Assembly: GCA_963766735.1 (NCBI GenBank)
Contig: CAVYBU010000003.1
Span: forward strand, 288,001 to 352,000
Source: an uncultured Chloroflexia bacterium
GTDB lineage: Bacteria; Chloroflexota; Limnocylindria; Limnocylindrales; CSP1-4
Length of the DNA: 64,000 nt
Reading direction: 5' to 3'
The translations under genes were made by a program, and so were the position numbers. The notes beneath the pieces are model-generated. The model was not told the origin of the DNA. It worked only from the letters and a program-made list of their open reading frames with translations, and ran no database searches. Positions 1 through 64,000 of this stretch are shown one piece after another; positions within the stretch are counted from its first letter, which is position 1; every line of letters starts with the position of its first letter.

Positions 1-783
1 ACGTCACCGGCTACTTCCTGGCCGGCACGTCGGGCGCCAGCTACGTCCCGCTCGCCCCGGCCCGGGTGCTCGACACGCGGTCCGGCAACGGCCTGTCGGG
101 CGCGTTCAAGTCCGGGGTCGCCCGCACCTTCCAGGTCGCGGGCCAGGGCGGGGTGCCCGATGACGCGGTCGCCGTGACCGGCAACCTCACGGTCACCCGC
201 CAGACGAGCAGCGGCTACGTCGCGCTGACCACGAGCCCCACCAACAGCCCCAAGACCTCCACCCTCAACTTCCCCAAGGGCGACACCCGGGCCAACGGCG
301 TCACGGTCCAGCTCGACACGAAGGGCAGGCTCTCGGCCACGTTCCGGGGAGCGTCGGGGGCCACCACCGCGCTCGTGTTCGACGTCACCGGCTACTTCCT
401 GGCCGGCACGTCGGGCGCCAGCTACGTCCCGCTCGCCCCGGCCCGGGTGCTCGACACGCGGTCCGGCAACGGCCTGTCGGGCGCGTTCAAGTCCGGGGTC
501 GCCCGCACCTTCCAGGTCGCGGGCCAGGGCGGGGTGCCCGATGACGCGGTCGCCGTGACCGGCAACCTCACGGTCACCCGCCAGACGAGCAGCGGCTACG
601 TCGCGCTGACCACGAGCCCCACCAACAGCCCCAAGACCTCCACCCTCAACTTCCCCAAGGGCGACACCCGGGCCAACGGCGTCACGGTCCAGCTCGACAC
701 GAAGGGCAGGCTCTCGGCCACGTTCCGGGGAGCGTCGGGGGCCACCACCGCGCTCGTGTTCGACGTCACCGGCTACTTCCTGC
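1..783 (+). repeat. 381-bp apparently identical tandem repeat, at least 2 copies
   Basis: acgtcaccggctacttcctg recurs at 1, 382 and 763; the translated units are identical. Confidence 0.95.
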
Positions 784-788
784 CCTGA
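1..788 (+). CDS. C-terminal part of a secreted/surface protein built from 127-aa tandem repeat domains (5' end outside window)
   Basis: Open frame from the window edge to TGA at 786-788. Repeated domain 'YVPLAPARVLDTRSG...LVFDVTGYF'. Confidence 0.75.
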   Translation, partial: VTGYFLAGTSGASYVPLAPARVLDTRSGNGLSGAFKSGVARTFQVAGQGGVPDDAVAVTGNLTVTRQTSSGYVALTTSPTNSPKTSTLNFPKGDTRANGVTVQLDTKGRLSATFRGASGATTALVFDVTGYFLAGTSGASYVPLAPARVLDTRSGNGLSGAFKSGVARTFQVAGQGGVPDDAVAVTGNLTVTRQTSSGYVALTTSPTNSPKTSTLNFPKGDTRANGVTVQLDTKGRLSATFRGASGATTALVFDVTGYFLP

Positions 789-842
789 TACCCCGGGGGC
801 CATCATCGACCGCCTCCGGGCCGGCCAGTACACTCAGCCGAC

Positions 843-1643
843 ATGACGATCGATCACGCCTCGCCTGATCCCGCCTCGGCCGAGCGCGCCGTCCGCACGA
901 TCGGTGCCGGCACCTGGGTGGTCCTGCCCACGTACAACGAGGCGGGCAACCTCCCCGACATCTCGGTGGCGATCCTCGAGGCGCTGCCGGGTGCGGTCCT
1001 GCTGGTGGTGGACGACGCGTCACCGGACGGGACGGGCGACCTGGCCGACGGGCTGGCCGCGGCCGACGCGCGGATCCGCGTCCGCCACCGAGCAGCCAAG
1101 GAGGGGCTCGGCCGCGCCTATCTCGACGGCTTCGGCATCGCGCTGGCCGCCAGTGCCGCATCCGTTGTCCAGATGGACGCCGACTGGTCGCACGACCCGG
1201 CGGCGCTCCCGGGCCTGGTGGCGCCCCTGATGGACGGGCGGGCCGACCTGGTGATCGGGTCACGGTACGTGAGCGGCGGAGGCGTGACCGACTGGGGTCT
1301 GTTCCGGCGGCTGGTCTCGCGCGGCGGGTCCATCTTCGCGCGGACCGTCCTGGGGCTGCGTCCGCACGATCTGACGGGAGGCTTCAAGGCCTGGCGCGCG
1401 AGCACCCTCGCGGCCGTCCCCTTCGATGGCGTGCGTGCCGGCGGCTACGTGTTCCAGATCGAGATGACCTACCGCGCGTCCCGCCTCGGCGCCCGTGTGG
1501 TCGAGGTCCCGATCACCTTCCGGGACCGCCGGATCGGCCAGTCGAAGATGAGCCGGCGGATCATCGTGGAAGCACTGCTGGTCGTCATCACGCTGCGCTG
1601 GGACGAGCTGCGTCGCCGTCGACCGCGCCGGCCCGGCCGGTGA
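843..1643 (+). CDS. Polyprenol monophosphomannose synthase-like GT2 glycosyltransferase
   Basis: Motifs VVLPTYNEA, VVDDASPDGTG, QMDADWSHDP, DLTGGFKAW, GYVFQIEM, FRDRRIGQSKMS. Confidence 0.9.
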   Translation: MTIDHASPDPASAERAVRTIGAGTWVVLPTYNEAGNLPDISVAILEALPGAVLLVVDDASPDGTGDLADGLAAADARIRVRHRAAKEGLGRAYLDGFGIALAASAASVVQMDADWSHDPAALPGLVAPLMDGRADLVIGSRYVSGGGVTDWGLFRRLVSRGGSIFARTVLGLRPHDLTGGFKAWRASTLAAVPFDGVRAGGYVFQIEMTYRASRLGARVVEVPITFRDRRIGQSKMSRRIIVEALLVVITLRWDELRRRRPRRPGR

Positions 1644-2923
1644 CCTCACCCGGCGGTCGGCACGGCTGGCGCCCGGGATCGGCTCCGGTCGAGCACGCCG
1701 CGTCCCCCGGCGTCCGCATCGTCATCGACGTCCGGCCGCTGCAGGATCCGGAGCGCGCGCCGCTGACGGCCGCCTACCTCGATGGCCTGCTGGGCGCGCT
1801 GGATGCCGATCCCCGCGACGGCGAGTCGTTCGCCTTCATGCTGGCGATGGGACGCGAGGACCCGACGACCCGCTGGTCGAACCTGGACGTCGTGGGCAGG
1901 CGGCTGCTGCCGCCCACGCGCCTGCTCCGATCAGGGGCGCTGACCGTGGATCCCCTGATGCTCCGCGGGGCGTCCGTCGGGGCGGGCTGGAACGCCGAGC
2001 TGGGCGGTGCGTCCGGAACCGTCTACCACGCTGCCGCGGGGGCGCTGCCGATCGGTTCCCGGATTCCGGTGGTGGCGACGCTCCTGGACCTGGCTCCCTG
2101 GGCGATGCCGGACGAGTACCAGCGCGGGATCGCGGCGCGGTTCGGCCAGCGGCTGCGGGCCCGGATCCTGAAGGACGCCGCCGCCGTCATCGTCCCGGGC
2201 AAGGCGACCGCAGCGGAGGCCAAGCGCCTGCTCCACGTCCGATCGGCCCGGCTGCGGGTGGTTCCGCTCGCCGCCCGGCCGGCGTTCCGCCCCGAGGCCG
2301 CCGCCGGGGCGCCGGCCGAGCGGTCCCGGCTGGGTCTGGGCGATCGATATGCGGTCTACGCGGGCCGGTACGACGCCCGCCAGGATCTGCCGACCCTGCT
2401 CGATGCCCTTGCTCGCCTCGCCGCAGAGCCCGCGCCGCTCGGGGTGGCATCCGGGGACTGGCCTCCACGCGTGTGCCTCGTGGGGGCGTCGCCGGCCGAC
2501 CGCGCGTCACTCTCCCGCGCGGCGGTGAAGACCGGGATGGCCGACGCGATCGTCTATGCCCAGGGAATGGATGACGACCGCCTTGCCGCCCTGGTGGCCG
2601 GGTCGCGGCTCCTGGTGCTGCCGGTTCGGTCAGAGGCATCGGGCTTCTCGGCGCTGGACGCGCTGGCAGCGGGTGTGCCGGTCGTCGCGAGTGCCGTCGG
2701 CGTGCTGCCGGAGATCGTGGGCGCAGCCGGGATCCTCGTGGATCCGGGTGATCCGGCCCGCCTGGCAACCGCGATCCGCGCCGCCTGGGGGGACGATGAC
2801 CTGCACGCGTCGTTGGTGGCGGCCGCGGCCGAACGGCCCGCGGCCCGGCGAAGCTGGGCTGACGTGGCGCGGGAGACCCGCGCGATCTGGTCCGAGGTGG
2901 CCCGGCGGGCGCCGCTGATCTAG
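1640..2923 (+). CDS. GT4-family glycosyltransferase
   Basis: N-terminal RIVIDVRPLQ and C-terminal EASGFSALDALAAGVPVVAS. GTGA overlap with the upstream gene. Confidence 0.8.
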   Translation: MTSPGGRHGWRPGSAPVEHAASPGVRIVIDVRPLQDPERAPLTAAYLDGLLGALDADPRDGESFAFMLAMGREDPTTRWSNLDVVGRRLLPPTRLLRSGALTVDPLMLRGASVGAGWNAELGGASGTVYHAAAGALPIGSRIPVVATLLDLAPWAMPDEYQRGIAARFGQRLRARILKDAAAVIVPGKATAAEAKRLLHVRSARLRVVPLAARPAFRPEAAAGAPAERSRLGLGDRYAVYAGRYDARQDLPTLLDALARLAAEPAPLGVASGDWPPRVCLVGASPADRASLSRAAVKTGMADAIVYAQGMDDDRLAALVAGSRLLVLPVRSEASGFSALDALAAGVPVVASAVGVLPEIVGAAGILVDPGDPARLATAIRAAWGDDDLHASLVAAAAERPAARRSWADVARETRAIWSEVARRAPLI

Positions 2924-4158
2924 GGATCCAGGCCGGCAGCCACCGCCTGCGGCGCCGGCCGGACCGGCACCTTGCCGTTCTTGATGGTGATCTTCGTTCC
3001 CGCGGGCACCACCTGCACGAAGGTCTGGCCCATCGTCAGGGTCACCGGCTTCCCGTCCTTCGTGAAGAAGCGGGTGGCACCGGTGAGGGAGCTCTTCTTC
3101 CACGTTCCCTTGACGGTCTTGCCGTTCGTGGCGATCCAGGCCGTGCCGGTGCCCGTGAACTGTGCTTCCAGGCGGTGCTTCGTGGACCCGTCGTTGAGTG
3201 GCCCGAACCGCATGAGCATGATCACGACGTTCTTCGGACCGATCCGCTCCTTGGTGCCGGCGTCCACCTGCTTGCCCTCGCGCGTGACCGTGCGGAGCCA
3301 CCGGTTCGATTTTCGGTCGTACGCGTAGGTGATCTTGTTCGCGAGGTACGGGACGACGAGCTTGCTGCCCTCGGGCCGTCTGTCGAGCTGGGCGTCGGGG
3401 GCGAATTCCCAGGCCGCCTTGTAGTCCATCGACTTGGCGCCCACGGCCTTGGCGAGGGCGCGGAGCTTCTTGGCGTCCGAGTACACGTTGTGCGGTGCCC
3501 ACCGCTCCTTGATCCGGTACAGGTAGCGGCCGCCCCAGCGAAACTCGTCGGCGTCGTACACGACCTTGCCCTTGCCCTGGGAGGACCGGAGCAGCGCGAG
3601 CGCCTGCGGCGAGCCGCCGGCGTGGACGTAGACCGACCGCCACTCAGCCGCCCAGGCGATGAAGTAGAGGCGCGAGCTGCGGACCGGGCCGACGGACGGC
3701 GGGTCCGTGTCCTGGAACAGGGCCATGTAGCGCGGGATCCCACCCTCCGCTGGGGCCTGCCAGACGACGCCCGCCCTGCTGAGGCCGGACTGCGGCCGGG
3801 CGGCGGACTGGTCGTCGATCATCACCGCGATGACGTGGCGTTTCGCCACCGCCTCGGTGACCGGCAGGCCGGTGAGGGGAGCGGCGACGATTCGAGGGGT
3901 GGGCTCCGGGGTTGGGGTGGGCTCGGGTGTCGGCGATGGAGTCGGGGTCGGCTCGGGGGTGGGCGTTGGCTGTGGTGTTGGCGTCGGTTCCCGCGTGGGG
4001 GCCTGGGCCACTGACGGCGATGCCCCAGGGCTCACGATGGCCTGGGCGGGAGCAGGGGAGCTGGCGGGCCCGAGCGCCAGGTTGCCCGCGACCACGCCGA
4101 CGACAACGCCCAGGGTGAGGGTGGCGGCGGCCAGCAGGACCACGATCCGACGATTCAT
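2920..4158 (-). CDS. DUF3048-family secreted/membrane-anchored protein
   Basis: N-terminal hydrophobic helix, PT linker, motifs APLTGLP, AVMIDD...ARPQSGL, EGGIPRY, GPVRSSR, APHNVY. Confidence 0.8.
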   Translation of the reverse strand: MNRRIVVLLAAATLTLGVVVGVVAGNLALGPASSPAPAQAIVSPGASPSVAQAPTREPTPTPQPTPTPEPTPTPSPTPEPTPTPEPTPRIVAAPLTGLPVTEAVAKRHVIAVMIDDQSAARPQSGLSRAGVVWQAPAEGGIPRYMALFQDTDPPSVGPVRSSRLYFIAWAAEWRSVYVHAGGSPQALALLRSSQGKGKVVYDADEFRWGGRYLYRIKERWAPHNVYSDAKKLRALAKAVGAKSMDYKAAWEFAPDAQLDRRPEGSKLVVPYLANKITYAYDRKSNRWLRTVTREGKQVDAGTKERIGPKNVVIMLMRFGPLNDGSTKHRLEAQFTGTGTAWIATNGKTVKGTWKKSSLTGATRFFTKDGKPVTLTMGQTFVQVVPAGTKITIKNGKVPVRPAPQAVAAGLDP

Positions 4159-4436
4159 CGGGTTCGGGTGCCCTGGATGTGGCAGATCAAGATGCTGGTC
4201 CCCGGTCACAGCCTACGGAGATGCAACCACCGGGCGGACCACACGGCCCGCCGGTCCGGCCGGAGGATATCCCAAGAAGCGGGGGATCACCCGCGACGGC
4301 TCATGGGCGATGCGGACGTCACGCCGGCGGCCGGCCCCGGGTCGATACGTCGATTGGGACCTCCGGCCGTGGGCGGGCGGGCGCCGCTGGGGTAGGCTCC
4401 ATGCCACCGGCCCACCCGTGCACCGCGAGGATCCCC

Positions 4437-5072
4437 ATGACAGAAGAGACACCCAGCCCTACGAAGCCCTCCCGCCGGCGAACGCCCAAGGGCGACGTGC
4501 CGCCCGCGGTCGCGGCCCCGGTCGACCAGCCTGGCGTGGAGCAGGGAGCCGCCCCCGCGGTGGATGCCGACGCCCCGGCCCCCGCCGAGCCGGCCCCCGT
4601 CACCGCGGCCGAGCCGGCCCCCGCGCCCGTCACCGCCATCTCGAGCCTCCGCCTCGAGCGTGGCGGTATCGGTGAGGCAACCGCCGAGACCGTCGAGGTC
4701 CGGATAGGCGGCATCGGCGCGCTGGATGCCGACGACGTCTTCGTCCAGCTCGGAGGCGTGGGTGCCGCGAAGGCCGAGCGCGTGAGCGTGGAGTTCGGGT
4801 CGGTTGGCGCCGCGATGACCGGCGAGCTTCGTGTCACCCAGGGGTACGCCGGGAGCGTCCTCGCCCGCGAGGCAACAATCGAGCAGAGCTTCGTCCGGAT
4901 GCTTGTCGCCCAGCGGGTGCACATCGCGCGTCCAAGCGCCGTGTTCGTGATCATCGCCAAGCAGGTCTCGGGCGAGATCCGGCCGCTCCTGGATTGGCGG
5001 GGTGCGCTCGCCTTCGGTGCGGCGTTCGGGCTGGTCTCAGGCCTGGCGGGCCTGGCGCGTCGCAGAGGCTAG
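4437..5072 (+). CDS. Hypothetical protein with Pro/Ala-rich N-terminus, beta-helix-like middle and C-terminal TM segment
   Basis: GAGG RBS before ATG 4437; plausible coding pattern. Confidence 0.6.
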   Translation: MTEETPSPTKPSRRRTPKGDVPPAVAAPVDQPGVEQGAAPAVDADAPAPAEPAPVTAAEPAPAPVTAISSLRLERGGIGEATAETVEVRIGGIGALDADDVFVQLGGVGAAKAERVSVEFGSVGAAMTGELRVTQGYAGSVLAREATIEQSFVRMLVAQRVHIARPSAVFVIIAKQVSGEIRPLLDWRGALAFGAAFGLVSGLAGLARRRG

Positions 5073-5126
5073 ACCAGGCCTGGTGGGCCAGGCGCGTCGC
5101 AGAGGCTAGACCAGGGCTGGCGGGCC
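5041..5126 (+). repeat. 37-bp tandem duplication (about 2.3 copies) spanning a stop codon
   Basis: gcctgg(c/t)gggcc(t/a)ggcgcgtcgcagaggctagaccag at 5041 and 5078. Confidence 0.85.
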
Positions 5127-5205
5127 CGATCACCGTCCCAACCGACACCAGGCCGGGCCTGGCGATACCGCATGCAGGCGTCCAGGGCGTCCCGGACCAC
5201 CCGGC

Positions 5206-6045
5206 TCAAGGTGTCCGGCGGGCCTTGCCTGGCTGGACCTTCGCCGCGGAGAAGACTCCCGCCGCGATCTGCTCGGCTCGACGCTGCGCGGAGCGCTCCT
5301 GGTGGAGGGCGACAACGTCCACGGGCGCGCCCTCCAGGATGAGGTGGCCCTTTTCGATCAGCATCGCCCGGTTGCAGTACTCCGTGACCCAGTTCATGTC
5401 GTGGGTCACCAGGACGATGGCCTTGGCCTCCCGCACGAGCTCGCCGACCCGCTCCTTGGACTTCTCGCGGAAGGCGGCGTCGCCGGTGGCCAGGACCTCG
5501 TCCAGGAGCAGGATGTCCGGTTCCACCGAAGTCGCGATCGAGAAGCCCAGGCGGGCGCGCATGCCGGACGAGTAGGTCTTGAGAGGTGCGTCGATGAAGT
5601 CGCCCAGGTCCGCGTAGTCCACGATCCCCGGTAGCTTCTGCTCCACCAGTCGGTGGTCCAGGCCCATGAACGCGCCGGCCAGGCGGATGTTGTCCGTGCC
5701 GCTCAGGTCCTGGTCGAAGCCGACGCCGAGGGTGAGCAGGCTGGAGATGTGGCCGTCCACCGCCACGTCGCCTTCGGACGGCGTGATGATCCCCGCGAGG
5801 ACCTGCAGGAGGGTGCTCTTGCCCGCGCCGTTGGGCCCGATGACGCCAAGCGACTCGCCCTGGCGGACGGCGAAGGAGACCTCGCGCAGGGCCCAGAACG
5901 AGGTGTCACCCTCGCGCCGGACGCGCCGGACGACCGTCTGCTTGAGGGTCTGCTTCTTGGTCAGGCGCAGGTTGTACTTGACGCCCAGGTTCCGGGCCTC
6001 GATCGCGGTTGTTTCCGAGGCGAAGGCGGGCATGGAGAGCGTCAT
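5206..6045 (-). CDS. Polysaccharide ABC exporter ATP-binding subunit (Wzt/TagH-like)
   Basis: FWALREVSF, Walker A GPNGAGKST, YSSGMRARLGF, LLLDEVLATGD. ATGA overlap with the permease. Confidence 0.9.
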   Translation of the reverse strand: MTLSMPAFASETTAIEARNLGVKYNLRLTKKQTLKQTVVRRVRREGDTSFWALREVSFAVRQGESLGVIGPNGAGKSTLLQVLAGIITPSEGDVAVDGHISSLLTLGVGFDQDLSGTDNIRLAGAFMGLDHRLVEQKLPGIVDYADLGDFIDAPLKTYSSGMRARLGFSIATSVEPDILLLDEVLATGDAAFREKSKERVGELVREAKAIVLVTHDMNWVTEYCNRAMLIEKGHLILEGAPVDVVALHQERSAQRRAEQIAAGVFSAAKVQPGKARRTP

Positions 6046-6908
6046 AGGACCTTCGCGAAGGACGGCTCGAGCCGCTTGAACAGGAGGATGGCGAGGGCGA
6101 GCAGGACCAGCGACACGAGCAGGACGACCAGCAGCGGCCCCCATTCCGGCGCCCGACCATAGTAGATGAGGTCCCGGTAGCCGCCCAGCAGGTAGGTCCA
6201 GGGATTGATGGCGTACCAGAACGCGACGCCCTCGTGGTTCTTGGCGAGCTTGGTCACCTCCTCGAGACCGTACAGGGCAGGCGACAGGTAGAACCAGAAG
6301 CGCAGGAGGTGCCGGGACAGGTTGCCGATGTCCCGGTAGAAGACGTTGACCGCGGCCAGCGCGGTCGCCACCGCCAGCGAGAACACCAGCTGGACGACAG
6401 CCACCACCGGGATGAGCAGGACCCACAGCGACGCACGCTCCGGGTAGGCGATCACCATCAGCGCGGTCAGCGGGATGAGGCCGAATGCGAAGTGGACGAT
6501 GCCGGAGACGGTGGTCGCGAACGGCAGCACGAGCTTCGGGAAGTAGATCTGCTTGACCAGGCGCTCCTGGGTCGCAACGGAGCCCACGCCGTCGCGGACG
6601 GTCGACTCGAACCATTTCCAGGGCAGGATCGCGGCCAGGATGAACAGCGGATAGTCGGGCCCGCCCCGCTGCAGGATGACGCCCACCAGCACGTAGTAGA
6701 CGAGCATCTGGAGCAGGGGATCGATGATCCACCAGACGTTGCCCAGCAACGTGTCCGCGCCGCTCTTCTTGAGGTCGGCACGTACCAGGTATGCGATAAG
6801 CCGCCGGCGGGACAGCGTCTCCCTGATGCCGAGGCGGATGAGCGCGAGCGATCCGGGCCGTACCGACGACGACCGGAACGAGGCGGGGACCTCGGAACGG
6901 GCAGTCAC
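6042..6908 (-). CDS. Polysaccharide ABC exporter permease (Wzm/TagG-like)
   Basis: LGNVWWIIDPL, IYFPK, VFYRDIGNL, INPWT; multiple TM helices. Start codon uncertain. Confidence 0.88.
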   Translation of the reverse strand: MTARSEVPASFRSSSVRPGSLALIRLGIRETLSRRRLIAYLVRADLKKSGADTLLGNVWWIIDPLLQMLVYYVLVGVILQRGGPDYPLFILAAILPWKWFESTVRDGVGSVATQERLVKQIYFPKLVLPFATTVSGIVHFAFGLIPLTALMVIAYPERASLWVLLIPVVAVVQLVFSLAVATALAAVNVFYRDIGNLSRHLLRFWFYLSPALYGLEEVTKLAKNHEGVAFWYAINPWTYLLGGYRDLIYYGRAPEWGPLLVVLLVSLVLLALAILLFKRLEPSFAKVL

Positions 6909-7036
6909 GGCCGGGAGGGTAGCACACGGGCCGCCCTGCCCAGACACGCGTGAGCATGGGGTACCATCGCGCCGCGCCGACCATCGCACGCATTCGTCGC
7001 GGCGACGGCCACCACCAACGAGGATCCTCCGGCCCC

Positions 7037-8758
7037 ATGACCCAACGCGCCCGGCCGGGTACGAACCGTCCCCGCATGCGGGACGACCGGACCCGTCGCT
7101 CGATGCTCATGAACATCGGCTTCGGCCTGACGGTCGTTGTCGCCCTCCTGCTGCTGGCAATTGCCGGTGGCGCAGCCTGGTATGGCGACCACCTTGCCCC
7201 GGTGGCTGAGGTGAACGGCCAGACCATCACCAAGGACTCCTACGCCCGGCAGCTGGATGTCAACGCGTTCCGGATCGACTACCAGCAGCGGCGCATCCGC
7301 ACCCTTCTCACGGCCGGCCAGATCCGCACCGCGGACGCAACGGCCCGTCAGGGAGTCCTCGACCAGCGCCTGCAGCAGGCGGACACCATCGCGCTCGAGC
7401 AGCTCATTGATGGGGCGATCCAGGCGGACCTGGCCACCCAGCAGGGCGTGACGATCACGGACGCCGACGTCGATGCCAGGCTCGTCGAGGAAGCCACGAC
7501 GCCCGAGATGCGCCACGCGTGGATGATCGAGGTCGCGCCCGAGATCCCCACCGGCGCGAGCGTCGCCTCGGATGCGACGAAGGCTGCCGCGAAGGCGACG
7601 GCCGACAAGGCTCTCGCGGAGCTCAAGGCCGGCAAGGAGTGGTCCGAGGTCGCGAAGGCCGTTTCGACGGACGCCTCCAGCGAACAGGGCGGGGACCTCG
7701 GGTTCGTGGACGAGAACGCCGCGCTGGACGCGGCCTACTCGGAGGCGATCCAGGCCGCGGCCCTGGACACGCCCACGGATGTCATCGAGGGTGCGGACGG
7801 GTCTTACCGGATCGGTCTGGTCACCGACATCGTGGCGCCCGTCGTGGACGCGACCCTCGAGCAGCAGGTCGCGGACGCCGGCATCTCCACGGACGACTTC
7901 CGCGCCGCGCTCCGGCGTGACGTCACCCGGGCCAAGCTCAGCGACGCCATCCTCGCGCAGTATCTCGCCCCCGGGCCCCAGCGCAAGGTCGCGGAGATCT
8001 ACATGGCGGAAGGCACCAGCGAGAGCGAGGATGGCGCCATCAAGACGCGCCACATCCTGTACTCGCCCAACGACGACGCCCAGAACGCGGCCAACGTCGC
8101 CGCGGACGATCCCGCATGGACTGCCGCCGAGACCGCCGCCAGGGCCACGTACGAGAAGCTCAAGGCCGATCCCAGCCTGTTCGACTCGATCGCCCGCGCC
8201 GAGAGCGACGAGGGAGCGGCCCGCACCAGCGGTGGCAAGCTGCCGTACTTCGCGCCCATCGATTCCATCGACGCCGCGTTCGCGGAGGCGATCTTCAAGG
8301 GCGGCTTTGCGCCCGGCCAGCTGCTGGAGCCGGTCAGGTCGGCGTTCGGCTGGCACGTGATCCAGGTGATGCACTACCCCACGGATGCCGAGTGGGCGGC
8401 GCAGCTCACGGCCGACATCGATGCCGGCACGCTCCCGTTCGCCGACGCCGCCCGGGACAACTCGGACAATGCCGAGGCCGCCCAGGGCGGGGACATCGGG
8501 TGGGTCGGCAAGGGCCAGCTTCCCAAGGATGTCGAGCAGGCCGTCTTCGCGGCGCCGGTCGGCAAGGTCAGCGACCCGCTCGTGATCGCGGGTGACGGGT
8601 TGTACCTGTTCCTCGTGAGCGCGGAGGAGACGCGGGCGCCGGACGCCGAGCAGAAGGCTTCCCTCGAGTCTTCCGCATTCCCGACGTGGTACTCGGAGCA
8701 GAAGGCCGGCTTCGAGATCACCCGGAACACCGACCTCACCGGCTCAGCGACGGGCTGA
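7037..8758 (+). CDS. SurA/PrsA-like peptidylprolyl isomerase with multiple parvulin domains
   Basis: N-terminal TM, VAEVNGQTIT, GGDLGFV, RHILYS, SAFGWHVIQV, GGDIGWV. Confidence 0.85.
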   Translation: MTQRARPGTNRPRMRDDRTRRSMLMNIGFGLTVVVALLLLAIAGGAAWYGDHLAPVAEVNGQTITKDSYARQLDVNAFRIDYQQRRIRTLLTAGQIRTADATARQGVLDQRLQQADTIALEQLIDGAIQADLATQQGVTITDADVDARLVEEATTPEMRHAWMIEVAPEIPTGASVASDATKAAAKATADKALAELKAGKEWSEVAKAVSTDASSEQGGDLGFVDENAALDAAYSEAIQAAALDTPTDVIEGADGSYRIGLVTDIVAPVVDATLEQQVADAGISTDDFRAALRRDVTRAKLSDAILAQYLAPGPQRKVAEIYMAEGTSESEDGAIKTRHILYSPNDDAQNAANVAADDPAWTAAETAARATYEKLKADPSLFDSIARAESDEGAARTSGGKLPYFAPIDSIDAAFAEAIFKGGFAPGQLLEPVRSAFGWHVIQVMHYPTDAEWAAQLTADIDAGTLPFADAARDNSDNAEAAQGGDIGWVGKGQLPKDVEQAVFAAPVGKVSDPLVIAGDGLYLFLVSAEETRAPDAEQKASLESSAFPTWYSEQKAGFEITRNTDLTGSATG

Positions 8759-8781
8759 CGCAGGTCGAGGGCCGCTGAACG

Positions 8782-9942
8782 ATGCTGGACCCGCTCCTCG
8801 CCGAGGCCCGGCTCCGGTGGCGGCTGGACCCGGCGGCTGGCCTGTCGGTGGTCGTCGCTGAGCGGCTGATCGCCACGCCGATCGAGCCGTCGGTTCCCGT
8901 GCTGGTGGTGCCCGCGGCCTGGATGCAGGTCCCGACCGAGGCTGAGGCCGAGCCCTCGCCCCTGCCCGGACGTCACGGTCCGCGCGGCCTCGAGCCCCTG
9001 GCCGTGCTGCGCCGTCTCTACCCGGTTGATCACCCGGTGGGCCGGTTCGGCGCACCGGACGGGATGACGGTTGGCGAGCTGACGGCCGGGGATCTCGCCT
9101 CTCCCCTGTACCTGGCCCCGGTGGCGCCCGTGGCTGACGCCGCCTCGCCCTGGGGCATGCCCTGGATCTCGAACCGGCTCCGGGCGCCTGACGGCTGCCC
9201 GTGGGACCGGGAGCAGACCCACGATTCGCTCCGCAGCCATCTCCTGGAGGAGGCGTACGAGGTCTACGACGCGCTCGAGCACGGCGCCACGCCGGAGCTG
9301 GCGGGCGAGCTCGGGGACCTGCTTCTCCAGGTGGTGCTCCACGCGCAGCTGGCCGCCGAAGCCGGCGTGTTCGACATGACCGACGTGTGGGCCGCCATCG
9401 CCACCAAGATCGTGCGCCGCCACCCGCATGTCTTCGGAGACTCGGAGGCGCGCACCGCGGCGGACGTCAACCGCCAGTGGGAGAAGATCAAGGCCACCGA
9501 GCGAGCCGCCGCCGCCGATGCGACCGGCGCCGAGACGTCGAAGAGCGCGCTCGACGGGATCAGCCGATCCCTGCCGGCGCTAGCCGCCAGCCAGGAGATG
9601 CAGGAGCGGGCGGCCCATATCGGCTACGACTGGCCGTCGATCGACGGCGTCCTGGACAAGGTGCACGAGGAGGTCGTGGAGCTGGCGGAGGCCGAGGACC
9701 AGGCCCACCGCGCCGAGGAGCTGGGGGACCTGCTGTTCGTCCTGGTCAACGTCGGGCGCAAGACCGGCATCGAGGTCGAGGGCGCCCTGCGCGCGGCCAA
9801 CGAGAAGTTTCGCCGGCGGTTCCGGCACGTGGAGCTGGCGGCCGCCGCGCGCGGCGTCGCCCTCCGAGAACTCTCCTTCGAGGAGCTTGACGCGCTCTGG
9901 GATGCCGCAAAGGCGTTCGAGCGTGGGGAGGCATCGGCATGA
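8782..9942 (+). CDS. mazG: Nucleoside triphosphate pyrophosphohydrolase MazG
   Basis: [38 protein letters not shown], second EELGDLLF. Confidence 0.92.
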
Positions 9943-10673
9943 GCATCGGCAATCGCCCCTACCAGCGCGCAGACGGGCGGGGACCCAACGACATACGCCC
10001 GATCTCGATCGAGCTGGGTGTCCAGAAGTGGGCCGAGGGATCGGCCATGATCCGCTTCGGGGACACGCAGGTCCTGTGCGCAGCCACGATCGAGGACCGC
10101 GTCCCGCCGCACCTGCGCGGCAAGGGCACGGGCTGGGTCACCGGTACCTACGAGATGCTGCCCCGGGCCACGGCAGAGCGCTCCGAGCGCGAGAGCGCCA
10201 GGGGCAAGATCGGCGGCCGGACGCACGAGATCCAGCGACTCGTCGGACGCTCGCTGCGCGGCGTCGTGGACCTCGCCCGGCTGGGCGAGCGGACCGTGAC
10301 CGTGGACTGTGACGTGATCGTGGCGGACGGTGGCACGCGTACGGCGTCCATCACGGGTGGCTACGTCGCCCTCGCGGCAGCGCTCATCACCTACGGTATG
10401 GAGCGGCACCTCGTGGGCCATGTGGCCGCCGTGTCCGTGGGGATCATCGACGGTGTGCACCTCCTTGACCTTGACTACAGCGAGGACTCGCGCGCGGAGG
10501 TGGACTTCAACGTGGTGGGCACCGACGCCGGTGCCTACGTGGAGCTGCAGGGGACCGCCGAGGGCAAGCCGTTCGACCGCGCGTCCCTGGACGAGCTGCT
10601 GGACCTGGCGAACGTCGGCCTGGGCCAGCTGTTCGCGGCGCAGGCGGCTGCCCTCGCCACGGTGCGGCGCTAG
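9939..10673 (+). CDS. rph: Ribonuclease PH
   Basis: [56 protein letters not shown]. Confidence 0.97.
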
Positions 10674-10809
10674 TGGTGGAGGGCGGCCCTGCGTCCCGCG
10701 TACCAGCCGCCCGCTCGACTCTCCTGGGAATCGTCCGGCGGATGTCCACGCACGGCTCGACGCGCCAAGCCGGCGTTCAGGCGTCGATCCCTGAACGGGG
10801 CACCGCGAC

Positions 10810-11491
10810 ATGACCCACGTGCGAGTCAGCCACACCGCCGCTCCCAGCCCGGAGCGGCCCCGGCGCCAACTGCTCGTCGCGACCCGCTCGCGCCACAAGC
10901 TGCGCGAGCTCCAGGAGCTCCTCTCGCTGGGCGAGGGCTTGGAGCTGGTGTCGCCCGGACGACCTGGGCATCCCGGACGAGCCCGAGGAGACCGGCGAGA
11001 CCTTCGAGACGAATGCCCGGATCAAGGCGCGGTTCTACGCGCTCCGCTCCGGTCTGCCGACGCTCGCCGACGACTCCGGTCTCGAGGTGGATGCGCTGGG
11101 GGGCGGCCCGGGCGTGCGGACGCGGCGGTACTCAGGACCCGATGCCACTGACGCCTCCAACAACGAGCTGCTCCTGCGCGAGCTGGGCTCGTTGCCGGCC
11201 GAGCGGCGTGGCGCGCGCTACGTGTGCGTGCTTGCCCTCGCGCTCCCCGGGCAGGCGGGACCACGCGGCGGGCTCGAGATCCTCGTGCGGCGGGGCACGT
11301 GCCGGGGCCGGATCGCCACGCAGCTGCGTGGGGACGGCGGTTTCGGATATGACCCGCTATTCGAGCCCTGGTCGGAGCCGCCCGGCGGCCAGACCCTGGG
11401 CCAGTGGTCCGCGGAGGCGAAGAACGCGATCTCGCACCGGTCCCGCGCCGCCGCGCGGATGGCGCCTGTCCTGCGCTCGCTGGGGTTCTAG
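10810..11491 (+). CDS. rdgB: RdgB/HAM1 non-canonical purine NTP pyrophosphatase, with a frameshift near 10955 (error or pseudogene)
   Basis: LLVATRSRHKLRE in one frame; EETGETFETNARIKA, ADDSGLEVDALGGGPGV, GFGYDPLF, KNAISHR in another. Lies downstream of rph. Confidence 0.88.
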
Positions 11492-11521
11492 CGTCCGCCG
11501 GGGTTGCCCGCCTCCGGCGCC

Positions 11522-12013
11522 TCAGGCGGAGGCGCCCTCGAACTCCTTCTCGTCGGCCGGCTCCGAGGTGATCTCCCAGCCGCCGAACATCGCCGTGCCC
11601 TCGAGGCGAAGCGCGGGCGCATCGGCCGGGCGCTCGACCTTCGAGCGGCCATCGCCAACGCCGCCGATTCCCGTGACCTTCGTCTGCACGTCCCACGTCT
11701 CGGGCACGACGAGGTTGCCGCCGCCGAACAGCGCGTTGACCCGGAGCGTGGCGCCGTCCGGATCCAGGGTCGCGCCCCGCAGGTCAAGCGTCCCGCCCCC
11801 GAACCACGTCGTGACGGAGCCGCCCCGGAAGGCACTGGCCTCGCTGCTGAACTCCAGCGGCCCAAACGCGGCGACCAGGTCCACCTCGTCGGCCGCCGGA
11901 TCCTGGGGCACGCTCTCGCGCCGTTTGACGGCCGCGAACACCATCGCCGCCGCCATGAATGCGAACCAGCCCAGCAGAAACACGCTGATCGCCTTGAAGA
12001 TCATCTTGACCAT
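11522..12013 (-). CDS. LiaF/DUF1707-like membrane-anchored protein
   Basis: N-terminal TM; FGGGTLDLRGATL, ALFGGGNLVVPETWDV, MFGGWEI. Confidence 0.7.
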   Translation of the reverse strand: MVKMIFKAISVFLLGWFAFMAAAMVFAAVKRRESVPQDPAADEVDLVAAFGPLEFSSEASAFRGGSVTTWFGGGTLDLRGATLDPDGATLRVNALFGGGNLVVPETWDVQTKVTGIGGVGDGRSKVERPADAPALRLEGTAMFGGWEITSEPADEKEFEGASA

Positions 12014-12217
12014 GACCGTCCCCTGTGCTCCGCGGATCTCCTTCCGCGCCTGCAGGAAGGATGCGCCTGTTTGCCCTCGATGGCCAGCACCGAGCGCCCG
12101 AACCAGGCCCGGATACGCCCGATGGCACGACTCAGCGGCCGCCGACCGCGTATGAACCTCGTCGAAGCCGTTGCGCCAGCGTGCAAGGAACATGAGCGTG
12201 GTATCCTTCAACACACC

Positions 12218-13123
12218 ATGTACACCATCAAAGAAGCGGCGGCACGGACCGGTGTCGGCGCACCCCTCATCCGAGCGTGGGAGCGGCGCTACGGCGTGGT
12301 CGAGCCCACCCGGACGGCCTCGGGCTACCGACTCTACGACGACAAGACGCTCAACATTCTCGTGGCGATGCGATCGATGGTCGAGGCCGGCTGGACAGCC
12401 TCGGAGGCCGCACGCGCGATCAAGGCCGGCGAGGTGGCGATCGAGGAGGCAACCGCAGTCCACGAGGCAGGCGGACCCGCCCGGGCGGAGTCCTCGCACC
12501 GCGCCCGCCTGATTGCAGACTTCGTCGCCGCCGCCCAATCGGCGTCGTCGACGGCGACAGAGGCCGCCCTCGACGAGATGCTCGTGTCGAGGTCGTTCGA
12601 GGCCGTGGCTGACGACCTCCTGCTTCCCGCGGCGGCCGCGCTCGGCGATGCCTGGGCGGCAGGTCGCATGAGCGTCGCCGCGGAGCACGCCGCGAGCGCC
12701 GCCGTCGCCCGACGCCTGTCGGCTGTCTTCCAGGCGGCCGGAGTCCCGTCCGGACCTGCTGTCGTCGTCGGCCTGCCGTCCGGATCGCGCCATGAGCTGG
12801 GGGCGTTCGCCTTCGCGGCCGTGCTTCGCCGGCGTGGTCTCAAGGTTCTCTACCTGGGGTCGGACGTGACCGTCGATGGCTGGGTCGATGCTGTCACGCG
12901 CACGCGTGCTCGCGCCGCCGTGATCGGTGTCGTCACCCCGGACGATCGCCCGGCCGCAGCCGCGGTCGTGGACGCTCTCCACGCGGCGGGGGTCGCCCTC
13001 ATCGCAGTGGGAGGGGACGCCGCCGCGCCGGACCCGGCGCCGGGGCATGGAGTCCTGGTGCTGCCGCCGCGCATCGTGGAGGCGGCCGAGGTCCTGGCAA
13101 GGGCGCTCGGTCGTCGCGGCTGA
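12218..13123 (+). CDS. MerR-family cobalamin-binding regulator (CarH/LitR-like photoreceptor repressor)
   Basis: MerR HTH (YTIKEAA...IRAWERRYG...RTASGYRLY), W-x9-EH (WAAGRMSVAAEH), HELG and YLG B12-binding motifs. Confidence 0.85.
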   Translation: MYTIKEAAARTGVGAPLIRAWERRYGVVEPTRTASGYRLYDDKTLNILVAMRSMVEAGWTASEAARAIKAGEVAIEEATAVHEAGGPARAESSHRARLIADFVAAAQSASSTATEAALDEMLVSRSFEAVADDLLLPAAAALGDAWAAGRMSVAAEHAASAAVARRLSAVFQAAGVPSGPAVVVGLPSGSRHELGAFAFAAVLRRRGLKVLYLGSDVTVDGWVDAVTRTRARAAVIGVVTPDDRPAAAAVVDALHAAGVALIAVGGDAAAPDPAPGHGVLVLPPRIVEAAEVLARALGRRG

Positions 13124-13189
13124 CCCGCCGAGGATCGGAATCGGGACCGGCGGGCCGGATGCCCGCCGCCCGGGATGTCGAAGGTCCGG

Positions 13190-14167
13190 TCAGGCTGCGG
13201 GCGCCGGGTCGGCCTCCCCCGACAGTTCAACCACCTGGTCCCACAGCCGGCGCCGATCGCTGGCCGACAACCGCGTCGCCGGTAGCCGATCGAACGGCCG
13301 TGGCCGGCGATCGAGGAACAGCCCGCCGCTGGTGGATGCCGGGTTCGCCTGCGTGGCGAGCCACACGATCGTGTCCACGCCCTCCGCGGCTGTCCGCAGC
13401 AGCGGCCGCATCAGCCGGTAGAAGGCGGGGAGTTGATCCGCGAGGCCCGGGGTATCGGCCCAGCCCGGGTGCATCGCGGAGACCGAGATGCCGGCGGAAC
13501 GAAGCCTGCGAGCCCATTCGCGCACCAGCGCAACCTGGGCTCGCTTTGCCCGTGCGTACGCGCGAGGTCCGGAGTAGGGGACGGACCGGATCTGGAGGTC
13601 GTCCAGATCGAGACGCTGGGTGTACATGCCGCCCGACGTGACCGCGATGACCCGTGAGCCCGGCGTCCGGCGCAGGAGCGGCAGCAGCCCGGCGACCATC
13701 GCGAAGGGCCCGACGACGAGCACCGCGAGCGTCGCCTCGATGCCGTCCGGTCCATCGACCCGCTCGGGGTAGATCGCGCCGGCGTTGTCCACCACGATGT
13801 CGAGGCGCTCCTCCGTCTCCAGGACTCGCGCCGCGGCGGCCCGGACGGACGCGAGCGAGCCCATGTCCGCGACCACGACAGGAAACCGGTCCTCGCCGTG
13901 GGTGCGCACGAGCTCGTCGCGCAGACGCCCGAGCTTCTCCTCGCTGCGCCCGACGAGGACGATCCTCGCCCCGAGCGCGGCCAGCTGATCGGTCGTGGCA
14001 CGGCCCAGCCCTGAGGTCGGCCCGGTCACGAGGGCCGTGCGCCCGGTGAGAGCGCCCGCTGGCGGGGCATCCCATCCGAAGAGCCGGCTCCGGACCGATG
14101 GGCCAATTCGCGTGAAGCTCCCGATCCAGGTGATCTCGAGGGTCGTATCGATGAGACGCCTGATCAC
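13190..14167 (-). CDS. SDR-family oxidoreductase (DHRS12/retinol dehydrogenase-like)
   Basis: TGPTSGLG, DNAG, TSGGMY, YARAK, MHPGWADTPG. GTGA overlap with the heliorhodopsin stop. Confidence 0.85.
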   Translation of the reverse strand: MIRRLIDTTLEITWIGSFTRIGPSVRSRLFGWDAPPAGALTGRTALVTGPTSGLGRATTDQLAALGARIVLVGRSEEKLGRLRDELVRTHGEDRFPVVVADMGSLASVRAAAARVLETEERLDIVVDNAGAIYPERVDGPDGIEATLAVLVVGPFAMVAGLLPLLRRTPGSRVIAVTSGGMYTQRLDLDDLQIRSVPYSGPRAYARAKRAQVALVREWARRLRSAGISVSAMHPGWADTPGLADQLPAFYRLMRPLLRTAAEGVDTIVWLATQANPASTSGGLFLDRRPRPFDRLPATRLSASDRRRLWDQVVELSGEADPAPAA

Positions 14168-14961
14168 GGGGCCAGCGTCCCGGCGAAGACCTGCCAGGCG
14201 AGGATCGTCTTCGCGAACAGGCTCAGCAGCATGTACACGCGCTCGCCGTACAGGTAGTCGGCCCAGCGGCCGGTCTTCCGGTACTGGAGGATCATGTTGA
14301 AGGCGAAGACGTTGAAGGTGATGAACAGCGACACGAAGATCGCGATCACAAAGCCGGGGATCGGGGCGGCGCCGGGCTCGGTGGCGGCGGTCCAGAGCGC
14401 GATGGTGATCACGATCCAGGGCACGATGCCCGCGATGCAGCCAAAGATGTAGTGAGACCACTGCGTCTTGGTGCGGCCCTCGTTCGCGAGCTCCATGCTC
14501 CAGCCGAACAGGTTCATCGCAGCGTTGATGCCGAAGATCGCGATCAGCGCCCCGAGCTCCTGGATCCCCGACAACGTGGCGATGACAACGATCATCACGC
14601 TCGAGGAGAGCCCGTACTCGATCCAGCGGGCGGGGTTCATGCCGCGGGCCAGGCTGCGCTCGTACCAGCTGCGCGCGGGGAAGGCCACGGCGAAGTGGGC
14701 GATTGCGCTGAGGAAGAAGAACAGGGCGACGGCCGGCCCGATCGGGAGCTCGAACATCGCTCTCTGGGCGGGGACCAGCGTGTTCGTCGCGGTGTCGAAG
14801 CTCAGGAAGCTGCTCACGACGGGCGCCGTCACCACCGGGTCCTTGGCGAACGAGAGCGCGAGGATGATCACACCCTGGAGAGCGTGGAGTCCCGCCAGCG
14901 ACAGGTTCCAGCGGTGCAGGCTGCGCGCCTGCGGCTCCGCGATGGTGCCGGTGGATTGCAT
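14164..14961 (-). CDS. Heliorhodopsin
   Basis: 7 TM helices; LHRWN..AGLHALQ, AHF, NPARWIEYGLSSSVM, GERVYMLLSLFAKTILAWQVF with the retinal lysine in SxxAK. Confidence 0.93.
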   Translation of the reverse strand: MQSTGTIAEPQARSLHRWNLSLAGLHALQGVIILALSFAKDPVVTAPVVSSFLSFDTATNTLVPAQRAMFELPIGPAVALFFFLSAIAHFAVAFPARSWYERSLARGMNPARWIEYGLSSSVMIVVIATLSGIQELGALIAIFGINAAMNLFGWSMELANEGRTKTQWSHYIFGCIAGIVPWIVITIALWTAATEPGAAPIPGFVIAIFVSLFITFNVFAFNMILQYRKTGRWADYLYGERVYMLLSLFAKTILAWQVFAGTLAP

Positions 14962-15045
14962 CGTGTGTGTTCCTCTCAGGCTGATCGATCGCTCCCTCAC
15001 GCCCTTGACGTAGCGATCGGGCGTGGGGTACCTTGCAACTGACAT

Positions 15046-15063
15046 TGTACAAAGGCTCTACAA
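15046..15063. promoter_or_regulatory. Putative CarH-type operator: TnnACA direct repeats at 11-bp spacing in a divergent promoter region
   Basis: TGTACAA at 15046 and TCTACAA at 15057. A similar pair, TCAACA/TGTACA, lies at 12208/12219 over the regulator's own start. Confidence 0.5.
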
Positions 15064-15066
15064 GGA

Positions 15067-15522
15067 ATGCAAGCCATGGCAGTTCTCAGGGAACAGATCA
15101 GCACCACGCTCCCCCTCGACGAGTCGTTCGCCTTCATCGCGGACTTCGCCAACGCCGAGAAGTGGGACCCGGGTGTCGCGACATCGGAGCGGGTGAACCC
15201 CGGCCCGGTTGAGGTCGGCGCCCGCTACCGTCTGGGGATTCGCATGCGCGGCAAGGTCTCGCCCATGGATTACGAGATCACGACCTACGAGCCGCTGCGC
15301 CGCGTCGTCCTCACGGGAACGGGGTCCGGCGTGGATGCCATCGACGACATCCGGTTCGAAGCCACCGAGACAGGGACGCGGATCGACTACATTGCCGACA
15401 TCCGGCTCACGGGGCTGATGCGCCTCGCCGCCCCGTTCGCCGGCGGGGCATTGACGCGGTTGGTTCGCGCCGGGCGGGACGGCATGCAGCGCACGCTCGA
15501 CCAGCTCGCGGCCACAGCCTGA
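15067..15522 (+). CDS. SRPBCC/polyketide cyclase-like protein
   Basis: [36 protein letters not shown]. Confidence 0.8.
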
Positions 15523-15530
15523 GGAAGATC

Positions 15531-16847
15531 ATGAAGATCGCGATCGTCGGGTCGGGGGTCAGCGGACTCACGGCGGCCTGGGCGCTGAACCGAGACGGCC
15601 ACCGGGTCACCCTGTTCGAGCAGGACAGCGTGCCCGGGGGGCACGTGGCCACGGTGACCGTGGACGCCGCCGACGGCCCTGTGAACGTGGACACGGGCTT
15701 CATCGTCTACAACGAACGCACCTATCCTCGCTTCCTGGGGCTGCTGGCCGAGCTGGGCGTCGAGACGCAGCCCAGCGACATGTCGTTCGCCTCGGCGTGC
15801 GACGCCTGCGGCATCGCCTACAGCTCGCGCGGCCTCCGGGGCTTCTTCCCCGACCTGGCCACGCTCGCCCGGCCCTCGCAATGGCGGATGCTGAACGACA
15901 TCCGGCGCTTCTACGGGCACGCGCGCCAGATGCTCGACGCCCCCGGGCGAAGTCAGGCCACCCTCGGCGAGTGGCTGGACGAGCACCGGTACGGGCGCGG
16001 CTTCCGAGAGCACTTCATCGTGCCGATCACATCCGCGGTGTGGTCCACGGCGGCCGAGCGCGTGCTCGACTTTCCGGTGGACTACCTGCTGCACTTCCTC
16101 GACAACCACGGCCTGATCGGCTATGGCAACGCCCCCCAGTGGCGGGTGGTCACGGGCGGGTCGAAGGCATACGTGGAACGGCTCATCGCGACCCTGCCGA
16201 CGGGCGCCGTTCGAACCGGCAGCCCGGTCACCGAGGTGGTCCGCGACGCATCCGGGGTCTCGATCCGCACGCCGGGGAGGGACCCGGAGCGGTTCGACGC
16301 CGTCGTGATGGCCACGCACGCGGACGACGCGCTACGGCTCCTGGGCGACGCGGACGAGGTCGAGCGCGAGGTCCTCGGCAGCTTCGAGTACTCGCGCAAC
16401 CAGGTCGTCCTGCACACGGACCGCCGCCTGCTGCCGGCCAACCCCCGCGCGTGGGGGTCCTGGAACGTGCACACGCCAGACTGCCGGATGCCGGGCGACG
16501 CCCTGACGATGACGTACGACATGAACCGCCTGCAATCCATCCCGGGACCGGTCGAGTACCTCGTGTCGCTCAACCCCGGCGACAAGGTCGCCGACGAGCG
16601 CACCATCCTGGCGCGCACCTTCAGCCACCCGATGTACACGTTCCGGACCGTCGAGGCGCAGGGTGGCGTCGGCGACCTGCAGGGCCGCCGCCGGACGTGG
16701 TTCGCCGGCGCCCACCTGGGCTACGGCTTCCACGAGGATGGCTGCAGGTCCGGGTTCGAGGCCGCGGAGGCGATCGGGCGGTCCGCAGGGGCGATCGGCC
16801 AGCCCGAGCAGCAAGCCGGGCGCTCCATGGCGGAGCTCGCGTTGTGA
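15531..16847 (+). CDS. FAD-dependent oxidoreductase (UfaD/RSP_1091-like)
   Basis: [46 protein letters not shown]. Confidence 0.88.
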
Positions 16848-17614
16848 GGTCGCACCTGCTCGAGGGCAAGGTCCGCCACCGCCGGTCGCGCCCGTTCACA
16901 TATGGGATCGAGCACGATGTCTGGTACGCGGCGCTGGACCTCGCCGAGCTGGACGACGTGGACCGGGGACTGCGCCTGTTCGGGCGCAACCGCCGCGCGG
17001 TCACCGCGTTCCGCGACGCCGACCACCTGCCCGTCCCCGCCACCGACATCGCCGCGGATGTCCGGGCGCACCTCAGGGCCGAGGGCGAGGATCCGACGGG
17101 CTGGCGGATCATGCTGGTGACCAACCTGCGCGTGCTTGGGTACGTGTTCAACCCGGCCAGCTTCTTCCTCTGCCGGGACGGGGCCGGCATCCTGCGGGTC
17201 GTGGTGGTCGAGGTCCACAACACGTTCGGCGAGCGGCACCAGTACACGCTGCGTCCCGGCGACGGTGAGGTTGCGCCGGGCGGCCCGTTCACCGCCGGCA
17301 TGGACAAGGACTTCTTCGTGTCCCCGTTCATCACCATCGACGGCCGGTATTCGGTGCACGTCAGGGACGAGCCGCAAGCGCTCCGCCTGGCGATCAACCT
17401 CCGCCAGGACGGCGAGCCGCTGCTGAGCACCAGCCTGGTCATGCGCCGCCGCCGGCTGACGGATCGGAACCTGCTCCGGATGATGCTCCGGCACCCGCTC
17501 GTGACCCAGAAGACAATCGCGCTGATCCACTACCACGCCCTGCGGCTGTGGATCCGTGGCGCCCCGTTCTTCCGCCACGGGGAGGTCATGCGCGCACGGG
17601 AGTCGACGCGGTGA
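16844..17614 (+). CDS. DUF1365 protein (UfaO/RSP_1090-like)
   Basis: [47 protein letters not shown]. Confidence 0.88.
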
Positions 17615-18852
17615 GCGGCGGGATCCCTGCAGGTCGGACCAGCCTCCATCCGGGACGGATCATCGACGAGGCGGCACGTCGGGTCATGCTCGGCGCGGCC
17701 CGGCGGATCCGGGTGGGCCGCCTGGCGGTCGTGCTGCCGGACGGCTCCCGCCGCGTCTACGGGGACCGGACATCGCCCGATGCCGCCGAGATCCACGTCC
17801 ACGACACTTCAGCCGCGGCGCGGATGCTTCTGGGCGGCGACATCGGGGCCGGCGAGGCGTACATGGACGGGCTGTGGTCCAGTCCGGACCTGCCGGCGCT
17901 GCTCCGCCTGGCTGCGCTCAACCGGGAGGGCCTGGCGCTGCCGACGGGCTGGTGGCGCCTCCCGCTCAGGCTCCAGAAGACGCTCGCGCACCGGGCGCGG
18001 CGCAACACCCTCGACGGGAGCCGCCGCAACATCGAGGCCCACTACGACCTGGGCAACGACTTCTACCGCCTGTTCCTCGACGAGACCATGGCGTACTCCA
18101 GCGCTGTCTTTGCGTCGCCGGACCAGTCCCTCGCCGACGCCCAGCGCAACAAGTTCAGGGTCATGGCGGAGCGGGCCGGCCTCCGCGGCGGGGAGCACGT
18201 CCTTGAGATCGGCACCGGCTGGGGCGGCTTCGCCCTGTATGCCGCGGGCGAGCTGGGCTGCCGGGTCACGACGATCACGATCTCCCCGGCCCAGCACCAG
18301 CTGGCGACCGAACGGATCGCGGAGGCCGGGCTTGCCGATCGCGTCAGCGTGGAGCTGCGTGACTATCGCGACATCGACGGCACCTACGACGCGATCGTCT
18401 CCATCGAGATGCTGGAGGCCGTCGGCGCCGAGTACTACCCGACGTTCTTCGATGCCTGCGACCGTGCCCTGGTGCCGGGGGGCCGGCTGAGCCTCCAGGT
18501 GATCACGTTCCCGGACGTTGCCTATGAGCCCCAGCGGCGGAGCGCAAACTGGATCCAGACCTACATCTTCCCGGGCGGGCTCCTGCCGTCGCTGGCGGTC
18601 ATCGAGCGCTCGCTCCACGGGACGCGCCTGCTGATCCGGGACGTGGAGGACGTCGCGTCGAGCTACGTCCTCACGCTGCAGGCCTGGCGAGCCGCCTTCC
18701 TCGGGCAGCGGGACGCGGTCCGGGCAATGGGGTTCGACGAGCGCTTCATCCGGATGTGGGACTTCTACCTCGCGATCAGCGAAGCCGGCTTTGCGACCGG
18801 CGTGACCCAGGATCTCCAGATCGTGCTCCAGAAGGGCCGCGGGCTCGGCTGA
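17611..18852 (+). CDS. cfa: Cyclopropane-fatty-acyl-phospholipid synthase family SAM methyltransferase
   Basis: GEAYMDG, NIEAHYDLGNDFY, VLEIGTGWGG, SIEMLEAVG, YIFPGG. Confidence 0.9.
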   Translation: MSGGIPAGRTSLHPGRIIDEAARRVMLGAARRIRVGRLAVVLPDGSRRVYGDRTSPDAAEIHVHDTSAAARMLLGGDIGAGEAYMDGLWSSPDLPALLRLAALNREGLALPTGWWRLPLRLQKTLAHRARRNTLDGSRRNIEAHYDLGNDFYRLFLDETMAYSSAVFASPDQSLADAQRNKFRVMAERAGLRGGEHVLEIGTGWGGFALYAAGELGCRVTTITISPAQHQLATERIAEAGLADRVSVELRDYRDIDGTYDAIVSIEMLEAVGAEYYPTFFDACDRALVPGGRLSLQVITFPDVAYEPQRRSANWIQTYIFPGGLLPSLAVIERSLHGTRLLIRDVEDVASSYVLTLQAWRAAFLGQRDAVRAMGFDERFIRMWDFYLAISEAGFATGVTQDLQIVLQKGRGLG

Positions 18853-19075
18853 GCCGTCGACGGCCTCGCCTGCGGGGTCGATCCGGGCACACGCCGCGAC
18901 GCCCGGATTCGCCCGATCCCGTTCCGTCCAGTAGTCTTGCGCCTCCTCGTGCTCGATGGGCGCTCCGGTCAGCGCCCCGGTCCATACGGCCGTCCGACCC
19001 CGAACCACCTATCACCAGCGCCCTGACCGGGCCCCGCAGAACGTGCGGGAAGGGCCCTCAGGAGCGTTACTCCCC

Positions 19076-20833
19076 ATGTCCTTCGATGCCCTCGGGCTTG
19101 CGCCCGAGCTCCTCCGTGCCGTGTCCGATGAGGGCTACACGGAGCCCACCCCCGTCCAGCGCGAGGCGATCCCCCTCGTCCTCGCCCGCCGCGACATCCT
19201 CGCCGGCGCGCAGACGGGCACCGGCAAGACCGCCGCCTTCGTCCTGCCGATCATCCAGATCCTCCACGAGACCCGCGTCGCGCCGCCGGCCGGCGCCCCC
19301 GCCCCGGCCTCGCCCGCCCTCAACCAGCGCGGCCGCTTCCACCCGTCGCAGCAGGCGTCGCGGTCCACGCCGGCCACCTCGCGGCCGCCGATCCGCGTCC
19401 TCGTCGTGGTCCCGACCCGCGAGCTGTGCATCCAGGTCGAGGAGAGCGTGCGGACCTACGGCGCCCGTCGCCCGATCAAGTCCACGACCGTCTACGGCGG
19501 CGTCGGCTTCGAGCCCCAGGCGGCCAAGCTCCGCGGCGGGCCCGAGATCGTGGTGGCCACGCCCGGCCGCCTCCTGGACCATGTCAGCCAGCGGACCATC
19601 GACCTGTCGCGGGTCGAGATCCTCGTCCTGGACGAGGCGGACCGCCTGCTGGACATGGGCTTCATCCGCGACATCCGCAAGATCATCGCCCTGCTCCCGC
19701 CCAAGCGGCAGAGCCTGCTGTTCAGCGCGACGTTCTCCGATGACGTCCGCCAGCTGGCGGACACCATCCTCCACGACCCGGCGCGCGTCCAGGTCACGCC
19801 GCGGAACACCACCGCGGAGCTGATCGACCAGCTCGTGATCCCCGTGGACCGCGAGCGCAAGCGCGACCTGCTGCGCGAGCTCGTCGCCCTCGGCCGCATC
19901 GACCAGGCGCTCGTCTTCACCCGCACCAAGCACGGCGCGAACCGCCTGGCGGAGCAGCTGGGCAAGGACGGGATCAGCGCGTCCGCGATCCACGGCAACA
20001 AGAGCCAGTCCCAGCGCGTGAAGGCCCTCACCGACTTCAAGGAGGGCCGCGTCGCGATCCTCGTTGCGACCGATGTCGCGGCCCGCGGCCTGGACATCGA
20101 GCAGCTGCCGCACGTCATCAACTACGAGCTGCCCATGGTTCCCGAGGACTACATCCACCGAATCGGTCGGACCGGGCGTGCGGGCACGGACGGCCAGGCG
20201 ATCTCGCTCGTGTGCGTCGACGAGACGCCGCTCCTCCGGGACATCCAGTCGCTGCTGCGTCGCACGATCCCGTCCGAGGTGATCGCGGGCTTCGAGCCGG
20301 ACCGCTCCGTACGCGCCGAGCCGATCCGCCTCCGGTCCACGCCCGCAGAGCGGGCCATGCACGCGGCGGCGCGCGGCGGTGGTCGCGGCGGGGTGCGCGT
20401 GGATCGCGGCGGCGCGACGCAGAACCGTGGCGGGTTTGGCTCTCGCGGCCCGGCGCGTGGCGTGGGCGCGGGTTCCGGTGGCTCCTTCGAGGCCGCCGGT
20501 ACGCGCGGCTCGGGCAGCTCCTTCGGCAACCAGGGTGGATCGCCCTCGCGCGGCGGCGGCTCCGGTGCGCCTCGCGGCCGGCGCCGGCCCGACGCGCGCG
20601 GCAACGGTGCATCGACCCCCGGCAGCAGCATCGGCCGCGTGGTCCCGGGCACGGGCTCCCTGCTTCGGGGGGACGCACGACACGGGTTCGCAGGCGGCCA
20701 CGGCGGCCACAACGGTGCGGGCGGCGGTCACGCGGGCGGCGGCCACAACGCCGCGGGCGGCGGCCACACATCCTCCGGCCAGGCTCGCGCCCTCCCGGGC
20801 GAGCGCCTGCGCAGGCTCGAACCGCGAGGCTGA
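19076..20833 (+). CDS. DEAD-box RNA helicase (RhlE-like) with Gly/Arg-rich tail
   Basis: [42 protein letters not shown]. Confidence 0.95.
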
Positions 20834-20876
20834 CCCCGGGCCTCATCGCCCGAGCCAGGGACGCGCGTCGTGGACG

Positions 20877-21048
20877 TGACCGACGTCGCCGCGATCGTTT
20901 ATGCGATCGCAACGACGGGCGTGATCGCGTCCGCGTGGCCTTGGTCCTCAACGCGGCCAGTCGGAGCGCTGGGGAGCGCCGGGTCCGGGTCCCTGTCGGG
21001 CTCGTGCTGCTGGTCAGCAGCCTGGCGGTGGCGCTCACGGCGGGGTGA
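20877..21048 (+). pseudogene. Remnant of a small membrane protein (N- and C-terminal pieces in different frames)
   Basis: VTDVAAIVYAIATTGVIA joined out of frame to LVLNAASRSAGERRVRVPVGLVLLVSSLAVALTAG*. Confidence 0.4.
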
Positions 21049-21135
21049 TCGCCGGGGAGCCGGAGCACCGACCGATTGCCACGCGGCTCGCGTCTGATCT
21101 GCTCGCCCCGTGCCCGGGGACGAGGCGCTTTCCCC

Positions 21136-21161
21136 TGTAACTTCTCCGGCCCCGTCGCGTC
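21136..21161 (+). promoter_or_regulatory. Putative ECF sigma promoter TGTAAC-N16-CGTC
   Basis: Motif lies 40 bp upstream of the lipoprotein start; the same architecture recurs before other genes. Confidence 0.55.
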
Positions 21162-21201
21162 AACGTCTGTGTACGTCGTTGCGCATCCGGAGTGGTCGAT
21201 C

Positions 21202-22377
21202 ATGACAACCGAGGCGAGATCCCGGGGCTTGAGCTCTGGGCTGGCCCTGTCCGTGGCACTGGCAATCGCTGCCTGCACGTCCGGCGGCTCGGGCAGCAAT
21301 CCCCCGTCCGCGCCCCCGTCCGCGCCCTTGTCCGCGCCCTCGTCCGCGCCCACCGCCGTCCCGACCGCCGATCCCTTCGCCGGACTCCCGTACCGGATGA
21401 ACCTGCCGGCCGACTGGATTGTCCTCGGCTCGCCCGGGTACGACGCGTCGCTGGACACCTCGCCCGACGTGGTGGCCTGGCTGAAGGGCCTCGACCTCGA
21501 CGGCCAGTACGCGTTCCGCGCGTACGAGCCCCTGCCGGGTGCCGCCGGCCTGCGGGTTGCCATCAACCCCCTGCAGGCCTGGAACCCGTCGCCCCTCCAG
21601 GACGAGGGAGCGGTCGCGGCGCTCCCCGGCGTGACCGGCACGGTCTCCAGCGACGTGCTGGCGACCGGCGCCAACTGGAAGGCGTTCGGCTACCGGTGGG
21701 AGGAGACGATCGACTGGGGCGACGGATCCCCGTCCGCCCGCACCTGCATCGGCTACTTCGTGATGGTGGACAACCCGGTCAACGTGGTCTTCTGCCATCC
21801 CGCTGGGGCTGACCGCCAGGCTGAGATCGATGCCCTCGTGAGCACCTTCGAGGTGCTCGGCAGCCCGGTCTTCAGCCTGCCCCCGGGCGAGACGCCCACG
21901 CCTTCGCCCACCCCGTACGACAAGTACGGTTCACCCGAGCCGGTGCCAACGTTCCACGCCGACCTCCAGATGGAGGCGCTCCTGCCGGATACCCTCGGCG
22001 GGCGGCCCGTCGACAAGGAGTCGCGAACGGGTGTCGACCTGGGCATGGGCGGCGAGGATCCCATCCTGAAGGCATTCGGCAAGAGCCCTGCCGACTTCGC
22101 GAGCGCCACCGGCAACGTCATGCCGACCGAGGACCAGCCCGCGGCGACCCTCAGTGTCATTCGGCTCCGCGGCGTCCCGGGCGACCAGCTCCTGGCCTTC
22201 CAGCTCGAGCAGATGCCCGACGCCAAGGTGTCCACGGTATCCCTGGGGGGCCACGATGTGACGTACGTGGAGTACGGGGCATGGCCCTTCTGGATGTACG
22301 CGACCGGAGACCTCATGTACGGCGTCGGGCTCGCGGGCGAGGCGGCGGCCGCGGAGGTCTTCGCCGCGCTTCCCTAG
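21202..22377 (+). CDS. Hypothetical lipoprotein
   Basis: Lipobox IAAC, SAP-rich linker, two extracellular domains. Confidence 0.7.
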   Translation: MTTEARSRGLSSGLALSVALAIAACTSGGSGSNPPSAPPSAPLSAPSSAPTAVPTADPFAGLPYRMNLPADWIVLGSPGYDASLDTSPDVVAWLKGLDLDGQYAFRAYEPLPGAAGLRVAINPLQAWNPSPLQDEGAVAALPGVTGTVSSDVLATGANWKAFGYRWEETIDWGDGSPSARTCIGYFVMVDNPVNVVFCHPAGADRQAEIDALVSTFEVLGSPVFSLPPGETPTPSPTPYDKYGSPEPVPTFHADLQMEALLPDTLGGRPVDKESRTGVDLGMGGEDPILKAFGKSPADFASATGNVMPTEDQPAATLSVIRLRGVPGDQLLAFQLEQMPDAKVSTVSLGGHDVTYVEYGAWPFWMYATGDLMYGVGLAGEAAAAEVFAALP

Positions 22378-22671
22378 CGCTCGGGCGTGGCCGCGAGGCT
22401 GTCCTGGATCCGGTGGCGCAGCTCGATGCAGGCCCGCAGCTCCTCGGTAGACAGCACGCTCGTCCAGGTAGTCTCTATGCGACGGACGATCGTGCGGACC
22501 CGGTGGACCACATCGAGCCCGGCCGTCGAGGGTCCCTCCTCGGCGCCCGTTTCGGTTCCCCGGCCATCCTCGGGGAGCTGGAACGCCGCCTCTGGCAGCC
22601 GTCGCCGGTCGGACGGCACGACGTAGGATTGTGTGCGTGCCCACCTCGTACCTGTATCGGAGGACGGCGAC

Positions 22672-24117
22672 GTGACGCTGCCGCTCGAGACCCCTCGATG
22701 GGACCGCATGGCCCCGGCCACGGCGGCTCGCCTGGAGGAAGCCGCATTCGGGATCCTCGAGCGGACCGGGGTGGAGATCCCGGTTCCTGAGGCGCTCGAC
22801 CTCCTGCGCCGCGGTGGCGCCGCCGTCGATGGGTCGCGCGTGCGCTTCCCGGAGCGCCTCGTCAGGTGGGCCATCGACACGACGCCCAAGCAGGTCACCC
22901 TCCACGACCGCGAGGGTCGTCCCGCTATCCGCCTCGGTGGGCGCAGCCACTTCTTCGGGACTGGTTCTGACTGCCTGAACGTCCTCGACCACCGGACGGG
23001 CGAGCACCGCCGCGCCACGTCCGCAGACCTGCTGGAGGGCCTGACGCTCGCCGACGCCCTGCCCAACATCGACTTCGTGATGTCGATGTTCCTCCCCGAG
23101 GACGTTGACCAGACCCTCGCCGACCGGCACCAGGCCGCGGAGCTGCTCGCCCGCACGCGCAAGCCCATCGTGCTGGTGACCTACAACGTTGCCGGCATGC
23201 TCGATGGGCTCGAGATGGCCGAGATCGTGGCCGGTGGCCGCGAGGCCCTTGCGGCGCGGCCCCAGCTCGGCGTCTACATCAACGTCACCCGAGGCCTCCT
23301 GTTCAACGAGGATTCGGTCCACAAGCTCTTCGCCTGCGCCGAGCGCGGCGTCCCCGCCCTGTGGATTCCGGTCACCTCGGGTGGGACGACCGGCCCCATC
23401 ACCCTCGCCGGCACGATGGCGATCAACACCGCGGGCGTCCTGGCCGGCCTCGTGATCGCGCAGCTGGTCCGCGAGGGCACCCCCGTCATCGTGCCGGCCA
23501 TGGGCGGCGATTCGCTCGACCTTCGGACGATGGTCGACCCGTACGCCGGCCCGGAGCCGCGTGGCGTTGCGGCCTCGCTGGCGCACCGCTGGGGCCTTCC
23601 CATGTTCAGCCTTGCCGGCAGCGATTCGAAGACTGTCGACGAGCAGTCGGCGGCCGAGGCGGGCATGAGCATGCTCACCGAAGCCCTGGCGGGCGGGCAC
23701 CTGATCCACGATTGCGGGTACCTCGAGTCGGGTCTCACGGGTTCCCTGGTCCAGCTCGCGATCTGCGACGAGCTGGCCGGCTGGATCAACGCCGTCATCC
23801 GCCCGGTGGACGTCTCGGACGAGGAGCTGGCGCTGGACCTTGTCGAGGCCCACGGCGTCGATGGCTCCTATCTGGACGTCGACCACACGTTCGCCCACTA
23901 CCGTGAGCGGTGGTACCCAACCCTCATCGACCGCCGCGCGTACCCGGCGTGGCGTGCCGGCGGCTCGACGACGATGGCCCAGCGGGCCGCGGATCGCGTG
24001 GAGAAGCTGCTGGCGAGCCACGCCCCGACCCCGCTCCCCGCCGACGTGGAGGCGGCAGTGCGCGCCGTCGTCGATCGCGCCGGGACTGCCGCTGCCGAGG
24101 GGTCGGGCAGCTCCTAG
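22672..24117 (+). CDS. Trimethylamine methyltransferase (MttB) superfamily protein, non-pyrrolysine
   Basis: ILERTGV, GGTTGPITLAG, QLVREGTPVI, SDSKTVDEQSAAE, LIHDCGYLESG. GGAGG RBS; no in-frame TAG. Confidence 0.85.
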   Translation: MTLPLETPRWDRMAPATAARLEEAAFGILERTGVEIPVPEALDLLRRGGAAVDGSRVRFPERLVRWAIDTTPKQVTLHDREGRPAIRLGGRSHFFGTGSDCLNVLDHRTGEHRRATSADLLEGLTLADALPNIDFVMSMFLPEDVDQTLADRHQAAELLARTRKPIVLVTYNVAGMLDGLEMAEIVAGGREALAARPQLGVYINVTRGLLFNEDSVHKLFACAERGVPALWIPVTSGGTTGPITLAGTMAINTAGVLAGLVIAQLVREGTPVIVPAMGGDSLDLRTMVDPYAGPEPRGVAASLAHRWGLPMFSLAGSDSKTVDEQSAAEAGMSMLTEALAGGHLIHDCGYLESGLTGSLVQLAICDELAGWINAVIRPVDVSDEELALDLVEAHGVDGSYLDVDHTFAHYRERWYPTLIDRRAYPAWRAGGSTTMAQRAADRVEKLLASHAPTPLPADVEAAVRAVVDRAGTAAAEGSGSS

Positions 24118-24247
24118 CGGAGCGTCGGGACGGCGCCCGTGGAGCCCGGAGCCCCGTCACTCCGGGATGCGGACAAGCCGCCCGGGGGTCCCGAGCGGCT
24201 TGTCGATTGCCGGTGCAGTGCAGGCCAGGGCGCGGCCGCCGGTTCGC

Positions 24248-24799
24248 TCAGTCCTTGAACTTGAGGGCGCCTCCGTCAAAGGTGCTGACCATCGAGACCA
24301 TCAGGCCATCGTCGGTGATGTAGGCGTCCGAGCCCTGGTAGGGCTCAGCCAGGAACTCGGCATCGGCCTCCCACGTCACGGCCAGGGTGCCTCCGGTCAC
24401 CTGTCGCGAGATCTCCGTGAACGTGATCCCGCACAGCCCGCCGTCGTCGGGCGGCAGGACGAACCCGGCGAACAGCGCCGCAGTGTCTTCGCGGCCTGTG
24501 ACGACCGTTCCGCCCGGCAAGCGGATCTCGTAGCTGTCCGGGTACTGCTGCATCAGGCCCTTCCAGTCACAGCTGTTGAGGGCTTTGATGTGCTGGTCGA
24601 GCACAGCGTCCGGCGTCTTCTCACGCACCAGCTTGTCCGACAACTCCGCGGGATTGTTGGGGTTCGCGACCGTCATCGCCGTGTACTTGGCCGAGTTGGA
24701 GTTCCATCCCGGTACGGCCTTGCCGTTTCCGGCGTACGTCATCGCCGCGCCGGCGAGAAGCACGATGGTGACGAGCGCCACGAATCCGATCCTGCGCAT
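24248..24799 (-). CDS. Secreted NTF2/SnoaL-like protein
   Basis: Signal peptide; VLDQHIKALNSCDWKGLMQQY, VVTGRE, YQGSDAYI. Confidence 0.7.
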   Translation of the reverse strand: MRRIGFVALVTIVLLAGAAMTYAGNGKAVPGWNSNSAKYTAMTVANPNNPAELSDKLVREKTPDAVLDQHIKALNSCDWKGLMQQYPDSYEIRLPGGTVVTGREDTAALFAGFVLPPDDGGLCGITFTEISRQVTGGTLAVTWEADAEFLAEPYQGSDAYITDDGLMVSMVSTFDGGALKFKD

Positions 24800-25024
24800 G
24801 TCGCTTCCTCCATGGGGTGGCCAGGCGGGTCGGTCTCGCCAGTGGCTCGGCGCGGTCCCGGCGGCCGGGGTTTGGACCGCGTGTCATCGCCTCCCGCAGC
24901 GCGGTCAGCATGACAGGGTAGGTGCCCGTTGACAAGGATCACCGATTCTCGATTCTCGATTATTCGTGGTTCGCACGCCGGCGGCCGGGCTCCGGCCCGC
25001 TCTCTTGGCGAACCTGGGCGGCTC

Positions 25025-25145
25025 TCAACCTGGCGGGGCGGGCGGAGCGGGCTGCAGGCCCGTATCCGGACCGGGGGGCAGGACCAGCAGCGTGATCGTC
25101 GCCAGGATGAGCACGACCAGCAGGCCAATCGGCAACCGGTGGGCC
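25025..25145 (-). pseudogene. Orphan 3' fragment paralogous to the membrane-protein gene at 33557-34075
   Basis: Encodes about GLLVVLILATITLLVLPPGPDTGLQPAPPAPPG*, versus GLLGALIVATVTLLVLPPGPDTGPQPAPTAPSG*. Confidence 0.6.
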
Positions 25146-25714
25146 TACGGGCCGATGGGGATCCCCGGGCACGGGGCCACCGAAGCCGGCCGGTGCGGTG
25201 CCATCTCGGCGAATGCCTCGAGAAAGGCCCGCCATGCGTCGAGCCCGCCGGCGGCCTCGAACGCCGCCTGCGCATCGGGCGCGTCGGGCACGCCCTTGGC
25301 GACGTCGACGTGGGCGAGCATCTTGGTCTCCACGGCGACGAAGATGCGGTCCATCTCGGCCATCGTGCGGGCGGCCGGCGGCCAGCCGGCGGCGTAGGCG
25401 ATCTGCTGGCGCGCGGTCTCGAGCTCGTTGTTGATCTTGCCCTGGAGCCCCGCGGCCGTCGCGTCGTCGCCGGCGTCGGCCGCCGCCTGGAGCTGCTGCA
25501 CGGCGTCGGTCAAGTCGGCGGTTTCCAGGTTGCCGACGACGCGGAACATCGTCCCCCAAGCGGAGCAGAACGCCGTCGCGTATTCGTCGAAGCTGGTCGC
25601 CCCCGCCGGGCTCGGGCTGGCCGCCGGGCTCGGGCTGGCAGCCGAGGCGCCACAGGCGACCGCCGATGTGGCTATCACGATCGAGAGGATGGTCCCCGCC
25701 AGACGGTGGTGCAT
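25145..25714 (-). CDS. Hypothetical lipoprotein
   Basis: Lipobox AVAC, GGAGG RBS, upstream TGTCAC-N16-CGTC (25781-25756). Confidence 0.7.
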   Translation of the reverse strand: MHHRLAGTILSIVIATSAVACGASAASPSPAASPSPAGATSFDEYATAFCSAWGTMFRVVGNLETADLTDAVQQLQAAADAGDDATAAGLQGKINNELETARQQIAYAAGWPPAARTMAEMDRIFVAVETKMLAHVDVAKGVPDAPDAQAAFEAAGGLDAWRAFLEAFAEMAPHRPASVAPCPGIPIGP

Positions 25715-25808
25715 CTCGTGCCTCCTGCCCACGTCAACTCCGAGCTCGACTGGGAGACGCGCCAAGCCCGCGGGTGTGACACGACGCCCCGGCACGTCGC
25801 GGCCGCGT

Positions 25809-27185
25809 CTACGGGGGCGCCAGGATCGACGGGTCAAGGAGCTCCGCCCGAGTCAGCGTCTCTCCAGCTCCGAAGCCGCCGATGAGCAGGATCCGGCCGT
25901 CCGGGAGCTGGGTCGCGGTGTGCACGTTCCGGGGGTCAATCGGGGATCCAGCCCTGCTGAACGCGCCCTCCCCCGGATCGAAGACCTGCGTCCCCGTGTC
26001 CTCCTCGTCGAAGATGCTGCCGATCAGCAGGACCCGGCCGTCGGCGAGCATCGCTGCCGTGTGGCTACCGAGCTGGCTCGCCGACAAGCCGACAACGGCG
26101 AAGGATCGAGAGCCCGGATCCCACACCTCCGCGGCCCGCACCGGCTGCCCGTCACCGCCGACGCCGCCGACCACCAGGACGCGCCCGTCTCGCAGCACGG
26201 TTGCCGTGTGCCCCGTGCGCGCATTGAACGCCACACCGGCCGGCTCGAACGCCAGGGTGCGGGGGTTCCAGAGCTCGGCTGTGGGCGCGTTGCTGCGGTG
26301 GCCCACCCCATTCGGCGTGTACCCGCCGATCACGAGGACGCGACCGTCGGGCAGCAGGGTCGAGGTGTGGACGGACCGCGGAGCGATGAGCGTCCCGGCG
26401 CCGCTGAACGCGCCAGTGGCGGGGTTCCAGACCTCGGCACCGGACTCGCCGATGATGAGCACATCGCCGCTGTCGAGCAGCGTCGCCGTGTGATGGCTAC
26501 GGCCCTCCGACATCGCCCCTGCGCGACTGAATGTCCGGCTGGCGGGATCCCAGATCTCGACGCTTGGCTGGGCCTCCGGCGCGGAATTCGATGGCCCCAG
26601 CACCACCCGGCCGCCGGTCACCAGGACCCGCCCGTCCGCCAGCGCCGTTGCGGTGTGAGACAGCCGTCCCCGGATCAGCTCGCCAGCCGGCTGGAAGCAT
26701 CGACAGGCTGGGTCCCAGAGCTCGGCAGAGGGGAAGCTGAAGGCGTCAGGAGGCCTCGGATCCATTCCCCCGACGACGAGCACACAGCCTCCCGGCAGGA
26801 GCGAGGCGGTGTGCCATATCCGCCCCTGTGCGAGCGCACCGGCCGGGACCGCCGCGGCGCCGCCGGGCGCCGGCTCGTCGGGCGGGGAACCGAGGGGACA
26901 TCCCAGCGCCGGGACGACGGCCGGGAGCTTCCCCTCCGGCTGCGAGCCGACGACCAGCATCCCGGCGACGAGTGCGGTGAGCAGGGCGGTTAGCAGCAGC
27001 ACCCAGGCGACGCGGGGGACGGCAACCGGGCGCCAGCCGACGATCGCGCCAGGCCCGTGCCGGCGTGGCTTCGCCGCGGCGATCCGGTGGGCGAGCTGCG
27101 CCGGGTCGAGATCGGACGAGACACGTCCGACGTAGCCGTGGACGGCGGTGTGGAGCTGGGCCTCGAAAGCGTCGCGCTCAGTCAT
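25809..27185 (-). CDS. Membrane-anchored Kelch-repeat protein, putative anti-sigma/sensor (copy 1)
   Basis: Short cytoplasmic N-terminus, TM, repeated HTAT.L.DGRVLV.GG. Overlaps the sigma stop. Confidence 0.85.
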   Translation of the reverse strand: MTERDAFEAQLHTAVHGYVGRVSSDLDPAQLAHRIAAAKPRRHGPGAIVGWRPVAVPRVAWVLLLTALLTALVAGMLVVGSQPEGKLPAVVPALGCPLGSPPDEPAPGGAAAVPAGALAQGRIWHTASLLPGGCVLVVGGMDPRPPDAFSFPSAELWDPACRCFQPAGELIRGRLSHTATALADGRVLVTGGRVVLGPSNSAPEAQPSVEIWDPASRTFSRAGAMSEGRSHHTATLLDSGDVLIIGESGAEVWNPATGAFSGAGTLIAPRSVHTSTLLPDGRVLVIGGYTPNGVGHRSNAPTAELWNPRTLAFEPAGVAFNARTGHTATVLRDGRVLVVGGVGGDGQPVRAAEVWDPGSRSFAVVGLSASQLGSHTAAMLADGRVLLIGSIFDEEDTGTQVFDPGEGAFSRAGSPIDPRNVHTATQLPDGRILLIGGFGAGETLTRAELLDPSILAPP

Positions 27186-27720
27186 CGCCGAGCTCCTTCC
27201 GGAGGCCGTCGAGCAGCCGGGACAGACGCGTCCGCACGCCCGACGGGGAGATACCGAGGATCGGCGCCAGCTCCGACGAGTCGAGGTCGGCCGCGTAGCG
27301 CATAGCGACGAGCGCCCGCTCATCCGGCTTCAGGCGAGCGAGCGCGTTCGCGAGGTCCACAGAGTCGATCCCGATCGCGGTGTCGGCCCCGGTGGACCGG
27401 TCGGTGGCGACCTTCAGCTCCACGACCCCGTGCCGATGCTCGCGCCTGACGAGCTTGCGGGCCTCGTTGGCGGCGACCGCCACCAGCCAGGCCTTGAGCC
27501 GGTCGGGGTCGCGCAGCGATCTGAGCTTGCGCCAGGCGATCCACCAGGCGGCCTGCGCGGCGTCCTCGGCGAGGCCCTCGTCGCCACAGATGACGTAGGC
27601 GACCCGGACCAGGTCCAGGTGGTAGGCGGCGACGATCCGGGCGAAGGCGAGCTCGTCACCCGCGATGGCACGCTCCACCGTGGTCGCGATCGCAGCGCTG
27701 TCGAGGGCGAGGCTCGTCAT
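27178..27720 (-). CDS. ECF sigma-70 factor (copy 1)
   Basis: GDELAFARIV, AEDAAQAAW, LKAWLVAVAANEAR, region 4 LGISPSGVRTRLSR. Confidence 0.9.
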   Translation of the reverse strand: MTSLALDSAAIATTVERAIAGDELAFARIVAAYHLDLVRVAYVICGDEGLAEDAAQAAWWIAWRKLRSLRDPDRLKAWLVAVAANEARKLVRREHRHGVVELKVATDRSTGADTAIGIDSVDLANALARLKPDERALVAMRYAADLDSSELAPILGISPSGVRTRLSRLLDGLRKELGDD

Positions 27721-29009
27721 GGCGTCCGGGAGCTGGGTCGCGGTGTGCACGTTCCGTGGGTCAAGCAAGGATCCAGCCCGGCTGAACGCCCCCGTCAGCG
27801 GATCGAAGACCTGCGTCCCGTGTCCTCCTCGTCGAAGATGCTGCCGATCAGCAGGACCCGGCCGTCGGCGAGCATCGTTGCCGTGTGGCTGCCGAGCTGG
27901 CTCGCCGACGGGCCAACAACGGCGAAGGATCGAGAGCCCGGCTCCCACACCTCCGCGACCCGCACCGGCTGCCCGTCACCGCCGACGCCGCCGACCACCA
28001 GGACGCGCCCGTCTCGGAGCACGGTGGCCGTGTGTCCTGTGCGCGCGTTGAATGCCACACCGGCCGGCTCGAACGCCAGTGTGCGGGGGTTCCAGAGCTC
28101 GGCTGTGGGCGCGTTGCTGCGGTGACCCACCCCATTCGGCGTGTACCCGCCGACCACGAGGACGCGACCGTCGGGCAGCAGGGTCGAGGTGTGGCCAGAC
28201 CGCGGAGCGATGAGCGTCACGGCGCCGCTGAACGCGCCGGTGGTGGGGTTCGAGACCTCGGCACCGGACTCGCCGATGATGAGCACATCGCCGCTTTCCA
28301 GCAGCGTCGCCGTGTGACGGCTACGGCCCTCCGACATCGCCCCTGCGCGACTGAATGTCCTGCTGGCGGGATCCCAGATCTCGACGCTTGGCTGGGCCTC
28401 CGGCGCAGAATTCGATGGTCCCAGCACCACTCGGCCGCCGGTCACCAGGACCCGCCCGTCCGCCAGTGCCGTTGCGGTGTGATACTGCCGTCCCCGGATC
28501 AGCTCGCCGGCCGGTTGGAAGCAACGACAGGCTGGGTCCCAGAGCTCGGCAGCGGGGAAGCTGAAGGCGTCAGGAGGCATCGGATCCATTCCCCCGACGA
28601 CGAGCACGCAGCCTCCCGGCAGGAGCGAGGCGGTGTGCCATATCCGCCCCTGTGCAAGCGCACCGGCCGGCACCGCCGCGGCGCCGCCGGGCGCCGGCTC
28701 GTCGGGCGGGGATCCGAGGGGACATCCCAGCGCCGGGACGACGGCCGGGAGCTTCCCCTCCGGCTGCGAGCCGACGACCAGCATCCCGGCGACGATCGCG
28801 GTGAGCAGGGCGGCCAGCAGCAGCACCCAGGCGACGCGGGGGACGGCAACCGGGCGCCAGCCGACGATCGCCGCGCGCCAGTGACCGCGTGGCTTCGCCG
28901 CGGCGATCCGGTGGGCGAGCTGCGCCGGGTCGAGATCGGACGAGACACGTCCGACGTAGCCGTGGACGGCGGTGTGAAACTGGGCCTCGAAAGCGTCGCG
29001 CTCAGTCAT
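27721..29009 (-). pseudogene. Kelch-repeat protein copy 2, C-terminally truncated at the duplication junction, with a frameshift near 27815
   Basis: Near-identical to 25809-27185 but runs into the sigma copy 1 start (HTATQLPD-A-MTSLALD). Confidence 0.8.
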
Positions 29010-29544
29010 CGCCGAGCTCCTTCCGGAGGCCGTCGAGCAGCCGGGACAGACGCGTCCGCACGCCCGACGGGGAGATACCGAGGATCGGCGCCAGCTCCGA
29101 CGAGTCGAGGTCGGCCGCGTAGCGCATGGCGACGAGCGCCCGGTCATCCGGCTTCAGGCGAGCGAGCGCGTTCGCGAGGTCCACGTGGTCGATCCCGAAC
29201 GCGGTGTCGGCCCCGGTGGACCGGTCGGCGGCGACCTTCAGCTCCACGATCCCGTGCCGGTGCTCGCGCCGGAGGACCTTGCGGGCCTCGTTCGCGGCGA
29301 CCGCCACGAGCCAGGCCTTGAGCCGATCGGGGTCGCGGAGCGATCCGAGCTTGCGCCAGGCGATCCACCAGGCGGCCTGCGCGGCGTCCTCGGCGAGGTC
29401 CTCGTCGCCACAGATGACGTAGGCGACCCGGACCAGGTCCAGGTGGTAGGCGGCGACGATCCGGGCGAAGGCGACCTCGTCACCCGCGATGGCACGCTCC
29501 ACCGTGGTCGCGATCGCAGCGCTGTCGAGGGCGAGGCTCGTCAT
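29002..29544 (-). CDS. ECF sigma-70 factor (copy 2)
   Basis: Near-identical to 27178-27720; retains its upstream region. Confidence 0.9.
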   Translation of the reverse strand: MTSLALDSAAIATTVERAIAGDEVAFARIVAAYHLDLVRVAYVICGDEDLAEDAAQAAWWIAWRKLGSLRDPDRLKAWLVAVAANEARKVLRREHRHGIVELKVAADRSTGADTAFGIDHVDLANALARLKPDDRALVAMRYAADLDSSELAPILGISPSGVRTRLSRLLDGLRKELGDD

Positions 29545-29889
29545 GGCATAGAGATACCGGCGGGGTGCCCGAGTGTCCCAGCTGGGCGGGTGATGGCCGA
29601 CGCCGACCGGCGGGAAATCATCATGCGCCCGACTGCGCTCCATGCAAGAGCCGTTCGTCAGCGGCGCATGCCGTGCTCCGACGCCAGCCCGGACGAGGCC
29701 GGAGGTCGGCCGCGACCAGTGGCCGTCCTATCGGTGGGGCGTCCTATCGGTCTCGCGCGTTTTCCCGGGCAAGGGAACCGGCCCAGCGCTCGTCTTCCAG
29801 CGCGAAGGCTTTGCCCAGGATGCTCAGGTCGATCCTCGGTAGCTCTGCGGCGGCGACGGCCCGCTGCCGGAGCGTCGGGCCGGTAGCAC

Positions 29890-31062
29890 CTACGGCAACG
29901 GGCGAAGGCGGGGGTGTGTCCCTCGGAGGAAGTCGGAGCCGGCGGCGGAGGCGAGGCCGGTCCCGTCGGCATTCATGGTCGCCATGGTCCAGCCGGGCCA
30001 CTCCGTCCCGACCGTCTGGACGAAGACGATCGAGCGGCCGTCGGGTGACCATGTCGGCTGGGACGAGAGCGGGCCGCTCGCCGTGCCATTCCGGGTGAGC
30101 TGCGTCCCGCTCGGGTTGTGGGTGAGCTCGGTCATCCCTGTCCCGTCGGGCCGGATCGTGTACAGGTCCGAGGGCGGTGACGGATCCTCGAAGCTGCCGC
30201 CGTCGCGCTGGCCCAGGTCATAGGTGCTGAACACGATGAGGTCCTCCGTCGGGCTCCAGTCCGGGTAGGCGGCGAACATCGTCCAGTCCGTCAGACGACG
30301 AGGCTCCGGCACCTTGGCGGTCAGGTCGACGACGGCGATGGCGGATCCGTTGACCCGGCTGGTGTCGTTGCCGGTGTCGAGATACCGATCCATCTGCACC
30401 ACGAGCGACCGGCCGTCTGCCGACCAGCGGGCGCCGTTGGCGTACTCGGCGCCCGTGGTGTGCACGAGGTCCCGGATCGCGCCGGTGGCGACGTCGACGG
30501 CCTGGACAACCGAGCCCGGGTTCTGGCCGTCGACGAGGTCGATCCGGGTGAAGGCGACCTCGGAGCCGTCGGGCGACCATGCCGGCTGGTTGAGGTCGCG
30601 GCAGGGCGCCACGCAACTCGCGAGACGGCTGGGGTCCGTCCCGTCGGCGGTAGCAACCCAGATCTCACCCTCCATCTCGAAGGCGATCCGTGCGCCGTCA
30701 GGGGACCAGTCCGGATGCCACTGCTCCCGGCTCTCGTCCGGGAGGAGCAGATGCATGTCCGTGCCGTCAGGGCGGACAAGCCGCAGGCGGGCCTGCTGGT
30801 CCCAGTACTGGTAGACGAGCCACGGCTCACCGGGCATGACGGCGATCGACGCAGATGCAGGCGTGGCCGTAGCCGCAACGGCCGGCGCGGTCGTCGCAGG
30901 AGCAGGCGTCGGGATCGTTGTCGCGATGACGGTCGAGGACGCCGGTGCAGGCGAGGCCAGCGGTGAAGGCGAGGCCACCGAGGCCGAACCCGGCGAACTG
31001 GAGCACGCCGCGAGCAGGCCCACGATGGCCAGGCAGGCGAGACGGGACGCAAGACGAAGCAC
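29890..31062 (-). CDS. TolB-like/PD40 beta-propeller lipoprotein
   Basis: Lipobox LAAC; repeated PDWSPDG/PAWSPDG/PTWSPDG; GGAGGA RBS. Confidence 0.85.
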   Translation of the reverse strand: MLRLASRLACLAIVGLLAACSSSPGSASVASPSPLASPAPASSTVIATTIPTPAPATTAPAVAATATPASASIAVMPGEPWLVYQYWDQQARLRLVRPDGTDMHLLLPDESREQWHPDWSPDGARIAFEMEGEIWVATADGTDPSRLASCVAPCRDLNQPAWSPDGSEVAFTRIDLVDGQNPGSVVQAVDVATGAIRDLVHTTGAEYANGARWSADGRSLVVQMDRYLDTGNDTSRVNGSAIAVVDLTAKVPEPRRLTDWTMFAAYPDWSPTEDLIVFSTYDLGQRDGGSFEDPSPPSDLYTIRPDGTGMTELTHNPSGTQLTRNGTASGPLSSQPTWSPDGRSIVFVQTVGTEWPGWTMATMNADGTGLASAAGSDFLRGTHPRLRPLP

Positions 31063-31183
31063 GGGTCCTCCTATGGATTCGAGTGAGAGGGAGCCGGCAC
31101 GCCGCAACATGCGGAACCGGCAGGACCGTGGCGGGATGCAAGGGCGGCGCGACCCACGTGGCGTCGACCCCTCCCTCGGCCGC

Positions 31184-32518
31184 TCATCGGAACCGCTCCG
31201 CGCTCTGGACGGGCCCGAGCGCGCCGGGGCCGTTCCACCCGCCAACGACCAGGATCGATCCGTCGGCGAGCGTCTCGACGGCAGGCGAGACCCGGGCGTC
31301 CGTCATCGCGGGTCCAGGCTCGAACCGGCCCGTCACCGGGTCGTAGATCTCGGTTGTGCGCTCGGCCTGGAGGTCCGGCGCCACCGGCATGTCCCCAGCA
31401 ATCGCCTTGCTGCTGCCACCGGCGATCAGCACCCGACCGTCGGCCATGAGGGCGGCGCCGTGCATCCAGCGGGGCCGGAGCATCGGCCCGGTCGAAGTGA
31501 ACGCGCCGGTGGCTGGGTCGAACCGCCAGGCCATGGATGACGGCGTAGCGTCGCTCGCGGTCGGGTCAGCGGCGGCGCCACCGGCGACGAGGACGGTTCC
31601 GTCCGGCAGGAGGGTCGTCGACACCCCCATTCGAGCCGCTGGGAGCGGCGCGACCGACGTGTAGCGGAGGGTCGCCGGGTCGAAGATCGCAACGGCCTGG
31701 TGCACGGGCAGCGCCGGAGTCCGCAACCCCTCGTTGAAGTCCTGGATGAGCAGCACGCGCCCGTCGGCGAGCTCGAGAGAGGTGCCGACATACCCGTCAA
31801 ACGGGGGGTGCTCAGCCCGAACCTCGGACCCGTCTGCGGGGTTGACGATCGACACCCGGTCCAGCCCGTCCGCGAAGATGACGAACCGCCCGTCCGGGAG
31901 CGGGACCGGCGCGACGAGCGATCCGCCGGGCCTGGCGACCAGCGAGGACCGACCGGTCCCCGGGTCGAAGATCTCGGCCGCCCCCCGGGGGCCGCCGAGG
32001 CCGCCCTGACCAAGCACGAGCACGCGGCCGTCCGGCAGTGCCGCAACCTGGTCCAGTGAGACGATCGTCGAGCCCGCCTCGAGGATCCGCCCGGTTGTCG
32101 GGTCAACCACGCCGACCCGGAGGCTGGACCCGCCATCGCCCATCCTGAACACGAAGGTCCGCCCATCCGGCAGGCGCACAAGCCGGGTCCCGGGGTCTGC
32201 CGCCGCCGGTACCGGCGGGTCGAAGACTCCGAGCACCAGCCTGGCAGGCGGCGGGCGCGACCCTGCCAGGAGGGCCGCCGCGATCATGCCGACGACCAGG
32301 AGGCCGAGGAGGAGGACGAGCCGCACGCGGTGTCCCCGTTGGCTGGAGATCGGTCGGGCGGGGTGCGTGACGAGGAGCCGCCAGCGCGGACGCTGCGAGG
32401 TGCGCGCGGTCTGCCGGAGGATGCCCTCGAGGTAGTCGGGCCGGCGCGGCGCGGCGATCTCGCCGATCGCGGCCGTGATGCGCTGCTCGAACGGGTCGAA
32501 CCGGTCGATCGAGGTCAT
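31184..32518 (-). CDS. Membrane-anchored Kelch-repeat protein, putative anti-sigma/sensor
   Basis: N-terminal DRFDPFEQRI..TSQRPRW, TM, repeated LPDGRVL/ADGRVLIAGG. ATGA overlap with the sigma gene. Confidence 0.8.
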   Translation of the reverse strand: MTSIDRFDPFEQRITAAIGEIAAPRRPDYLEGILRQTARTSQRPRWRLLVTHPARPISSQRGHRVRLVLLLGLLVVGMIAAALLAGSRPPPARLVLGVFDPPVPAAADPGTRLVRLPDGRTFVFRMGDGGSSLRVGVVDPTTGRILEAGSTIVSLDQVAALPDGRVLVLGQGGLGGPRGAAEIFDPGTGRSSLVARPGGSLVAPVPLPDGRFVIFADGLDRVSIVNPADGSEVRAEHPPFDGYVGTSLELADGRVLLIQDFNEGLRTPALPVHQAVAIFDPATLRYTSVAPLPAARMGVSTTLLPDGTVLVAGGAAADPTASDATPSSMAWRFDPATGAFTSTGPMLRPRWMHGAALMADGRVLIAGGSSKAIAGDMPVAPDLQAERTTEIYDPVTGRFEPGPAMTDARVSPAVETLADGSILVVGGWNGPGALGPVQSAERFR

Positions 32519-33078
32519 GCCGTCCTCCCTCCGTGCGGGCTGGGGACGGGGGGCACGTCCGTGATCAACGTCCGGCGCAGGCCTTGCATCGCCCGGTGCA
32601 GCCGCGACTTCGCAGCCGGGAGGGAGATCCCGAGCGAAGCCGCCGCCTCGGGCAGCGGGTAGCCGAGGTAGTAGTGGAGGACGACGAGCGCCCGGTGCTC
32701 CGCGTCGAGGCGGGCCAGGGCCCGCTCGACGAGGTCGCGGTCCGCGAGGCTGCGTGCGGCGTCACCGCCCGCAACCGGCTCGTCGATGGGGAGGATCTCG
32801 ACCTCGATGGGACGGCGCCGGCGCCGGCGGGCCTCGTCGAGGCAGCTGTTGACGAGGAGACGGTGGAGCCAGGCATCGAACCTCTCCGGGTCACGTAGTC
32901 CCGGGAGGTCACGCCAGGCGCGCACCAGGGCGTTCTGGACCGCGTCGCGCGCGAGCTCGCGGTCCCGCAGGATGAGGCGTGCGGCCGCGTCGAGGCGGGT
33001 GGCGGACGCCGTGGCGAGCACGGAGAAGGCGTCGTGATCGCCTCGCCCGGCCCGCTCGACGAGCTCCCGTCGGTCCAC
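32515..33078 (-). CDS. ECF sigma-70 factor
   Basis: GDHDAFSVL, ARDAVQNAL, FDAWLHRLLVNSCLDEARR, LGISLPAAKSRLHRA. Confidence 0.9.
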   Translation of the reverse strand: MDRRELVERAGRGDHDAFSVLATASATRLDAAARLILRDRELARDAVQNALVRAWRDLPGLRDPERFDAWLHRLLVNSCLDEARRRRRRPIEVEILPIDEPVAGGDAARSLADRDLVERALARLDAEHRALVVLHYYLGYPLPEAAASLGISLPAAKSRLHRAMQGLRRTLITDVPPVPSPHGGRTA

Positions 33079-33334
33079 GGTCCCTCGATCCCTCCGTCCG
33101 GACCGGCATCGCTGCGGGCCCCCTGCCCGGCGCACTCGGCCGGGTCTGCAGGGTATGGCGTCGGCGCAAGGGGAATTGTTTGCGGGTTTCCGGCGTGGAG
33201 GACCTCCGTCCGCCGGCTCCCGGCATGGGCGGCCCGCTTTGGGGCTCGAACAGGCTCGTACGCGGCGCCCAAACACCCTTCGCTGACAACGACGGCCAGG
33301 GGAGACCCGAACGGACTCGCCGCATGAACCGACC

Positions 33335-33519
33335 AGCGCCGCAGGCTACTCTTCGGACTGGCGCTCACGAAGCACATGCGCTTCCTGAGCACGAATCTCG
33401 TCGGGGCGTGGCGCAACGGTGGCGCACGTGCTCTGGGAGTCTCCGGGGCCTATTCGGTGCAGGGTCGGCCCGTCCACGCACGAACCGCTGAGCAGCGTAG
33501 GCGTCGATCATTAGGGGCT
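33335..33519 (+). repeat. tRNA-Pro 5'-half junction element, copy A (most degenerate full copy)
   Basis: ...gcacatgcgcttcctgagcacgaa - cggggcgtggcgcaacggtggcgcacgtgctctgggag (33402) - tctccggggcctattcggtgcagggtcgg...cgatcattaggggct. Confidence 0.92.
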
Positions 33520-33556
33520 TCCCGTGCGCGGGCGACCCCGGCACGGCGACAGACTC

Positions 33557-34075
33557 TCAGCCCGACGGTGCGGTTGGCGCCGGCTGGGGCCCCGTGTCTG
33601 GGCCGGGTGGAAGGACCAGCAGCGTCACCGTTGCCACGATCAGGGCGCCCAGCAGGCCCAACAGCACCCGGCGGGCCCATTGGGGCGAGACGACGGCCAC
33701 GACGACCCGGGTTACGCCGCTGGCCAGGAGGAGCGCCCCTCCGGCGTACGCGGCCATCACCAGGTACGAGGTGCCGATCCAGAAGGCATTGCCGGCCGTC
33801 GTGAGGGAGTGGCTCAAGTACAGCGGTACGACTGGCATCAGGGCGATGAGCGCACCGAGCCACGCGGCGAGGAGCCCTCGCCAGTCCGGGCGGATCATGA
33901 CGGCCGCGAGGGAGCACGTTGCCAACCAGCCCATGCGGGCGAGCGAGATCTGGCTGGAGTACGCGGGGTTGTCCAAGCCCAGGTCCGGCGAGATCAAGAG
34001 GCTGCCGACACCGAGCGCCCCCAGCAGGCCGGCCGCGGTGATGCGAGCGCAGCCATGGGACCACTGGCGTGTCAT
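33557..34075 (-). CDS. Hypothetical integral membrane protein
   Basis: About 5 hydrophobic segments. Confidence 0.6.
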   Translation of the reverse strand: MTRQWSHGCARITAAGLLGALGVGSLLISPDLGLDNPAYSSQISLARMGWLATCSLAAVMIRPDWRGLLAAWLGALIALMPVVPLYLSHSLTTAGNAFWIGTSYLVMAAYAGGALLLASGVTRVVVAVVSPQWARRVLLGLLGALIVATVTLLVLPPGPDTGPQPAPTAPSG

Positions 34076-34283
34076 CGGTTCCTTGGTGTCCACCTCAATC
34101 ACCTCACTCCATCGGTTCGGCAAATTGGGCCAGTTCGACCGCGGCATCGGCGGTCGAGGTTCCGGCACGGATCGGTCGCTCCTGTCACCGAGTTGGCGAG
34201 CATCGCGCCGAACGTCGTGCTGTCGATCTCCTCGTCGTGACCTCCGACGTCGCCGATACGAAGCGGATGTCGCCCCACCTGAG

Positions 34284-35663
34284 TCACCCGCCCGGGTAGG
34301 CGAGAAAGGCGCCGAGATCTGTCTCCCACATCCGCGCTGCGTCCGGGCCCCCGTAGGGCAGTGATCCGAACAGGATGAGGCGCCCGCCATGCGCGACCAC
34401 GGCCGTCGGGCCCTGACTGAACGCGGAGCTGGCCCCGAGCTCGAGGGTGGGGTCGTCAGGGAGACACGTCCAGCTCTCACCTGTCGCGGAGGTCCAGACA
34501 ATCAGGCGCCACGGCGGGATCTCCTCCCCGCCACCGCCCGCGGGCACCGTCGTCGCAGCACCCGTCGCCACGAGGCCGTCGTCGACCACCAGCAGCTCGC
34601 CGGCCAGCGCCATTGGGGCTCGCTGCTCGCCGGTCGGGTCACCCGGCCCGCCCGCGGACACGTCCGAGAGACCGGCGGCCTCGACCCGTTCCCAGGATTG
34701 ACCGTCGCTCGACCGCCATTGGGCGGGCAGGATCCCCTGTGCCTGGATTGCCGAGCCGATGGCGAGGAACCCCGACGCCGTGGCAGCGAGCGCCGCCGGC
34801 TCCGCCCCGTGGAAGTCGACCATGTCCGGGGCCAGGGTCCAGGTCCGGCCGTCGGGCGACCACCAGAAGGCCGCCCGCATCCCCTCGTTTGCCGTTGCGT
34901 CTGCGGCACCCGCGGCGATGTACCCGGCATCCGTCGCGATGATCACCCGGGTGCCGTTCCCGCCCGTCGCGGACGGCGCGCGCGTCCAAGTGCTCCCGTC
35001 GGGCGAGAACCAGGCAGACCCGTGCTGCCCGCAGTCGCCCCATTCGACGCCCACTGCCACGAACCCATCGGGCCCCGCCGCCACATCCTCGAGCGAAGTC
35101 GAGGCGCACCCCTGCGCGGGCTCGAAGGCGGTCGAACCGGGGACTTTGGTCCAGGAGCGGCCGTCGTCCGAAGTCCAGACCACGGGCCGGTTGCCGGAGG
35201 CGTCGTCGTTGCCCACGGCCACGAAGCTCCGAGGGCCGCGTGCGACAGCCATCATCCGCGATGCCGATCCGTCCACCGGGGCCGCGTCCCAGGTCTTTCC
35301 GTCGAGTGATGTCCAGGCTGCCGCCACCCCGATGGGGGATGCCTCCGTGGGCGCCGTGGACCCCACCGCCACGATGGCGCCGTCCACCGAGGTCGCGTCG
35401 TTGACGATCCCGGGCGCCGCTCCCACCTCCCAGGCAGGTCCACTCGCGGAGGGAGAGCCGGACGGGCTGCTGGTGGCTGGACTGCCGGCAGCTCCACAGC
35501 CGGCAACCATCCACACGCTCATGACCAAGACGGCTGCTCGCGCCGCCGCCGGCCAGGTGCCGGCGCGGCGCCGCGCGGTCGCCCCGGTGGGAATGGCGGG
35601 CAGGAGCAGCACGCAGCCGCCAAGGATGAGCCCCCCGCCGATCCGTCCGGCAAACTGGCGCAC
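34284..35663 (-). CDS. Putative lipoprotein with BNR/Asp-box-like repeats; N-terminus appears chimeric and the start is uncertain
   Basis: VAGC lipobox; repeats WTSLDGKTW, WTSDDGRSW, WFSPDGSTW, WWSPDGRTW. Confidence 0.7.
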   Translation of the reverse strand: MRQFAGRIGGGLILGGCVLLLPAIPTGATARRRAGTWPAAARAAVLVMSVWMVAGCGAAGSPATSSPSGSPSASGPAWEVGAAPGIVNDATSVDGAIVAVGSTAPTEASPIGVAAAWTSLDGKTWDAAPVDGSASRMMAVARGPRSFVAVGNDDASGNRPVVWTSDDGRSWTKVPGSTAFEPAQGCASTSLEDVAAGPDGFVAVGVEWGDCGQHGSAWFSPDGSTWTRAPSATGGNGTRVIIATDAGYIAAGAADATANEGMRAAFWWSPDGRTWTLAPDMVDFHGAEPAALAATASGFLAIGSAIQAQGILPAQWRSSDGQSWERVEAAGLSDVSAGGPGDPTGEQRAPMALAGELLVVDDGLVATGAATTVPAGGGGEEIPPWRLIVWTSATGESWTCLPDDPTLELGASSAFSQGPTAVVAHGGRLILFGSLPYGGPDAARMWETDLGAFLAYPGG

Positions 35664-35832
35664 GGTGTGCTCCCCGGGACGCTATCCGCGGATCGGCCTC
35701 ACGAGTGGCGGCGCGAGGGCCCGACCATCAATCGGTTGACGCGTGAGCCCGCGAACTGTGGCAGTCGCCGAGCTCCCGCCACAGGACACCTTCGGTGGCC
35801 GCCGGGCTCCAGGCGGGAGAAGATCGGCCCCG

Positions 35833-35895
35833 TATGCGGTGTAGGGTCGGGGGACCTGAGCGAGGCGGGCCGAGCGGCATGGGCACCGATTGTTG
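35833..35895 (+). repeat. Partial junction element, copy B (right arm only)
   Basis: tatgcggtgtagggtcgggggacctgagcgaggcgggccgagcggcatgggcaccgattgttg. Confidence 0.85.
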
Positions 35896-35985
35896 TGCGG
35901 TTGGCGTGCGCGATCCCCGGCTCTCCCGTTGCCCGGCCGGCCGCCCCCTTCCGGTTCGGTTCTCGGCCCCCTATGCTTCGCGGCC

Positions 35986-38900
35986 ATGATCCAGTGCGCG
36001 TCCTGCGGAACCGAGAACCCTGGCGGGTCGCGGTTCTGTAATGCCTGCGGCACGTCGCTCTCGGCCCCGGCTCCCTCGCTCCCCGAGGAGCGCAAGGTCG
36101 TGTCGGCGTTGTTCTGCGACCTCGTCGGTTTCACCGGCACGTCGGAGAGCGCCGACCCGGAAGACATCGACCGCATGCTCACGGCGTATTCCGCGATGGC
36201 CCGCCGCCATGTCGAGGCGCACGGCGGGGTGGTCGAGAAGTTCATCGGCGACGCGATCCTGGGCGTGTTCGGGGTGCCGGCGGCCCACGAGGACGACCCC
36301 GAGCGTGCGGTCCGGGCCGCGCTCCGGATCTGTGAGGACGCAGCCGACATGTCGGCCCTGGGCGAGGCACCGCTCCAGCTCCGGATCGGGATCAACACGG
36401 GCGAGGTCCTCGTCCGTCTCGGCGTTGCGCCTGGGTCGGGTGAGCGCTTCCTCGCCGGCGACACGATCAACACGGCGGCGCGGATCCAGGCGGTCGCCCC
36501 CGATTCCGCCGTCGCGGTCGGCCTCGCCACTTACGAGGCGACCAAGGCGGTGTTCGAGTACGTCGAGCTCCCGCCCGCGGCCCTCAAGGGCAAGGCCGAA
36601 CTCGTCCGGGTGTTCCAACCCACGGCGTCGCGGGCCCGGCTCGGCACCGACATCACCCGGACCCATCGCGGCCCGTTTGTCGGCCGCGAGATCGACCTCG
36701 CGCTCCTGCGAGGCCTGTTCGACAAGAGCATCGCGGCCGAGGCGGTGGGCCTCGTCACCGTCGTCGGGGGTCCGGGTCTCGGCAAGAGCCGGCTCGTGGC
36801 CGAGCTCGCAACGTTTGCCGACGACAGGCCGGAGTCGATCACCTGGCGGCAGGGCCACTGCCTGCCCTACGGCGAGGGGATCACGTTCTGGGCCCTGGGC
36901 GAGATCGTCAAGGCGCACGCGGGCATCGTGGAGACCGATCCGGCGTCGATCGCCGCCGACAAGCTCGAGGCGGTCCTGCCCGAGGGCGATGACCGCCCGT
37001 GGTTCCGCCAGCGTCTGCTCCCTCTGCTGGGCATTGAAGCGCCGAGCGGCGGCGCAGGAGGAGAACTGTTCGCCGGCCTGGCTGCCGCTTCCTCGAGCAC
37101 CTCGCCGAGCGGAACCCGACCGTGCTCGTGTTCGAGGACCTGCACTGGGCCGATGCAGGGCTCATCGCGTTCGTCGAGCACGTGGCGAGCCGCACCGAGG
37201 GCGTGCCGCTCCTGCTCATCGGGACGGCCCGCCCGGAGCTTCTCGAGCGTCACCCCCTGTTCCCCGGCAACAAGATCAGCCTGGCGCCGCTGTCCCCGGC
37301 CGAGACCTCCCGTCTCGTCGCGGGGCTCCTGGGGGCGGCCGTGCCATCCGAGCTCGCCGGCCCGATCCTCGAACGAGCCGAGGGCAACCCCCTCTACGCG
37401 GAGGAGTTCGTCCGCCTCCTCCGCGACCGTGACCTGCTCGACGAGTCCAAGGGCACGATCTCGCTGCGCCCGGGCGCCGCCGTCCCGCTGCCCGACTCGA
37501 TCGGGGCGCTGCTCGCGGCCCGCCTCGACACCCTGCCCCCCGACCGCAAGTCGCTGCTCGCGGACGCCGCGGTCGTGGGCAAGGTCTTCTGGGCAGGGGC
37601 GGTCGCGGCGATGGGCGGCCGGGACCTCGATGCCGTCACCGATGTCCTCCGCGAGCTGTCGCGCAAGGAGCTCGTGCGGCCCGCTCGCCGCTCCTCATTC
37701 GAAGGCGAGGCCGAGTACGCGTTCTGGCATGTGCTCGCTCGCGACGTCGCCTACAACGCCCTCCCGCGGGCATCGCGAGCGGCTCGCCACGTGGCCGCCG
37801 CCCGCTGGATCGAGTCGAAGACACCAGCCCGGGTCGAGGACCTCGCCGACGTCCTCGCCTACCACTACGGGACCGCACTCGAGCTGGCCCGGGCCGACGG
37901 CCAGGCCGACGAGGCCGCCGAGCTCGCCGTTCCTGCGTTCCGGTTCCTGTCGCTCGCGGGAGAGCGGGCACTCGGGCTCGACACCGATGCCGCCGTCGCC
38001 AACCTCGACCGGGCGCTTGCCCTCGCACCTGCGGGGCATCCCGAGCGGCCGGCGGCTCTGCTGCGGTTCGGGGAGGCGGCCTGGCACGCCGGACGATACC
38101 CGGAGGCCACGGCGGCGCTCGAGGAGGCGGTCACCCTGTTTCGAACAGGAGGCGACCTCCAGGCCGCCGGGCTGGCGATGAACGTGCTTGGCCGGGTGAT
38201 GAACGATCTGGGTGACCCGCGCGCGTTCACCCTTCCCGGCGAGGCGGTCGTCCTCCTCGAACCGCTTGGGCCGTCGCCCGAGCTCGTCACACTGCTGGCC
38301 GCGTGCGCGAGCGCGGCGTCCAACCAGGCCAGGAACCTCGACGCCATCCGGTATGCCGACCGGGCGCTCGCCCTCGCCGCAGACCTCGGCCTTCCCGAGC
38401 CCGCGTTGGCCCTCGCGTGGCGGGGCTTCGCGAGGGCCGTGCTCGGTGACGCAAGGGGCATCGATGAGGTCCGTCGCGCGACCGTGATCGCCACTGCGGC
38501 CGAGGATGGGCCCACGATGGCCTGGGTCAGCCAGCTGCTCGGGTACCTGCTCTGGGTGTTCGAGGGTCCAGCCGCGTCTCTCGTGGTCATACGGGAGACG
38601 CTTGCCTTTGCCCGCGGGCGGGGTCTCGTCGGCGCCGCCGACGCGAGCCTTGTGAACGCACTGGACGCACTCGTGGACACGGGGGAGTTCGACGAGGCGC
38701 TCCGGGTCGCGTCCGATCTCGAGACGCGCCTCCACGATGCCGTCTTCGCGCTGATCGGTGCTCACGCCGCACGGGCCGAGATCGCCGCCGTCCGCGGACG
38801 CGGCGGCGACCGGGTCGCCTCGCTGGACCGGCTCGTCGCCCACGCCCGCAAAGGGGGTTCGCTGGACTGGCTCGTCATCGGCCTGGCATCAGCCGCGCTC

Positions 38901-39372
38901 GCCCACGTGTCGGTCGGCGATCCCGAGGCGGCGGTGCGCCTGCTGCATGAGATCGAGAGCACGCCCGCGACTCGCGAGAACTCCAATTACGCCGCGTTTC
39001 TCCCGGCGATGGTCCGCGCCGCCCTGGCCGCGGGCGAGCCTGACTTGGCGAACCGCCTGGTCACAGGCCTCGAGGCACGGCATCCGTACGGGGCGCACGC
39101 GCTCGATCGCCGCAAACGCGACCCTCGCCGAGGCTCGCGGCGACCTTGCCGGTGCCGCAGAGGCATACTCGGACGCGGCGGGTCGATGGGAGCGGTTCGG
39201 GGTCGTCCCGGAACAGGCGTTCGCGCTCCTCGGTCAGGGCCGGTGCCTCATCGACCTCCGCCGGCCGGCCGAGGCGTCACCCGTGCTCCACGAGGCCCGT
39301 GAGCTCTTCGCCCGGCTCGGTGCGGCCCCCGCCCTTGCAGAGACCGACGCGCTGCTCGAGACGATCGACTGA
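35986..39372 (+). CDS. Zn-ribbon + class III adenylate/guanylate cyclase + STAND AAA ATPase + TPR-like protein (frameshifts near 37050-37085 and 39110)
   Basis: CASC..FCNAC, LFCDLVGFT, EKFIGDAI, GINTGEV, GDTINTAARIQ, GGPGLGKS, FEDLHWAD, GNPLYAEE. Confidence 0.85.
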
Positions 39373-39461
39373 CGGCCGCTTCGCGGCTGGGGCGAAGTCA
39401 GCGCCGGGCCGGCAACGATGGATCCATGCTCGGTGGAAGCAGTCCTCCGGCTGCGTGATTG

Positions 39462-39654
39462 GAGCGGTGGAGGCTGATCCGGAATGGCAGTGCGCACGGG
39501 CAATATGCGGTTCCTGAGCACGAATCTCGTCGGGGGTGTGGCGCAACGGTGGCGCACGTGCTTTGGGAGTCCCCGGGGCCTATGCGGTGTAGGGTCGGTG
39601 CTCCTGAGCGTGGCGGCCCGAGCGGCGTAGGCACCGATCATTGGGGGCTACGCG
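39462..39654 (+). repeat. tRNA-Pro 5'-half junction element, copy C
   Basis: ttcctgagcacgaatctcgt - cgggggtgtggcgcaacggtggcgcacgtgctttgggag (39531) - tccccggggcctatgcggtgtagggtcgg...gatcattgggggctacgcg. Confidence 0.95.
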
Positions 39655-39860
39655 ACCACGGCTCCGGTCCCAACACCAGCCGGTCGGTGGCCCGGTCGTA
39701 GAGGGCGATTGAGGCGGCTTCGGCCTCGAACACCGCTGCAGTGACATCCACCACCGAGTGCAGGACGGCACGCGCTGCCCGCCTCGAGGCGCCGCGCAGT
39801 TTCGGCGCGCATGGCGATCTCCCGCAGCAGCTGGAGCGTCTCCGGGCCAAGGGTCCTCAT
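39655..39860 (-). pseudogene. N-terminal fragment of a GAF-domain protein, cut off at junction element C
   Basis: MRTLGPETLQLLREIA.../RAVLHSVVDVTAAVFEAEAASIALYDRATDRLVL, then runs into the repeat. Confidence 0.7.
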
Positions 39861-39881
39861 TTCGGGATCACTCCCGGCCGG

Positions 39882-40580
39882 TCACCGTTCCGCTGCTCGC
39901 TCCAGGCGGGCGACATCCGGGATGATCAGCGTGTCTCGTTCGATCAGCAGCAGGCCGCGCGCTGTCATGTCCGCGAGCAGGCGGTTCACCGACTGGCGCG
40001 TCCCGCCGATCATGGCCGCGAGGTCGCTCTGCGTGTACGGCCAATCCAGACGGACTCCCAGCGAGCTGTCGGGTTGGGCCTCGTGGGCGAGCCGGACGAT
40101 GCGGCTGGCCAGCCGCCCCGGCAGGTCGAGGAAGAGCAGCTCCTCAACGTGGGTGGTCAGCCGCCGCAACTCCGTCACGAGTGCTGCGAACAGGGCCTTC
40201 CTCAGCAGCGGATTGGTTGCCACCAGGTCCTCGAAGCGGCGGCGGCTCAGAACCAGGGCTTCGGTTGGCTCCATGGCGACGGCCGTCGCCGAGTGTGGCG
40301 CGCCGTCGAGCAGCGCGAGCTCTCCGAAGAAGTCACCGCGCGAGAGCGTGGCGATGATGGCGTCGTCCTCGGAATCCGGGTTGGACAGTACGATCTTCAC
40401 CGAGCCTGACTCGACGATGTAGAGCGATTCGCCGGGGTCGCCCTGGTGGAAGATGGTCTCGTGCTTCCGGTAGCGGCGCACGCGGAGCGTTCCGGCGCAC
40501 AGCGCCAGGGTCTCCTCGTCGACCCGGTCGAACAGCGCACAGCTTCGGAGCGCCTCGATCGCGACGCTGGCCTCGGTCAT
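39882..40580 (-). CDS. Crp/Fnr-family transcriptional regulator
   Basis: IFHQGDPGESLYIVESGSVKI, GDFFGELALLDGAPHSATA, HTH TQSDLAAMIGGTRQSVNRLL. Confidence 0.93.
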   Translation of the reverse strand: MTEASVAIEALRSCALFDRVDEETLALCAGTLRVRRYRKHETIFHQGDPGESLYIVESGSVKIVLSNPDSEDDAIIATLSRGDFFGELALLDGAPHSATAVAMEPTEALVLSRRRFEDLVATNPLLRKALFAALVTELRRLTTHVEELLFLDLPGRLASRIVRLAHEAQPDSSLGVRLDWPYTQSDLAAMIGGTRQSVNRLLADMTARGLLLIERDTLIIPDVARLERAAER

Positions 40581-40753
40581 CGGTCCTTCTCCTCGCGACG
40601 GCCCGGCGTGAACGCATGGTCCATCGTAGTGCGCCGGCCGGGCGCCGGGGAGGAGAAGCGAGAGGCGGCGCCGATCTGGCGCCGCCTCCTGTTCAACTGG
40701 TGGGGTGGGACGTGATGACGCCCGTCGTGCCTCCCAGACCCATGCGCGGACGA

Positions 40754-41038
40754 TCAGGAAATGGCTTTCTTCATGTGGGCCTCGACGTCGTCCTCGGTCG
40801 CCGACGGGGCCTTCTTCATGCCCTCGGGCTGGACGGGCTTGTCCTCGAACCCGATGGCCTTCTTCATGTGGGCCTCGACGTCGTCCTCGGTCGCCGACGG
40901 GGCCTTCTTCATGCCCTCGGGCTGGACGGGCTTGTCCTCGAACCCGATGGCCTTCTTCATGTGGGCCTCGACGTCGTCCTCGGTCGCCGACGGGGCCTTC
41001 TTCATGCCCTCGGGCTGGACGGGCTTGTCCTCTGACAT
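40754..41038 (-). CDS. Small peptide with three 31-aa tandem repeats (EDKPVQPEGMKKAPSATEDDVEAHMKKAIGF)
   Basis: AGGAG RBS upstream of ATG 41038; 93-bp units at 40761, 40854 and 40947. Confidence 0.75.
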   Translation of the reverse strand: MSEDKPVQPEGMKKAPSATEDDVEAHMKKAIGFEDKPVQPEGMKKAPSATEDDVEAHMKKAIGFEDKPVQPEGMKKAPSATEDDVEAHMKKAIS

Positions 41039-41300
41039 CTTCTTGCTCCTGTGCTTCCATGGCCTGGTCCATCGCCTTGACCGGACCCGTCCTGATCCCC
41101 GCGGCGACCTGAGTCCAGCACCGCGGACGCCGCCTCCAGTGTCGTCATGACAACATCAGAAACCAACTCTGGAGGGCCCGCTGGAGCACCGGCTCATGCT
41201 TCGAGGCTGAACCCTGACGACGGATCAACTGCCTGCTTGACGGCCTGCTTCTCGTACGGCGCTTCGCCCCGAACCCCGGCTCAGGTGCCTGGAGCTCGAA

Positions 41301-41576
41301 CTACCTTGAACGGGCCAGCTTGACGCTGAGCTTCGGGTTCCGACGCTGAGCTTTGGGTTCCTGGGCATCGAGCTCGCTTTGACGGGCCTGCTGCGCCTCG
41401 AACTCCTGCGCGCGCGCCCGGAGGTCGCGCCGGAGTTCGGCTTCCCGCACCCGGCCCAGGTCCTGGACGACCCCCGGGTGCGGGAACATGGAGCTACCTT
41501 CGGTGTCCTTCTGATCTTCGTTCGTGCGCGTGGCCCTCTCGCGTCCCAGTTCGTCGTCCTTCGGATCGCCCATCAT
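41301..41576 (-). CDS. Small charged hypothetical protein
   Basis: GGGAGAAGG before ATGATG; MMGDPKDDELG...DTEGSSMFPHPGVVQDLGRVREAELRRDL. Confidence 0.55.
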   Translation of the reverse strand: MMGDPKDDELGRERATRTNEDQKDTEGSSMFPHPGVVQDLGRVREAELRRDLRARAQEFEAQQARQSELDAQEPKAQRRNPKLSVKLARSR

Positions 41577-41898
41577 CCTTCTCCCGTCCGAAACCCTTGC
41601 GGCTGATCGGACCTGCGTTGCGATCGAACTGGGATCATCCTGGGCCGCGGACCCCGCGGCGTCTAGTGCTCGAGGTGACATTGATGGGGTCATTCGGTGG
41701 ACATGCCTCCCGGGCCGCGGGCATCTTCAGGGTCCCCGACGAGGCTCGCTGGACGGCGCTCAGGGTCGGCACGCCGCAGCCGGGGAGCCGTTCGCAGGGA
41801 ACGCGGGAGCCGTTCGACGCTGGCACACCCGCAGGCCGCCCCGTATCCTCAGGCACCGCTCCCGCTGGGCGAACCGCGACCCGGAGGTCCTCGCCGTC

Positions 41899-44800
41899 AT
41901 GACCTGCTCGAGTTGCGGCACCGAGAACGAGGCGGGTCGCAAGTTCTGCACCGAGTGCGCCACCCCGCTCTCGGCCTCGTGCCCGGCGTGCGGCACCGCC
42001 AACCCGCCCGGCGCCAAGTTCTGCGGCGAGTGCGCGACGCCGCTCGTCCGCGCCCGTCCGGCGCGCGGCCGACCGTGCCGCGGGACCCGGCGGCCCGGGG
42101 CGCACGCCATCCGGCAGCCCCGTGCCCGTCGCCGAGCGCCGGCTGGTGTCGCGTCCTGTTCGCCGACCTCGTGGGCTTCACGCCGTTCGCCGAGGAGCGC
42201 GACGCGGAGGAGGTGCGCGAGACGCTGACGCGGTACTTCGACCTCGCGAGCGGACGTGATCGGCCGGTACGGCGGCACGGTCGAGAAGTTCATCGGCGAC
42301 GCCGTCATGGCCGTCTGGGGAGCGCCCATCGCGCACGAGGACGATGCCGAGCGGGCCGTGCGCGCCGCGCTGGAGCTGCGTGGACGCCGTCCGCGCGCTG
42401 GGCCCCGGGATCGCAGGCCCGTGCCGGGGTCCTCACCGGCGAGGCGGCGGTCACCCTCGGGCGCCACCAACCAGGGGATGGTCGCGGGCGACATCGTCAA
42501 CACCGCCTCCCGGCTCCAGTCGGTCGCGGCGCCGGGCACCGTGCTCGTGGGCGAGGCGACGGAGCGGGCCGCGTCGCGCGCGATCGCCTTCGAGCCGGCC
42601 GGCGAGCACGCGCTCAAGGGGAAGGCGGCACCCGTCCCCGCCTGGCGCGCCCTGCGCGTCGTCGCCGAGCGCGGTGGCCGCAACCGGAGCGACGCCCTCG
42701 AGGCGCCGTTCGTCGGCCGGGACGAGGAGCTCCGCCTGCTCAAGGACCTGTTCCATGCCACCGGGCGGGAGCGCCGTCCGCGCCTGGTGAGCGTCATCGG
42801 GCCGGGCGGCATCGGCAAGAGCCGCCTCGCCTGGGAGTTCGCGAAGTACCTCGACGGCCTCGTGGAGCCGGTCTGGTGGCACGCGGGGCGCTCGCCCGCC
42901 TATGGCGACGGGATCACCTTCTGGGCGCTGGGCGAGATGGTCCGGGGCGGGCCGGGCTGGCCGAGGCCGACGACGAGGCGACCACGCGGGCACGGATCGC
43001 CGAGACCGTGCGGACCACGTGCAGCGATCCTGCCGAGCGGCGCTGGATCGAGCCCGCGCTGCTGGCGCTGCTGGGGGTCGACGACCGGGTTCGGGCCGGA
43101 CGAGCTGTTCGCCGCCTGGCGCACGTTCTTCGAGCGGCTGGCGGCGAACGCCCCCGTGGTCATGGTGTTCGAGGACCTCCAGCACGCGGATCACGGGCTG
43201 CTCGACTTCATCGACCACCTGATGGAGTGGAGCCGGGGGGTGCCGATCATGATGGTCACGCCTCGCCCGGCCGGAGCTGCTCGACCGGCGCCCCGACTGG
43301 GGCGCGGGCAAGCGCTCGTTCACCTCGATCCACCTCGAGCCCCTCTCGCCGGCCGACATGGAGCGCCTGCTCGCGGGCCTGGTGCCCGGCCTGCCGGCCA
43401 GGCCGCCGCGGCCATCGTGGCGCGAGCGGACGGCGTGCCGCTGTACGCGGTCGAGACCGTCCGGATGCTCCTCGCCCAGGGACGCCTGGTGCTCGAGGAC
43501 GGGGTGTGCCGGCCCGTTGGGACCCTCGACGAGGTCGCGGTGCCCGAGACGCTCACCGCCCTCATCGCGGCGCGCCTCGACGGCCTGGACCCGGCCGACC
43601 GGGCGCTGGTCTCCGATGCCGCGGTCCTGGGCCAGGCGTTCAGCGTGCCGGGCCTCGCGGCGGTCGCAAACCAGGCGAGGCCGAGCTCGAGCCCAGGCTC
43701 CGGGAGCTCGTCCGGCGCGAGCTGCTCACGCTCGACGTCGACCCCCGCTCGCCCGAGCGCGGCCAGTACGCGTTCGTGCAGGCGCTCATCCGGGAGGTCG
43801 CGTACCACACGCTCGCGCGGCGGGACCGCACGCTCCGCCACCTCGCGGCGGCCCGCTACTTCGAGAGCCTCGGAGCAGACGAGCTCGCGGGCGCCCTCGC
43901 GGGCCACTACCTCTCGGCGTACCGGAACACCCAGCCCGGTCCCGAGGCCGATGCGCTCGCCGCCCAGGCCCGGGTCGCGCTCCGGGCCGCCGCCGACCGG
44001 GCCACCGCGCTCGGCTCGCACGCGCAGGCGGTCGGCTTCCTCGAGCAGGCCCTGGAGATCACGACCGATCCCGCCGACCGGGCACAGCTCCACGCGAGCG
44101 CGCTCGCCGCCGCGGGCGAGGACCTCGACCTCGCGGCCGTGGAGCGCCACGCGGAGGCCGCGGTCGCGGAGCGGCGGCGAACCGAGGACCGGGAGACCAT
44201 CGCCCAGGCGATCGCCGACCGGGCGTACCTGATCAACGTCTCGCTCTGGGACCCGGCGCGCTCGCTCGCGATCGCCTCCGAGGCCTGGGAGGAGTTCTCG
44301 GACCTCGAGCAGACCCCGGCCGGTGTCGCGCTGATGGCGGCGCTCGCGTGGTCGTACCTGGTTCTCGACGACATCGCCCAAGCGATGTCCTGGTTCGACC
44401 GACTCCTGCCGATCGCGGAGCGGCTCGGGCTCCTCGAGGCGACGGCGGGGGGCATCCTCGGGCGGGGCGAGTCACTGCTCGTCGCGGGCCGACCTCGGGA
44501 GGGCATGGTCCTGCTGCGCGGGGCCCACCAGCTCGCCCTCGCGTACGACCTGCGCGACCGCGAGCTCGAGGGCCCGGATCCTCATGACCGCCAATGAGCA
44601 GTGGGGCGAGCCCGCTGTGGGCCTCGCGCTTGCCCGCGAGGGGCTCGAGATCGGCCGGCGCCGCGGGTCCCGCCTGTACGGATCCTGGATGGTCGGGAAC
44701 GGCTGCGCCTGCGCGCTGCGCACCGGCGACTGGGACTGGGCCGCGGGGCTGCTCGATGAGTGGCTGGTCATCGAGTCCACCGAGATCAGACGGGCCGAGT

Positions 44801-45417
44801 TCTTCGTTGACCGCGCGATCCTCCGCTCGCACCGGGGCGAGGACCCGACCGGGGACCTCGCGGAGGCGGCCCGGATCCTGGGCGAGGGCCGAAACACCTG
44901 GACAGAGCTCGGGTCCTGGGAACTCCTGGCCGGGGCATGGGCCGCGTTCGCCGGCGGCCGTCCCGACGAGGTCCGCCGGCTCGTGGAGCGCGCGGCCGAG
45001 CTGACGAGAACCCTCGCCCCGATCGCATACCCGCTCCTCGTCCGGAGTGCGCTGTGGGCCGGTGACGCCGAGGGGGCCGCCTCCGCGCTCGCCTCGATGG
45101 AGGCCTCGGGATACCTCGGCGCGGCCCTCGCGGCCGACCGTCTCGTCGCCCGGGCCGGGATCGATGCCCTCGAGGGCCGCGGCCCGGCCGCGCTGGCCGG
45201 GTACCGCGAGGCGCTCCGCGCCTACCGCAAGCTCGGGCTCGCCTTCGACGAGGCGGCGGCAGCCGTGGACATGGCGGTCCTCCTGCCGTCCCCGGAGCGC
45301 GGCGCCTCCGACTTCGGGACGGCGATCGGGGCCGCCCGCGACACGCTCGAGCGTCTCGGCGCGCGCCCTTTCCTCGCCCGGCTCGACGCGGCTCGCACGA
45401 AGCAACCGACCGGGTGA
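41899..45417 (+). CDS. Double Zn-ribbon + class III adenylate cyclase + STAND AAA ATPase + TPR-like protein, with many frameshifts
   Basis: CSSC..FCTEC..CPAC..FCGEC, VLFADLVGFT, EKFIGDAV, GDIVNTASRLQ, GPGGIGKS, FEDLQHAD, spread over several frames. Confidence 0.8.
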
Positions 45418-45482
45418 GCGACAGGCTCCCCGGCCGGGGGCAAGGCCGCGACGGTCTGTCAATGCTGGTGGTCGTGCGCCGC

Positions 45483-45674
45483 GAGCGCCGCAGGGTAGGC
45501 TTCCGGGTGTCGCTCGCGAAGCAGATGCGCTTCCTGAGCACGAGCTTCGTCGGGGCGTGGCGCAACGGTGGCGCACGTGCTTTGGGAGTCCCCGGGGCCT
45601 ATGCGGTGTAGGGTCGGCCCGTGCCGAGCACGAACCGCCGAGCGGCGTAGGCGCCGATTATTAGGGGCTACGCG
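45483..45674 (+). repeat. tRNA-Pro 5'-half junction element, copy D
   Basis: Exact 38-nt tRNA 5' half at 45551-45588 with both conserved arms. Confidence 0.97.
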
Positions 45675-45759
45675 AGTTCAAATTGTGCCCAGTCGGTCCA
45701 CCGAAACGGCCCGGACCGGGATGGACGTCGAGTCGTCCTGGGCGCCCGAGAGTTGCCCC

Positions 45760-46263
45760 CTACAGGCTGGAGAGGACGACCATCAGGGCAAGGACGAAGA
45801 CAATTCCTGACAGTTCGAGTGCGAACCCCAGGCGCAGCCGACGGACCGTGTCGGCGCGCCCAGCGGCGACCCGTGCCTCTGTCGGGACTGCCCACAGGGC
45901 ATCGTCGCCGGCCAGCCGCCGGGCTGCCGGGCTCGTGATGAGCCCCCCAACGGCGAAGATGGCGACCGTGACAGCGATCGCAGCGAGCCAAACGATCCCG
46001 TACTGGCTGCTAAGCGCGTCGATAGATCGTATCGGTCCGAAGACCGTTCCCCGCACGACCCCCAAGACGACGGCGAGCAGGGCCGCACCGATCAGAAGCC
46101 GTTCCGGGCCGAGGATCACGGTTCGGACGAGGTCGCGCTGGCGTTCGATCGGCTGCCCGAAGACGAACGGCAGCAAGACGAGGCTGGCGAACACGGATGC
46201 GCCCAGCCACGCGGCTCCGCCGAGGATGTGGAGGAACTGGACGAGCGCGAGCCCGTAGTCCAT
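45760..46263 (-). CDS. Four-helix membrane protein (DUF2269/CopD-like), sole gene of cassette D-E
   Basis: LVQFLHILGGAAWLGAS...; four hydrophobic segments. Confidence 0.75.
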   Translation of the reverse strand: MDYGLALVQFLHILGGAAWLGASVFASLVLLPFVFGQPIERQRDLVRTVILGPERLLIGAALLAVVLGVVRGTVFGPIRSIDALSSQYGIVWLAAIAVTVAIFAVGGLITSPAARRLAGDDALWAVPTEARVAAGRADTVRRLRLGFALELSGIVFVLALMVVLSSL

Positions 46264-46374
46264 GTGGCTCTCCGATGCGGACCGGTAGTTCGGCATTCGT
46301 ATGTATGAGGCGGTCAGGCTGCCACGTCAACAGGAGGGCGGCTTTCAGGACGAACCAGGCTCGGCGGAGCCCGG

Positions 46375-46566
46375 GAGCGCTGTAGGCTAGTCTTCTGATC
46401 GTCGTTCGGAGGCAGCACATGCGCTTCCTGAGCACGAAACCAGTCGGGGCGTGGCGCAACGGTGGCGCACGTGCTTTGGGAGTCCCCGGGGCGTATGCGG
46501 GGTAGGGTCGGCCCTGCCGAGCACGAGCGGACGAGCGGCGTAGGCACCGATTATTAGGGGCTACGC
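46375..46566 (+). repeat. tRNA-Pro 5'-half junction element, copy E
   Basis: Exact tRNA 5' half at 46445-46482 with both arms; 894 bp from copy D. Confidence 0.97.
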
Positions 46567-46803
46567 CAGCACGGACCGGTGACCTGGCCGTTCCGGCCGT
46601 CGAGGGCTCTGACGCTCGAACGGCCCGTCCCATTGGCGGCTTGGCCGAGGCTGGACCCGGATCGGGACGCCACCGAGCGCCTCACGCTGACTCGGCTGTG
46701 GCGGTGGGGGATCAGGTTCCGGTCGGTGACGATGACGTAGACCGCTCGCTGACTCTGGTTCGACGATGGAAGAGTTCAGCTCAACGCAAGGTCCGCGGCT
46801 CGG

Positions 46804-47206
46804 TCACGGGCATGCGTCGTCGGCAGGCTGGTTCGGGGCGGTGGGTTGGGTGCAGCCCATCAGGGCCGCGTGGTACCCATCCGCTTGGCTGACGAGAAGG
46901 ATGGCGTCGGGCATTCCAGTCCCGGATGCCAGCAGCGCCGGCTGGCCCTGCGCGTTCACGTGCTCGGCGGCATGCATGGTCCAGGACGATACCGGTCCGC
47001 CGGTCGATGCGGCATAGGCCACCGCCCGCCGTTGCAGCGCTTGACAGCGTTCGAGCGGCAGCGACAGACCGGCGCAATCGATCTCCGGTCCGATCCTCCA
47101 GCCCTCGACCGCGGCGGGTCGCCCGATCGTGGAACAGGCCAGAACGGCCGCCGTCGCAAGCGTGAGGCCCGCGATGCGGGCCGAGGATCGCCTCACCCGT
47201 GTCATG
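46804..47206 (-). CDS. Hypothetical lipoprotein
   Basis: MTRVRRSSARIAGLTLATAAVLAC lipobox. Confidence 0.55.
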
Positions 47207-47501
47207 ACGCGATGCTCGCACGGCTCGATCACGGAGACAAGGCTTGCAGGCCCACGCGGCGCCCGGAACTCCAGCCTGGCGTTCTTGGCCGCCCAAGCAC
47301 CTCGGAGTCTACGTGTCAGGACCCCACGGGACCCTGGGGACGCTCCGTCGCCGACCGCCTCTCGCGTGGCTCCGGCCTTCACCGGGCTCACGGATCCTCG
47401 CCGGTCTTGGCGTGTAAGAACCGCCGATCTCCCGTGTCGTGAAGACAGGGACACGGGACGGGCTCCGGAGAGTGAGCCGCCGGGACCCCGGAGGACCAGA
47501 G

Positions 47502-48196
47502 ATGAAGCGGACTCGGAAGTTCGGCGGGCGAGTCGTTACGATGGGTCTCACGGCAGGGTTCGCCCTGATCGTCACGGCGGGAACGGCACTGGCCGCGAGC
47601 GCGACCGTCTCGTTCGCGTCGAGCCAGCCGTTTGCGCCGGTTACCACGGGCTATGACGTCAACTGGTCGAATGGCGGTGGCGCAAACTCCGTCTGGATCA
47701 AGGGATTGACCGGGGTGAATGTCACGAGCCCGCAGGGGGCGAGGGCCGGGCGGGCTCAACAGCACGACGATGACGTACAACGGGCTGAGCGGACGCACGA
47801 TCACCGTGTCGCTCAAGGGCAAGTTCGACTACGCGTGGACCTGCAGCGCGAACTACCCGGCCCAGGCGACCGGTGGCACATCCGTGGTCCTCGGCCTGTT
47901 CGACGTAACTGCCAACCGCCTGGTCAGCAACCAGACCGTCTACCAGCGCGCGTTGCCGGCGTGTCACACCGGCAACATCAGCATCTTCCCGCCCTTCTAC
48001 ACCACGTCCGACAGCCAGCAGACCGGAACAGTCGCCCTCCCTGCACGACGCCGCGAAGTTCGGAGGCGGCCAGATCGTCTGCGGGTCATCGCTACGGGTG
48101 ATCGGCGGGGCTGGAGCCTGATCTGCCTCCTCCGGGATCGTCACCACGACCCTGCTAGTCCGGGGATCGGGCCTCTCGGCGACCCTCACCTACTAG
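47502..48196 (+). CDS. Secreted hypothetical protein, frameshifted
   Basis: GGAGG RBS and signal peptide MKRTRKFGG...TALAA; coding continues in other frames. Confidence 0.5.
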
Positions 48197-48411
48197 CCCA
48201 TCGCCCGCGCCTGCGGAGTCGAACGATGGCCCGTCCGGCAGACGCCCGGGCGGGCCGTCCCGCATGTGACGTTCGGCTCTGGCCGGACGGTGCCAACTTG
48301 CGATGCTGCGCCAGTCGTGCCCGTGATCCGGGTCACGGTGCAGCGGAGCGTCCCGGTGCTCGAGCAGCCGCGTGCTGATGGCCGCGCGGTCCGACTCGGT
48401 GGAGGGACGGG

Positions 48412-50079
48412 ATGGGTCTGGACGCGAGTGCGTTCGAGGCGGCGTACGCCGCGAACGCCGACCGCCTGTACGCGACGAGCCTGCGGATCGTGCGCGAGCC
48501 GGCCGCGGCGCAGGACATCGTCGCCGACGCGTTCGTCAAGGCCTGGACACGGCCAGAGGCGATCGACAATGTGGGCGCTTGGCTGGGCACCGTCGTCCGC
48601 AACGCGAGCCTCAACGCGGTCCGCGACGAGCGCCGGACCGTCCCCCTCGAGCCGAACGACGGCGAGGAGCCGACGGCCGGCCAGCTCGCCTACGCCGAGC
48701 GCGACCCGTTCGCCGACCCGGCCCAAGCAGCTGCCGCCGGCGACTCCCTGCGCACCGTCTGGAACCTCATCGAGGACCTGCCCGCCGAGCAGCGCGCCGT
48801 GCTCGTGCTGCGGGTCGGCGAGGAGCAGCCGCTCGAGGACGTGGCCGCCGCCCTGGGCAAGACCCCCAACGCCACTTACGTCCTGCTTCACCGGGCGCGG
48901 GCCGCCCTCCGCCGCCGGTACGCCGAGCGGGTGGTCGGACGGGCCGGGGTCCCGGAGGCGTGTCGGGCCTGGTTGCCCGACCTCGTCGCCCGGGCCGAGG
49001 GCAAGCCCGTCAGTGACGCGTTCGAGGCCCACCTCGCGACCTGCCCATCCTGTGCCCAGAGCGAGGACGAGGTCCGGCGGATGCCGCTCGCCTGGGTGTC
49101 GCACCCCTCGTCATCGCGCCGGCCGGTCTGGAGTCCACCGTCAAGGCCTCGCTGGCAGCAAAGGGGGTCGCGGTATCGGGCGGAGCGGCATCGGGCAAGG
49201 CGGCCGTTGTCGCGTCAGACCACCACCACCGGCACCGGCGGCCTGTCGGCCGTGGTCATCCTGCCCCTCATCGCGATCGCAACCGTCCTGGTCGTCGGCG
49301 CCGCGGTCCTCGTGACCGGCACGCTACAGCTGCCCGGGGCGGATCCCACCCTGAGCCCGAAGCCGGTGGCAGTGGTCGTAGCACCGACGCCGGCCTCGAC
49401 CGCTGCTGTCGGGATATTCGTTGCGACACCGACGCCGTCGCCCGTATGGTCGGCCGTGCCGGCGAACACGGCCACAACGTCACCGACAGCCGTTCCCATC
49501 GTCCGCGTCGAGGTACCCGTCGCTGCATGTGCCAGTGACTTCGGCGGGACAGGCGCGGAGGGGGAGACCATGCCGCCGACAGCAACAATCGAGATCCCTG
49601 TCGACTTCCGGTCCCGCGTCTCCGCCTACTTCGACGGCTTTAGGTCGCATGTCGGACCATCGGACTGGGATTGCTCGGCAGGCGTCGGGGTGAACGCCTC
49701 ATGGATGGCGATCTCGAATCCCGCCGACGCTGCCCAAGTCGTGTCCTACGACATGCCGGGGGATATCGGAGCAGTCTGGGACCTTGCGTGCCCGCTGTTC
49801 GAGAATGCGAGGACCTCCTACGAGGGCGACTTCGGGGAATGCACCCTGGCGGCTCCGCCACGAGAGGAACGTGTGACGCGCCTGTCGCCGACTGCCCAGC
49901 AGTTCCTTGATCCCGCCCATGTCAAGGGGACCGGTGAAGGGTCTGGGGGTCGGTACCAAGCCCTCGGGGTGCTGGTGTATGACGGCAACTTCGCCGCCAA
50001 GAGCACCTGTCTGATGCCGGAGGGCCAGCAGCTGCTGTGTGAGGCGATCGTTCATGCGTTCGTCGCGGGGTTCAAGTAG
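48412..50079 (+). CDS. ECF sigma factor fused to a zf-HC2 (ZAS) domain, TM helix and extracellular domain
   Basis: AQDIVADAFVKAW, LGKTPNATYVLLHRAR, EAHLATCPSC, TM AVVILPLIAIATVLVVGAAVLV, PT linker. Confidence 0.8.
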   Translation: MGLDASAFEAAYAANADRLYATSLRIVREPAAAQDIVADAFVKAWTRPEAIDNVGAWLGTVVRNASLNAVRDERRTVPLEPNDGEEPTAGQLAYAERDPFADPAQAAAAGDSLRTVWNLIEDLPAEQRAVLVLRVGEEQPLEDVAAALGKTPNATYVLLHRARAALRRRYAERVVGRAGVPEACRAWLPDLVARAEGKPVSDAFEAHLATCPSCAQSEDEVRRMPLAWVSHPSSSRRPVWSPPSRPRWQQRGSRYRAERHRARRPLSRQTTTTGTGGLSAVVILPLIAIATVLVVGAAVLVTGTLQLPGADPTLSPKPVAVVVAPTPASTAAVGIFVATPTPSPVWSAVPANTATTSPTAVPIVRVEVPVAACASDFGGTGAEGETMPPTATIEIPVDFRSRVSAYFDGFRSHVGPSDWDCSAGVGVNASWMAISNPADAAQVVSYDMPGDIGAVWDLACPLFENARTSYEGDFGECTLAAPPREERVTRLSPTAQQFLDPAHVKGTGEGSGGRYQALGVLVYDGNFAAKSTCLMPEGQQLLCEAIVHAFVAGFK

Positions 50080-50180
50080 CGGCTGGGCAATGCGCGACGA
50101 GTTGTATGAATCGCCGCCACTCGCGGGTCATGAGAGCAGGAGCGGATCACGAGATCCGCCTTCGGTGGGAGGTCAAGATC

Positions 50181-51602
50181 ATGGAGTCGCAGGAACGCGG
50201 CGCATCGATCGCCGCATCGTGTTCGGCGTCGCAGGCGCCACTCTCGTAGTCGTCCTTCTCGGCGTAGTGGCCGCGAACACCGTGCTGAAGGATTTGGGCC
50301 GGCTCAGATCCAGGCCATCATCGACAGTATGGCCGGACGGAACGAGACGCCCGTGCTTGCCCAGTGGCAGGAGTTGGGCCGGGAAGTTGGGCGTCGCCAC
50401 AGCCCCCGGCGACGTGACCTTCACCGCCAGCGATGTGCTGGTCGAGGCAGTCAAGGACTCGGACGGCATGTACACGGCGTCATGGACCCTCGACGCCGAA
50501 CGCGACGGAGCGAATTTTGGGTCGACGGTCTACACGGCAACCTTCCAGCGAGGTCCGAAGGACGGCGAGTGGGGAGCGCTGTTCGTCGACGGCGAGCCGA
50601 CGCCCCTTGCCCAGCTGCTGCCATCCGTCACCAGTGAGGCCGCGGCAGCGGCGCTCGTCGCGGGGATCCAGCCGTTCGCCGAGCGGTTCGGGGCGGAGGT
50701 CAGGCTGGACACGGCCGAGGTCCCCGGCGATCCCGCGCCTGCCGACCAAGTCATCAACGAAGAGGCTTGGCTGCAAAGCGAGGAGGAGACTGAGCGGAAC
50801 GGAGAGGACGGGCGCAAGACCCACTTCGCCCTCGATGCCGAAAGCACCCAGATCGACCTGTTCGACCGAGTGGACGCCGCGCCTGTCCAGGGGATCGTCC
50901 ATCGAGGGAGGCTTGCAGAGGCAGAAATCCAGCAGGGGCAGCCGCCACCCTCGCGTTGTTCGTGGGAGGCCGTGCGTACCGGGAATGTCACTCAGGTCAA
51001 GGCCATCCTCAGCGGGGCCGACACGCTGGAGAAGTCGGGCCTCGATTTCATGACCGCCGACAAGAACATGACCGGGTGGTTGGACACGCTTGCGGGCATT
51101 GATCCCGACCGGCTCGCGGTCACGGGTACTCGCGGCCACTATGAGGTCGCTCCCCACGACACCGGCGTCACGCTGCGCAATGACGCGGCAGCCGGCGGGC
51201 CGGGTCATTGGTGCCCCAGGGCTGTGGCTGCGAGATGCCCAGCCGAACGCAACGGCCACGATCCGCGATACGGAGCCGTGCAAGGGCAAGCCCGCCGCGA
51301 GCATCCGTGTTGTCGCGGACCGCGTCATGTACAGGCTCGACGCGGGCCCGCTGCTGTTCATCTCCTCGAAAGCCATGTCCGACGGGGAAGACTGCTACTG
51401 GGCGCAGTCCCTGTGGGTCACAGAGGTGAACGGTGATGCGCGTGACAGCCTCTCATCTGGAGCCGACGGCGGATCGATCGCGATAGGGCTCTCCGGGTTG
51501 TCGGCCGGCGACAAGGTCGATCTCAAGCTCGGCACGGGCTACTTCAACGAGAAGGGCAAACCGGTCGACACAGCCCATCTGAAGTTCACCTTGCCCGAGT
51601 AG
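50181..51602 (+). CDS. Membrane-anchored hypothetical protein, several frameshifts
   Basis: TM RRIVFGVAGATLVVVLLGVVAA; the coding signal switches frames; ends at TAG 51600-51602. Confidence 0.45.
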
Positions 51603-51852
51603 GACGGGTCTCCGAAGGGTGGATCGGGCTCCTGCGGACGTCATACGACGCGTCGCAGGACCCCGTTTGAGCTCGGATGGTCGCCGCGGAACTCCAATGG
51701 GCTCAGGCCGGACGCGGTCGCGACCACCGAGCGTTGATCCCCCATGACTGCCCGCGCCAAGGCGAGGAAGCCAGTTCGACGGGCCCCACGGCGCCCCGGC
51801 TTCGTCCAGGCGGCATGCTCCGACGCGTCCACCATTGGCAAGCCATATGGTC

Positions 51853-53863
51853 TCAGGGAGACCATATGGCTGCCCGTTCCGCCTGTGTCGGGCACCAGGG
51901 GACGGACCCGTCCATTGCGTCGAGCGATCCGCCCGCCACGAGCACGCGGCCTGACGATAGGCCAATCGCCGCGCCACGCGACCGAGCCTTCGGCATTGGC
52001 GCCAACTCGGTCGACAGACCCGTGGCCGGGTCGAAGAGTTCGACCGACGTCAACGCCGTGGCGTCCGGCTGTCCGAGGTGGCGTTCGCCGCCCGCGAGCA
52101 GCACCCGGCCGTCGGTCCGTACCGCAATCGCGGCCGCGGAGCGGTCGGCGAGCGTTCGCCCGATCACTGACCAGCCCGTATCGGGGCTGTAGCGAAGCAC
52201 GTCGCGCGACCCGCCAACGAACAATGCCGACGAGCCGAAGAACAAGGCTGATCCGTCGGGCAACGCGACGGCGCTGCCGAGCGCTCCCGGCGGGGTCAGG
52301 TTCTTCCACGCGCGGCTGCCGGGCGACCAGGCGGCGGCGAGCACCGTCTCCCCGTCGGTAGCCCGCGACCCGCCGAACACCAATGCCCCGCCGCTCCCGA
52401 GGGCGACGCCACCCGTGAGATCCCCGTCCCAGGGGAGTTCGCCGGCAGTCTTCCAGCGGTCGGCAGCCGGGTCGTAGACCTCGGTTGAGCGGGTCGAGTC
52501 GCTTGACACAGTGCTACCGCCGGCGACGAGGACGCGGCCGTCGGAAAGGGTCACGGCCACCGGCGCCCGGCGCCCAAGGCTCATCGTGGCGACCTCGGCC
52601 CATTGTCCGGTATCGCTGCTCCAGATCCGGGTGCTCGACTTGGGCACGAGTCCTGCGTTGAGGCCGCCGGTCACGAGCACGCGGCCGTCAGGGAGTGCCG
52701 CGACGGCGTAGTAGGCCCGCGCGTTGTCGAGGCTGCCCGACCTGATGAACCGGGCGGTGTTGGGACTCCAGACGCGCGCCAAGGGCACCGGCATTCTGTC
52801 ATCGCCTGGATAGGTGCAGGGGCCAGTCGTATCCATGAGCACGACCAGGTCACCCGGTCCTGGCACGAGCACGGGGCTGTCGGCCATGGCGGGGCCCTGG
52901 ACGTCTGTCCACGTCCCCCCCACGGACTCGAGGGAGGGGGCAGGTGTCGGCGTGGGCGCTGGCGTCGGCGCCCGGGTGGGCGAGGGGGAGGCCCGACGGC
53001 GTCGGCTCGGGCTCGGTGCCATCGGAGTGGGTGTGGCGGACCCCGAAGGTTGTGACGTCGGCGTTGGTGACGGCGTTGAGGAGCACGGTCACGAAGTAGG
53101 CACCCGTCTGCTCAAGGAGGCTCCAGAGCAGCTGGCGGGCCTTGATCCTCTGGACATCGTCCGGCCCCGGAAGGTAGTGCGGGAGCACGAGGTCGGGCAG
53201 CAGGTCGTTGACCATGTTGATGACCCCGCCCCAATCCTGCTTCACGGCCGCAGCCCGCACCTCGGGGTAGTGCCAGAAGATGTAGCTTGCGACCGTACCC
53301 GTCGCCTCCCCCGGGAAGCCGGCGAGGCCCAGGAACGTAGTCACGATGATGAGGATGGCCTCGTAGATTGCCGTCTCCTGGGTGACGCCCGCGGTGATGA
53401 CGATCTCGCCCCGCGGCTCGTCCTCATGGATGTCGAGGGCGAATTTGCCCCCTGGCGGGAGGAACCCCCACAGGTAGCTGTTGCCGTCACCCCAGCACGA
53501 CCCCTCGATCGCGCACGCAGCGCCCAAGCCCTGCTCACCGCCGCCCCCAACGTAGAAGGCGAGGGCCAGCGAGCCGTTGAGCCGGAACGCGTCGAGGACC
53601 TTGGAGAGGGCGACGGTGTGCACCTGGGTCATGTCGTCGATGATGGCCGTTTCGTTCTTCAGCACGACCCGCACGGTGCGCGGCGTCTCCTGGTCGCGGG
53701 TGAGGCTCACGCTCGAGCCGGCGCCGTCCACGCTCCACCGCCCATGGTCGGGCCAGTCGGGCATGCGGATTGGGTACTCGTAGGCCGCCACCGGGGCAGC
53801 GCCGAGGGGTAGGGCGAGGACGACGGCCGCCATCGCCGCAGCGAGTGCTCGCAGCATCGTCAC
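51853..53863 (-). CDS. Secreted protein with a PT linker and C-terminal Kelch beta-propeller (frameshift near 53000-53040)
   Basis: Signal peptide at 53863; LPDGRVLVTGG, LSDGRVLVAGG, TDGRVLLAGG repeats. Confidence 0.7.
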
Positions 53864-54396
53864 TGCCCCCGCCAGATGACGCCGACGTCGAGGTCGCCGT
53901 CGGCACGGGTGGTGATGAGGGCCGCGTGGTCGTCGTCGAGCGCGACCATCGTGGTGGTGCCGTCGCGGCTCACAACTGTCTCGGGGGCCTGGCCCCCGAC
54001 CTTGCTGATCGCCGCCTGGTAGAAGGCGATGGCTGCCGCGGCGGTCATGCCCGGCACCCGGAAGGTGACCGAGGTGATTGCGTCGTACTCACTGCCGGCG
54101 ACGACCTGGCTGCCGGGCGCAACGAGCGCTGCTGGCAGGCTGGGGGGAGGCGTGACGCCCTCAGCGACTGGCAGGTTGAGCACGACGGGCGCGCCGGGCG
54201 TCCCGAGAAGGCCGGGCGGCAGCGGCGGCCGGCTCGCCTCCGCTCCCGATGTGGGCAGGGGAGGAAACGAGTGGGCGCTAATGGAGACTGGAGAGCCGGC
54301 GGGCGCCCCGGTCGGGCTGTCTGCGCCGCATGCACCGAGCAGGCACGCGAGGGCTCCGACGGCCAGGACTCCAGCTAGCCGATGCGCTTGACGCAT
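53860..54396 (-). CDS. Hypothetical lipoprotein
   Basis: Lipobox LGAC; GTGA overlap with the downstream gene. Confidence 0.65.
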   Translation of the reverse strand: MRQAHRLAGVLAVGALACLLGACGADSPTGAPAGSPVSISAHSFPPLPTSGAEASRPPLPPGLLGTPGAPVVLNLPVAEGVTPPPSLPAALVAPGSQVVAGSEYDAITSVTFRVPGMTAAAAIAFYQAAISKVGGQAPETVVSRDGTTTMVALDDDHAALITTRADGDLDVGVIWRGQ

Positions 54397-54556
54397 AGGA
54401 CCACCCCATGAGGCCTGATACCTAATGTCCGTAGCGTGTCCGCGGCGAGCCCTACGCACACCACGCCCTTCTTCCCGTGTCCTGGAACCGAGCTCATCGT
54501 CCGAGGTCGTGGCGCGATGGCTCTCATCATCGGCTCAGTCCACGTCCACCTGTGGG

Positions 54557-55031
54557 TTACTACTTCAGCGTCACAGACTGCGCGATCCCCGCGCAAAGGT
54601 CGTCGCTCAGGCCCTCGCACGCGAGCTCGAACGCCACCCCGCCCTTGACGATCAGATACACGATTGTCCGGGTCCTGCTCCGTGCCCCCCGAGACCTCGA
54701 TCGCCTCTCCGGTCGGGAGGTTGACGGACTGCTTTGCAGTGTTGGTCATGCCATAGTCCTTCAGCTTCCAAGCGACGTCGTCGGCCACGGTGTCCAGGGA
54801 CTCAAATGAGCCATATTTCCTGAATTGGAAGGTCCCCAGCGACGAGACCCACTTGTCCCATTCGCCACCGGACGAGGCCTGCCACGACCCGGCTGCAGGC
54901 ACGATGAGACTGTATGTCGCGCCATCGTGGCGCTCGCCGGCTGGAAGCGACTGACTCGCCTCGCCCCCACAGCCGACCATCACCGCCGTCACCGCTGCCA
55001 GCGCGAGCTGGGCAGCCCAGCGCCTTGTCAT
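54557..55031 (-). CDS. Hypothetical lipoprotein (probable frameshift near 54660)
   Basis: GGGAG RBS and lipobox MVGC; alternative-frame end QSVTLK**. Confidence 0.55.
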
Positions 55032-55348
55032 AGCAGGCTCCCTTCACGAGACTCACACCAGCCGGAACCGTGCGGCTGCACTCTGGGACCGGTGGCGACC
55101 CCACGCAGGCAGGCTGGGTGCCGGGCGCTCGAGACGCCACGTGCCGGAGCGACCGTCATGCAGGGCCGAAGGTAGCCGTATCGTCTGTGGTCGGATCGTC
55201 CCTGCCGGTACAGGGTCGGCCGCGCCCGCCAATGGCTATCCACTCGTAGAAGGGAGGGGGCCGATGACGAGGATCGGTTTCCAGGGCGCCATCAGGGATC
55301 GTTCCGGCCGCGTCAGGGGTCGAGCGGACGCCCGAGATATGCTCCTCA

Positions 55349-55491
55349 AGCGGTGTAGCCTAGGCGTCCGCTTCTCGAACGAGGAAGCACATGCGCTTCC
55401 TGAGAGTCCCCGGGGCCTATGCGGTGCAGGTTCGAGGGTCCTGAGCGTGGCTGGCCGAGCGGCGTAGGCACCGATTAATAGGGGCTACGCG
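55349..55491 (+). repeat. Junction element copy F, with the tRNA half deleted
   Basis: gcacatgcgcttcctgag joined directly to agtccccggggcctatgcgg...gattaataggggctacgcg. Confidence 0.93.
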
Positions 55492-56080
55492 AGTTCAGAT
55501 TGTGCCCAGTCGGTCCACCGAAACGGCCCGGACCGGGATGGACGTCGCGTCGTCCTGGGCGCCCGAGAGTTGCCCCCAATAGGCTGGAGAGGACGACCAT
55601 CAGGGCAAGGACGAAGACAATTCCTGACAGTTCGAGTGCGAACCCCAGGCGCAGCCGACGGACCGTGTCGGCGCGCCCAGCGGCGACCCGTGCCTCTGTC
55701 GGGACTGCCCACAGGGCATCGTCGCCGGCCAGCCGTCGGGCTGCCGGGCTCGTGATGAGCCCCCCAACGGCGAAGATGGCGACCGTGACAGCGATCGCAG
55801 CGAGCCATACGATCCCGTACTGGCTGCTAAGCGCGTCGATAGATCGTATGGGTCCGAAGACCGTTCCCCGCACGACCCCCAAGACGACGGCGAGCAGGGC
55901 CGCACCGATCAGAAGCCGTTCCGGGCCGAGGATCACGGTTCGGACGAGGTCGCGCTGGCGTTCGATCGGCTGCCCGAAGACGAACGGCAGCAAGACGAGG
56001 CTGGCGAACACGGATGCGCCCAGCCACGCGGCTCCGCCGAGGATGTGGAGGAACTGGACGAGCGCGAGCCCGTAATCCAT
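55475..56080 (-). CDS. Second copy of the four-helix membrane protein; stop lost, 34-aa extension into the repeat arm
   Basis: Same protein as 45760-46263 at offset 9817; CTG TAG changed to CTA TTG. Confidence 0.75.
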   Translation of the reverse strand: MDYGLALVQFLHILGGAAWLGASVFASLVLLPFVFGQPIERQRDLVRTVILGPERLLIGAALLAVVLGVVRGTVFGPIRSIDALSSQYGIVWLAAIAVTVAIFAVGGLITSPAARRLAGDDALWAVPTEARVAAGRADTVRRLRLGFALELSGIVFVLALMVVLSSLLGATLGRPGRRDVHPGPGRFGGPTGHNLNSRSPY

Positions 56081-56191
56081 GGGGCTCTCCGATGCGGACC
56101 GGTAGTTCGGCATTCGTATGTATGAGGCGGTCAGGCTGCCACGTCAACAGGAGGGCGGCTTTCAGGGCCAACCAGGCTCGGCGGAGCCCGG

Positions 56192-56380
56192 GAGCGCTGT
56201 AGGCTACTCTTCTGGTCATCGCTCGGGGCGCACATGCGCTTCCTGAGCGTGAAGCTCGCCGGGGCGTGGCGCAACGGTGGCGCACGTGCTTTGGGAGTCC
56301 CAGGGCCTATGCGGGGTAGGGTCGGGGGCCCGAGCACGACCGGGCGAGCGGCGTAGGCACCGATTATTAGGGGCTACGCG
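56192..56380 (+). repeat. tRNA-Pro 5'-half junction element, copy G
   Basis: Exact tRNA 5' half at 56260-56297 with both arms. Confidence 0.97.
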
Positions 56381-56430
56381 AGCACGACAGACAGCCTCGT
56401 TGCCGACCGCGCTGACGGGTGGGCTTTGCG

Positions 56431-57368
56431 TCACTTGCTGATGAGGGTCGACCGCCAGGCCACCTCGCTGTCCGGCGTGATCGCGAGAAGCGTGATCGCC
56501 GACCCGGCCCCGGCAGGCTCGACCGCCGTTGCGTAGACCGTCCCGTCGGCGCCGGCCACCACGACATCCCAGCGCCCGGCCGGGTTCGTGAGCTTGACCG
56601 GCCAGCCGTCAACGACCCGGCCGTCCGGCCCGACCGCGACGACTCGCCTGCTGCTCTTCGCATCAGCCGGCGCCAGAAGGACCAGAAGCACATGCTCACC
56701 GGGGCCGAGGGCCGGCACCGTCCGCCACACGCCGCATCCTGTATCGCCCAGCGGCATTCGCCCTGCTCCCCGATGGGCGCACCGGCCGACCACGGCCACC
56801 CGTCGCGGACGGTGCCGTCGGGTCCGAGCGCGTGGACGACGACGCGGTCGCGGTCGTCGACGCCCAGGACCCACGCGGATCCGCCTGGCTCGAGCACGGG
56901 CCTGATCGGCGCGTACCCGCCCGCAAAGGTCGCCTCGGAGATGCGCGGCGCGACTCCGGCCCGGGGGAGGCCGTGTGACCGGCGCAATGCTCGGCAGCGC
57001 GCGTCACCCGAATTCCAGGAGGGGGAGACCCGGATCCGTCCGTCACAGGCGTCACGCTGCCGCTCGCGGGCGGCAAGCGGCAGCTGCGACGACCGGCGAT
57101 GGGATGCGATGCAGCCAGACGCACGATCGGGCTCGCGCAGGCACGGGCGTGGGGGCATCGGGCGGCCAGGATCGGATCCGCGGCGCTCGGGCAGGGTGAC
57201 CCGCGGCAGGTGCTCGAGGGCCAGGGCATCGCCCCGGAACGCATGCGCCCTGCGGGCACAGGCCGGGCACGCGGCGAGGTGCGCCTCGAGGCGGCCGCGC
57301 TCGTACGCCGCAAGCGGGTAGTCGATCGCGGTGGCGGCGAGTGCGAGGAACGTGTCGTGCGTGGTCAT
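56431..57368 (-). pseudogene. zf-HC2 anti-sigma factor, disrupted or internally deleted
   Basis: MTTHDTF...EAHLAACPAC, then frame breaks; C-terminal propeller-like GPDGRVVDGWPV. Confidence 0.6.
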
Positions 57369-57939
57369 TGGGACGCCTCCGCCGACTCGAGCCGGCTGCG
57401 GACCCGGATGCGGGTCCGGCAGAGCAGGGTGCGGGTGGCTGCCTCGGAGCGCCCGATCGCGGCGGCGATCTCGGCCCCGCTGAAGCCTTCGGATGACAGG
57501 AGCAGCGCCGCCCGGGCTCCGGGGTCGAGGTCCGCGAGGATGCCCACGATCGCGGCCCGGCCCTCGCGCGCGAGGTAGCTGGCCTCGGGGGTGACGGTCG
57601 TCACCGGCGGCGCGGTGCGGTGGTCTGGATCCTGACCAGCCCGCGCAGCGCGGTGGAGAGGCGCCGGCCGCGGCTGACCGCGAGGTTGGCACCCACCCGG
57701 TACAGCCAGGCCCGGATGTTGTCGGGGGTCCGCCCCGCCCGCACCTCGCGGGTCAGGCGCAGGTAGGCCTCCGAGAGCAGGTCCTCGGCGACCCCGGGGT
57801 CGCGCGCGGTCCGGACCAGGAACGCGTACACCTCCGCGTGGTGGTCGGTCCAGGCGGCCACGACCAGCGCGTCCGCCTGCGCGGCGCGGGTGGCGCCCGC
57901 GGCGTCCACCGATTCGAGAGGAGAGGTCACCGGTTCCAC
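57365..57939 (-). CDS. ECF sigma-70 factor (frameshift near 57610)
   Basis: AEDLLSEAYLRL, RAWLYRVGANL; region 4 EGFSGAEIAAAIGRSEAATRTLLCR is in a second frame. Confidence 0.8.
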
Positions 57940-57947
57940 GCCGATGA

Positions 57948-57973
57948 GACGCTATGCCCCGCCTGGTGTTTCA
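57948..57973 (-). promoter_or_regulatory. Putative autoregulatory ECF promoter TGAAAC-N16-CGTC
   Basis: Directly upstream of the sigma start codon; matches the classic SigW/SigM-type architecture. Confidence 0.65.
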
Positions 57974-58087
57974 GGGCAGGGGCAAGAGGGCGACGACGGG
58001 CGGGTGCGAATGACCGCGGGCAGGGTGTCCCGGAAGGGCGACCAAGCGGTGAGGCCGCGGGCGGGGAGTCGCGCCGGACAGGGCAGG

Positions 58088-59428
58088 TCAGCGCAACAGC
58101 CAGGCGACCTGCTGGCCTTCCGCCGTGGATCCGCTGATGCCGACGACACCGGCCGGCCCGTCCGCGACGAGCCGCGGGCCGTAGTCGAACTGCGGCCGCT
58201 CGGCCTGCGGCAGCTGCGTCCAGGAGACGCCGTCGTCGCTCACCCAGGTCTCGTGCCTCACCCCGCCCCCTTCCCTGCTCTCGGCGCCGACGGCCACATA
58301 GCCGCGATCCGAGAGGACGAGATCCGTCACGGCGGTCACGCTCACCGTGTCTTCGGGGTCCTCCGCGACGGCGGGCGGCCCGGCCGGGAGCTCCTGCGAC
58401 TTCCAGCTGGTGCCGTCGGAGGACGACCAGATCGTCGGCGCGCCGGCGCGTCCCGCGTCGACGTCCCAGCCATTCCGCCCGGCGAGCACCCAGGGGTTGC
58501 GGTCGCCCGCCGGGGCCGTGCCCGCGAACACCTCGGCTCCCTGGCCCGGGAAGCCGTCGAGGACGCTCCACGACGCTCCGTCGGCCGTGATCGCGAGTGT
58601 CGTGTTGAGCTCGTAGCCGCTGGCCGCGAGGAGATAGGGCCCGGACGGGTTCGCGACGCCCACGGGAGCGCGGTCGTAGCCCTCCCAGCCGGCCGGGGGC
58701 ACCTGCTCGGTGGCTGCCCATGACGTGCCGTCGGCGGAGTGCCACAGCATCCTGCCTCCCAGGCTCTCGCCGGACCAGTCAGAGAGCGCCGCCGCCCAGC
58801 CGCCCTCCGCCACCGGCCATGCCGCGACGAGCTCGCTCAGCTCACCCTTCCCGTTCCCCGTGTAGGCGCGGCGCCAGGCGACGCCGTCGTCCGAGATCCA
58901 GGCGATGGGCGAAATCGAGCAGTCAGGCCCGCCGCCCGTGCTGCCGGGTTCGGTGAGACTGCACGGCGTGTGGCTGTAGCCGCCGACGACGAGCACCTCG
59001 CGCCCGTTGGTCGCGATCGCCCGGCCGAGCAGGCCGTTCGCATCGGTCGCTTCCGAGCGGTCGCCCTTCAGCGGGAGCTTCACGTTCTTCCAGGACGCGC
59101 CGTCAGCCGAGAACCAGACGCTGCCGGTGGTCCCTTCGAGGGCGACGTAGCCCTCGTCGAACCCGATGATGCCGTTGACGCGAGTCACCGGGATGACCCC
59201 CAGGCGGTGCCAGGCGAGCGTGTCGGCTGAGCCCGTCCAGGACGACGCCGACGGGCCGGGAGACCCCGGCGAGGGTGCCGCCGTCGGTGGGATCGGGGCG
59301 GAAGTCGCAGTCGGCGACGCGGTCGGAACTGCTGTTGACGGAACTGGGTCCGGCGTTGTCGAGGCTGCCGGCGCAACGCAACCCGCGACGACAAACAGCA
59401 CGGCCAGCGCCCCGAGGGCTCGAGTCAT
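58088..59428 (-). CDS. Lipoprotein with BNR/Asp-box-like repeats
   Basis: Lipobox VAGC; WFSADGASW, WISDDGVAW, WSSSDGTSW, WVSDDGVSW. Upstream GGTAAC-N16-CGTC (59486-59461). Confidence 0.78.
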   Translation of the reverse strand: MTRALGALAVLFVVAGCVAPAASTTPDPVPSTAVPTASPTATSAPIPPTAAPSPGSPGPSASSWTGSADTLAWHRLGVIPVTRVNGIIGFDEGYVALEGTTGSVWFSADGASWKNVKLPLKGDRSEATDANGLLGRAIATNGREVLVVGGYSHTPCSLTEPGSTGGGPDCSISPIAWISDDGVAWRRAYTGNGKGELSELVAAWPVAEGGWAAALSDWSGESLGGRMLWHSADGTSWAATEQVPPAGWEGYDRAPVGVANPSGPYLLAASGYELNTTLAITADGASWSVLDGFPGQGAEVFAGTAPAGDRNPWVLAGRNGWDVDAGRAGAPTIWSSSDGTSWKSQELPAGPPAVAEDPEDTVSVTAVTDLVLSDRGYVAVGAESREGGGVRHETWVSDDGVSWTQLPQAERPQFDYGPRLVADGPAGVVGISGSTAEGQQVAWLLR

Positions 59429-59797
59429 GACCCACCTCTCACAGCTGCGAACGATGATGAGACGCGCAACACGAGCAGGCGTTACCGCGCGCCGGCCGCG
59501 AGCCGGTGTCCTCGCATCTGAGGAGGGATCTCCGTGCCCAGGATGGATGCCGGGGAGTCCCGGCGGCTGGCCCACCGCGCCGTCGACATCGTCGCCGACA
59601 TCTCGCCGGCACCCAGGGCGACCCCTCGCAGCCGGCCGCGCTCCCGGTCGGCCCGGACCGCGCTGGCCGCTCCTGGCGGGATCGCTGGGTGAGCGGCCAG
59701 ATATTGGGGCCACCCCAGTCGAAGACCGGTAACAGACAGGGGCGTCCGGGCGTCCCGTGGTCGTAGATGTGCCCTTCACCTCGCTCGAGGAGAGCAG

Positions 59798-60175
59798 ATG
59801 ACCACCCATCGCCAGCTAGTCGGCCGGATCACCGTGGCGCTGCTCCTCATCGTGATGGCAGCCGGGTGCAGCCGGTTTGGTCCTCAGCTGACCATCGGCG
59901 TCGACCTCACCGGCGGTCCGAAGGAAGCGACGCTGACCGTCGACTCGTCCGGCCCGGGCATGACCGGTGGCGAGGACGTAGTGATCCTCAATGGGGAGCG
60001 GTTTGGGATGAGCATGCCGCTCCCGTCCACGTGGGAAGTCAAGGTCGACGGCAAACACATCATCGGCTCGGGCGATCGGACCGGCGCGCTCCCGTCACCG
60101 GGCCAGGGGCAGGACGTGACGATCTGTATCCGGGTCGCCGCGGATGGCACCGTGAAGCTCGTTGACGCCTGCTAG
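59798..60175 (+). CDS. Hypothetical lipoprotein
   Basis: GAGGAG RBS and lipobox AAGC. Confidence 0.65.
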   Translation: MTTHRQLVGRITVALLLIVMAAGCSRFGPQLTIGVDLTGGPKEATLTVDSSGPGMTGGEDVVILNGERFGMSMPLPSTWEVKVDGKHIIGSGDRTGALPSPGQGQDVTICIRVAADGTVKLVDAC

Positions 60176-60445
60176 GTCGCTGCGGCGAGGCAGCCAGGCC
60201 CGAGCGGCTGACCAGCTCGAGTCAGCGACAGCGACAGCCGGGAACGAGGACTCGACTTCGCCCCGGTCGGCCAGGGCCGCTGGCGGCTCGTGGCGGGATC
60301 GCAGGACCGGGGCACCGGCGAGGACATCGACAGGGACCGCCTCGGAGGTGATCGTGGCGGCGAAGCCGCGTCCCTCGCTGATCGTGGCCGGAGGTCCGAA
60401 CAGGATCTGGAGCCGGTCGATCAGGAGCGCGAGATGACGAAACAA

Positions 60446-60862
60446 CTAGCGGGGGTCGGGCACCATCACCGGACGCAGCGCGAGACCCTCGATCCCCGCG
60501 AAGTCGTCCGGGTTGCACGTGTAGAGCGGGAGGCCATTGGCGATCGCCGTGGCCGCGATCAACGCGTCGAGCGCCCGGGCGGCCGGCTTCCGGCCGGACC
60601 GGCGGAGCGACGACGCGACCTGGCCGAACGCGCGGGCGGCGGCCGCGTCGAACGGGAGGGGGTCGAAGTCCGCCTCGGCCTGCTGGACATGAGCCAGACG
60701 ACGGGCTCGCTCGGCCTCGTCATTCGTCACGAGTGGCCCGACCGAGAGTTCGGCGAGGGTGATCGCCGAGATGAGCGGGACGTCGGGCAGGACGGACGGA
60801 ACGTCGATCCGCGGCAGCAGCAGCAGGGTGCTAGTGTCGAGCAGGCCCTCCGGGTCGCTCAC
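60446..60862 (-). CDS. vapC: VapC-family PIN-domain toxin
   Basis: GLLDTSTLL, ISAITLAEL, LPFDAAAA, DALIAATA, LYTCNPDDF. Confidence 0.9.
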   Translation of the reverse strand: MSDPEGLLDTSTLLLLPRIDVPSVLPDVPLISAITLAELSVGPLVTNDEAERARRLAHVQQAEADFDPLPFDAAAARAFGQVASSLRRSGRKPAARALDALIAATAIANGLPLYTCNPDDFAGIEGLALRPVMVPDPR

Positions 60863-61095
60863 AGGCCGGGTTCGATCACCGTGTCGACCTCGTGGCGCAG
60901 CCTCGTCGCATCGACTTCCGGCAGGCGACGCCAGCGCTCGAGGAGCGCGGCCGCCGACAGACCCCGCGGGCGGATGGGCCGCAGCTCGGCGACCGGTCGC
61001 CCGTCGCGCGTCACCGTCACGTGCCCGCCGGTCTCGACGCGGTCGACGACCTCACCTCCGCGGTTGCGCAACTCCCGGATCGTCACGGTGTCCAC
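60859..61095 (-). CDS. Phd/YefM-family antitoxin
   Basis: VTIRELRNRGGEVVDRV...VTRDGRPVAELRP; GTGA overlap with the toxin. Confidence 0.88.
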   Translation of the reverse strand: MDTVTIRELRNRGGEVVDRVETGGHVTVTRDGRPVAELRPIRPRGLSAAALLERWRRLPEVDATRLRHEVDTVIEPGL

Positions 61096-61407
61096 GCCAA
61101 GAACCGTATCACCGGTGATACACTTGTCAAGTGCCACCATGAGCCCCGGGATTGACCGCCAGCGCGATGCCATACAGCCCGCTGCCGGCGTTGTCGCCGG
61201 CGACGATGATGGTCATAGCGACCATGCATGCCACGCAACCGCCGATCACGAGCCCGCCGCCGATCCTTCCCATCCGCATCTCAGGCTCTCGGTCGATGAC
61301 AAGGTCGCACGAGGCTGCTTCGAGCAGCCCGCGGCCAACCTTGGCGGCGGTCAGGCGATCCGGCGAGATCCGAACGGCTCCGGCCGCCGATCGCGGCGCA
61401 GGCGCAT

Positions 61408-61513
61408 GAGCGCTGTAGGCTAGTCTTCTGGTCGTCGCTCGGGACGCACATGCGCTTCCTGAGCACGAAACCTGTCGGGGCGTGGCGCAACGGTGGCGCA
61501 CGTGCTTTGGGAG
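61408..61513 (+). repeat. Junction element copy H: left arm plus the 5' half forming the intact tRNA
   Basis: gagcgctgtaggctagtcttctg...gcacatgcgcttcctgagcacgaaacctgt precedes the tRNA, as in copies A and C-G. Confidence 0.95.
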
Positions 61514-61550
61514 CACGAGGGTGTGGGTTCGAATCCCACCGCCCCGACCA
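61476..61550 (+). tRNA. tRNA-Pro(TGG)
   Basis: Cloverleaf CGGGGCG/CGCCCCG, GCGC D-stem, CGTGC-TTTGGGA-GCACG, GTGGG-TTCGAAT-CCCAC, encoded ACCA end. Confidence 0.95.
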
Positions 61551-61615
61551 TTCGCTTGAGCAACAGCGGGCCTGTCAGCCCGCCTCGGACCCCGGAGTGA
61601 CGCGGCGGGCGCCTG

Positions 61616-62095
61616 CTAGCCGGAGATCCCCTCGAGAAGGGCCTCTGCCTGGAACAGGTTGATCCCGCTGTCGATGAGGTCCAGGAGCGCCGCCATGGTC
61701 CGCTCCTCCTCCACCTGCTCCTCGATGAACCACTGGACGAACTGGAGGGTCCGGTTGTCCTTCGCGTCGCGGGCGGCGTTGGCCAGCGCCTCGAACTGCT
61801 TGGTGACGTGGGCCTCGCTTGCCTGGGCAACCTCGACCGCCGCCCGTGCGGACGCGTAGACGGTGGGCGCGCCGCCGATCTGCGGGAGGCTGAAGTCGAC
61901 GTCGTTGTCGATGAGGAACTCGATGATCTTGCCGCCGTGCTCGGCTTCCTCGGTCGACTGGTCATGGAAGAACTTCGCCCAGCCGTTGAGGCTTTGCCGG
62001 GTGAAGTAGAGCGAGATGCCCATGTAGGTCTGGTGGGCAGAGAACTCGCTGGCGATCTGCGCGATAAGGAGCTTGGCGGGCTGGTCGGCGATCAT
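61616..62095 (-). CDS. Non-heme ferritin
   Basis: QIASEFSAHQTY, EEAEHGGKI, FVQWFIEEQVEEE ferroxidase motifs. Confidence 0.9.
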   Translation of the reverse strand: MIADQPAKLLIAQIASEFSAHQTYMGISLYFTRQSLNGWAKFFHDQSTEEAEHGGKIIEFLIDNDVDFSLPQIGGAPTVYASARAAVEVAQASEAHVTKQFEALANAARDAKDNRTLQFVQWFIEEQVEEERTMAALLDLIDSGINLFQAEALLEGISG

Positions 62096-62257
62096 CTCGG
62101 GTACCTCATGGTGTGACGCCAGTTCATCATAGCCCCGCGCCCTTGACCAGATCTTGAGGAAGCCTTTGTGCTTCCTGCCTTGGACTGGCGCTCCGCGTCA
62201 GGCACGCTGTCGCCATCGACCGGCGTCCTTCCGGCCGGGCACAGGAGCCAGCGTCCC

Positions 62258-64000
62258 ATGACGGATCCCGAGGAGCTGCATCGACTCGCCGTCGAGCGGC
62301 GGAACCAGCGGATGGGCAAGAGCGTCCCCCTGCCCGCTGGCGATGCGCCCCTGGGCGCGGCGACCGGGCCGACCACCACGGTGATACCGGTCAAGGGCAT
62401 GACCTGTCGCGCGTGCGAGGTCCGCATTGCCAGGTACGTCGGTCGGCTCCCGAACGTCGAGAAGGTCACCGCCTCAGCCGTCCAGGGGCGGGTCGTCGTC
62501 GAGAGCTCGGCTCCGGTGCCCCCGGAGGAGATCGAGAGGGCCCTCAACAAGGCCGGCTACGAGATCGGCCACACCCCGTGGCTGGTGGGAGACCCCAGGA
62601 TCTGGGCGACGGCCGGTGCCGGCGTCCTGCTCGTCGCGGCCCTCGCCGTCATTGCACAGGTCACCGGGCTCGGCGAACTGGCGTCCGGGGCCGGCGACCT
62701 CGCCCAGGGCGGCATCCTTGTCGCCCTGCTGCTCGGGCTCGCCGCCGGCGTGTCGACGTGCATGGCGCTCGTCGGCGGTCTCGTGCTCGGGCTGTCCGCG
62801 GCCTTCCAGGCCGGCCGGCCGGCCGCGGTTGGCGGCGCCGCTGCGATGCGCCCGGCGCTCGTCTTCGTGGCTGGCCGCGTTGCCGGCTACGCGATGTTCG
62901 GGGCCGCCCTGGGGGCCGTCGGCGCCTCCATCACGATGCCGCCGCAGCTCACCGCCGTCCTCATGTTCACGGTTGCGGGCGTGATGATCGTGCTGGGCAC
63001 CCGCCTGACGGAGCTGTCGCCGCGGATCGCCGGCTGGTCGCCGACCCTCCCGATGGGCTTGGGACGCAGCCTCGGGCTGGGCGACGGCAACGCCAACGCC
63101 TACTCGGACACGCGGGCCGCGACCCTCGGCGCACTCTCGTTCTTCCTGCCCTGCGGCTTCACCCAGGCGATCCAGATCTACGCGCTCTCGACGGGCTCGC
63201 CGCTGTTCGCGGCGGCCCTGCTCGGGGTGTTCGCCATCGGCACGGCACCGGGCCTTCTGGTCCTGGCCGGCCTCCCGGTCGTGGTCCCCAGTCGGGCGAG
63301 GCCAACCCTCCTGCGCCTCGTCGGCGTCGTGGTGATCGGCTTCGCGGTCATGAACGGAAGCGCGGGCCTGCGGCTCTCGGGTATCACCTTCCCGTCGCTC
63401 GTCGGCTTCGCCAGCGCGGCGCCGCTGCCCGGGACGCTCGGTCCTGACGGCATCCAGGCGATCACCACCTACCAGGACGCAGGCGGCTACAGCCCCGAGA
63501 ACATCGTGATCTACGCGGGGTATCCCACACGCTGGACCGTCGAGTCCTCGGACACGAGCTCGTGTGCATCCTCCCTCTGGGCGCCCGGCGTGAACATCCG
63601 GGCGCGTCTCAGCATGGGAGCCAACTCATTCGAGTTGCCCGCCCTCCCGGCGGGGGTTCTCGACTACACCTGTGCGATGGGCATGTACAGCGCCAGGATC
63701 ACGGTGGTCGACCGACCGGCAGACGAGACGGGTGCGATCCCTGCTGCGCCGGCTGGGCCCTCGGTCGTCGCGGTCGAATCGACACCACCGGCCGCCGCTG
63801 CCGGTAACGCAGCGGCAGACGCTGTCACCGCCACCCCTCCCGGGAGCGAGCCCGCAGCCGCCGTGCAGGAGCTGCGCACCTACCAGGATGAAGGTGGCTA
63901 CGGACCGGCCGACGCGCGGATCGTCTCGGGAATTCCAACCCGGTGGACGATCGACTCCCGGTCGTCCGGGAGCTGCGCGGTGTATGTCGTCGTCCCGTCC
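62258..64000 (+). CDS. HMA domain + DsbD_2/TauE-like membrane domain + cupredoxin-like domains (runs off the window)
   Basis: AGGAG RBS; GMTCRAC, STCMALVGGL, FFLPCGFTQAIQ, YTCAMGMY. Confidence 0.85.
   Translation, partial: MTDPEELHRLAVERRNQRMGKSVPLPAGDAPLGAATGPTTTVIPVKGMTCRACEVRIARYVGRLPNVEKVTASAVQGRVVVESSAPVPPEEIERALNKAGYEIGHTPWLVGDPRIWATAGAGVLLVAALAVIAQVTGLGELASGAGDLAQGGILVALLLGLAAGVSTCMALVGGLVLGLSAAFQAGRPAAVGGAAAMRPALVFVAGRVAGYAMFGAALGAVGASITMPPQLTAVLMFTVAGVMIVLGTRLTELSPRIAGWSPTLPMGLGRSLGLGDGNANAYSDTRAATLGALSFFLPCGFTQAIQIYALSTGSPLFAAALLGVFAIGTAPGLLVLAGLPVVVPSRARPTLLRLVGVVVIGFAVMNGSAGLRLSGITFPSLVGFASAAPLPGTLGPDGIQAITTYQDAGGYSPENIVIYAGYPTRWTVESSDTSSCASSLWAPGVNIRARLSMGANSFELPALPAGVLDYTCAMGMYSARITVVDRPADETGAIPAAPAGPSVVAVESTPPAAAAGNAAADAVTATPPGSEPAAAVQELRTYQDEGGYGPADARIVSGIPTRWTIDSRSSGSCAVYVVVPS

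Follow-up and report, generated by a model that had tools for sequence, protein, structure and literature searches.

Islands that integrate into tRNA genes usually duplicate the 3' part of the gene, as the original prediction for this locus stated, and this is the rule but not an absolute one. According to the Islander study (Hudson et al. 2015, PMC4383910), 159 of 3919 islands carry a 5' tDNA fragment; islands of this kind are already on record. As described there, crossover by a tyrosine integrase takes place at the anticodon-loop sublocation, the gene is made whole again by the element, and the far end of the island is recognised by a displaced fragment in the same orientation. Tandem arrays occur as well, those of three or more being very rare (4), and each member needs its own integrase to be counted. 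Integration into the 5' end of a target gene is also described for the dusA-specific integrases (Farrugia et al. 2015, PMC4482086), likened to the present case by target site alone, their target being a protein-coding gene and not a tRNA.

Within the same phylum, many tandem islands lie at the ssrA gene of Dehalococcoides, bounded by repeats of the gene end and strain-dependent in number (McMurdie et al. 2011, PMC3146451). An integration module is missing from fifteen of these islands, which the authors propose to be cis-mobilizable elements; they report that no strain contains duplicate islands. CIMEs and site-specific accretion of the ICESt1/ICESt3 type (Pavlovic 2004 and Bellanger 2011, cited in PMC5704250) provide another case of tandem elements at a tRNA-type site, in which attL and attR are kept, integration and transfer genes are absent, and mobilisation by the integrase of a related element has been shown experimentally.

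In the current study, we analysed a 64,000-nucleotide stretch of DNA (the window) from an uncultured Chloroflexia bacterium. It is rather probable, in our judgement, that this region consists of integrative units lacking an integrase, which accreted in tandem at the 5' side of tRNA-Pro(UGG) and depend on a helper. Such an array resembles the tandem accretion of integrase-less (CIME-like) islands at Dehalococcoides ssrA, but there the recombinase is a serine recombinase, the repeat comprises 20 bp of the ssrA 3' end and the islands lie downstream, whereas here a tyrosine recombinase, a 190-bp module with the 5' half and islands upstream are involved, and one unit is duplicated. Compared with the islands described in Islander, there are 5-9 units here and none has an integrase, the shared attP/attB segment takes in about 68 bp of upstream DNA, and the integrase, found in relatives, is Xer-like. 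The CIMEs described in the review (PMC5704250) differ in that they use a site at the 3' end of the target gene and their mobilisation is proven, while here we infer it.

The array is not an integron, and the term integron-like, used in the original prediction, holds as an analogy only. As in integrons, a row of small units is set apart by a conserved recombination module, new units would enter at one fixed site, and a simple (Xer/IntI-like) tyrosine recombinase is encoded beside that site in some relatives. Unlike in integrons, there is no IntI-type integrase (the relatives' integrase reaches 48-51 bits against the TIGR02249 cutoff of 265) and no supported attC-like hairpin or folded site, the units contain one gene or several, in either orientation and with regulators among them, the insertion site lies within a tRNA gene, and each insertion would push the integrase gene away from the site.

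Anatomy and cargo of the array

Repeat finding, alignment, BLAST and nhmmer (with a profile trained on 49 junctions) recovered the module of ~190 bp in five full and two partial copies, all in + orientation upstream of tRNA-Pro(UGG) (Table 1), confirming the predicted copy number, coordinates and anatomy. The module is built of an upstream (left) arm of ~68 bp, tRNA nt 1-38 and a right arm of ~95 bp. In the full copies A, C, D, E and G (nhmmer E-values 3.6e-47 to 2e-58), identity to the tRNA spans nt 1 to nt 38/39 and stops after TTTGGGAG in the anticodon loop. The copies are spaced 0.85-9 kb apart, in agreement with the cargo lengths of up to ~9 kb originally given. ARAGORN detected a single tRNA in the window, tRNA-Pro(tgg), with which Rfam agrees (68.4 bits); it shares the left arm, 61405-61519 corresponding to profile positions 10-124.

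Table 1. Features of the array in the window
Feature	Position	Strand	Parts or content	nhmmer match
Junction A, full	33331-33537	+	left arm 33335-33401; tRNA-Pro nt 1-38 33402-33439; right arm 33440-33531	E 3.4e-53
Junction B, remnant	35831-35923	+	right arm alone; left arm and tRNA half gone	profile positions 128-220, E 1.2e-10
Cyclase cargo	35890-39302	+	adenylate/guanylate cyclase + AAA_16 + TPR (STAND-like); two overlapping frames, 35890-38181 and 37122-39302	
Junction C, full	39457-39672	+	left arm 39462-39531; tRNA nt 1-38 39532-39569; right arm 39570-39661	E 3.6e-47
Crp-like regulator	39882-41072	-	cNMP_binding + HTH_Crp_2	
Second cyclase-remnant/AAA_16 paralogue	41697-44597	+	repeat family D6; Pfam matches in frame 42256-44232	
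Junction D, full	45475-45691	+	left arm 45483-45550; tRNA nt 1-38 45551-45588; right arm 45589-45680	E 7.6e-57
0.9-kb unit D-E	45760-46296	-	178-aa ORF, weak CopD match	
Junction E, full	46371-46584	+	left arm 46375-46444; tRNA nt 1-38 46445-46482; right arm 46483-46580	E 2e-58
Unit boundary without junction	47242/47243	+		
ECF sigma factor	48412-50079	+	regions 2 and 4, fused to zf-HC2 anti-sigma motif	
Kelch-repeat protein	51853-53022	-		
Junction F, deleted form	55342-55508	+	left-arm piece ...GCGCTTCCTGAG abuts right arm AGTCCCC...; remaining left arm and tRNA nt 1-38 absent	two pieces, profile positions 7-68 and 114-220
Junction G, full	56188-56402	+	left arm 56192-56259; tRNA nt 1-38 56260-56297; right arm 56298-56390	E 2.1e-54
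Sigma/anti-sigma cargo	56367-57939	-	anti-sigma-like ORF (weak zf-HC2 match) + ECF sigma fragment	
Unit boundary, truncated left arm	58051/58052	+	...AAGCGGTG, then unrelated DNA	
tRNA-adjoining cargo	60446-61173	-	PIN toxin 60446-60862; Phd/YefM antitoxin 60859-61173	
Left arm + intact tRNA-Pro(UGG)	61405-61550	+	left arm 61408-61475; tRNA 61476-61550	

Besides, there are two more unit boundaries with no recognisable junction. At 47242, contig C30 of the same genome and one contig of run X6 continue with ATC and then with tRNA-Pro nt 1; the X6 contig connects 47242 to 61476 (side 255), so that 14.2 kb of the window are absent from it. At 58051, a related genome (G118) and contigs of runs X1 and X2 go on with TAGCCTAGGTC..., which is left arm, and then with the tRNA.

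The units contain one to several genes in mixed orientation. In one relative (G221), a unit homologous to the cyclase/AAA_16/TPR cargo adjoins the tRNA. The Crp-like regulator gene includes three 93-bp tandem repeats (40761-41039). The ORF of unit D-E, probably a membrane protein, has a second copy in unit F-G (55475-56113), and this 0.9-kb integrase-less unit, present twice in the window, is ~99% identical inside, with homology beginning at the putative crossover. The 1.8-kb sigma/anti-sigma unit has further copies in this genome on contigs C30 and C5 and also occurs in the arrays of G118, G019, G206 and G210, being common to several species at 75-91% identity.

Distribution of the junctions

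The tRNA-Pro(UGG) gene is the single UGG isoacceptor gene found genome-wide. The 3.6-Mb genome yielded ten profile matches (nhmmer, E<=1.2e-4), eight of which line up in one orientation in a row that ends with the intact tRNA, with just two outside the array: C30:258625-258758 on the - strand, in which the left arm is absent and the 5' half diverged, and the end of contig C5 (2-68). At least 27 of the 70 genomes of the genus carry junctions, 1-6 per array, and some of the remaining ones show the tRNA and left arm alone. At every mapped locus the junctions are found on the upstream side of the intact tRNA and share its orientation; restriction to this position, which the original prediction had proposed to test, was seen in the genome and its relatives, apart from the C30 and C5 matches in the host. 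The anticodon-loop motif, mostly as exact TTTGGGAG, is kept in all 49 junctions (from the window and 27 loci of relatives), all of which part from the tRNA sequence within a few bases past it, and the right arm is of a single family in 48 of them. Unit number and cargo vary between species and environmental strains, as had been anticipated.

Of 80 metagenome loci that carry the junction signature, 26 have at least two profile matches, and in each of the 26 these share a single orientation. The distribution bears on two other readings of the module, namely a dispersed repeat of the MITE/REP type and an artefact of metagenome assembly. The host assembly has 35 contigs (94% complete, 4.2% contamination), and the C30 copy away from any tRNA and the C5 copy at a contig end would fit either case. 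Nevertheless, eight of the ten host matches stand in that one row, the same architecture recurs in many independent assemblies, some of 7-10 contigs, and in at least 120 metagenome stretches, and mixed orientation was seen in none of the 26 multi-match contigs. We find both options scarcely credible.

Integrase association and a proposed integration scheme

No integrase of the clade described below was found in the window, as originally reported, or in the 94%-complete assembled genome, and nothing would therefore be able to act here now. The tyrosine recombinase expected to co-occur with the element is present in relatives, directly upstream of the intact tRNA. An intact enzyme of 316-340 aa lies 100-250 bp from the tRNA, divergently oriented, in five genomes (G019, G009, G229, G162 and G227), and the same arrangement occurs in G005 and seven other genomes of the family. 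Among 43 loci examined for this integrase family, a tRNA lies at the integrase 5' end in 34, and the integrase adjoins the 5' side of the tRNA in 27 of these (Pro 13, Val 8, Arg 2, Gly 2, Met 1, Lys 1) and the 3' side in 7. At tRNA-Val, the same clade is accompanied by fragments of nt 1-41/42 located 10-13 kb upstream of the intact gene (G142, G108 and G055). Mobile-element genes of the integrase-bearing units comprise Replic_Relax, DUF3631, an MmeI-type restriction-modification gene and SRA-HNH.

Considering that the junctions of relatives share one breakpoint and that the integrase lies upstream of the tRNA, site-specific integration appears to have made the array, and we are largely confident that an integrase of this clade was responsible. 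The comparison with relatives thus backs the original view of attP-like junctions left by successive integration, and sequence evidence supports that the copies are junctions of elements that entered the anticodon loop and brought a promoter and 5' half. We propose a theoretical scheme in which a Xer-like tyrosine integrase, carried by related elements in relatives, would act on a circular unit whose attP consists of the tRNA upstream region (~68 bp), tRNA nt 1-38 and the right arm of ~95 bp. The left arm is presumably the tRNA promoter. Crossover at or just left of TTTGGGAG would link the promoter and 5' half of the unit to the resident 3' half, so that the sole tRNA-Pro(UGG) gene would stay intact, and the promoter and 5' half previously at the site would become joined to the right arm of the unit and end up at its far side. 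Repeated rounds would produce a row of junctions composed of left arm, 5' half and right arm.

Several observations count against this scheme. The relatives' integrase is Xer-like (simple), its XerC/XerD-like match starting at about residue 23 with no sign of an arm-binding domain, which leaves the role of the 95-bp right arm unaccounted for. In G019, no right arm can be recognised in the unit that bears the integrase. A resident integrase that often captured units should often be displaced from the tRNA, yet the intact integrase adjoins the intact tRNA in all five genome loci with mapped arrays, and only one metagenome contig (L180) has it beside a full junction.

In each copy, moreover, the putative promoter region of the tRNA is retained and the 5' half is almost perfect, and the plus strand folds slightly more stably than shuffled sequences do (z-scores -1.2 to -2.4). 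This might be seen if the copies were not recombination scars but genes for functional RNAs, or cis-regulatory leaders derived from the tRNA 5' half, that had spread by ordinary duplication. We hold this to be very improbable. No Rfam family matched at gathering score or at E<=1, RNAalifold gave no compensatory pairs across 48 copies, the best candidate hairpin was not above shuffles (48 to 270 of 500 reached the observed values), and most genes that follow a copy lie on the other strand. Conservation of the right arm is at the level of sequence and not of fold, as expected for a protein-binding site, and the association with the integrase and the tRNA-Val parallel would be left unexplained.

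Integrase-less units and possible mobilisation in trans

Among 88 units closed by two junctions, which are not independent since they take in related genomes and overlapping metagenome contigs, a full integrase was found in 4, short matches in 3 and none in 81; the median unit is 2.6 kb long, and 24 units fall below 1.5 kb. A full integrase occurs in none of the 74 classifiable closed units with a subtype I right arm, the type of all window units, and in 3 of 9 with subtype II. Mobilisation in trans is plausible from these sequence data, being consistent with the 0/74 in subtype I and with the 0.9-kb integrase-less unit present twice. The predicted tRNA-anchored array mobilised in trans is therefore upheld as regards site-specific accretion at the tRNA, while its mobilisation stays at that level of plausibility: circles or back-joints, also foreseen, were absent from the Logan contigs of four runs, terminal overlaps were found at none of the 80 metagenome loci, and the junction signature had no matches in viral contigs.

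Alternatively, each unit may have arrived with an integrase beside its left arm and lost it by deletion, leaving an inert array that is vertically inherited and slowly eroding. Integrase remnants in G210 (114 aa, within a subtype I unit adjoining the tRNA) and G046 (residues 20-166, adjoining an inner junction) indicate that some units lose the integrase through deletion, and in these two and metagenome locus L150 its N-terminal part is kept beside the left arm. Erosion at junctions B and F and at 47242 and 58051 shows active deletion in the window, the identity of the sigma/anti-sigma unit across species fits vertical descent, the host genome has no clade integrase, and decay of integrated elements to CIMEs is the usual tandem route according to the review cited above (PMC5704250). 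On the other hand, the 81 closed units without integrase trace have short arms still 75-90% alike, a divergence at which a 950-bp integrase gene lost by point mutation alone would still be detectable, and remnants were seen in just three units, two being 38-39 aa long and possibly noise. The contrast between subtypes I and II, the many units below 1.5 kb, the integrase-less unit occurring twice at ~99% identity in the window array and the sigma/anti-sigma unit occurring three times in the genome also argue against loss in each unit. We consider this alternative rather unlikely, and lean slightly towards units that depend on a helper and have not simply decayed.

Under helper dependence, we infer that the window units need an integrase in trans, as CIME-like or cassette-like elements, rather than each being the relic of an autonomous element. 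The array in this genome would be an orphan at present, unable to move unless a helper integrase is acquired. Overall, it would represent a rare upstream-side version of a known bacterial way to collect foreign genes.

The junction array and its tRNA-Pro gene

The genome that holds the window (G000; 3.6 Mb, 35 contigs, about 71% G+C) encodes 62 tRNAs, five of which are tRNA-Pro genes, and one of these alone is the UGG isoacceptor. This tRNA-Pro(UGG), detected with ARAGORN and Rfam at 61476–61550 on the plus strand, is the sole tRNA of the window, and the junctions named A to G form a row upstream of it. Each full copy consists of a left arm of ~68 bp, nt 1–38 of the tRNA and a right arm of ~95 bp; the left arm is also present before the intact tRNA-Pro(UGG), and all copies in the window lie on a single strand. 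The copies and the left arm shared with the intact gene, as put forward in the original prediction, were recovered by repeat finding, alignment and BLAST, alongside an nhmmer profile built on 49 junctions. Their proposed confinement to the region upstream of tRNA-Pro holds in part: eight of the ten profile hits in the genome form one co-oriented row at the tRNA, and the only matches outside the array lie at C30:258625-258758 and at the end of contig C5. A dispersed repeat of the MITE or REP type was rejected, given this single row and the absence of mixed orientation in all 26 metagenome contigs with several hits.

Junctions, additional unit boundaries and cargo of the array in the window
Feature	Position	Strand	Basis or remark
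Junction A, full	33331-33537	+	repeat finding, alignment, BLAST, nhmmer
Junction B, remnant (right arm alone)	35831-35923	+	repeat finding, alignment, BLAST, nhmmer
Junction C, full	39457-39672	+	repeat finding, alignment, BLAST, nhmmer
Junction D, full	45475-45691	+	repeat finding, alignment, BLAST, nhmmer
Junction E, full	46371-46584	+	repeat finding, alignment, BLAST, nhmmer
Unit boundary without recognisable junction	47242/47243		C30 homologue and contig of run X6: ATC, then tRNA nt 1
Junction F, left-arm piece joined to right arm, without tRNA half	55342-55508	+	
Junction G, full	56188-56402	+	repeat finding, alignment, BLAST, nhmmer
Unit boundary without recognisable junction	58051/58052		left arm stops after AAGCGGTG
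Cargo: two cyclase-AAA_16-TPR genes			each in two reading frames
Cargo: Crp-like regulator			
Cargo: ECF sigma factor			joined to anti-sigma motif
Cargo: Kelch proteins			
Cargo: small membrane protein			two copies
Cargo: anti-sigma/sigma pair			
Cargo: PIN/Phd pair			adjoins tRNA-Pro

At the second of the two boundaries that lack a recognisable junction, the related genome G118 and contigs of sequencing runs X1 and X2 go on with the left arm and then the tRNA. Because of these two hidden boundaries, the window may hold up to nine units (the DNA between successive junctions) of 0.66–8.1 kb. Their genes lie in both orientations, some units hold several genes, regulators included, and no integrase or other mobility gene was found among the window cargo.

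The two paralogous cyclase/AAA_16/TPR genes, at 35890–39302 and 41697–44597, change frame midway (near 37.1 kb and near 43.7 kb, respectively), which could reflect pseudogenes, programmed frameshifting or errors of assembly. Three tandem 93-bp repeats, 94–99% alike, are located in the N-terminal part of the minus-strand Crp-like gene (40761–41039). Copies of the sigma/anti-sigma unit, at 90–96% identity, also occur away from any tRNA, at C30:255985-259288 (locus L001, 5985–9288) and C5:1-1150. The junction of the C30 copy lacks the left arm, and its 5' half has diverged. Sequences that flank the region are found also at the ends of other contigs; the region could be a dispersed copy or result from strain mixing or a chimeric join. 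The summed Logan depth of runs X1 and X2 at 57201–58400 was several times above that of most of the window, with only the tRNA bin comparable, which fits a sigma unit present in many organisms or copies.

No further junction relics were detected left of 33331 with the nhmmer profile (--max). The outer flank of the G162 array, just beyond its last junction, matches window positions 19412–20376, the flanks of those in G010 and G009 match 6.2–11.5 kb, and window genes at 24.2–24.9, 26.9–29.5 and 32.6–33.1 kb resemble array cargo of relatives (67–77% identity). The hot spot may extend left of junction A, over 19412–33330. A c-di-GMP-II-GAG riboswitch is located at 24819–24903 on the minus strand (70 bits). 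It has many related copies in the genome (blastn matches on contigs C2, C3, C7 and C8), and is also found at L001 4371–4448, L074 6749–7463, L071 12615–12687 and L070 3242–3312; the arrays of relatives contain it as well, in G218 between two junctions.

The right arm is conserved as sequence, most strongly in the block GAGCGGCGTAGGCACCGATTATT. We rejected the possibility that the junctions are RNA genes: RNAalifold on 48 copies gave no support for a right-arm fold (0 compensatory pairs), a GCGTAG...CTACGC hairpin did not rise above shuffles, and Rfam returned nothing on the junctions at gathering score or at E<=1. For the variable middle of the right arm, the local hairpins predicted were not the same in the different copies, and folding gave weak z-scores (plus strand, −1.2 to −2.4; minus strand, ~0). 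In copies D, E and G the decamer GCG[GC]NG[TC]AGG has one site in the left arm and two in the right, and A and C lack one or two of these sites. A degenerate version of the anticodon arm is also present in the left arm: 17 of 27 positions agree, and 11 of 5000 shuffles reached this score. The deletion in junction F spans the stretch between the equivalent positions of this version and of the anticodon arm itself. In the regions tested, consensus scanning gave no promoter and a single terminator-like site; this site lies at a distance from the arms and does not exceed what shuffles yield. As a guess, the conserved ATTATT of the right arm could serve as a −10 box on the opposite strand, from which the integrase would be expressed solely in the circular state.

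Arrays and integrases in relatives

By DNA search, at least 27 of the 70 genomes of the genus, G000 included, have a tRNA 5' half that runs on into the right arm; the remainder include some with just the tRNA and its left arm. In the fetched loci every junction lies upstream of the intact tRNA and in its orientation, in arrays of up to six junctions. The anticodon-loop motif is kept in all 49 junctions (exactly TTTGGGAG in most), tRNA identity is lost just after it, and 48 of the 49 carry a right arm of one family. Where a 5' half carries genome-specific polymorphisms, as in G206, G203, G226 and G046, the intact gene and all junctions of the genome share them, which implies either exchange within the lineage or gene conversion.

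Cargo order and content vary between genomes, as the original prediction would have it. The sigma unit adjoins the tRNA in G118 and is fourth or fifth from it in G019 and G206, the cyclase unit adjoins the tRNA in G221 and lies far from it in the window, and G218 shares the tRNA-proximal 3.8 kb with the window at 96.8% identity and differs beyond 57920. The 0.9-kb unit between D and E was found in only three of 301 genomes of the bacterial family, namely G000, G023 (97% identity) and G275 (70%), a distribution that does not point to wide transfer. Metagenome contigs often carry the junction signature (at least 120 stretches), and viral contigs gave no hits. Of the 80 metagenome loci listed, 26 contain at least two profile hits, which in all cases share one orientation. 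No sequencing run contained half or more of the sampled words, and the habitat names of the runs are therefore leads only.

The claim that the window has no integrase in view is confirmed: with the integrases of two relatives as queries, the best tblastn match in the window had an E value of 0.2, and the whole genome gave no member of their clade, only Xer-like genes at 25–31% identity. A different tyrosine integrase is encoded at C2:350185-350913 (PF00589, 78.5 bits), just downstream of and convergent with tRNA-Pro(GGG); this is an example, within one and the same genome, of the classical placement on the 3' side. The co-occurring tyrosine recombinase that had been proposed as a check was found beside the intact tRNA of relatives. 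In G019, G009, G229, G162 and G227 an intact recombinase of 316–340 aa lies 100–250 bp upstream of the tRNA and divergent from it, G005 has an integrase likewise placed, and by coordinates the same arrangement appears in G023, G013 and G198. The protein matches PF00589 at 92–93 bits, and the catalytic motifs R, K, HxxR, W and Y were read by eye in the translation. The XerC and XerD models align over residues ~23–290 of 316 (E 1e-38 to 1e-46, with scores far below cutoffs), and the integron-integrase model TIGR02249 reaches 48–51 bits against a cutoff of 265. Judged by these profile comparisons, the integrase of the relatives appears Xer-like.

This integrase family is present in 57 of 151 genomes of the bacterial family, a tally that is alone in counting the unpublished genome G121, and in 34 of the 70 genomes of the genus. 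A tRNA adjoins the 5' end of the integrase in 34 of 43 loci examined, which lie on the 5' side of the tRNA in 27 cases and on its 3' side in seven; five of the nine loci without a tRNA end at a contig end. In three genomes, fragments of tRNA-Val (nt 1–41/42) are located 10–13 kb upstream of the gene. Units that carry the integrase (2–19 kb) also encode Replic_Relax, DUF3631, an MmeI-type restriction-modification gene and SRA-HNH. In a quick tree, one clade (SH-aLRT 99) comprises all 16 Pro rows, three of eight Val rows, five contig-end rows and one row without a tRNA. The same tree places identical integrases in two species of the genus (L027 in G009, L084 in G227) and nearly identical ones across three genera (L018, L031 and L035, in G005, G060 and G045); near identity in different genera is a hint that elements bearing the integrase were recently transferred horizontally.

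Proposed integration at the anticodon loop and units without integrase

Considering the anatomy of the junctions and the comparison with relatives, the array most likely arose by integration from the 5' side. The attP of an incoming element would consist of left arm, tRNA 5' half and right arm. A crossover in the anticodon loop would give the functional tRNA the promoter and 5' half of the element, and the resident promoter and 5' half would be pushed outward, newly joined to the right arm; repeated rounds would build the row. The idea of the original prediction that the copies are attP-like junctions, with 5' half and upstream region supplied by the element, agrees with this anatomy and comparison; no recombination product was observed.

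Whether the units always lacked an integrase can be addressed with 88 units closed by two junctions, drawn from the window, relatives and metagenome loci and hence not independent of one another. A full integrase is present in four, short matches in three and none in 81; 24 are shorter than 1.5 kb. By right-arm type, full integrases were found in none of the 74 units classifiable as subtype I, the type of the window, and in three of nine of subtype II; a further case in subtype II, from G009, is divided between two loci. The main rival reading is that the array derives from pure decay of elements that once carried the integrase, as the remnants in G210 and G046 would suggest. Yet the junction arms are still 75–90% alike, so that loss by point mutation would have left detectable remnants, and only deletion or arrival without an integrase fits. 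Besides the remnants in G210 and G046, other observations speak against mobilisation in trans: in each of the five genome loci whose arrays were mapped, the intact integrase adjoins the intact tRNA, an integrase beside a full junction is seen in a single metagenome contig, L180, and no circles were seen in Logan contigs, viral contigs or the 80 metagenome loci listed, the last of which showed no circular contigs or terminal overlaps. The proposed search for joined unit ends likewise returned no circle joint from the Logan contigs of runs X1, X2, X6 and X9, which cannot show rare circles; only "skip" joints appeared, most with sides of 21–29 letters and within repeats. In L180 (1257–2450) the immediate neighbour of the apparently intact integrase is a full junction with right arm, not an intact tRNA. 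On this short contig, either the integrase was displaced by a later insertion or the site is the attP of a free element.

The units have att-type flanks and no integration or transfer genes, as CIMEs do. With the unit counts weighed against the remnants, the integrase positions and the absent circles, the best reading in our view is that of CIME-like units in need of a helper integrase; its main rival is pure decay. The unit D-E returns as F-G, with an interior ~99% identical and homology that starts at the crossover; the two differ completely in a segment of ~27 nt midway along the right arm, which is of another type (45613–45639 vs 55425–55451). Sorted over 48 copies, the segment occurs in a few types, whose cores are GAGCACGA, GAGCGTGG and GAACTCAA. 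A further step, which we consider possible rather than probable, is that subtype I units are a dedicated lineage of cassettes without integrase, moved at tRNA-Pro(UGG) in trans by the Xer-like integrase of subtype II elements. Each cassette would then carry a ~190-bp module of tRNA promoter, 5' half and 95-bp arm, and cassettes would be inserted, excised, duplicated and shuffled at the anticodon loop with a helper integrase from the minority of subtype II elements. If true, this would be a tRNA-anchored gene-capture platform, integron-like in its working and independently evolved, and widespread in Limnocylindria-type Chloroflexota of soils and sediments.

Relation to known systems and significance

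The array had been called integron-like, a label that does not hold for membership. The window has no integrase and that of relatives scores far below the integron-integrase cutoff; the arms are conserved as sequence and not as an attC fold; and the units are multi-gene, of mixed orientation and with regulators, rather than promoterless, co-oriented single-ORF cassettes. Among the features by which Islander recognises islands, the window shows the intact tRNA with a co-oriented 5' fragment upstream and a fragment end at a recognised crossover sublocation, the anticodon loop, whereas a tyrosine integrase gene within the island is found in relatives and not in the window. The Islander survey reports 5' tDNA fragments for 159 of 3919 islands, with tandems of three or more being rare (4) (PMC4383910), and its list of such islands might already contain relatives of this tRNA-Pro system. 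In Dehalococcoides, tandem islands at ssrA, many without an integration module, were suggested to be cis-mobilizable (PMC3146451), and CIME accretion has been reviewed (PMC5704250). Literature searches, among them one for integrases of Limnocylindria that led to work on estuary microbiomes instead, yielded no description of this array system. The feature is real, and its kind is explained by site-specific accretion on a tRNA gene. Four respects set it apart as a variant of this kind: entry on the 5' side with a supplied promoter, an Xer-like integrase clade, a 190-bp junction module and mostly small units without integrase.

As a rule of thumb, elements that enter tRNA genes are expected to replace the 3' end, and these results are a clear and repeated counterexample. 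In one bacterial family, an entire clade of integrases enters tRNA genes from the 5' side, and an element that does so must bring a promoter. The 5' tRNA halves would otherwise go unnoticed or be recorded as pseudo-tRNAs. The integrase, its ~190-bp attP and the universal tRNA-Pro target are together a candidate site-specific insertion tool for bacteria without genetic tools. For this uncultured and environmentally common lineage of Chloroflexota, the array is a gene-acquisition hot spot of 28 kb, perhaps 41 kb, rich in genes for signalling and regulation (cyclase-STAND, Crp, ECF sigma/anti-sigma pairs and a PIN/Phd toxin-antitoxin pair). Should the units without integrase be mobilised in trans, the array would amount to a capture system similar to an integron, with a tRNA gene as its base.

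Follow-up and report, generated by a model that had tools for sequence, protein, structure and literature searches.

The 64,000-nucleotide stretch of an uncultured Chloroflexia genome analysed here (the window) contains two nearly identical 0.7-kb units that are probably copies of one single-gene module, belonging to a stack of at least eight integrase-less modules inserted by an Xer-like integrase at a tRNA-Pro gene, which this module would have entered twice (Table 1). The preliminary description of this DNA was right in its interpretation of a discrete module in a site-specific array, but its simple excision and re-integration does not account for the copies, and it missed that the junction elements are tRNA-derived att sites in nature.

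Table 1. Coordinates, in the window, of modules, junctions, cassette copies and target tRNA gene.
Feature	Coordinates	Strand	Description
Module 0	24965..33334		oldest part of the insert; ECF sigma / kelch / PD40 genes (Pfam)
Junction J1	33335..33529	+	full unit: tRNA-Pro upstream region, tRNA 5' half, arm
Junction J2	35831..35924	+	degenerate, arm only
Junction J3	39463..39659	+	near-full unit, type-B arm middle
Junction J4 (D in the preliminary description)	45484..45679	+	full unit, type-A arm
Cassette copy 1	45680..46375	-	one gene, small membrane protein, weak CopD-like match
Junction J5 (E in the preliminary description)	46376..46572	+	full unit
Module c5	46573..55348		8.8 kb: fused ECF sigma / anti-sigma, kelch protein, unknowns
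Junction J6 (F in the preliminary description)	55349..55496	+	upstream part joined straight to type-B arm
Cassette copy 2	55497..56192	-	same gene, start at 56080, stop lost
Junction J7 (G in the preliminary description)	56193..56385	+	full unit
Module c7	56386..61408		fusion of two parts: sigma/anti-sigma module (to ~58050) and 3.4-kb part with PIN gene
Functional tRNA-Pro(TGG), 61476-61550, with ~68-nt upstream region	61409..61550	+	attR-type end of the stack

The recurrence of an approximately 700-bp unit with scattered substitutions was confirmed by alignment: positions 45677-46376 match 55494-56193 without gaps at an offset of 9817 (98.4% identity, 11 differences in 700 nt), and the longest identical run between the copies is 224 nt (all differences tabulated, 45637-46390). 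The cargo between them, reported earlier as about 9 kb, is the 8.8-kb module c5, which is similar to neither copy; because of it, a simple tandem duplication is excluded, as had been argued. Each copy is flanked on both sides by members of one repeat family, in agreement with the claim that junction elements bound the units. That similarity stops at the element arms is true in part: identity falls at the element edge, from 97-99% to the level common to all members of the junction family, but it ends completely only past the far side of each element, where on the right the sequences are unrelated beyond 46572 and 56385, and on the left identity is down to 39% across the upstream region and tRNA half, a segment deleted in the junction of copy 2. 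The left arms of the two copies are 0.86 identical in the 5' part, 0.60 in the middle and 0.94 in the 3' part, and their right junctions are 0.79 identical in the upstream region and 1.00 in the tRNA half.

The gene of copy 1 (45760-46263, minus strand) has 167 codons from an ATG following a GGAGAG motif. Its stop codon (TAG, 45760-45762) is TTG in copy 2, where the stop loss noticed earlier lengthens the frame by 34 codons to 55475, inside the J6 arm. Besides the lost stop, the copies differ by five synonymous and no non-synonymous changes in 167 codons, which indicates that both are under selection. The cassette gene and its right-hand junction are 97% identical in another species (G023; 94% over 830 nt including the junction), the flanking genes of G000 and G023 being only 76-81% identical, and therefore the cassette moves horizontally; the left flank of the G023 cassette differs, beginning just past the stop codon. 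A search of other genomes for the gene flanked by the same arms at another array position, suggested in the preliminary description, found none, and a scan of metagenome contigs for the cassette protein gave 577 pattern matches, none of them confirmed, and no relative. Scanning 45400-46650 for a consensus promoter and terminator found nothing, and since no consensus sigma-70 promoter was detected in the junctions flanking copy 1, a promoter role of the junctions is putative.

The junction elements are attP-like units derived from the tRNA gene. Seven lie upstream of the functional tRNA in the window, five copies of the tRNA 5' half being found there in the orientation of the tRNA. All junctions consist of the ~68-nt upstream region of tRNA-Pro(TGG) and the first 38 nt of the tRNA, through CTTTGGGAG in the anticodon loop, followed by a switch to a conserved arm of ~90 nt; all 49 aligned junctions follow the tRNA through this sequence and then diverge. 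The arm motif GCGSYGTAGG occurs 13 times in the window (0.71 expected), always on the plus strand, with 11 of the 13 in junctions. J6 has lost ~44 positions between CTTCCTGAG and CTTTGGGAG, including most of the tRNA half, so the left junction of copy 2 has no intact core. In the 20 loci that hold the tRNA and at least one junction, the junctions are without exception upstream of the tRNA and co-oriented with it. A structured RNA or attC-like hairpin was considered and rejected: consensus folds of 7 and of 47 junctions lack covariation (compensatory change in 1 of 25 and 0 of 16 pairs) and contain no hairpin spanning the unit, and the only Rfam matches in the window are the functional tRNA and a c-di-GMP-II riboswitch. 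Many BLAST matches stop in the middle of an arm palindrome (GCGTAGGCACC / GATTATTA / GGGGCTACGC). A second crossover there was rejected, the alignment of 49 junctions showing two arm-end variants and no breakpoint.

Comparison with a relative that has an empty site shows that ~36.5 kb (24.97-61.47 kb) has been inserted. In that relative (G006), the homologue of 24244-24961 lies ~330 nt from the tRNA; in G073, with flanks 89-94% identical, a junction directly follows the homologue of 24254-24963. No junction was found inside module 0 by nhmmer with --max, or inside module c5; the start of module 0 (25022-25145) resembles that of module c1 (33554-33677, 77%, repeat D13). The sigma/anti-sigma part of c7 ends in a junction in C5, L052 and G019/G081, and its PIN-gene part is 96-97% identical in G073. 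Entire modules are found again in other species, at different positions of the stack: module c2 of G019 matches the tRNA-proximal module of G081 (84% over 2.5 kb), and c2 of the window matches the tRNA-proximal module of G076. In the arrays of the congeners and the window together, 16 of 52 intervals between junctions do not exceed 1.7 kb. Elsewhere in this genome the junction unit is found only in a fragment of the array on contig C30, where the locus is unrelated, and at the end of contig C5, which stops inside a junction and holds a third copy of the sigma module (93%). The joint of 47242 to 56259 seen on C30 recurs, at 92% likeness, in one contig of run X9 that probably comes from a relative.

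Neither an integrase nor a remnant of one was detected in the window (profile of seven orthologues, best E 1.2), and no cognate integrase was found in this assembly (93.85% complete), the best tblastn matches being 25-31% identical; five PF00589 matches are present in the assembly, none on this contig. The congeners encode a 316-aa tyrosine recombinase (Phage_integrase and SAM-like N domain) that is Xer-like and scores below the XerC, XerD and IntI cut-offs. Among 14 matches of at least 62% identity in the genus, nine are located 119-168 bp from the tRNA 5' end in divergent orientation. Taken with the array of site-specific insertions and the empty site, these nine bear out the description of the unit as a discrete module. 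G019 has five integrase-less modules distal to its integrase module. Within the genus, 27 of 70 genomes have junctions with arms; six further genera of the family add another 12 genomes, and among 209 genomes from four other families in the class there is none. The integrase on C2 was rejected as a possible helper: it adjoins a second tRNA-Pro-like gene, belongs to a different, classically placed family and is 24.6% identical to the cognate enzyme over 175 residues. Plasmid and phage collections yielded only distant integrase matches (26-28% in plasmids, at most 36.5% in actinophages), the junction pattern had no match in viral contigs, and at none of its 33 loci in metagenome contigs did the cassette gene or the integrase lie within 2.5 kb.

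In a comparison of 49 junctions, arms stay linked to the cargo that follows them on the right, and upstream regions to the cargo that precedes them on the left. Five pairs with homologous right cargo are 0.82-1.00 identical in the 5' part of the arm (mean of all pairs 0.70) and 0.29-0.61 identical in the upstream region (mean of all pairs 0.56), and five pairs with homologous left cargo are 0.75-0.94 identical in the upstream region. From this linkage, the putative crossover lies where the tRNA half meets the arm, at the anticodon loop. The two cassette copies violate the rule, with 99% identical cargo, 60% identical arm middles and 79% identical right upstream regions, and therefore the excision and re-integration proposed in the preliminary description is insufficient as stated, the att halves being mismatched and the cognate integrase absent from the assembly; to explain them, one must assume either different donors or no fewer than two additional recombination events. 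The repeated acquisition that was also proposed fits best if followed by recombination inside the junctions, and accords with the 97% identical copy in another species.

In the mechanism that these features suggest, the Xer-like tyrosine integrase would target the tRNA-Pro(UGG) gene at its anticodon loop, where it would insert modules successively. The attP of a circular module would comprise a P side (the ~68-nt tRNA upstream region and the 5' half), an anticodon-loop core and a P' arm of ~90 nt with conserved GCGnnGTAGG motifs. On integration, the P side of the module would rebuild the tRNA, and the previous 5' half would be displaced upstream and fused to the module arm, so that every internal junction would be a reconstituted attP and the newest module would adjoin the tRNA. 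Under this model the J4 arm (45590-45676) would belong to cassette copy 1, of which the J5 upstream region and tRNA half (46376-46482) would be the P side. The module with the CopD-like gene would have joined the stack once before and once after c5, most likely by two separate acquisitions from a pool circulating between species and less likely by re-integration of an excised copy; later recombination within junctions may have replaced the arm in copy 2 and, in copy 1, the upstream region. Since the integrase is no longer in the assembled genome, the stack would be either frozen or mobile only with help in trans.

It is rather unlikely, though the strongest of the alternatives, that the second copy was made by homologous instead of site-specific recombination, either through unequal crossing-over between junction repeats (duplication of c4 and c5, then deletion of the second c5) or through replacement of the content between J6 and J7 by a junction-cassette-junction segment of incoming or sister origin, in a double crossover or by gene conversion, with conserved junction blocks as homology arms. 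The junctions are ~190-nt direct repeats in which the 38-nt tRNA half does not vary and the ~35-nt arm end hardly does, and it is at their outer conserved blocks, not at the anticodon loop, that the 97-99% identical segment stops; but on the right it does so after a conserved block of only ~16 nt, short for a RecA-type exchange. Junction interiors are mosaic (the J6 arm is closest to that of J3, 88%; the J5 upstream region is closest to that of the functional tRNA, 93.5% over 108 nt), the integrase is absent, and the fragment on C30 lies at an unrelated locus. The unequal-crossover route, however, needs two events, and the 5:0 ratio of synonymous to non-synonymous changes, together with the 97% identical copy against a 76-81% identical background, shows that diverged module alleles circulate between genomes, so that independent arrival needs no special assumption.

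Two separate acquisitions are also preferred to an assembly chimera, an improbable explanation in which the sequences of two strains that each have a single copy, differently placed with respect to c5, would have been threaded together through the repeats. The assembly is a metagenome bin of 35 contigs (4.22% contamination); the array is evidently hard to assemble, since C5 ends inside a junction and carries the third sigma module copy, and identical runs between the copies reach 224 nt. Eleven read runs were matched, each at no more than 0.20 of sampled words and all as short contigs, and the short contigs of four runs include no piece across either copy with its flanks. Each copy nevertheless has unique entry and exit sequences, its own share of the 11 differences and differently built junctions; the path from c3 through copy 1, c5 and copy 2 to c7 crosses unique sequence on every side, and a chimera would still mean two stack positions in two strains, which supports mobility. 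It is hardly credible that the junction is instead a MITE- or SINE-like mobile repeat, derived from a tRNA, that inserted around ordinary chromosomal genes which had already been duplicated, for although the unit is short, conserved and in a single orientation throughout, it is confined in this genome to the array, the C30 fragment and the C5 end, lies upstream of tRNA-Pro in 20 of 20 loci, is missing together with the entire 36 kb at the G006 empty site, and has halves that follow different neighbours, as those of att sites do and those of transposed units do not.

The stack resembles the tRNA islands of the Islander account (PMC4383910) in having an intact tRNA at one end, displaced fragments in direct orientation, an element that restores the gene, an anticodon-loop crossover and repeated insertion leading to tandem stacking. 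That account gives 159 of 3919 islands with a 5' fragment and four tandem arrays of at least three members, each member being required to have an integrase (PMC4383910); here, unlike the islands it describes, what is displaced is the 5' half together with the upstream region, and at least eight modules are stacked with an integrase in none. An intact gene with a same-orientation fragment, identity ending at the anticodon loop and an unoccupied site in a relative (G006) are all found here, as expected of a tRNA island, but the integrase inside the island next to the att site is seen in nine congeners instead. One element reportedly reverses the usual orientation of the target gene.

The ssrA islands of Dehalococcoides, as presented by McMurdie et al. 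2011 (PMC3146451), likewise lie in tandem at one small-RNA gene, bounded by gene-fragment repeats and a short conserved motif; 15 are said there to have no integration module and to be possible cis-mobilizable elements. They use the ssrA 3' end, a 20-bp repeat and a CcrB-like serine recombinase (DsiB) according to that source (PMC3146451), in contrast to the tRNA-Pro 5' half, the ~190-nt junction and, in the relatives, the Xer-like tyrosine recombinase of the present system. The host phylum is probably the same. In the present stack one module is found twice. Pavlovic and colleagues reportedly described, in 2004, cis-mobilizable elements (CIMEs) and their accretion and mobilization with ICEs in streptococci. 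CIMEs are att-flanked units without recombination or transfer genes, stacked by site-specific integration beside an integrase-bearing element (tRNA-proximal in the congeners). Here att-like junctions flank much smaller modules, no recombinase or conjugative partner was found, and both the function of the sites and mobilization by an integrase-bearing element are putative.

Tycheposons of Prochlorococcus, in the account of bioRxiv 10.1101/2020.12.28.424599, also push older elements inward as newcomers arrive and accumulate partial tRNAs and degenerate elements, with tRNA-Pro(tgg) among the named targets; as described there, they carry an integrase and replication genes and most genomes hold one or two, whereas the present arrays are long series of modules that lack an integrase and have att junctions that are complete and well preserved. 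The scanned modules showed no replication genes. Integrons consist of IntI, attI and attC cassettes, the attC sites being imperfect inverted repeats that fold as single-stranded hairpins. Shared with them are a one-directional array of small, often single-gene modules, a conserved recombination site between modules, an Xer-related recombinase, cassette duplicates and exchange between species. Unlike integrons, this system has no IntI (TIGR02249, 48.1 bits versus a cut-off of 265; NF011946, 27.2 versus 435) and no attC-like hairpin supported by covariation; it is anchored at a tRNA gene, which every module has to rebuild, and its genes lie on either strand.

Stacking into a tRNA gene is a known way of building islands, here in an unusually cassette-like and integrase-free form. 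Tentatively, it may be a tRNA-anchored cassette system, integron-like but with the logic of a phage integrase, in which modules from ~0.7-1.5 kb with a self-contained attP that rebuilds tRNA-Pro would be moved in trans by a small Xer-like integrase, itself a module that always lands beside the tRNA and comes and goes; integrase-free stacks would then be a standing gene pool exchanged between species and not a graveyard of decayed islands. Well-kept junctions, single-gene modules, the 97% identical copy in another species and the double copy would follow if this were true. The stack represents the rarer, mirror-image form of tRNA integration, in which the element must supply the tRNA 5' half and upstream signals, and its units, far below classical island size and integrase-free with complete att junctions, stand between genomic islands and integron cassettes. 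If the modules are mobile in trans, they would constitute a second, independent way of building a cassette array, and the junction and integrase would form a compact system of site-specific recombination that targets a tRNA and is amenable to testing. For this little-studied, uncultured family of Chloroflexota, the stack illustrates how a hypervariable, regulator-rich island is built, holding ECF sigma/anti-sigma pairs, cyclases, a Crp-like regulator, toxin-like genes and small membrane proteins.

The preliminary description placed a cassette of about 700 bp, bounded by junction elements, twice in the window at an offset of 9817, and its alignment agrees: 45677-46376 (copy 1) and 55494-56193 (copy 2) match without gaps at 98.4% identity (11 differences in 700 nt), each copy is flanked by members of one repeat family, and the unrelated cargo between them, earlier put at about 9 kb, amounts to 8.8 kb similar to neither copy. 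The unit consists of a single gene encoding a small membrane protein, with a weak match to CopD (E 0.0025, below the cut-off) and atlas neighbours in clusters without names, for the most part from Chloroflexota. The stop codon reported as missing from one copy is lost from copy 2 (TAG to TTG), where the frame runs on for 34 extra codons into the neighbouring element. Apart from this lost stop, the coding regions differ by five synonymous and no non-synonymous substitutions, which points to copies that probably diverged under selection rather than to a fresh duplicate in decay.

Alignment of the repeats with the tRNA-Pro(TGG) gene reveals two parts in a full junction: ~68 nt from upstream of tRNA-Pro with the first 38 nt of the tRNA, ending CTTTGGGAG in the anticodon loop, and a conserved ~90-nt arm in place of the tRNA 3' half. 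A profile search of the whole assembly located the element outside the array at two places only, one on contig C30 and the other where contig C5 is cut off. Direct copies of GCGSYGTAGG, located in the arm and the upstream region, number 13 in the window (0.71 expected), of which 11 fall within junctions, all on the plus strand; GAGCACGA, the 3' strand of the anticodon stem, is likewise present in arm and upstream region (18 copies, 4.3 expected), and both repeats may be binding sites. There was no sign of a conserved RNA fold in the junction. The copied upstream region also contains an anticodon-arm look-alike, GCACATGCGCTTCCTGAGCACGA (versus GCACGTGCTTTGGGAGCACGA in the tRNA); the deletion in the rearranged junction J6 fuses precisely this look-alike to the arm, as might be expected had it acted as a secondary core.

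Features of the tRNA-Pro array and its surroundings in the window (junction elements J1-J7 and the tRNA with its upstream region located by profile searches)
Feature	Position	Strand	Remarks
Direct repeat	1-300; 382-681		100% identical, period 381, extreme start of window
Gene behind riboswitch	24248-24883		
c-di-GMP-II riboswitch	24819-24903	minus	70 bits
Sigma/kelch-repeat gene pair	25809-29727		tandem duplicate, period 1824, 95% over 300 nt
J1, full junction	33335		
J2, arm-only remnant	35831		
J3, full junction	39463		
Crp-like regulator gene	39885-41072	minus	
Three tandem 93-nt repeats	40761-41039		94-100% identical
J4, full junction	45484		
Cassette gene, copy 1	45760-46263	minus	167 codons counted from ATG behind GGAGAG motif
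J5, full junction	46376		
J6, rearranged junction	55349-55496		~44 positions absent between CTTCCTGAG and CTTTGGGAG, among them the greater part of the tRNA half
Cassette gene, copy 2	start 56080	minus	place matching copy 1 start; stop lost
J7, full junction	56193		
Anticodon-arm look-alikes	46420-46441; 56237-56258; 61451-61472		also in other junctions
Real tRNA with upstream region	61409		
tRNA-Pro(TGG) gene	61476-61550		ARAGORN and Rfam

Integration at the anticodon loop predicts that the arm tracks the cargo to its right, and that the upstream region and tRNA half track the cargo to their left. In a test on 49 junctions, the five pairs with homologous right-hand cargo agree at 0.82-1.00 in the arm 5' part, 0.59-1.00 in the arm middle and 0.29-0.61 in the upstream region, and the five with homologous left-hand cargo at 0.75-0.89, 0.45-0.68 and 0.75-0.94, respectively (means of all 1176 pairs 0.70, 0.56 and 0.56), the pairs being few and some sharing members. 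These values fit a crossover where the tRNA half meets the arm.

Arm-bearing junctions are found in 27 of 70 genomes of the genus, with three to six in a row in several (G058, G082, G019, G081, G063 and G015), and in 12 genomes from six other genera of the family; a search of four further families of the class (209 genomes), with only two candidates scored per genome, found none. Twenty loci combine the tRNA with one or more junctions, and in all of them every junction lies upstream of the tRNA in the same orientation. The 52 inter-junction intervals span 318-14815 nt (16 are 1.7 kb or shorter), and small ones hold a single gene for an MFS transporter, Fic, nucleotidyltransferase-HTH, SnoaL-like or unknown protein. 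Spacing is equally short at 33 junction loci from metagenomes, where no integrase was found within 2.5 kb of a junction.

In the complete genome G006, ~330 nt separate the tRNA from the homologue of window 24244-24961. The counterpart in G073, which of the relatives examined is the closest and has flanks 89-94% identical, is directly followed by a junction. Hence ~36.5 kb (24.97-61.47 kb) is an insertion in the genome under study (G000). The first 8.4 kb of the insert has no junction left, and its start resembles that of the next module (repeat D13). By Pfam, the insert carries ECF sigma and anti-sigma factors, kelch and PD40 proteins, two adenylate cyclase/AAA/TPR proteins, a Crp-like regulator and a PIN protein. 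The oldest part of the insert includes a tandem duplication of a sigma/kelch-repeat gene pair, and the 5' part of the Crp-like regulator gene contains the 93-nt repeats, which encode three 31-residue repeats. Immediately left of the insert, a c-di-GMP-II riboswitch precedes a gene whose G073 homologue, at 77% identity against 89-94% for its flanks, has an arm remnant on one side and a junction on the other; the gene could thus be an old module in its own right.

Entire modules recur at other stack positions in other genomes: module 2 of G019 matches the tRNA-proximal module of G081, and window module c2 matches that of G076. The sigma/anti-sigma module that begins c7 has further copies in G000 on C30 and C5 (92-96%), and terminates in a junction in C5, stretch L052, G019 and G081; c7 is therefore a fusion from which one junction was lost. 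The C30 copy (93-96%) belongs to a 3.3-kb array fragment at an unrelated chromosomal place adjoining CODH/ACS genes (C30:255985-259288 = L001:6985-10288), where it follows a copy of the start of c5 (87% identical to window 46714-47242) that is joined to a junction missing its upstream region; the same joint (47242 to 56259) occurs on one metagenome contig of sequencing run X9. C5 (L002:1-5660), a 5.7-kb contig ending within a junction and bearing the third copy (93%), could be a stretch of the array that was left unplaced, or else its version in another strain.

Of the 70 genomes of the genus covered by the proposed search for the cassette gene elsewhere, just two carry it: G023 and, as a 68% match, G069. 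In G023 the gene is accompanied by its right-hand junction (97% identity; 94% over 830 nt including the junction; flanking genes 76-81% identical to those of G000), but to the left the sequence changes just beyond the stop codon, so that the same cargo and P side (upstream region and tRNA 5' half) stand in another context.

The double copy is best explained by one module arriving twice: a module with the cassette gene would have entered the stack once before c5 and again after it, and recombination in the junction interiors would have come later. The preliminary description had proposed excision and re-integration or repeated acquisition; repeated entry is the likelier of these, but the att halves expected to travel with the module are far less alike than the cargo (588/595 identical) and the spacer from arm to stop codon (67/69). 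The left arm matches at 25/29 in its 5' part, 15/25 in the middle and 31/33 in its 3' part, and the right upstream region at 54/68. The near-identical block does end in junctions as described, but only at their outer conserved blocks, the tRNA half being identical (38/38). The pair therefore departs from the co-travel of arm and upstream region with cargo, and extra recombination inside junctions, or different donors, are required. The nearest relative of the copy 2 arm is the J3 arm (88%), and that of the upstream region following copy 1 is the upstream region of the real tRNA (93.5% over 108 nt); homologous recombination among junctions is a serious rival as the source of the double copy. 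An assembly chimera is improbable; under it two strains would still carry the module, each at a different stack position.

None of the five Phage_integrase matches in the G000 assembly (93.85% complete) is on this contig, Pfam identified no recombinase among 128 ORFs of at least 110 aa at 29.5-64 kb, and a profile of seven orthologues detected no integrase remnant in the window (best E 1.2). G019 encodes a 316-aa tyrosine recombinase immediately upstream of the same tRNA, in divergent orientation, with a SAM-like N domain, no separate arm-binding domain, and scores far under the XerC, XerD and integron-integrase cut-offs. It is matched at E 1e-30 or better in 34 of 70 genomes of the genus; nine of the 14 matches with at least 62% identity lie 119-168 bp from the tRNA 5' end (G019, G023, G005, G068, G013, G085, G009, G083 and G049), and for the remaining five, the match is on another contig or no tRNA was found in the genome. 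The best matches in G000 are just 25-31% identical. Truncated copies beside a junction or the tRNA in G015 and G050 indicate that integrase decay inside stacks occurs elsewhere. Genus-wide, about two dozen matches in a group of Xer-like paralogues (35-53% identical to the tRNA-Pro integrase) each show exactly one in-frame TGA/TAG, which may be just the alignment overrunning the natural stop. In the classical 3'-side arrangement, a different tyrosine integrase immediately follows a second tRNA-Pro-like gene of G000 (C2:350185-350913, L021; 78% identity to tRNA-Pro(TGG)).

Repeated site-specific integration into tRNA-Pro, one module after another, best accounts for the stack, and is a known route of island growth at tRNA genes (PMC4383910; PMC3146451; bioRxiv 10.1101/2020.12.28.424599). 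Its integrase-less modules may either move in trans like integron cassettes or be frozen remains of larger elements. The G000 stack would be the rarer, 5'-fragment form of tRNA-gene island growth.
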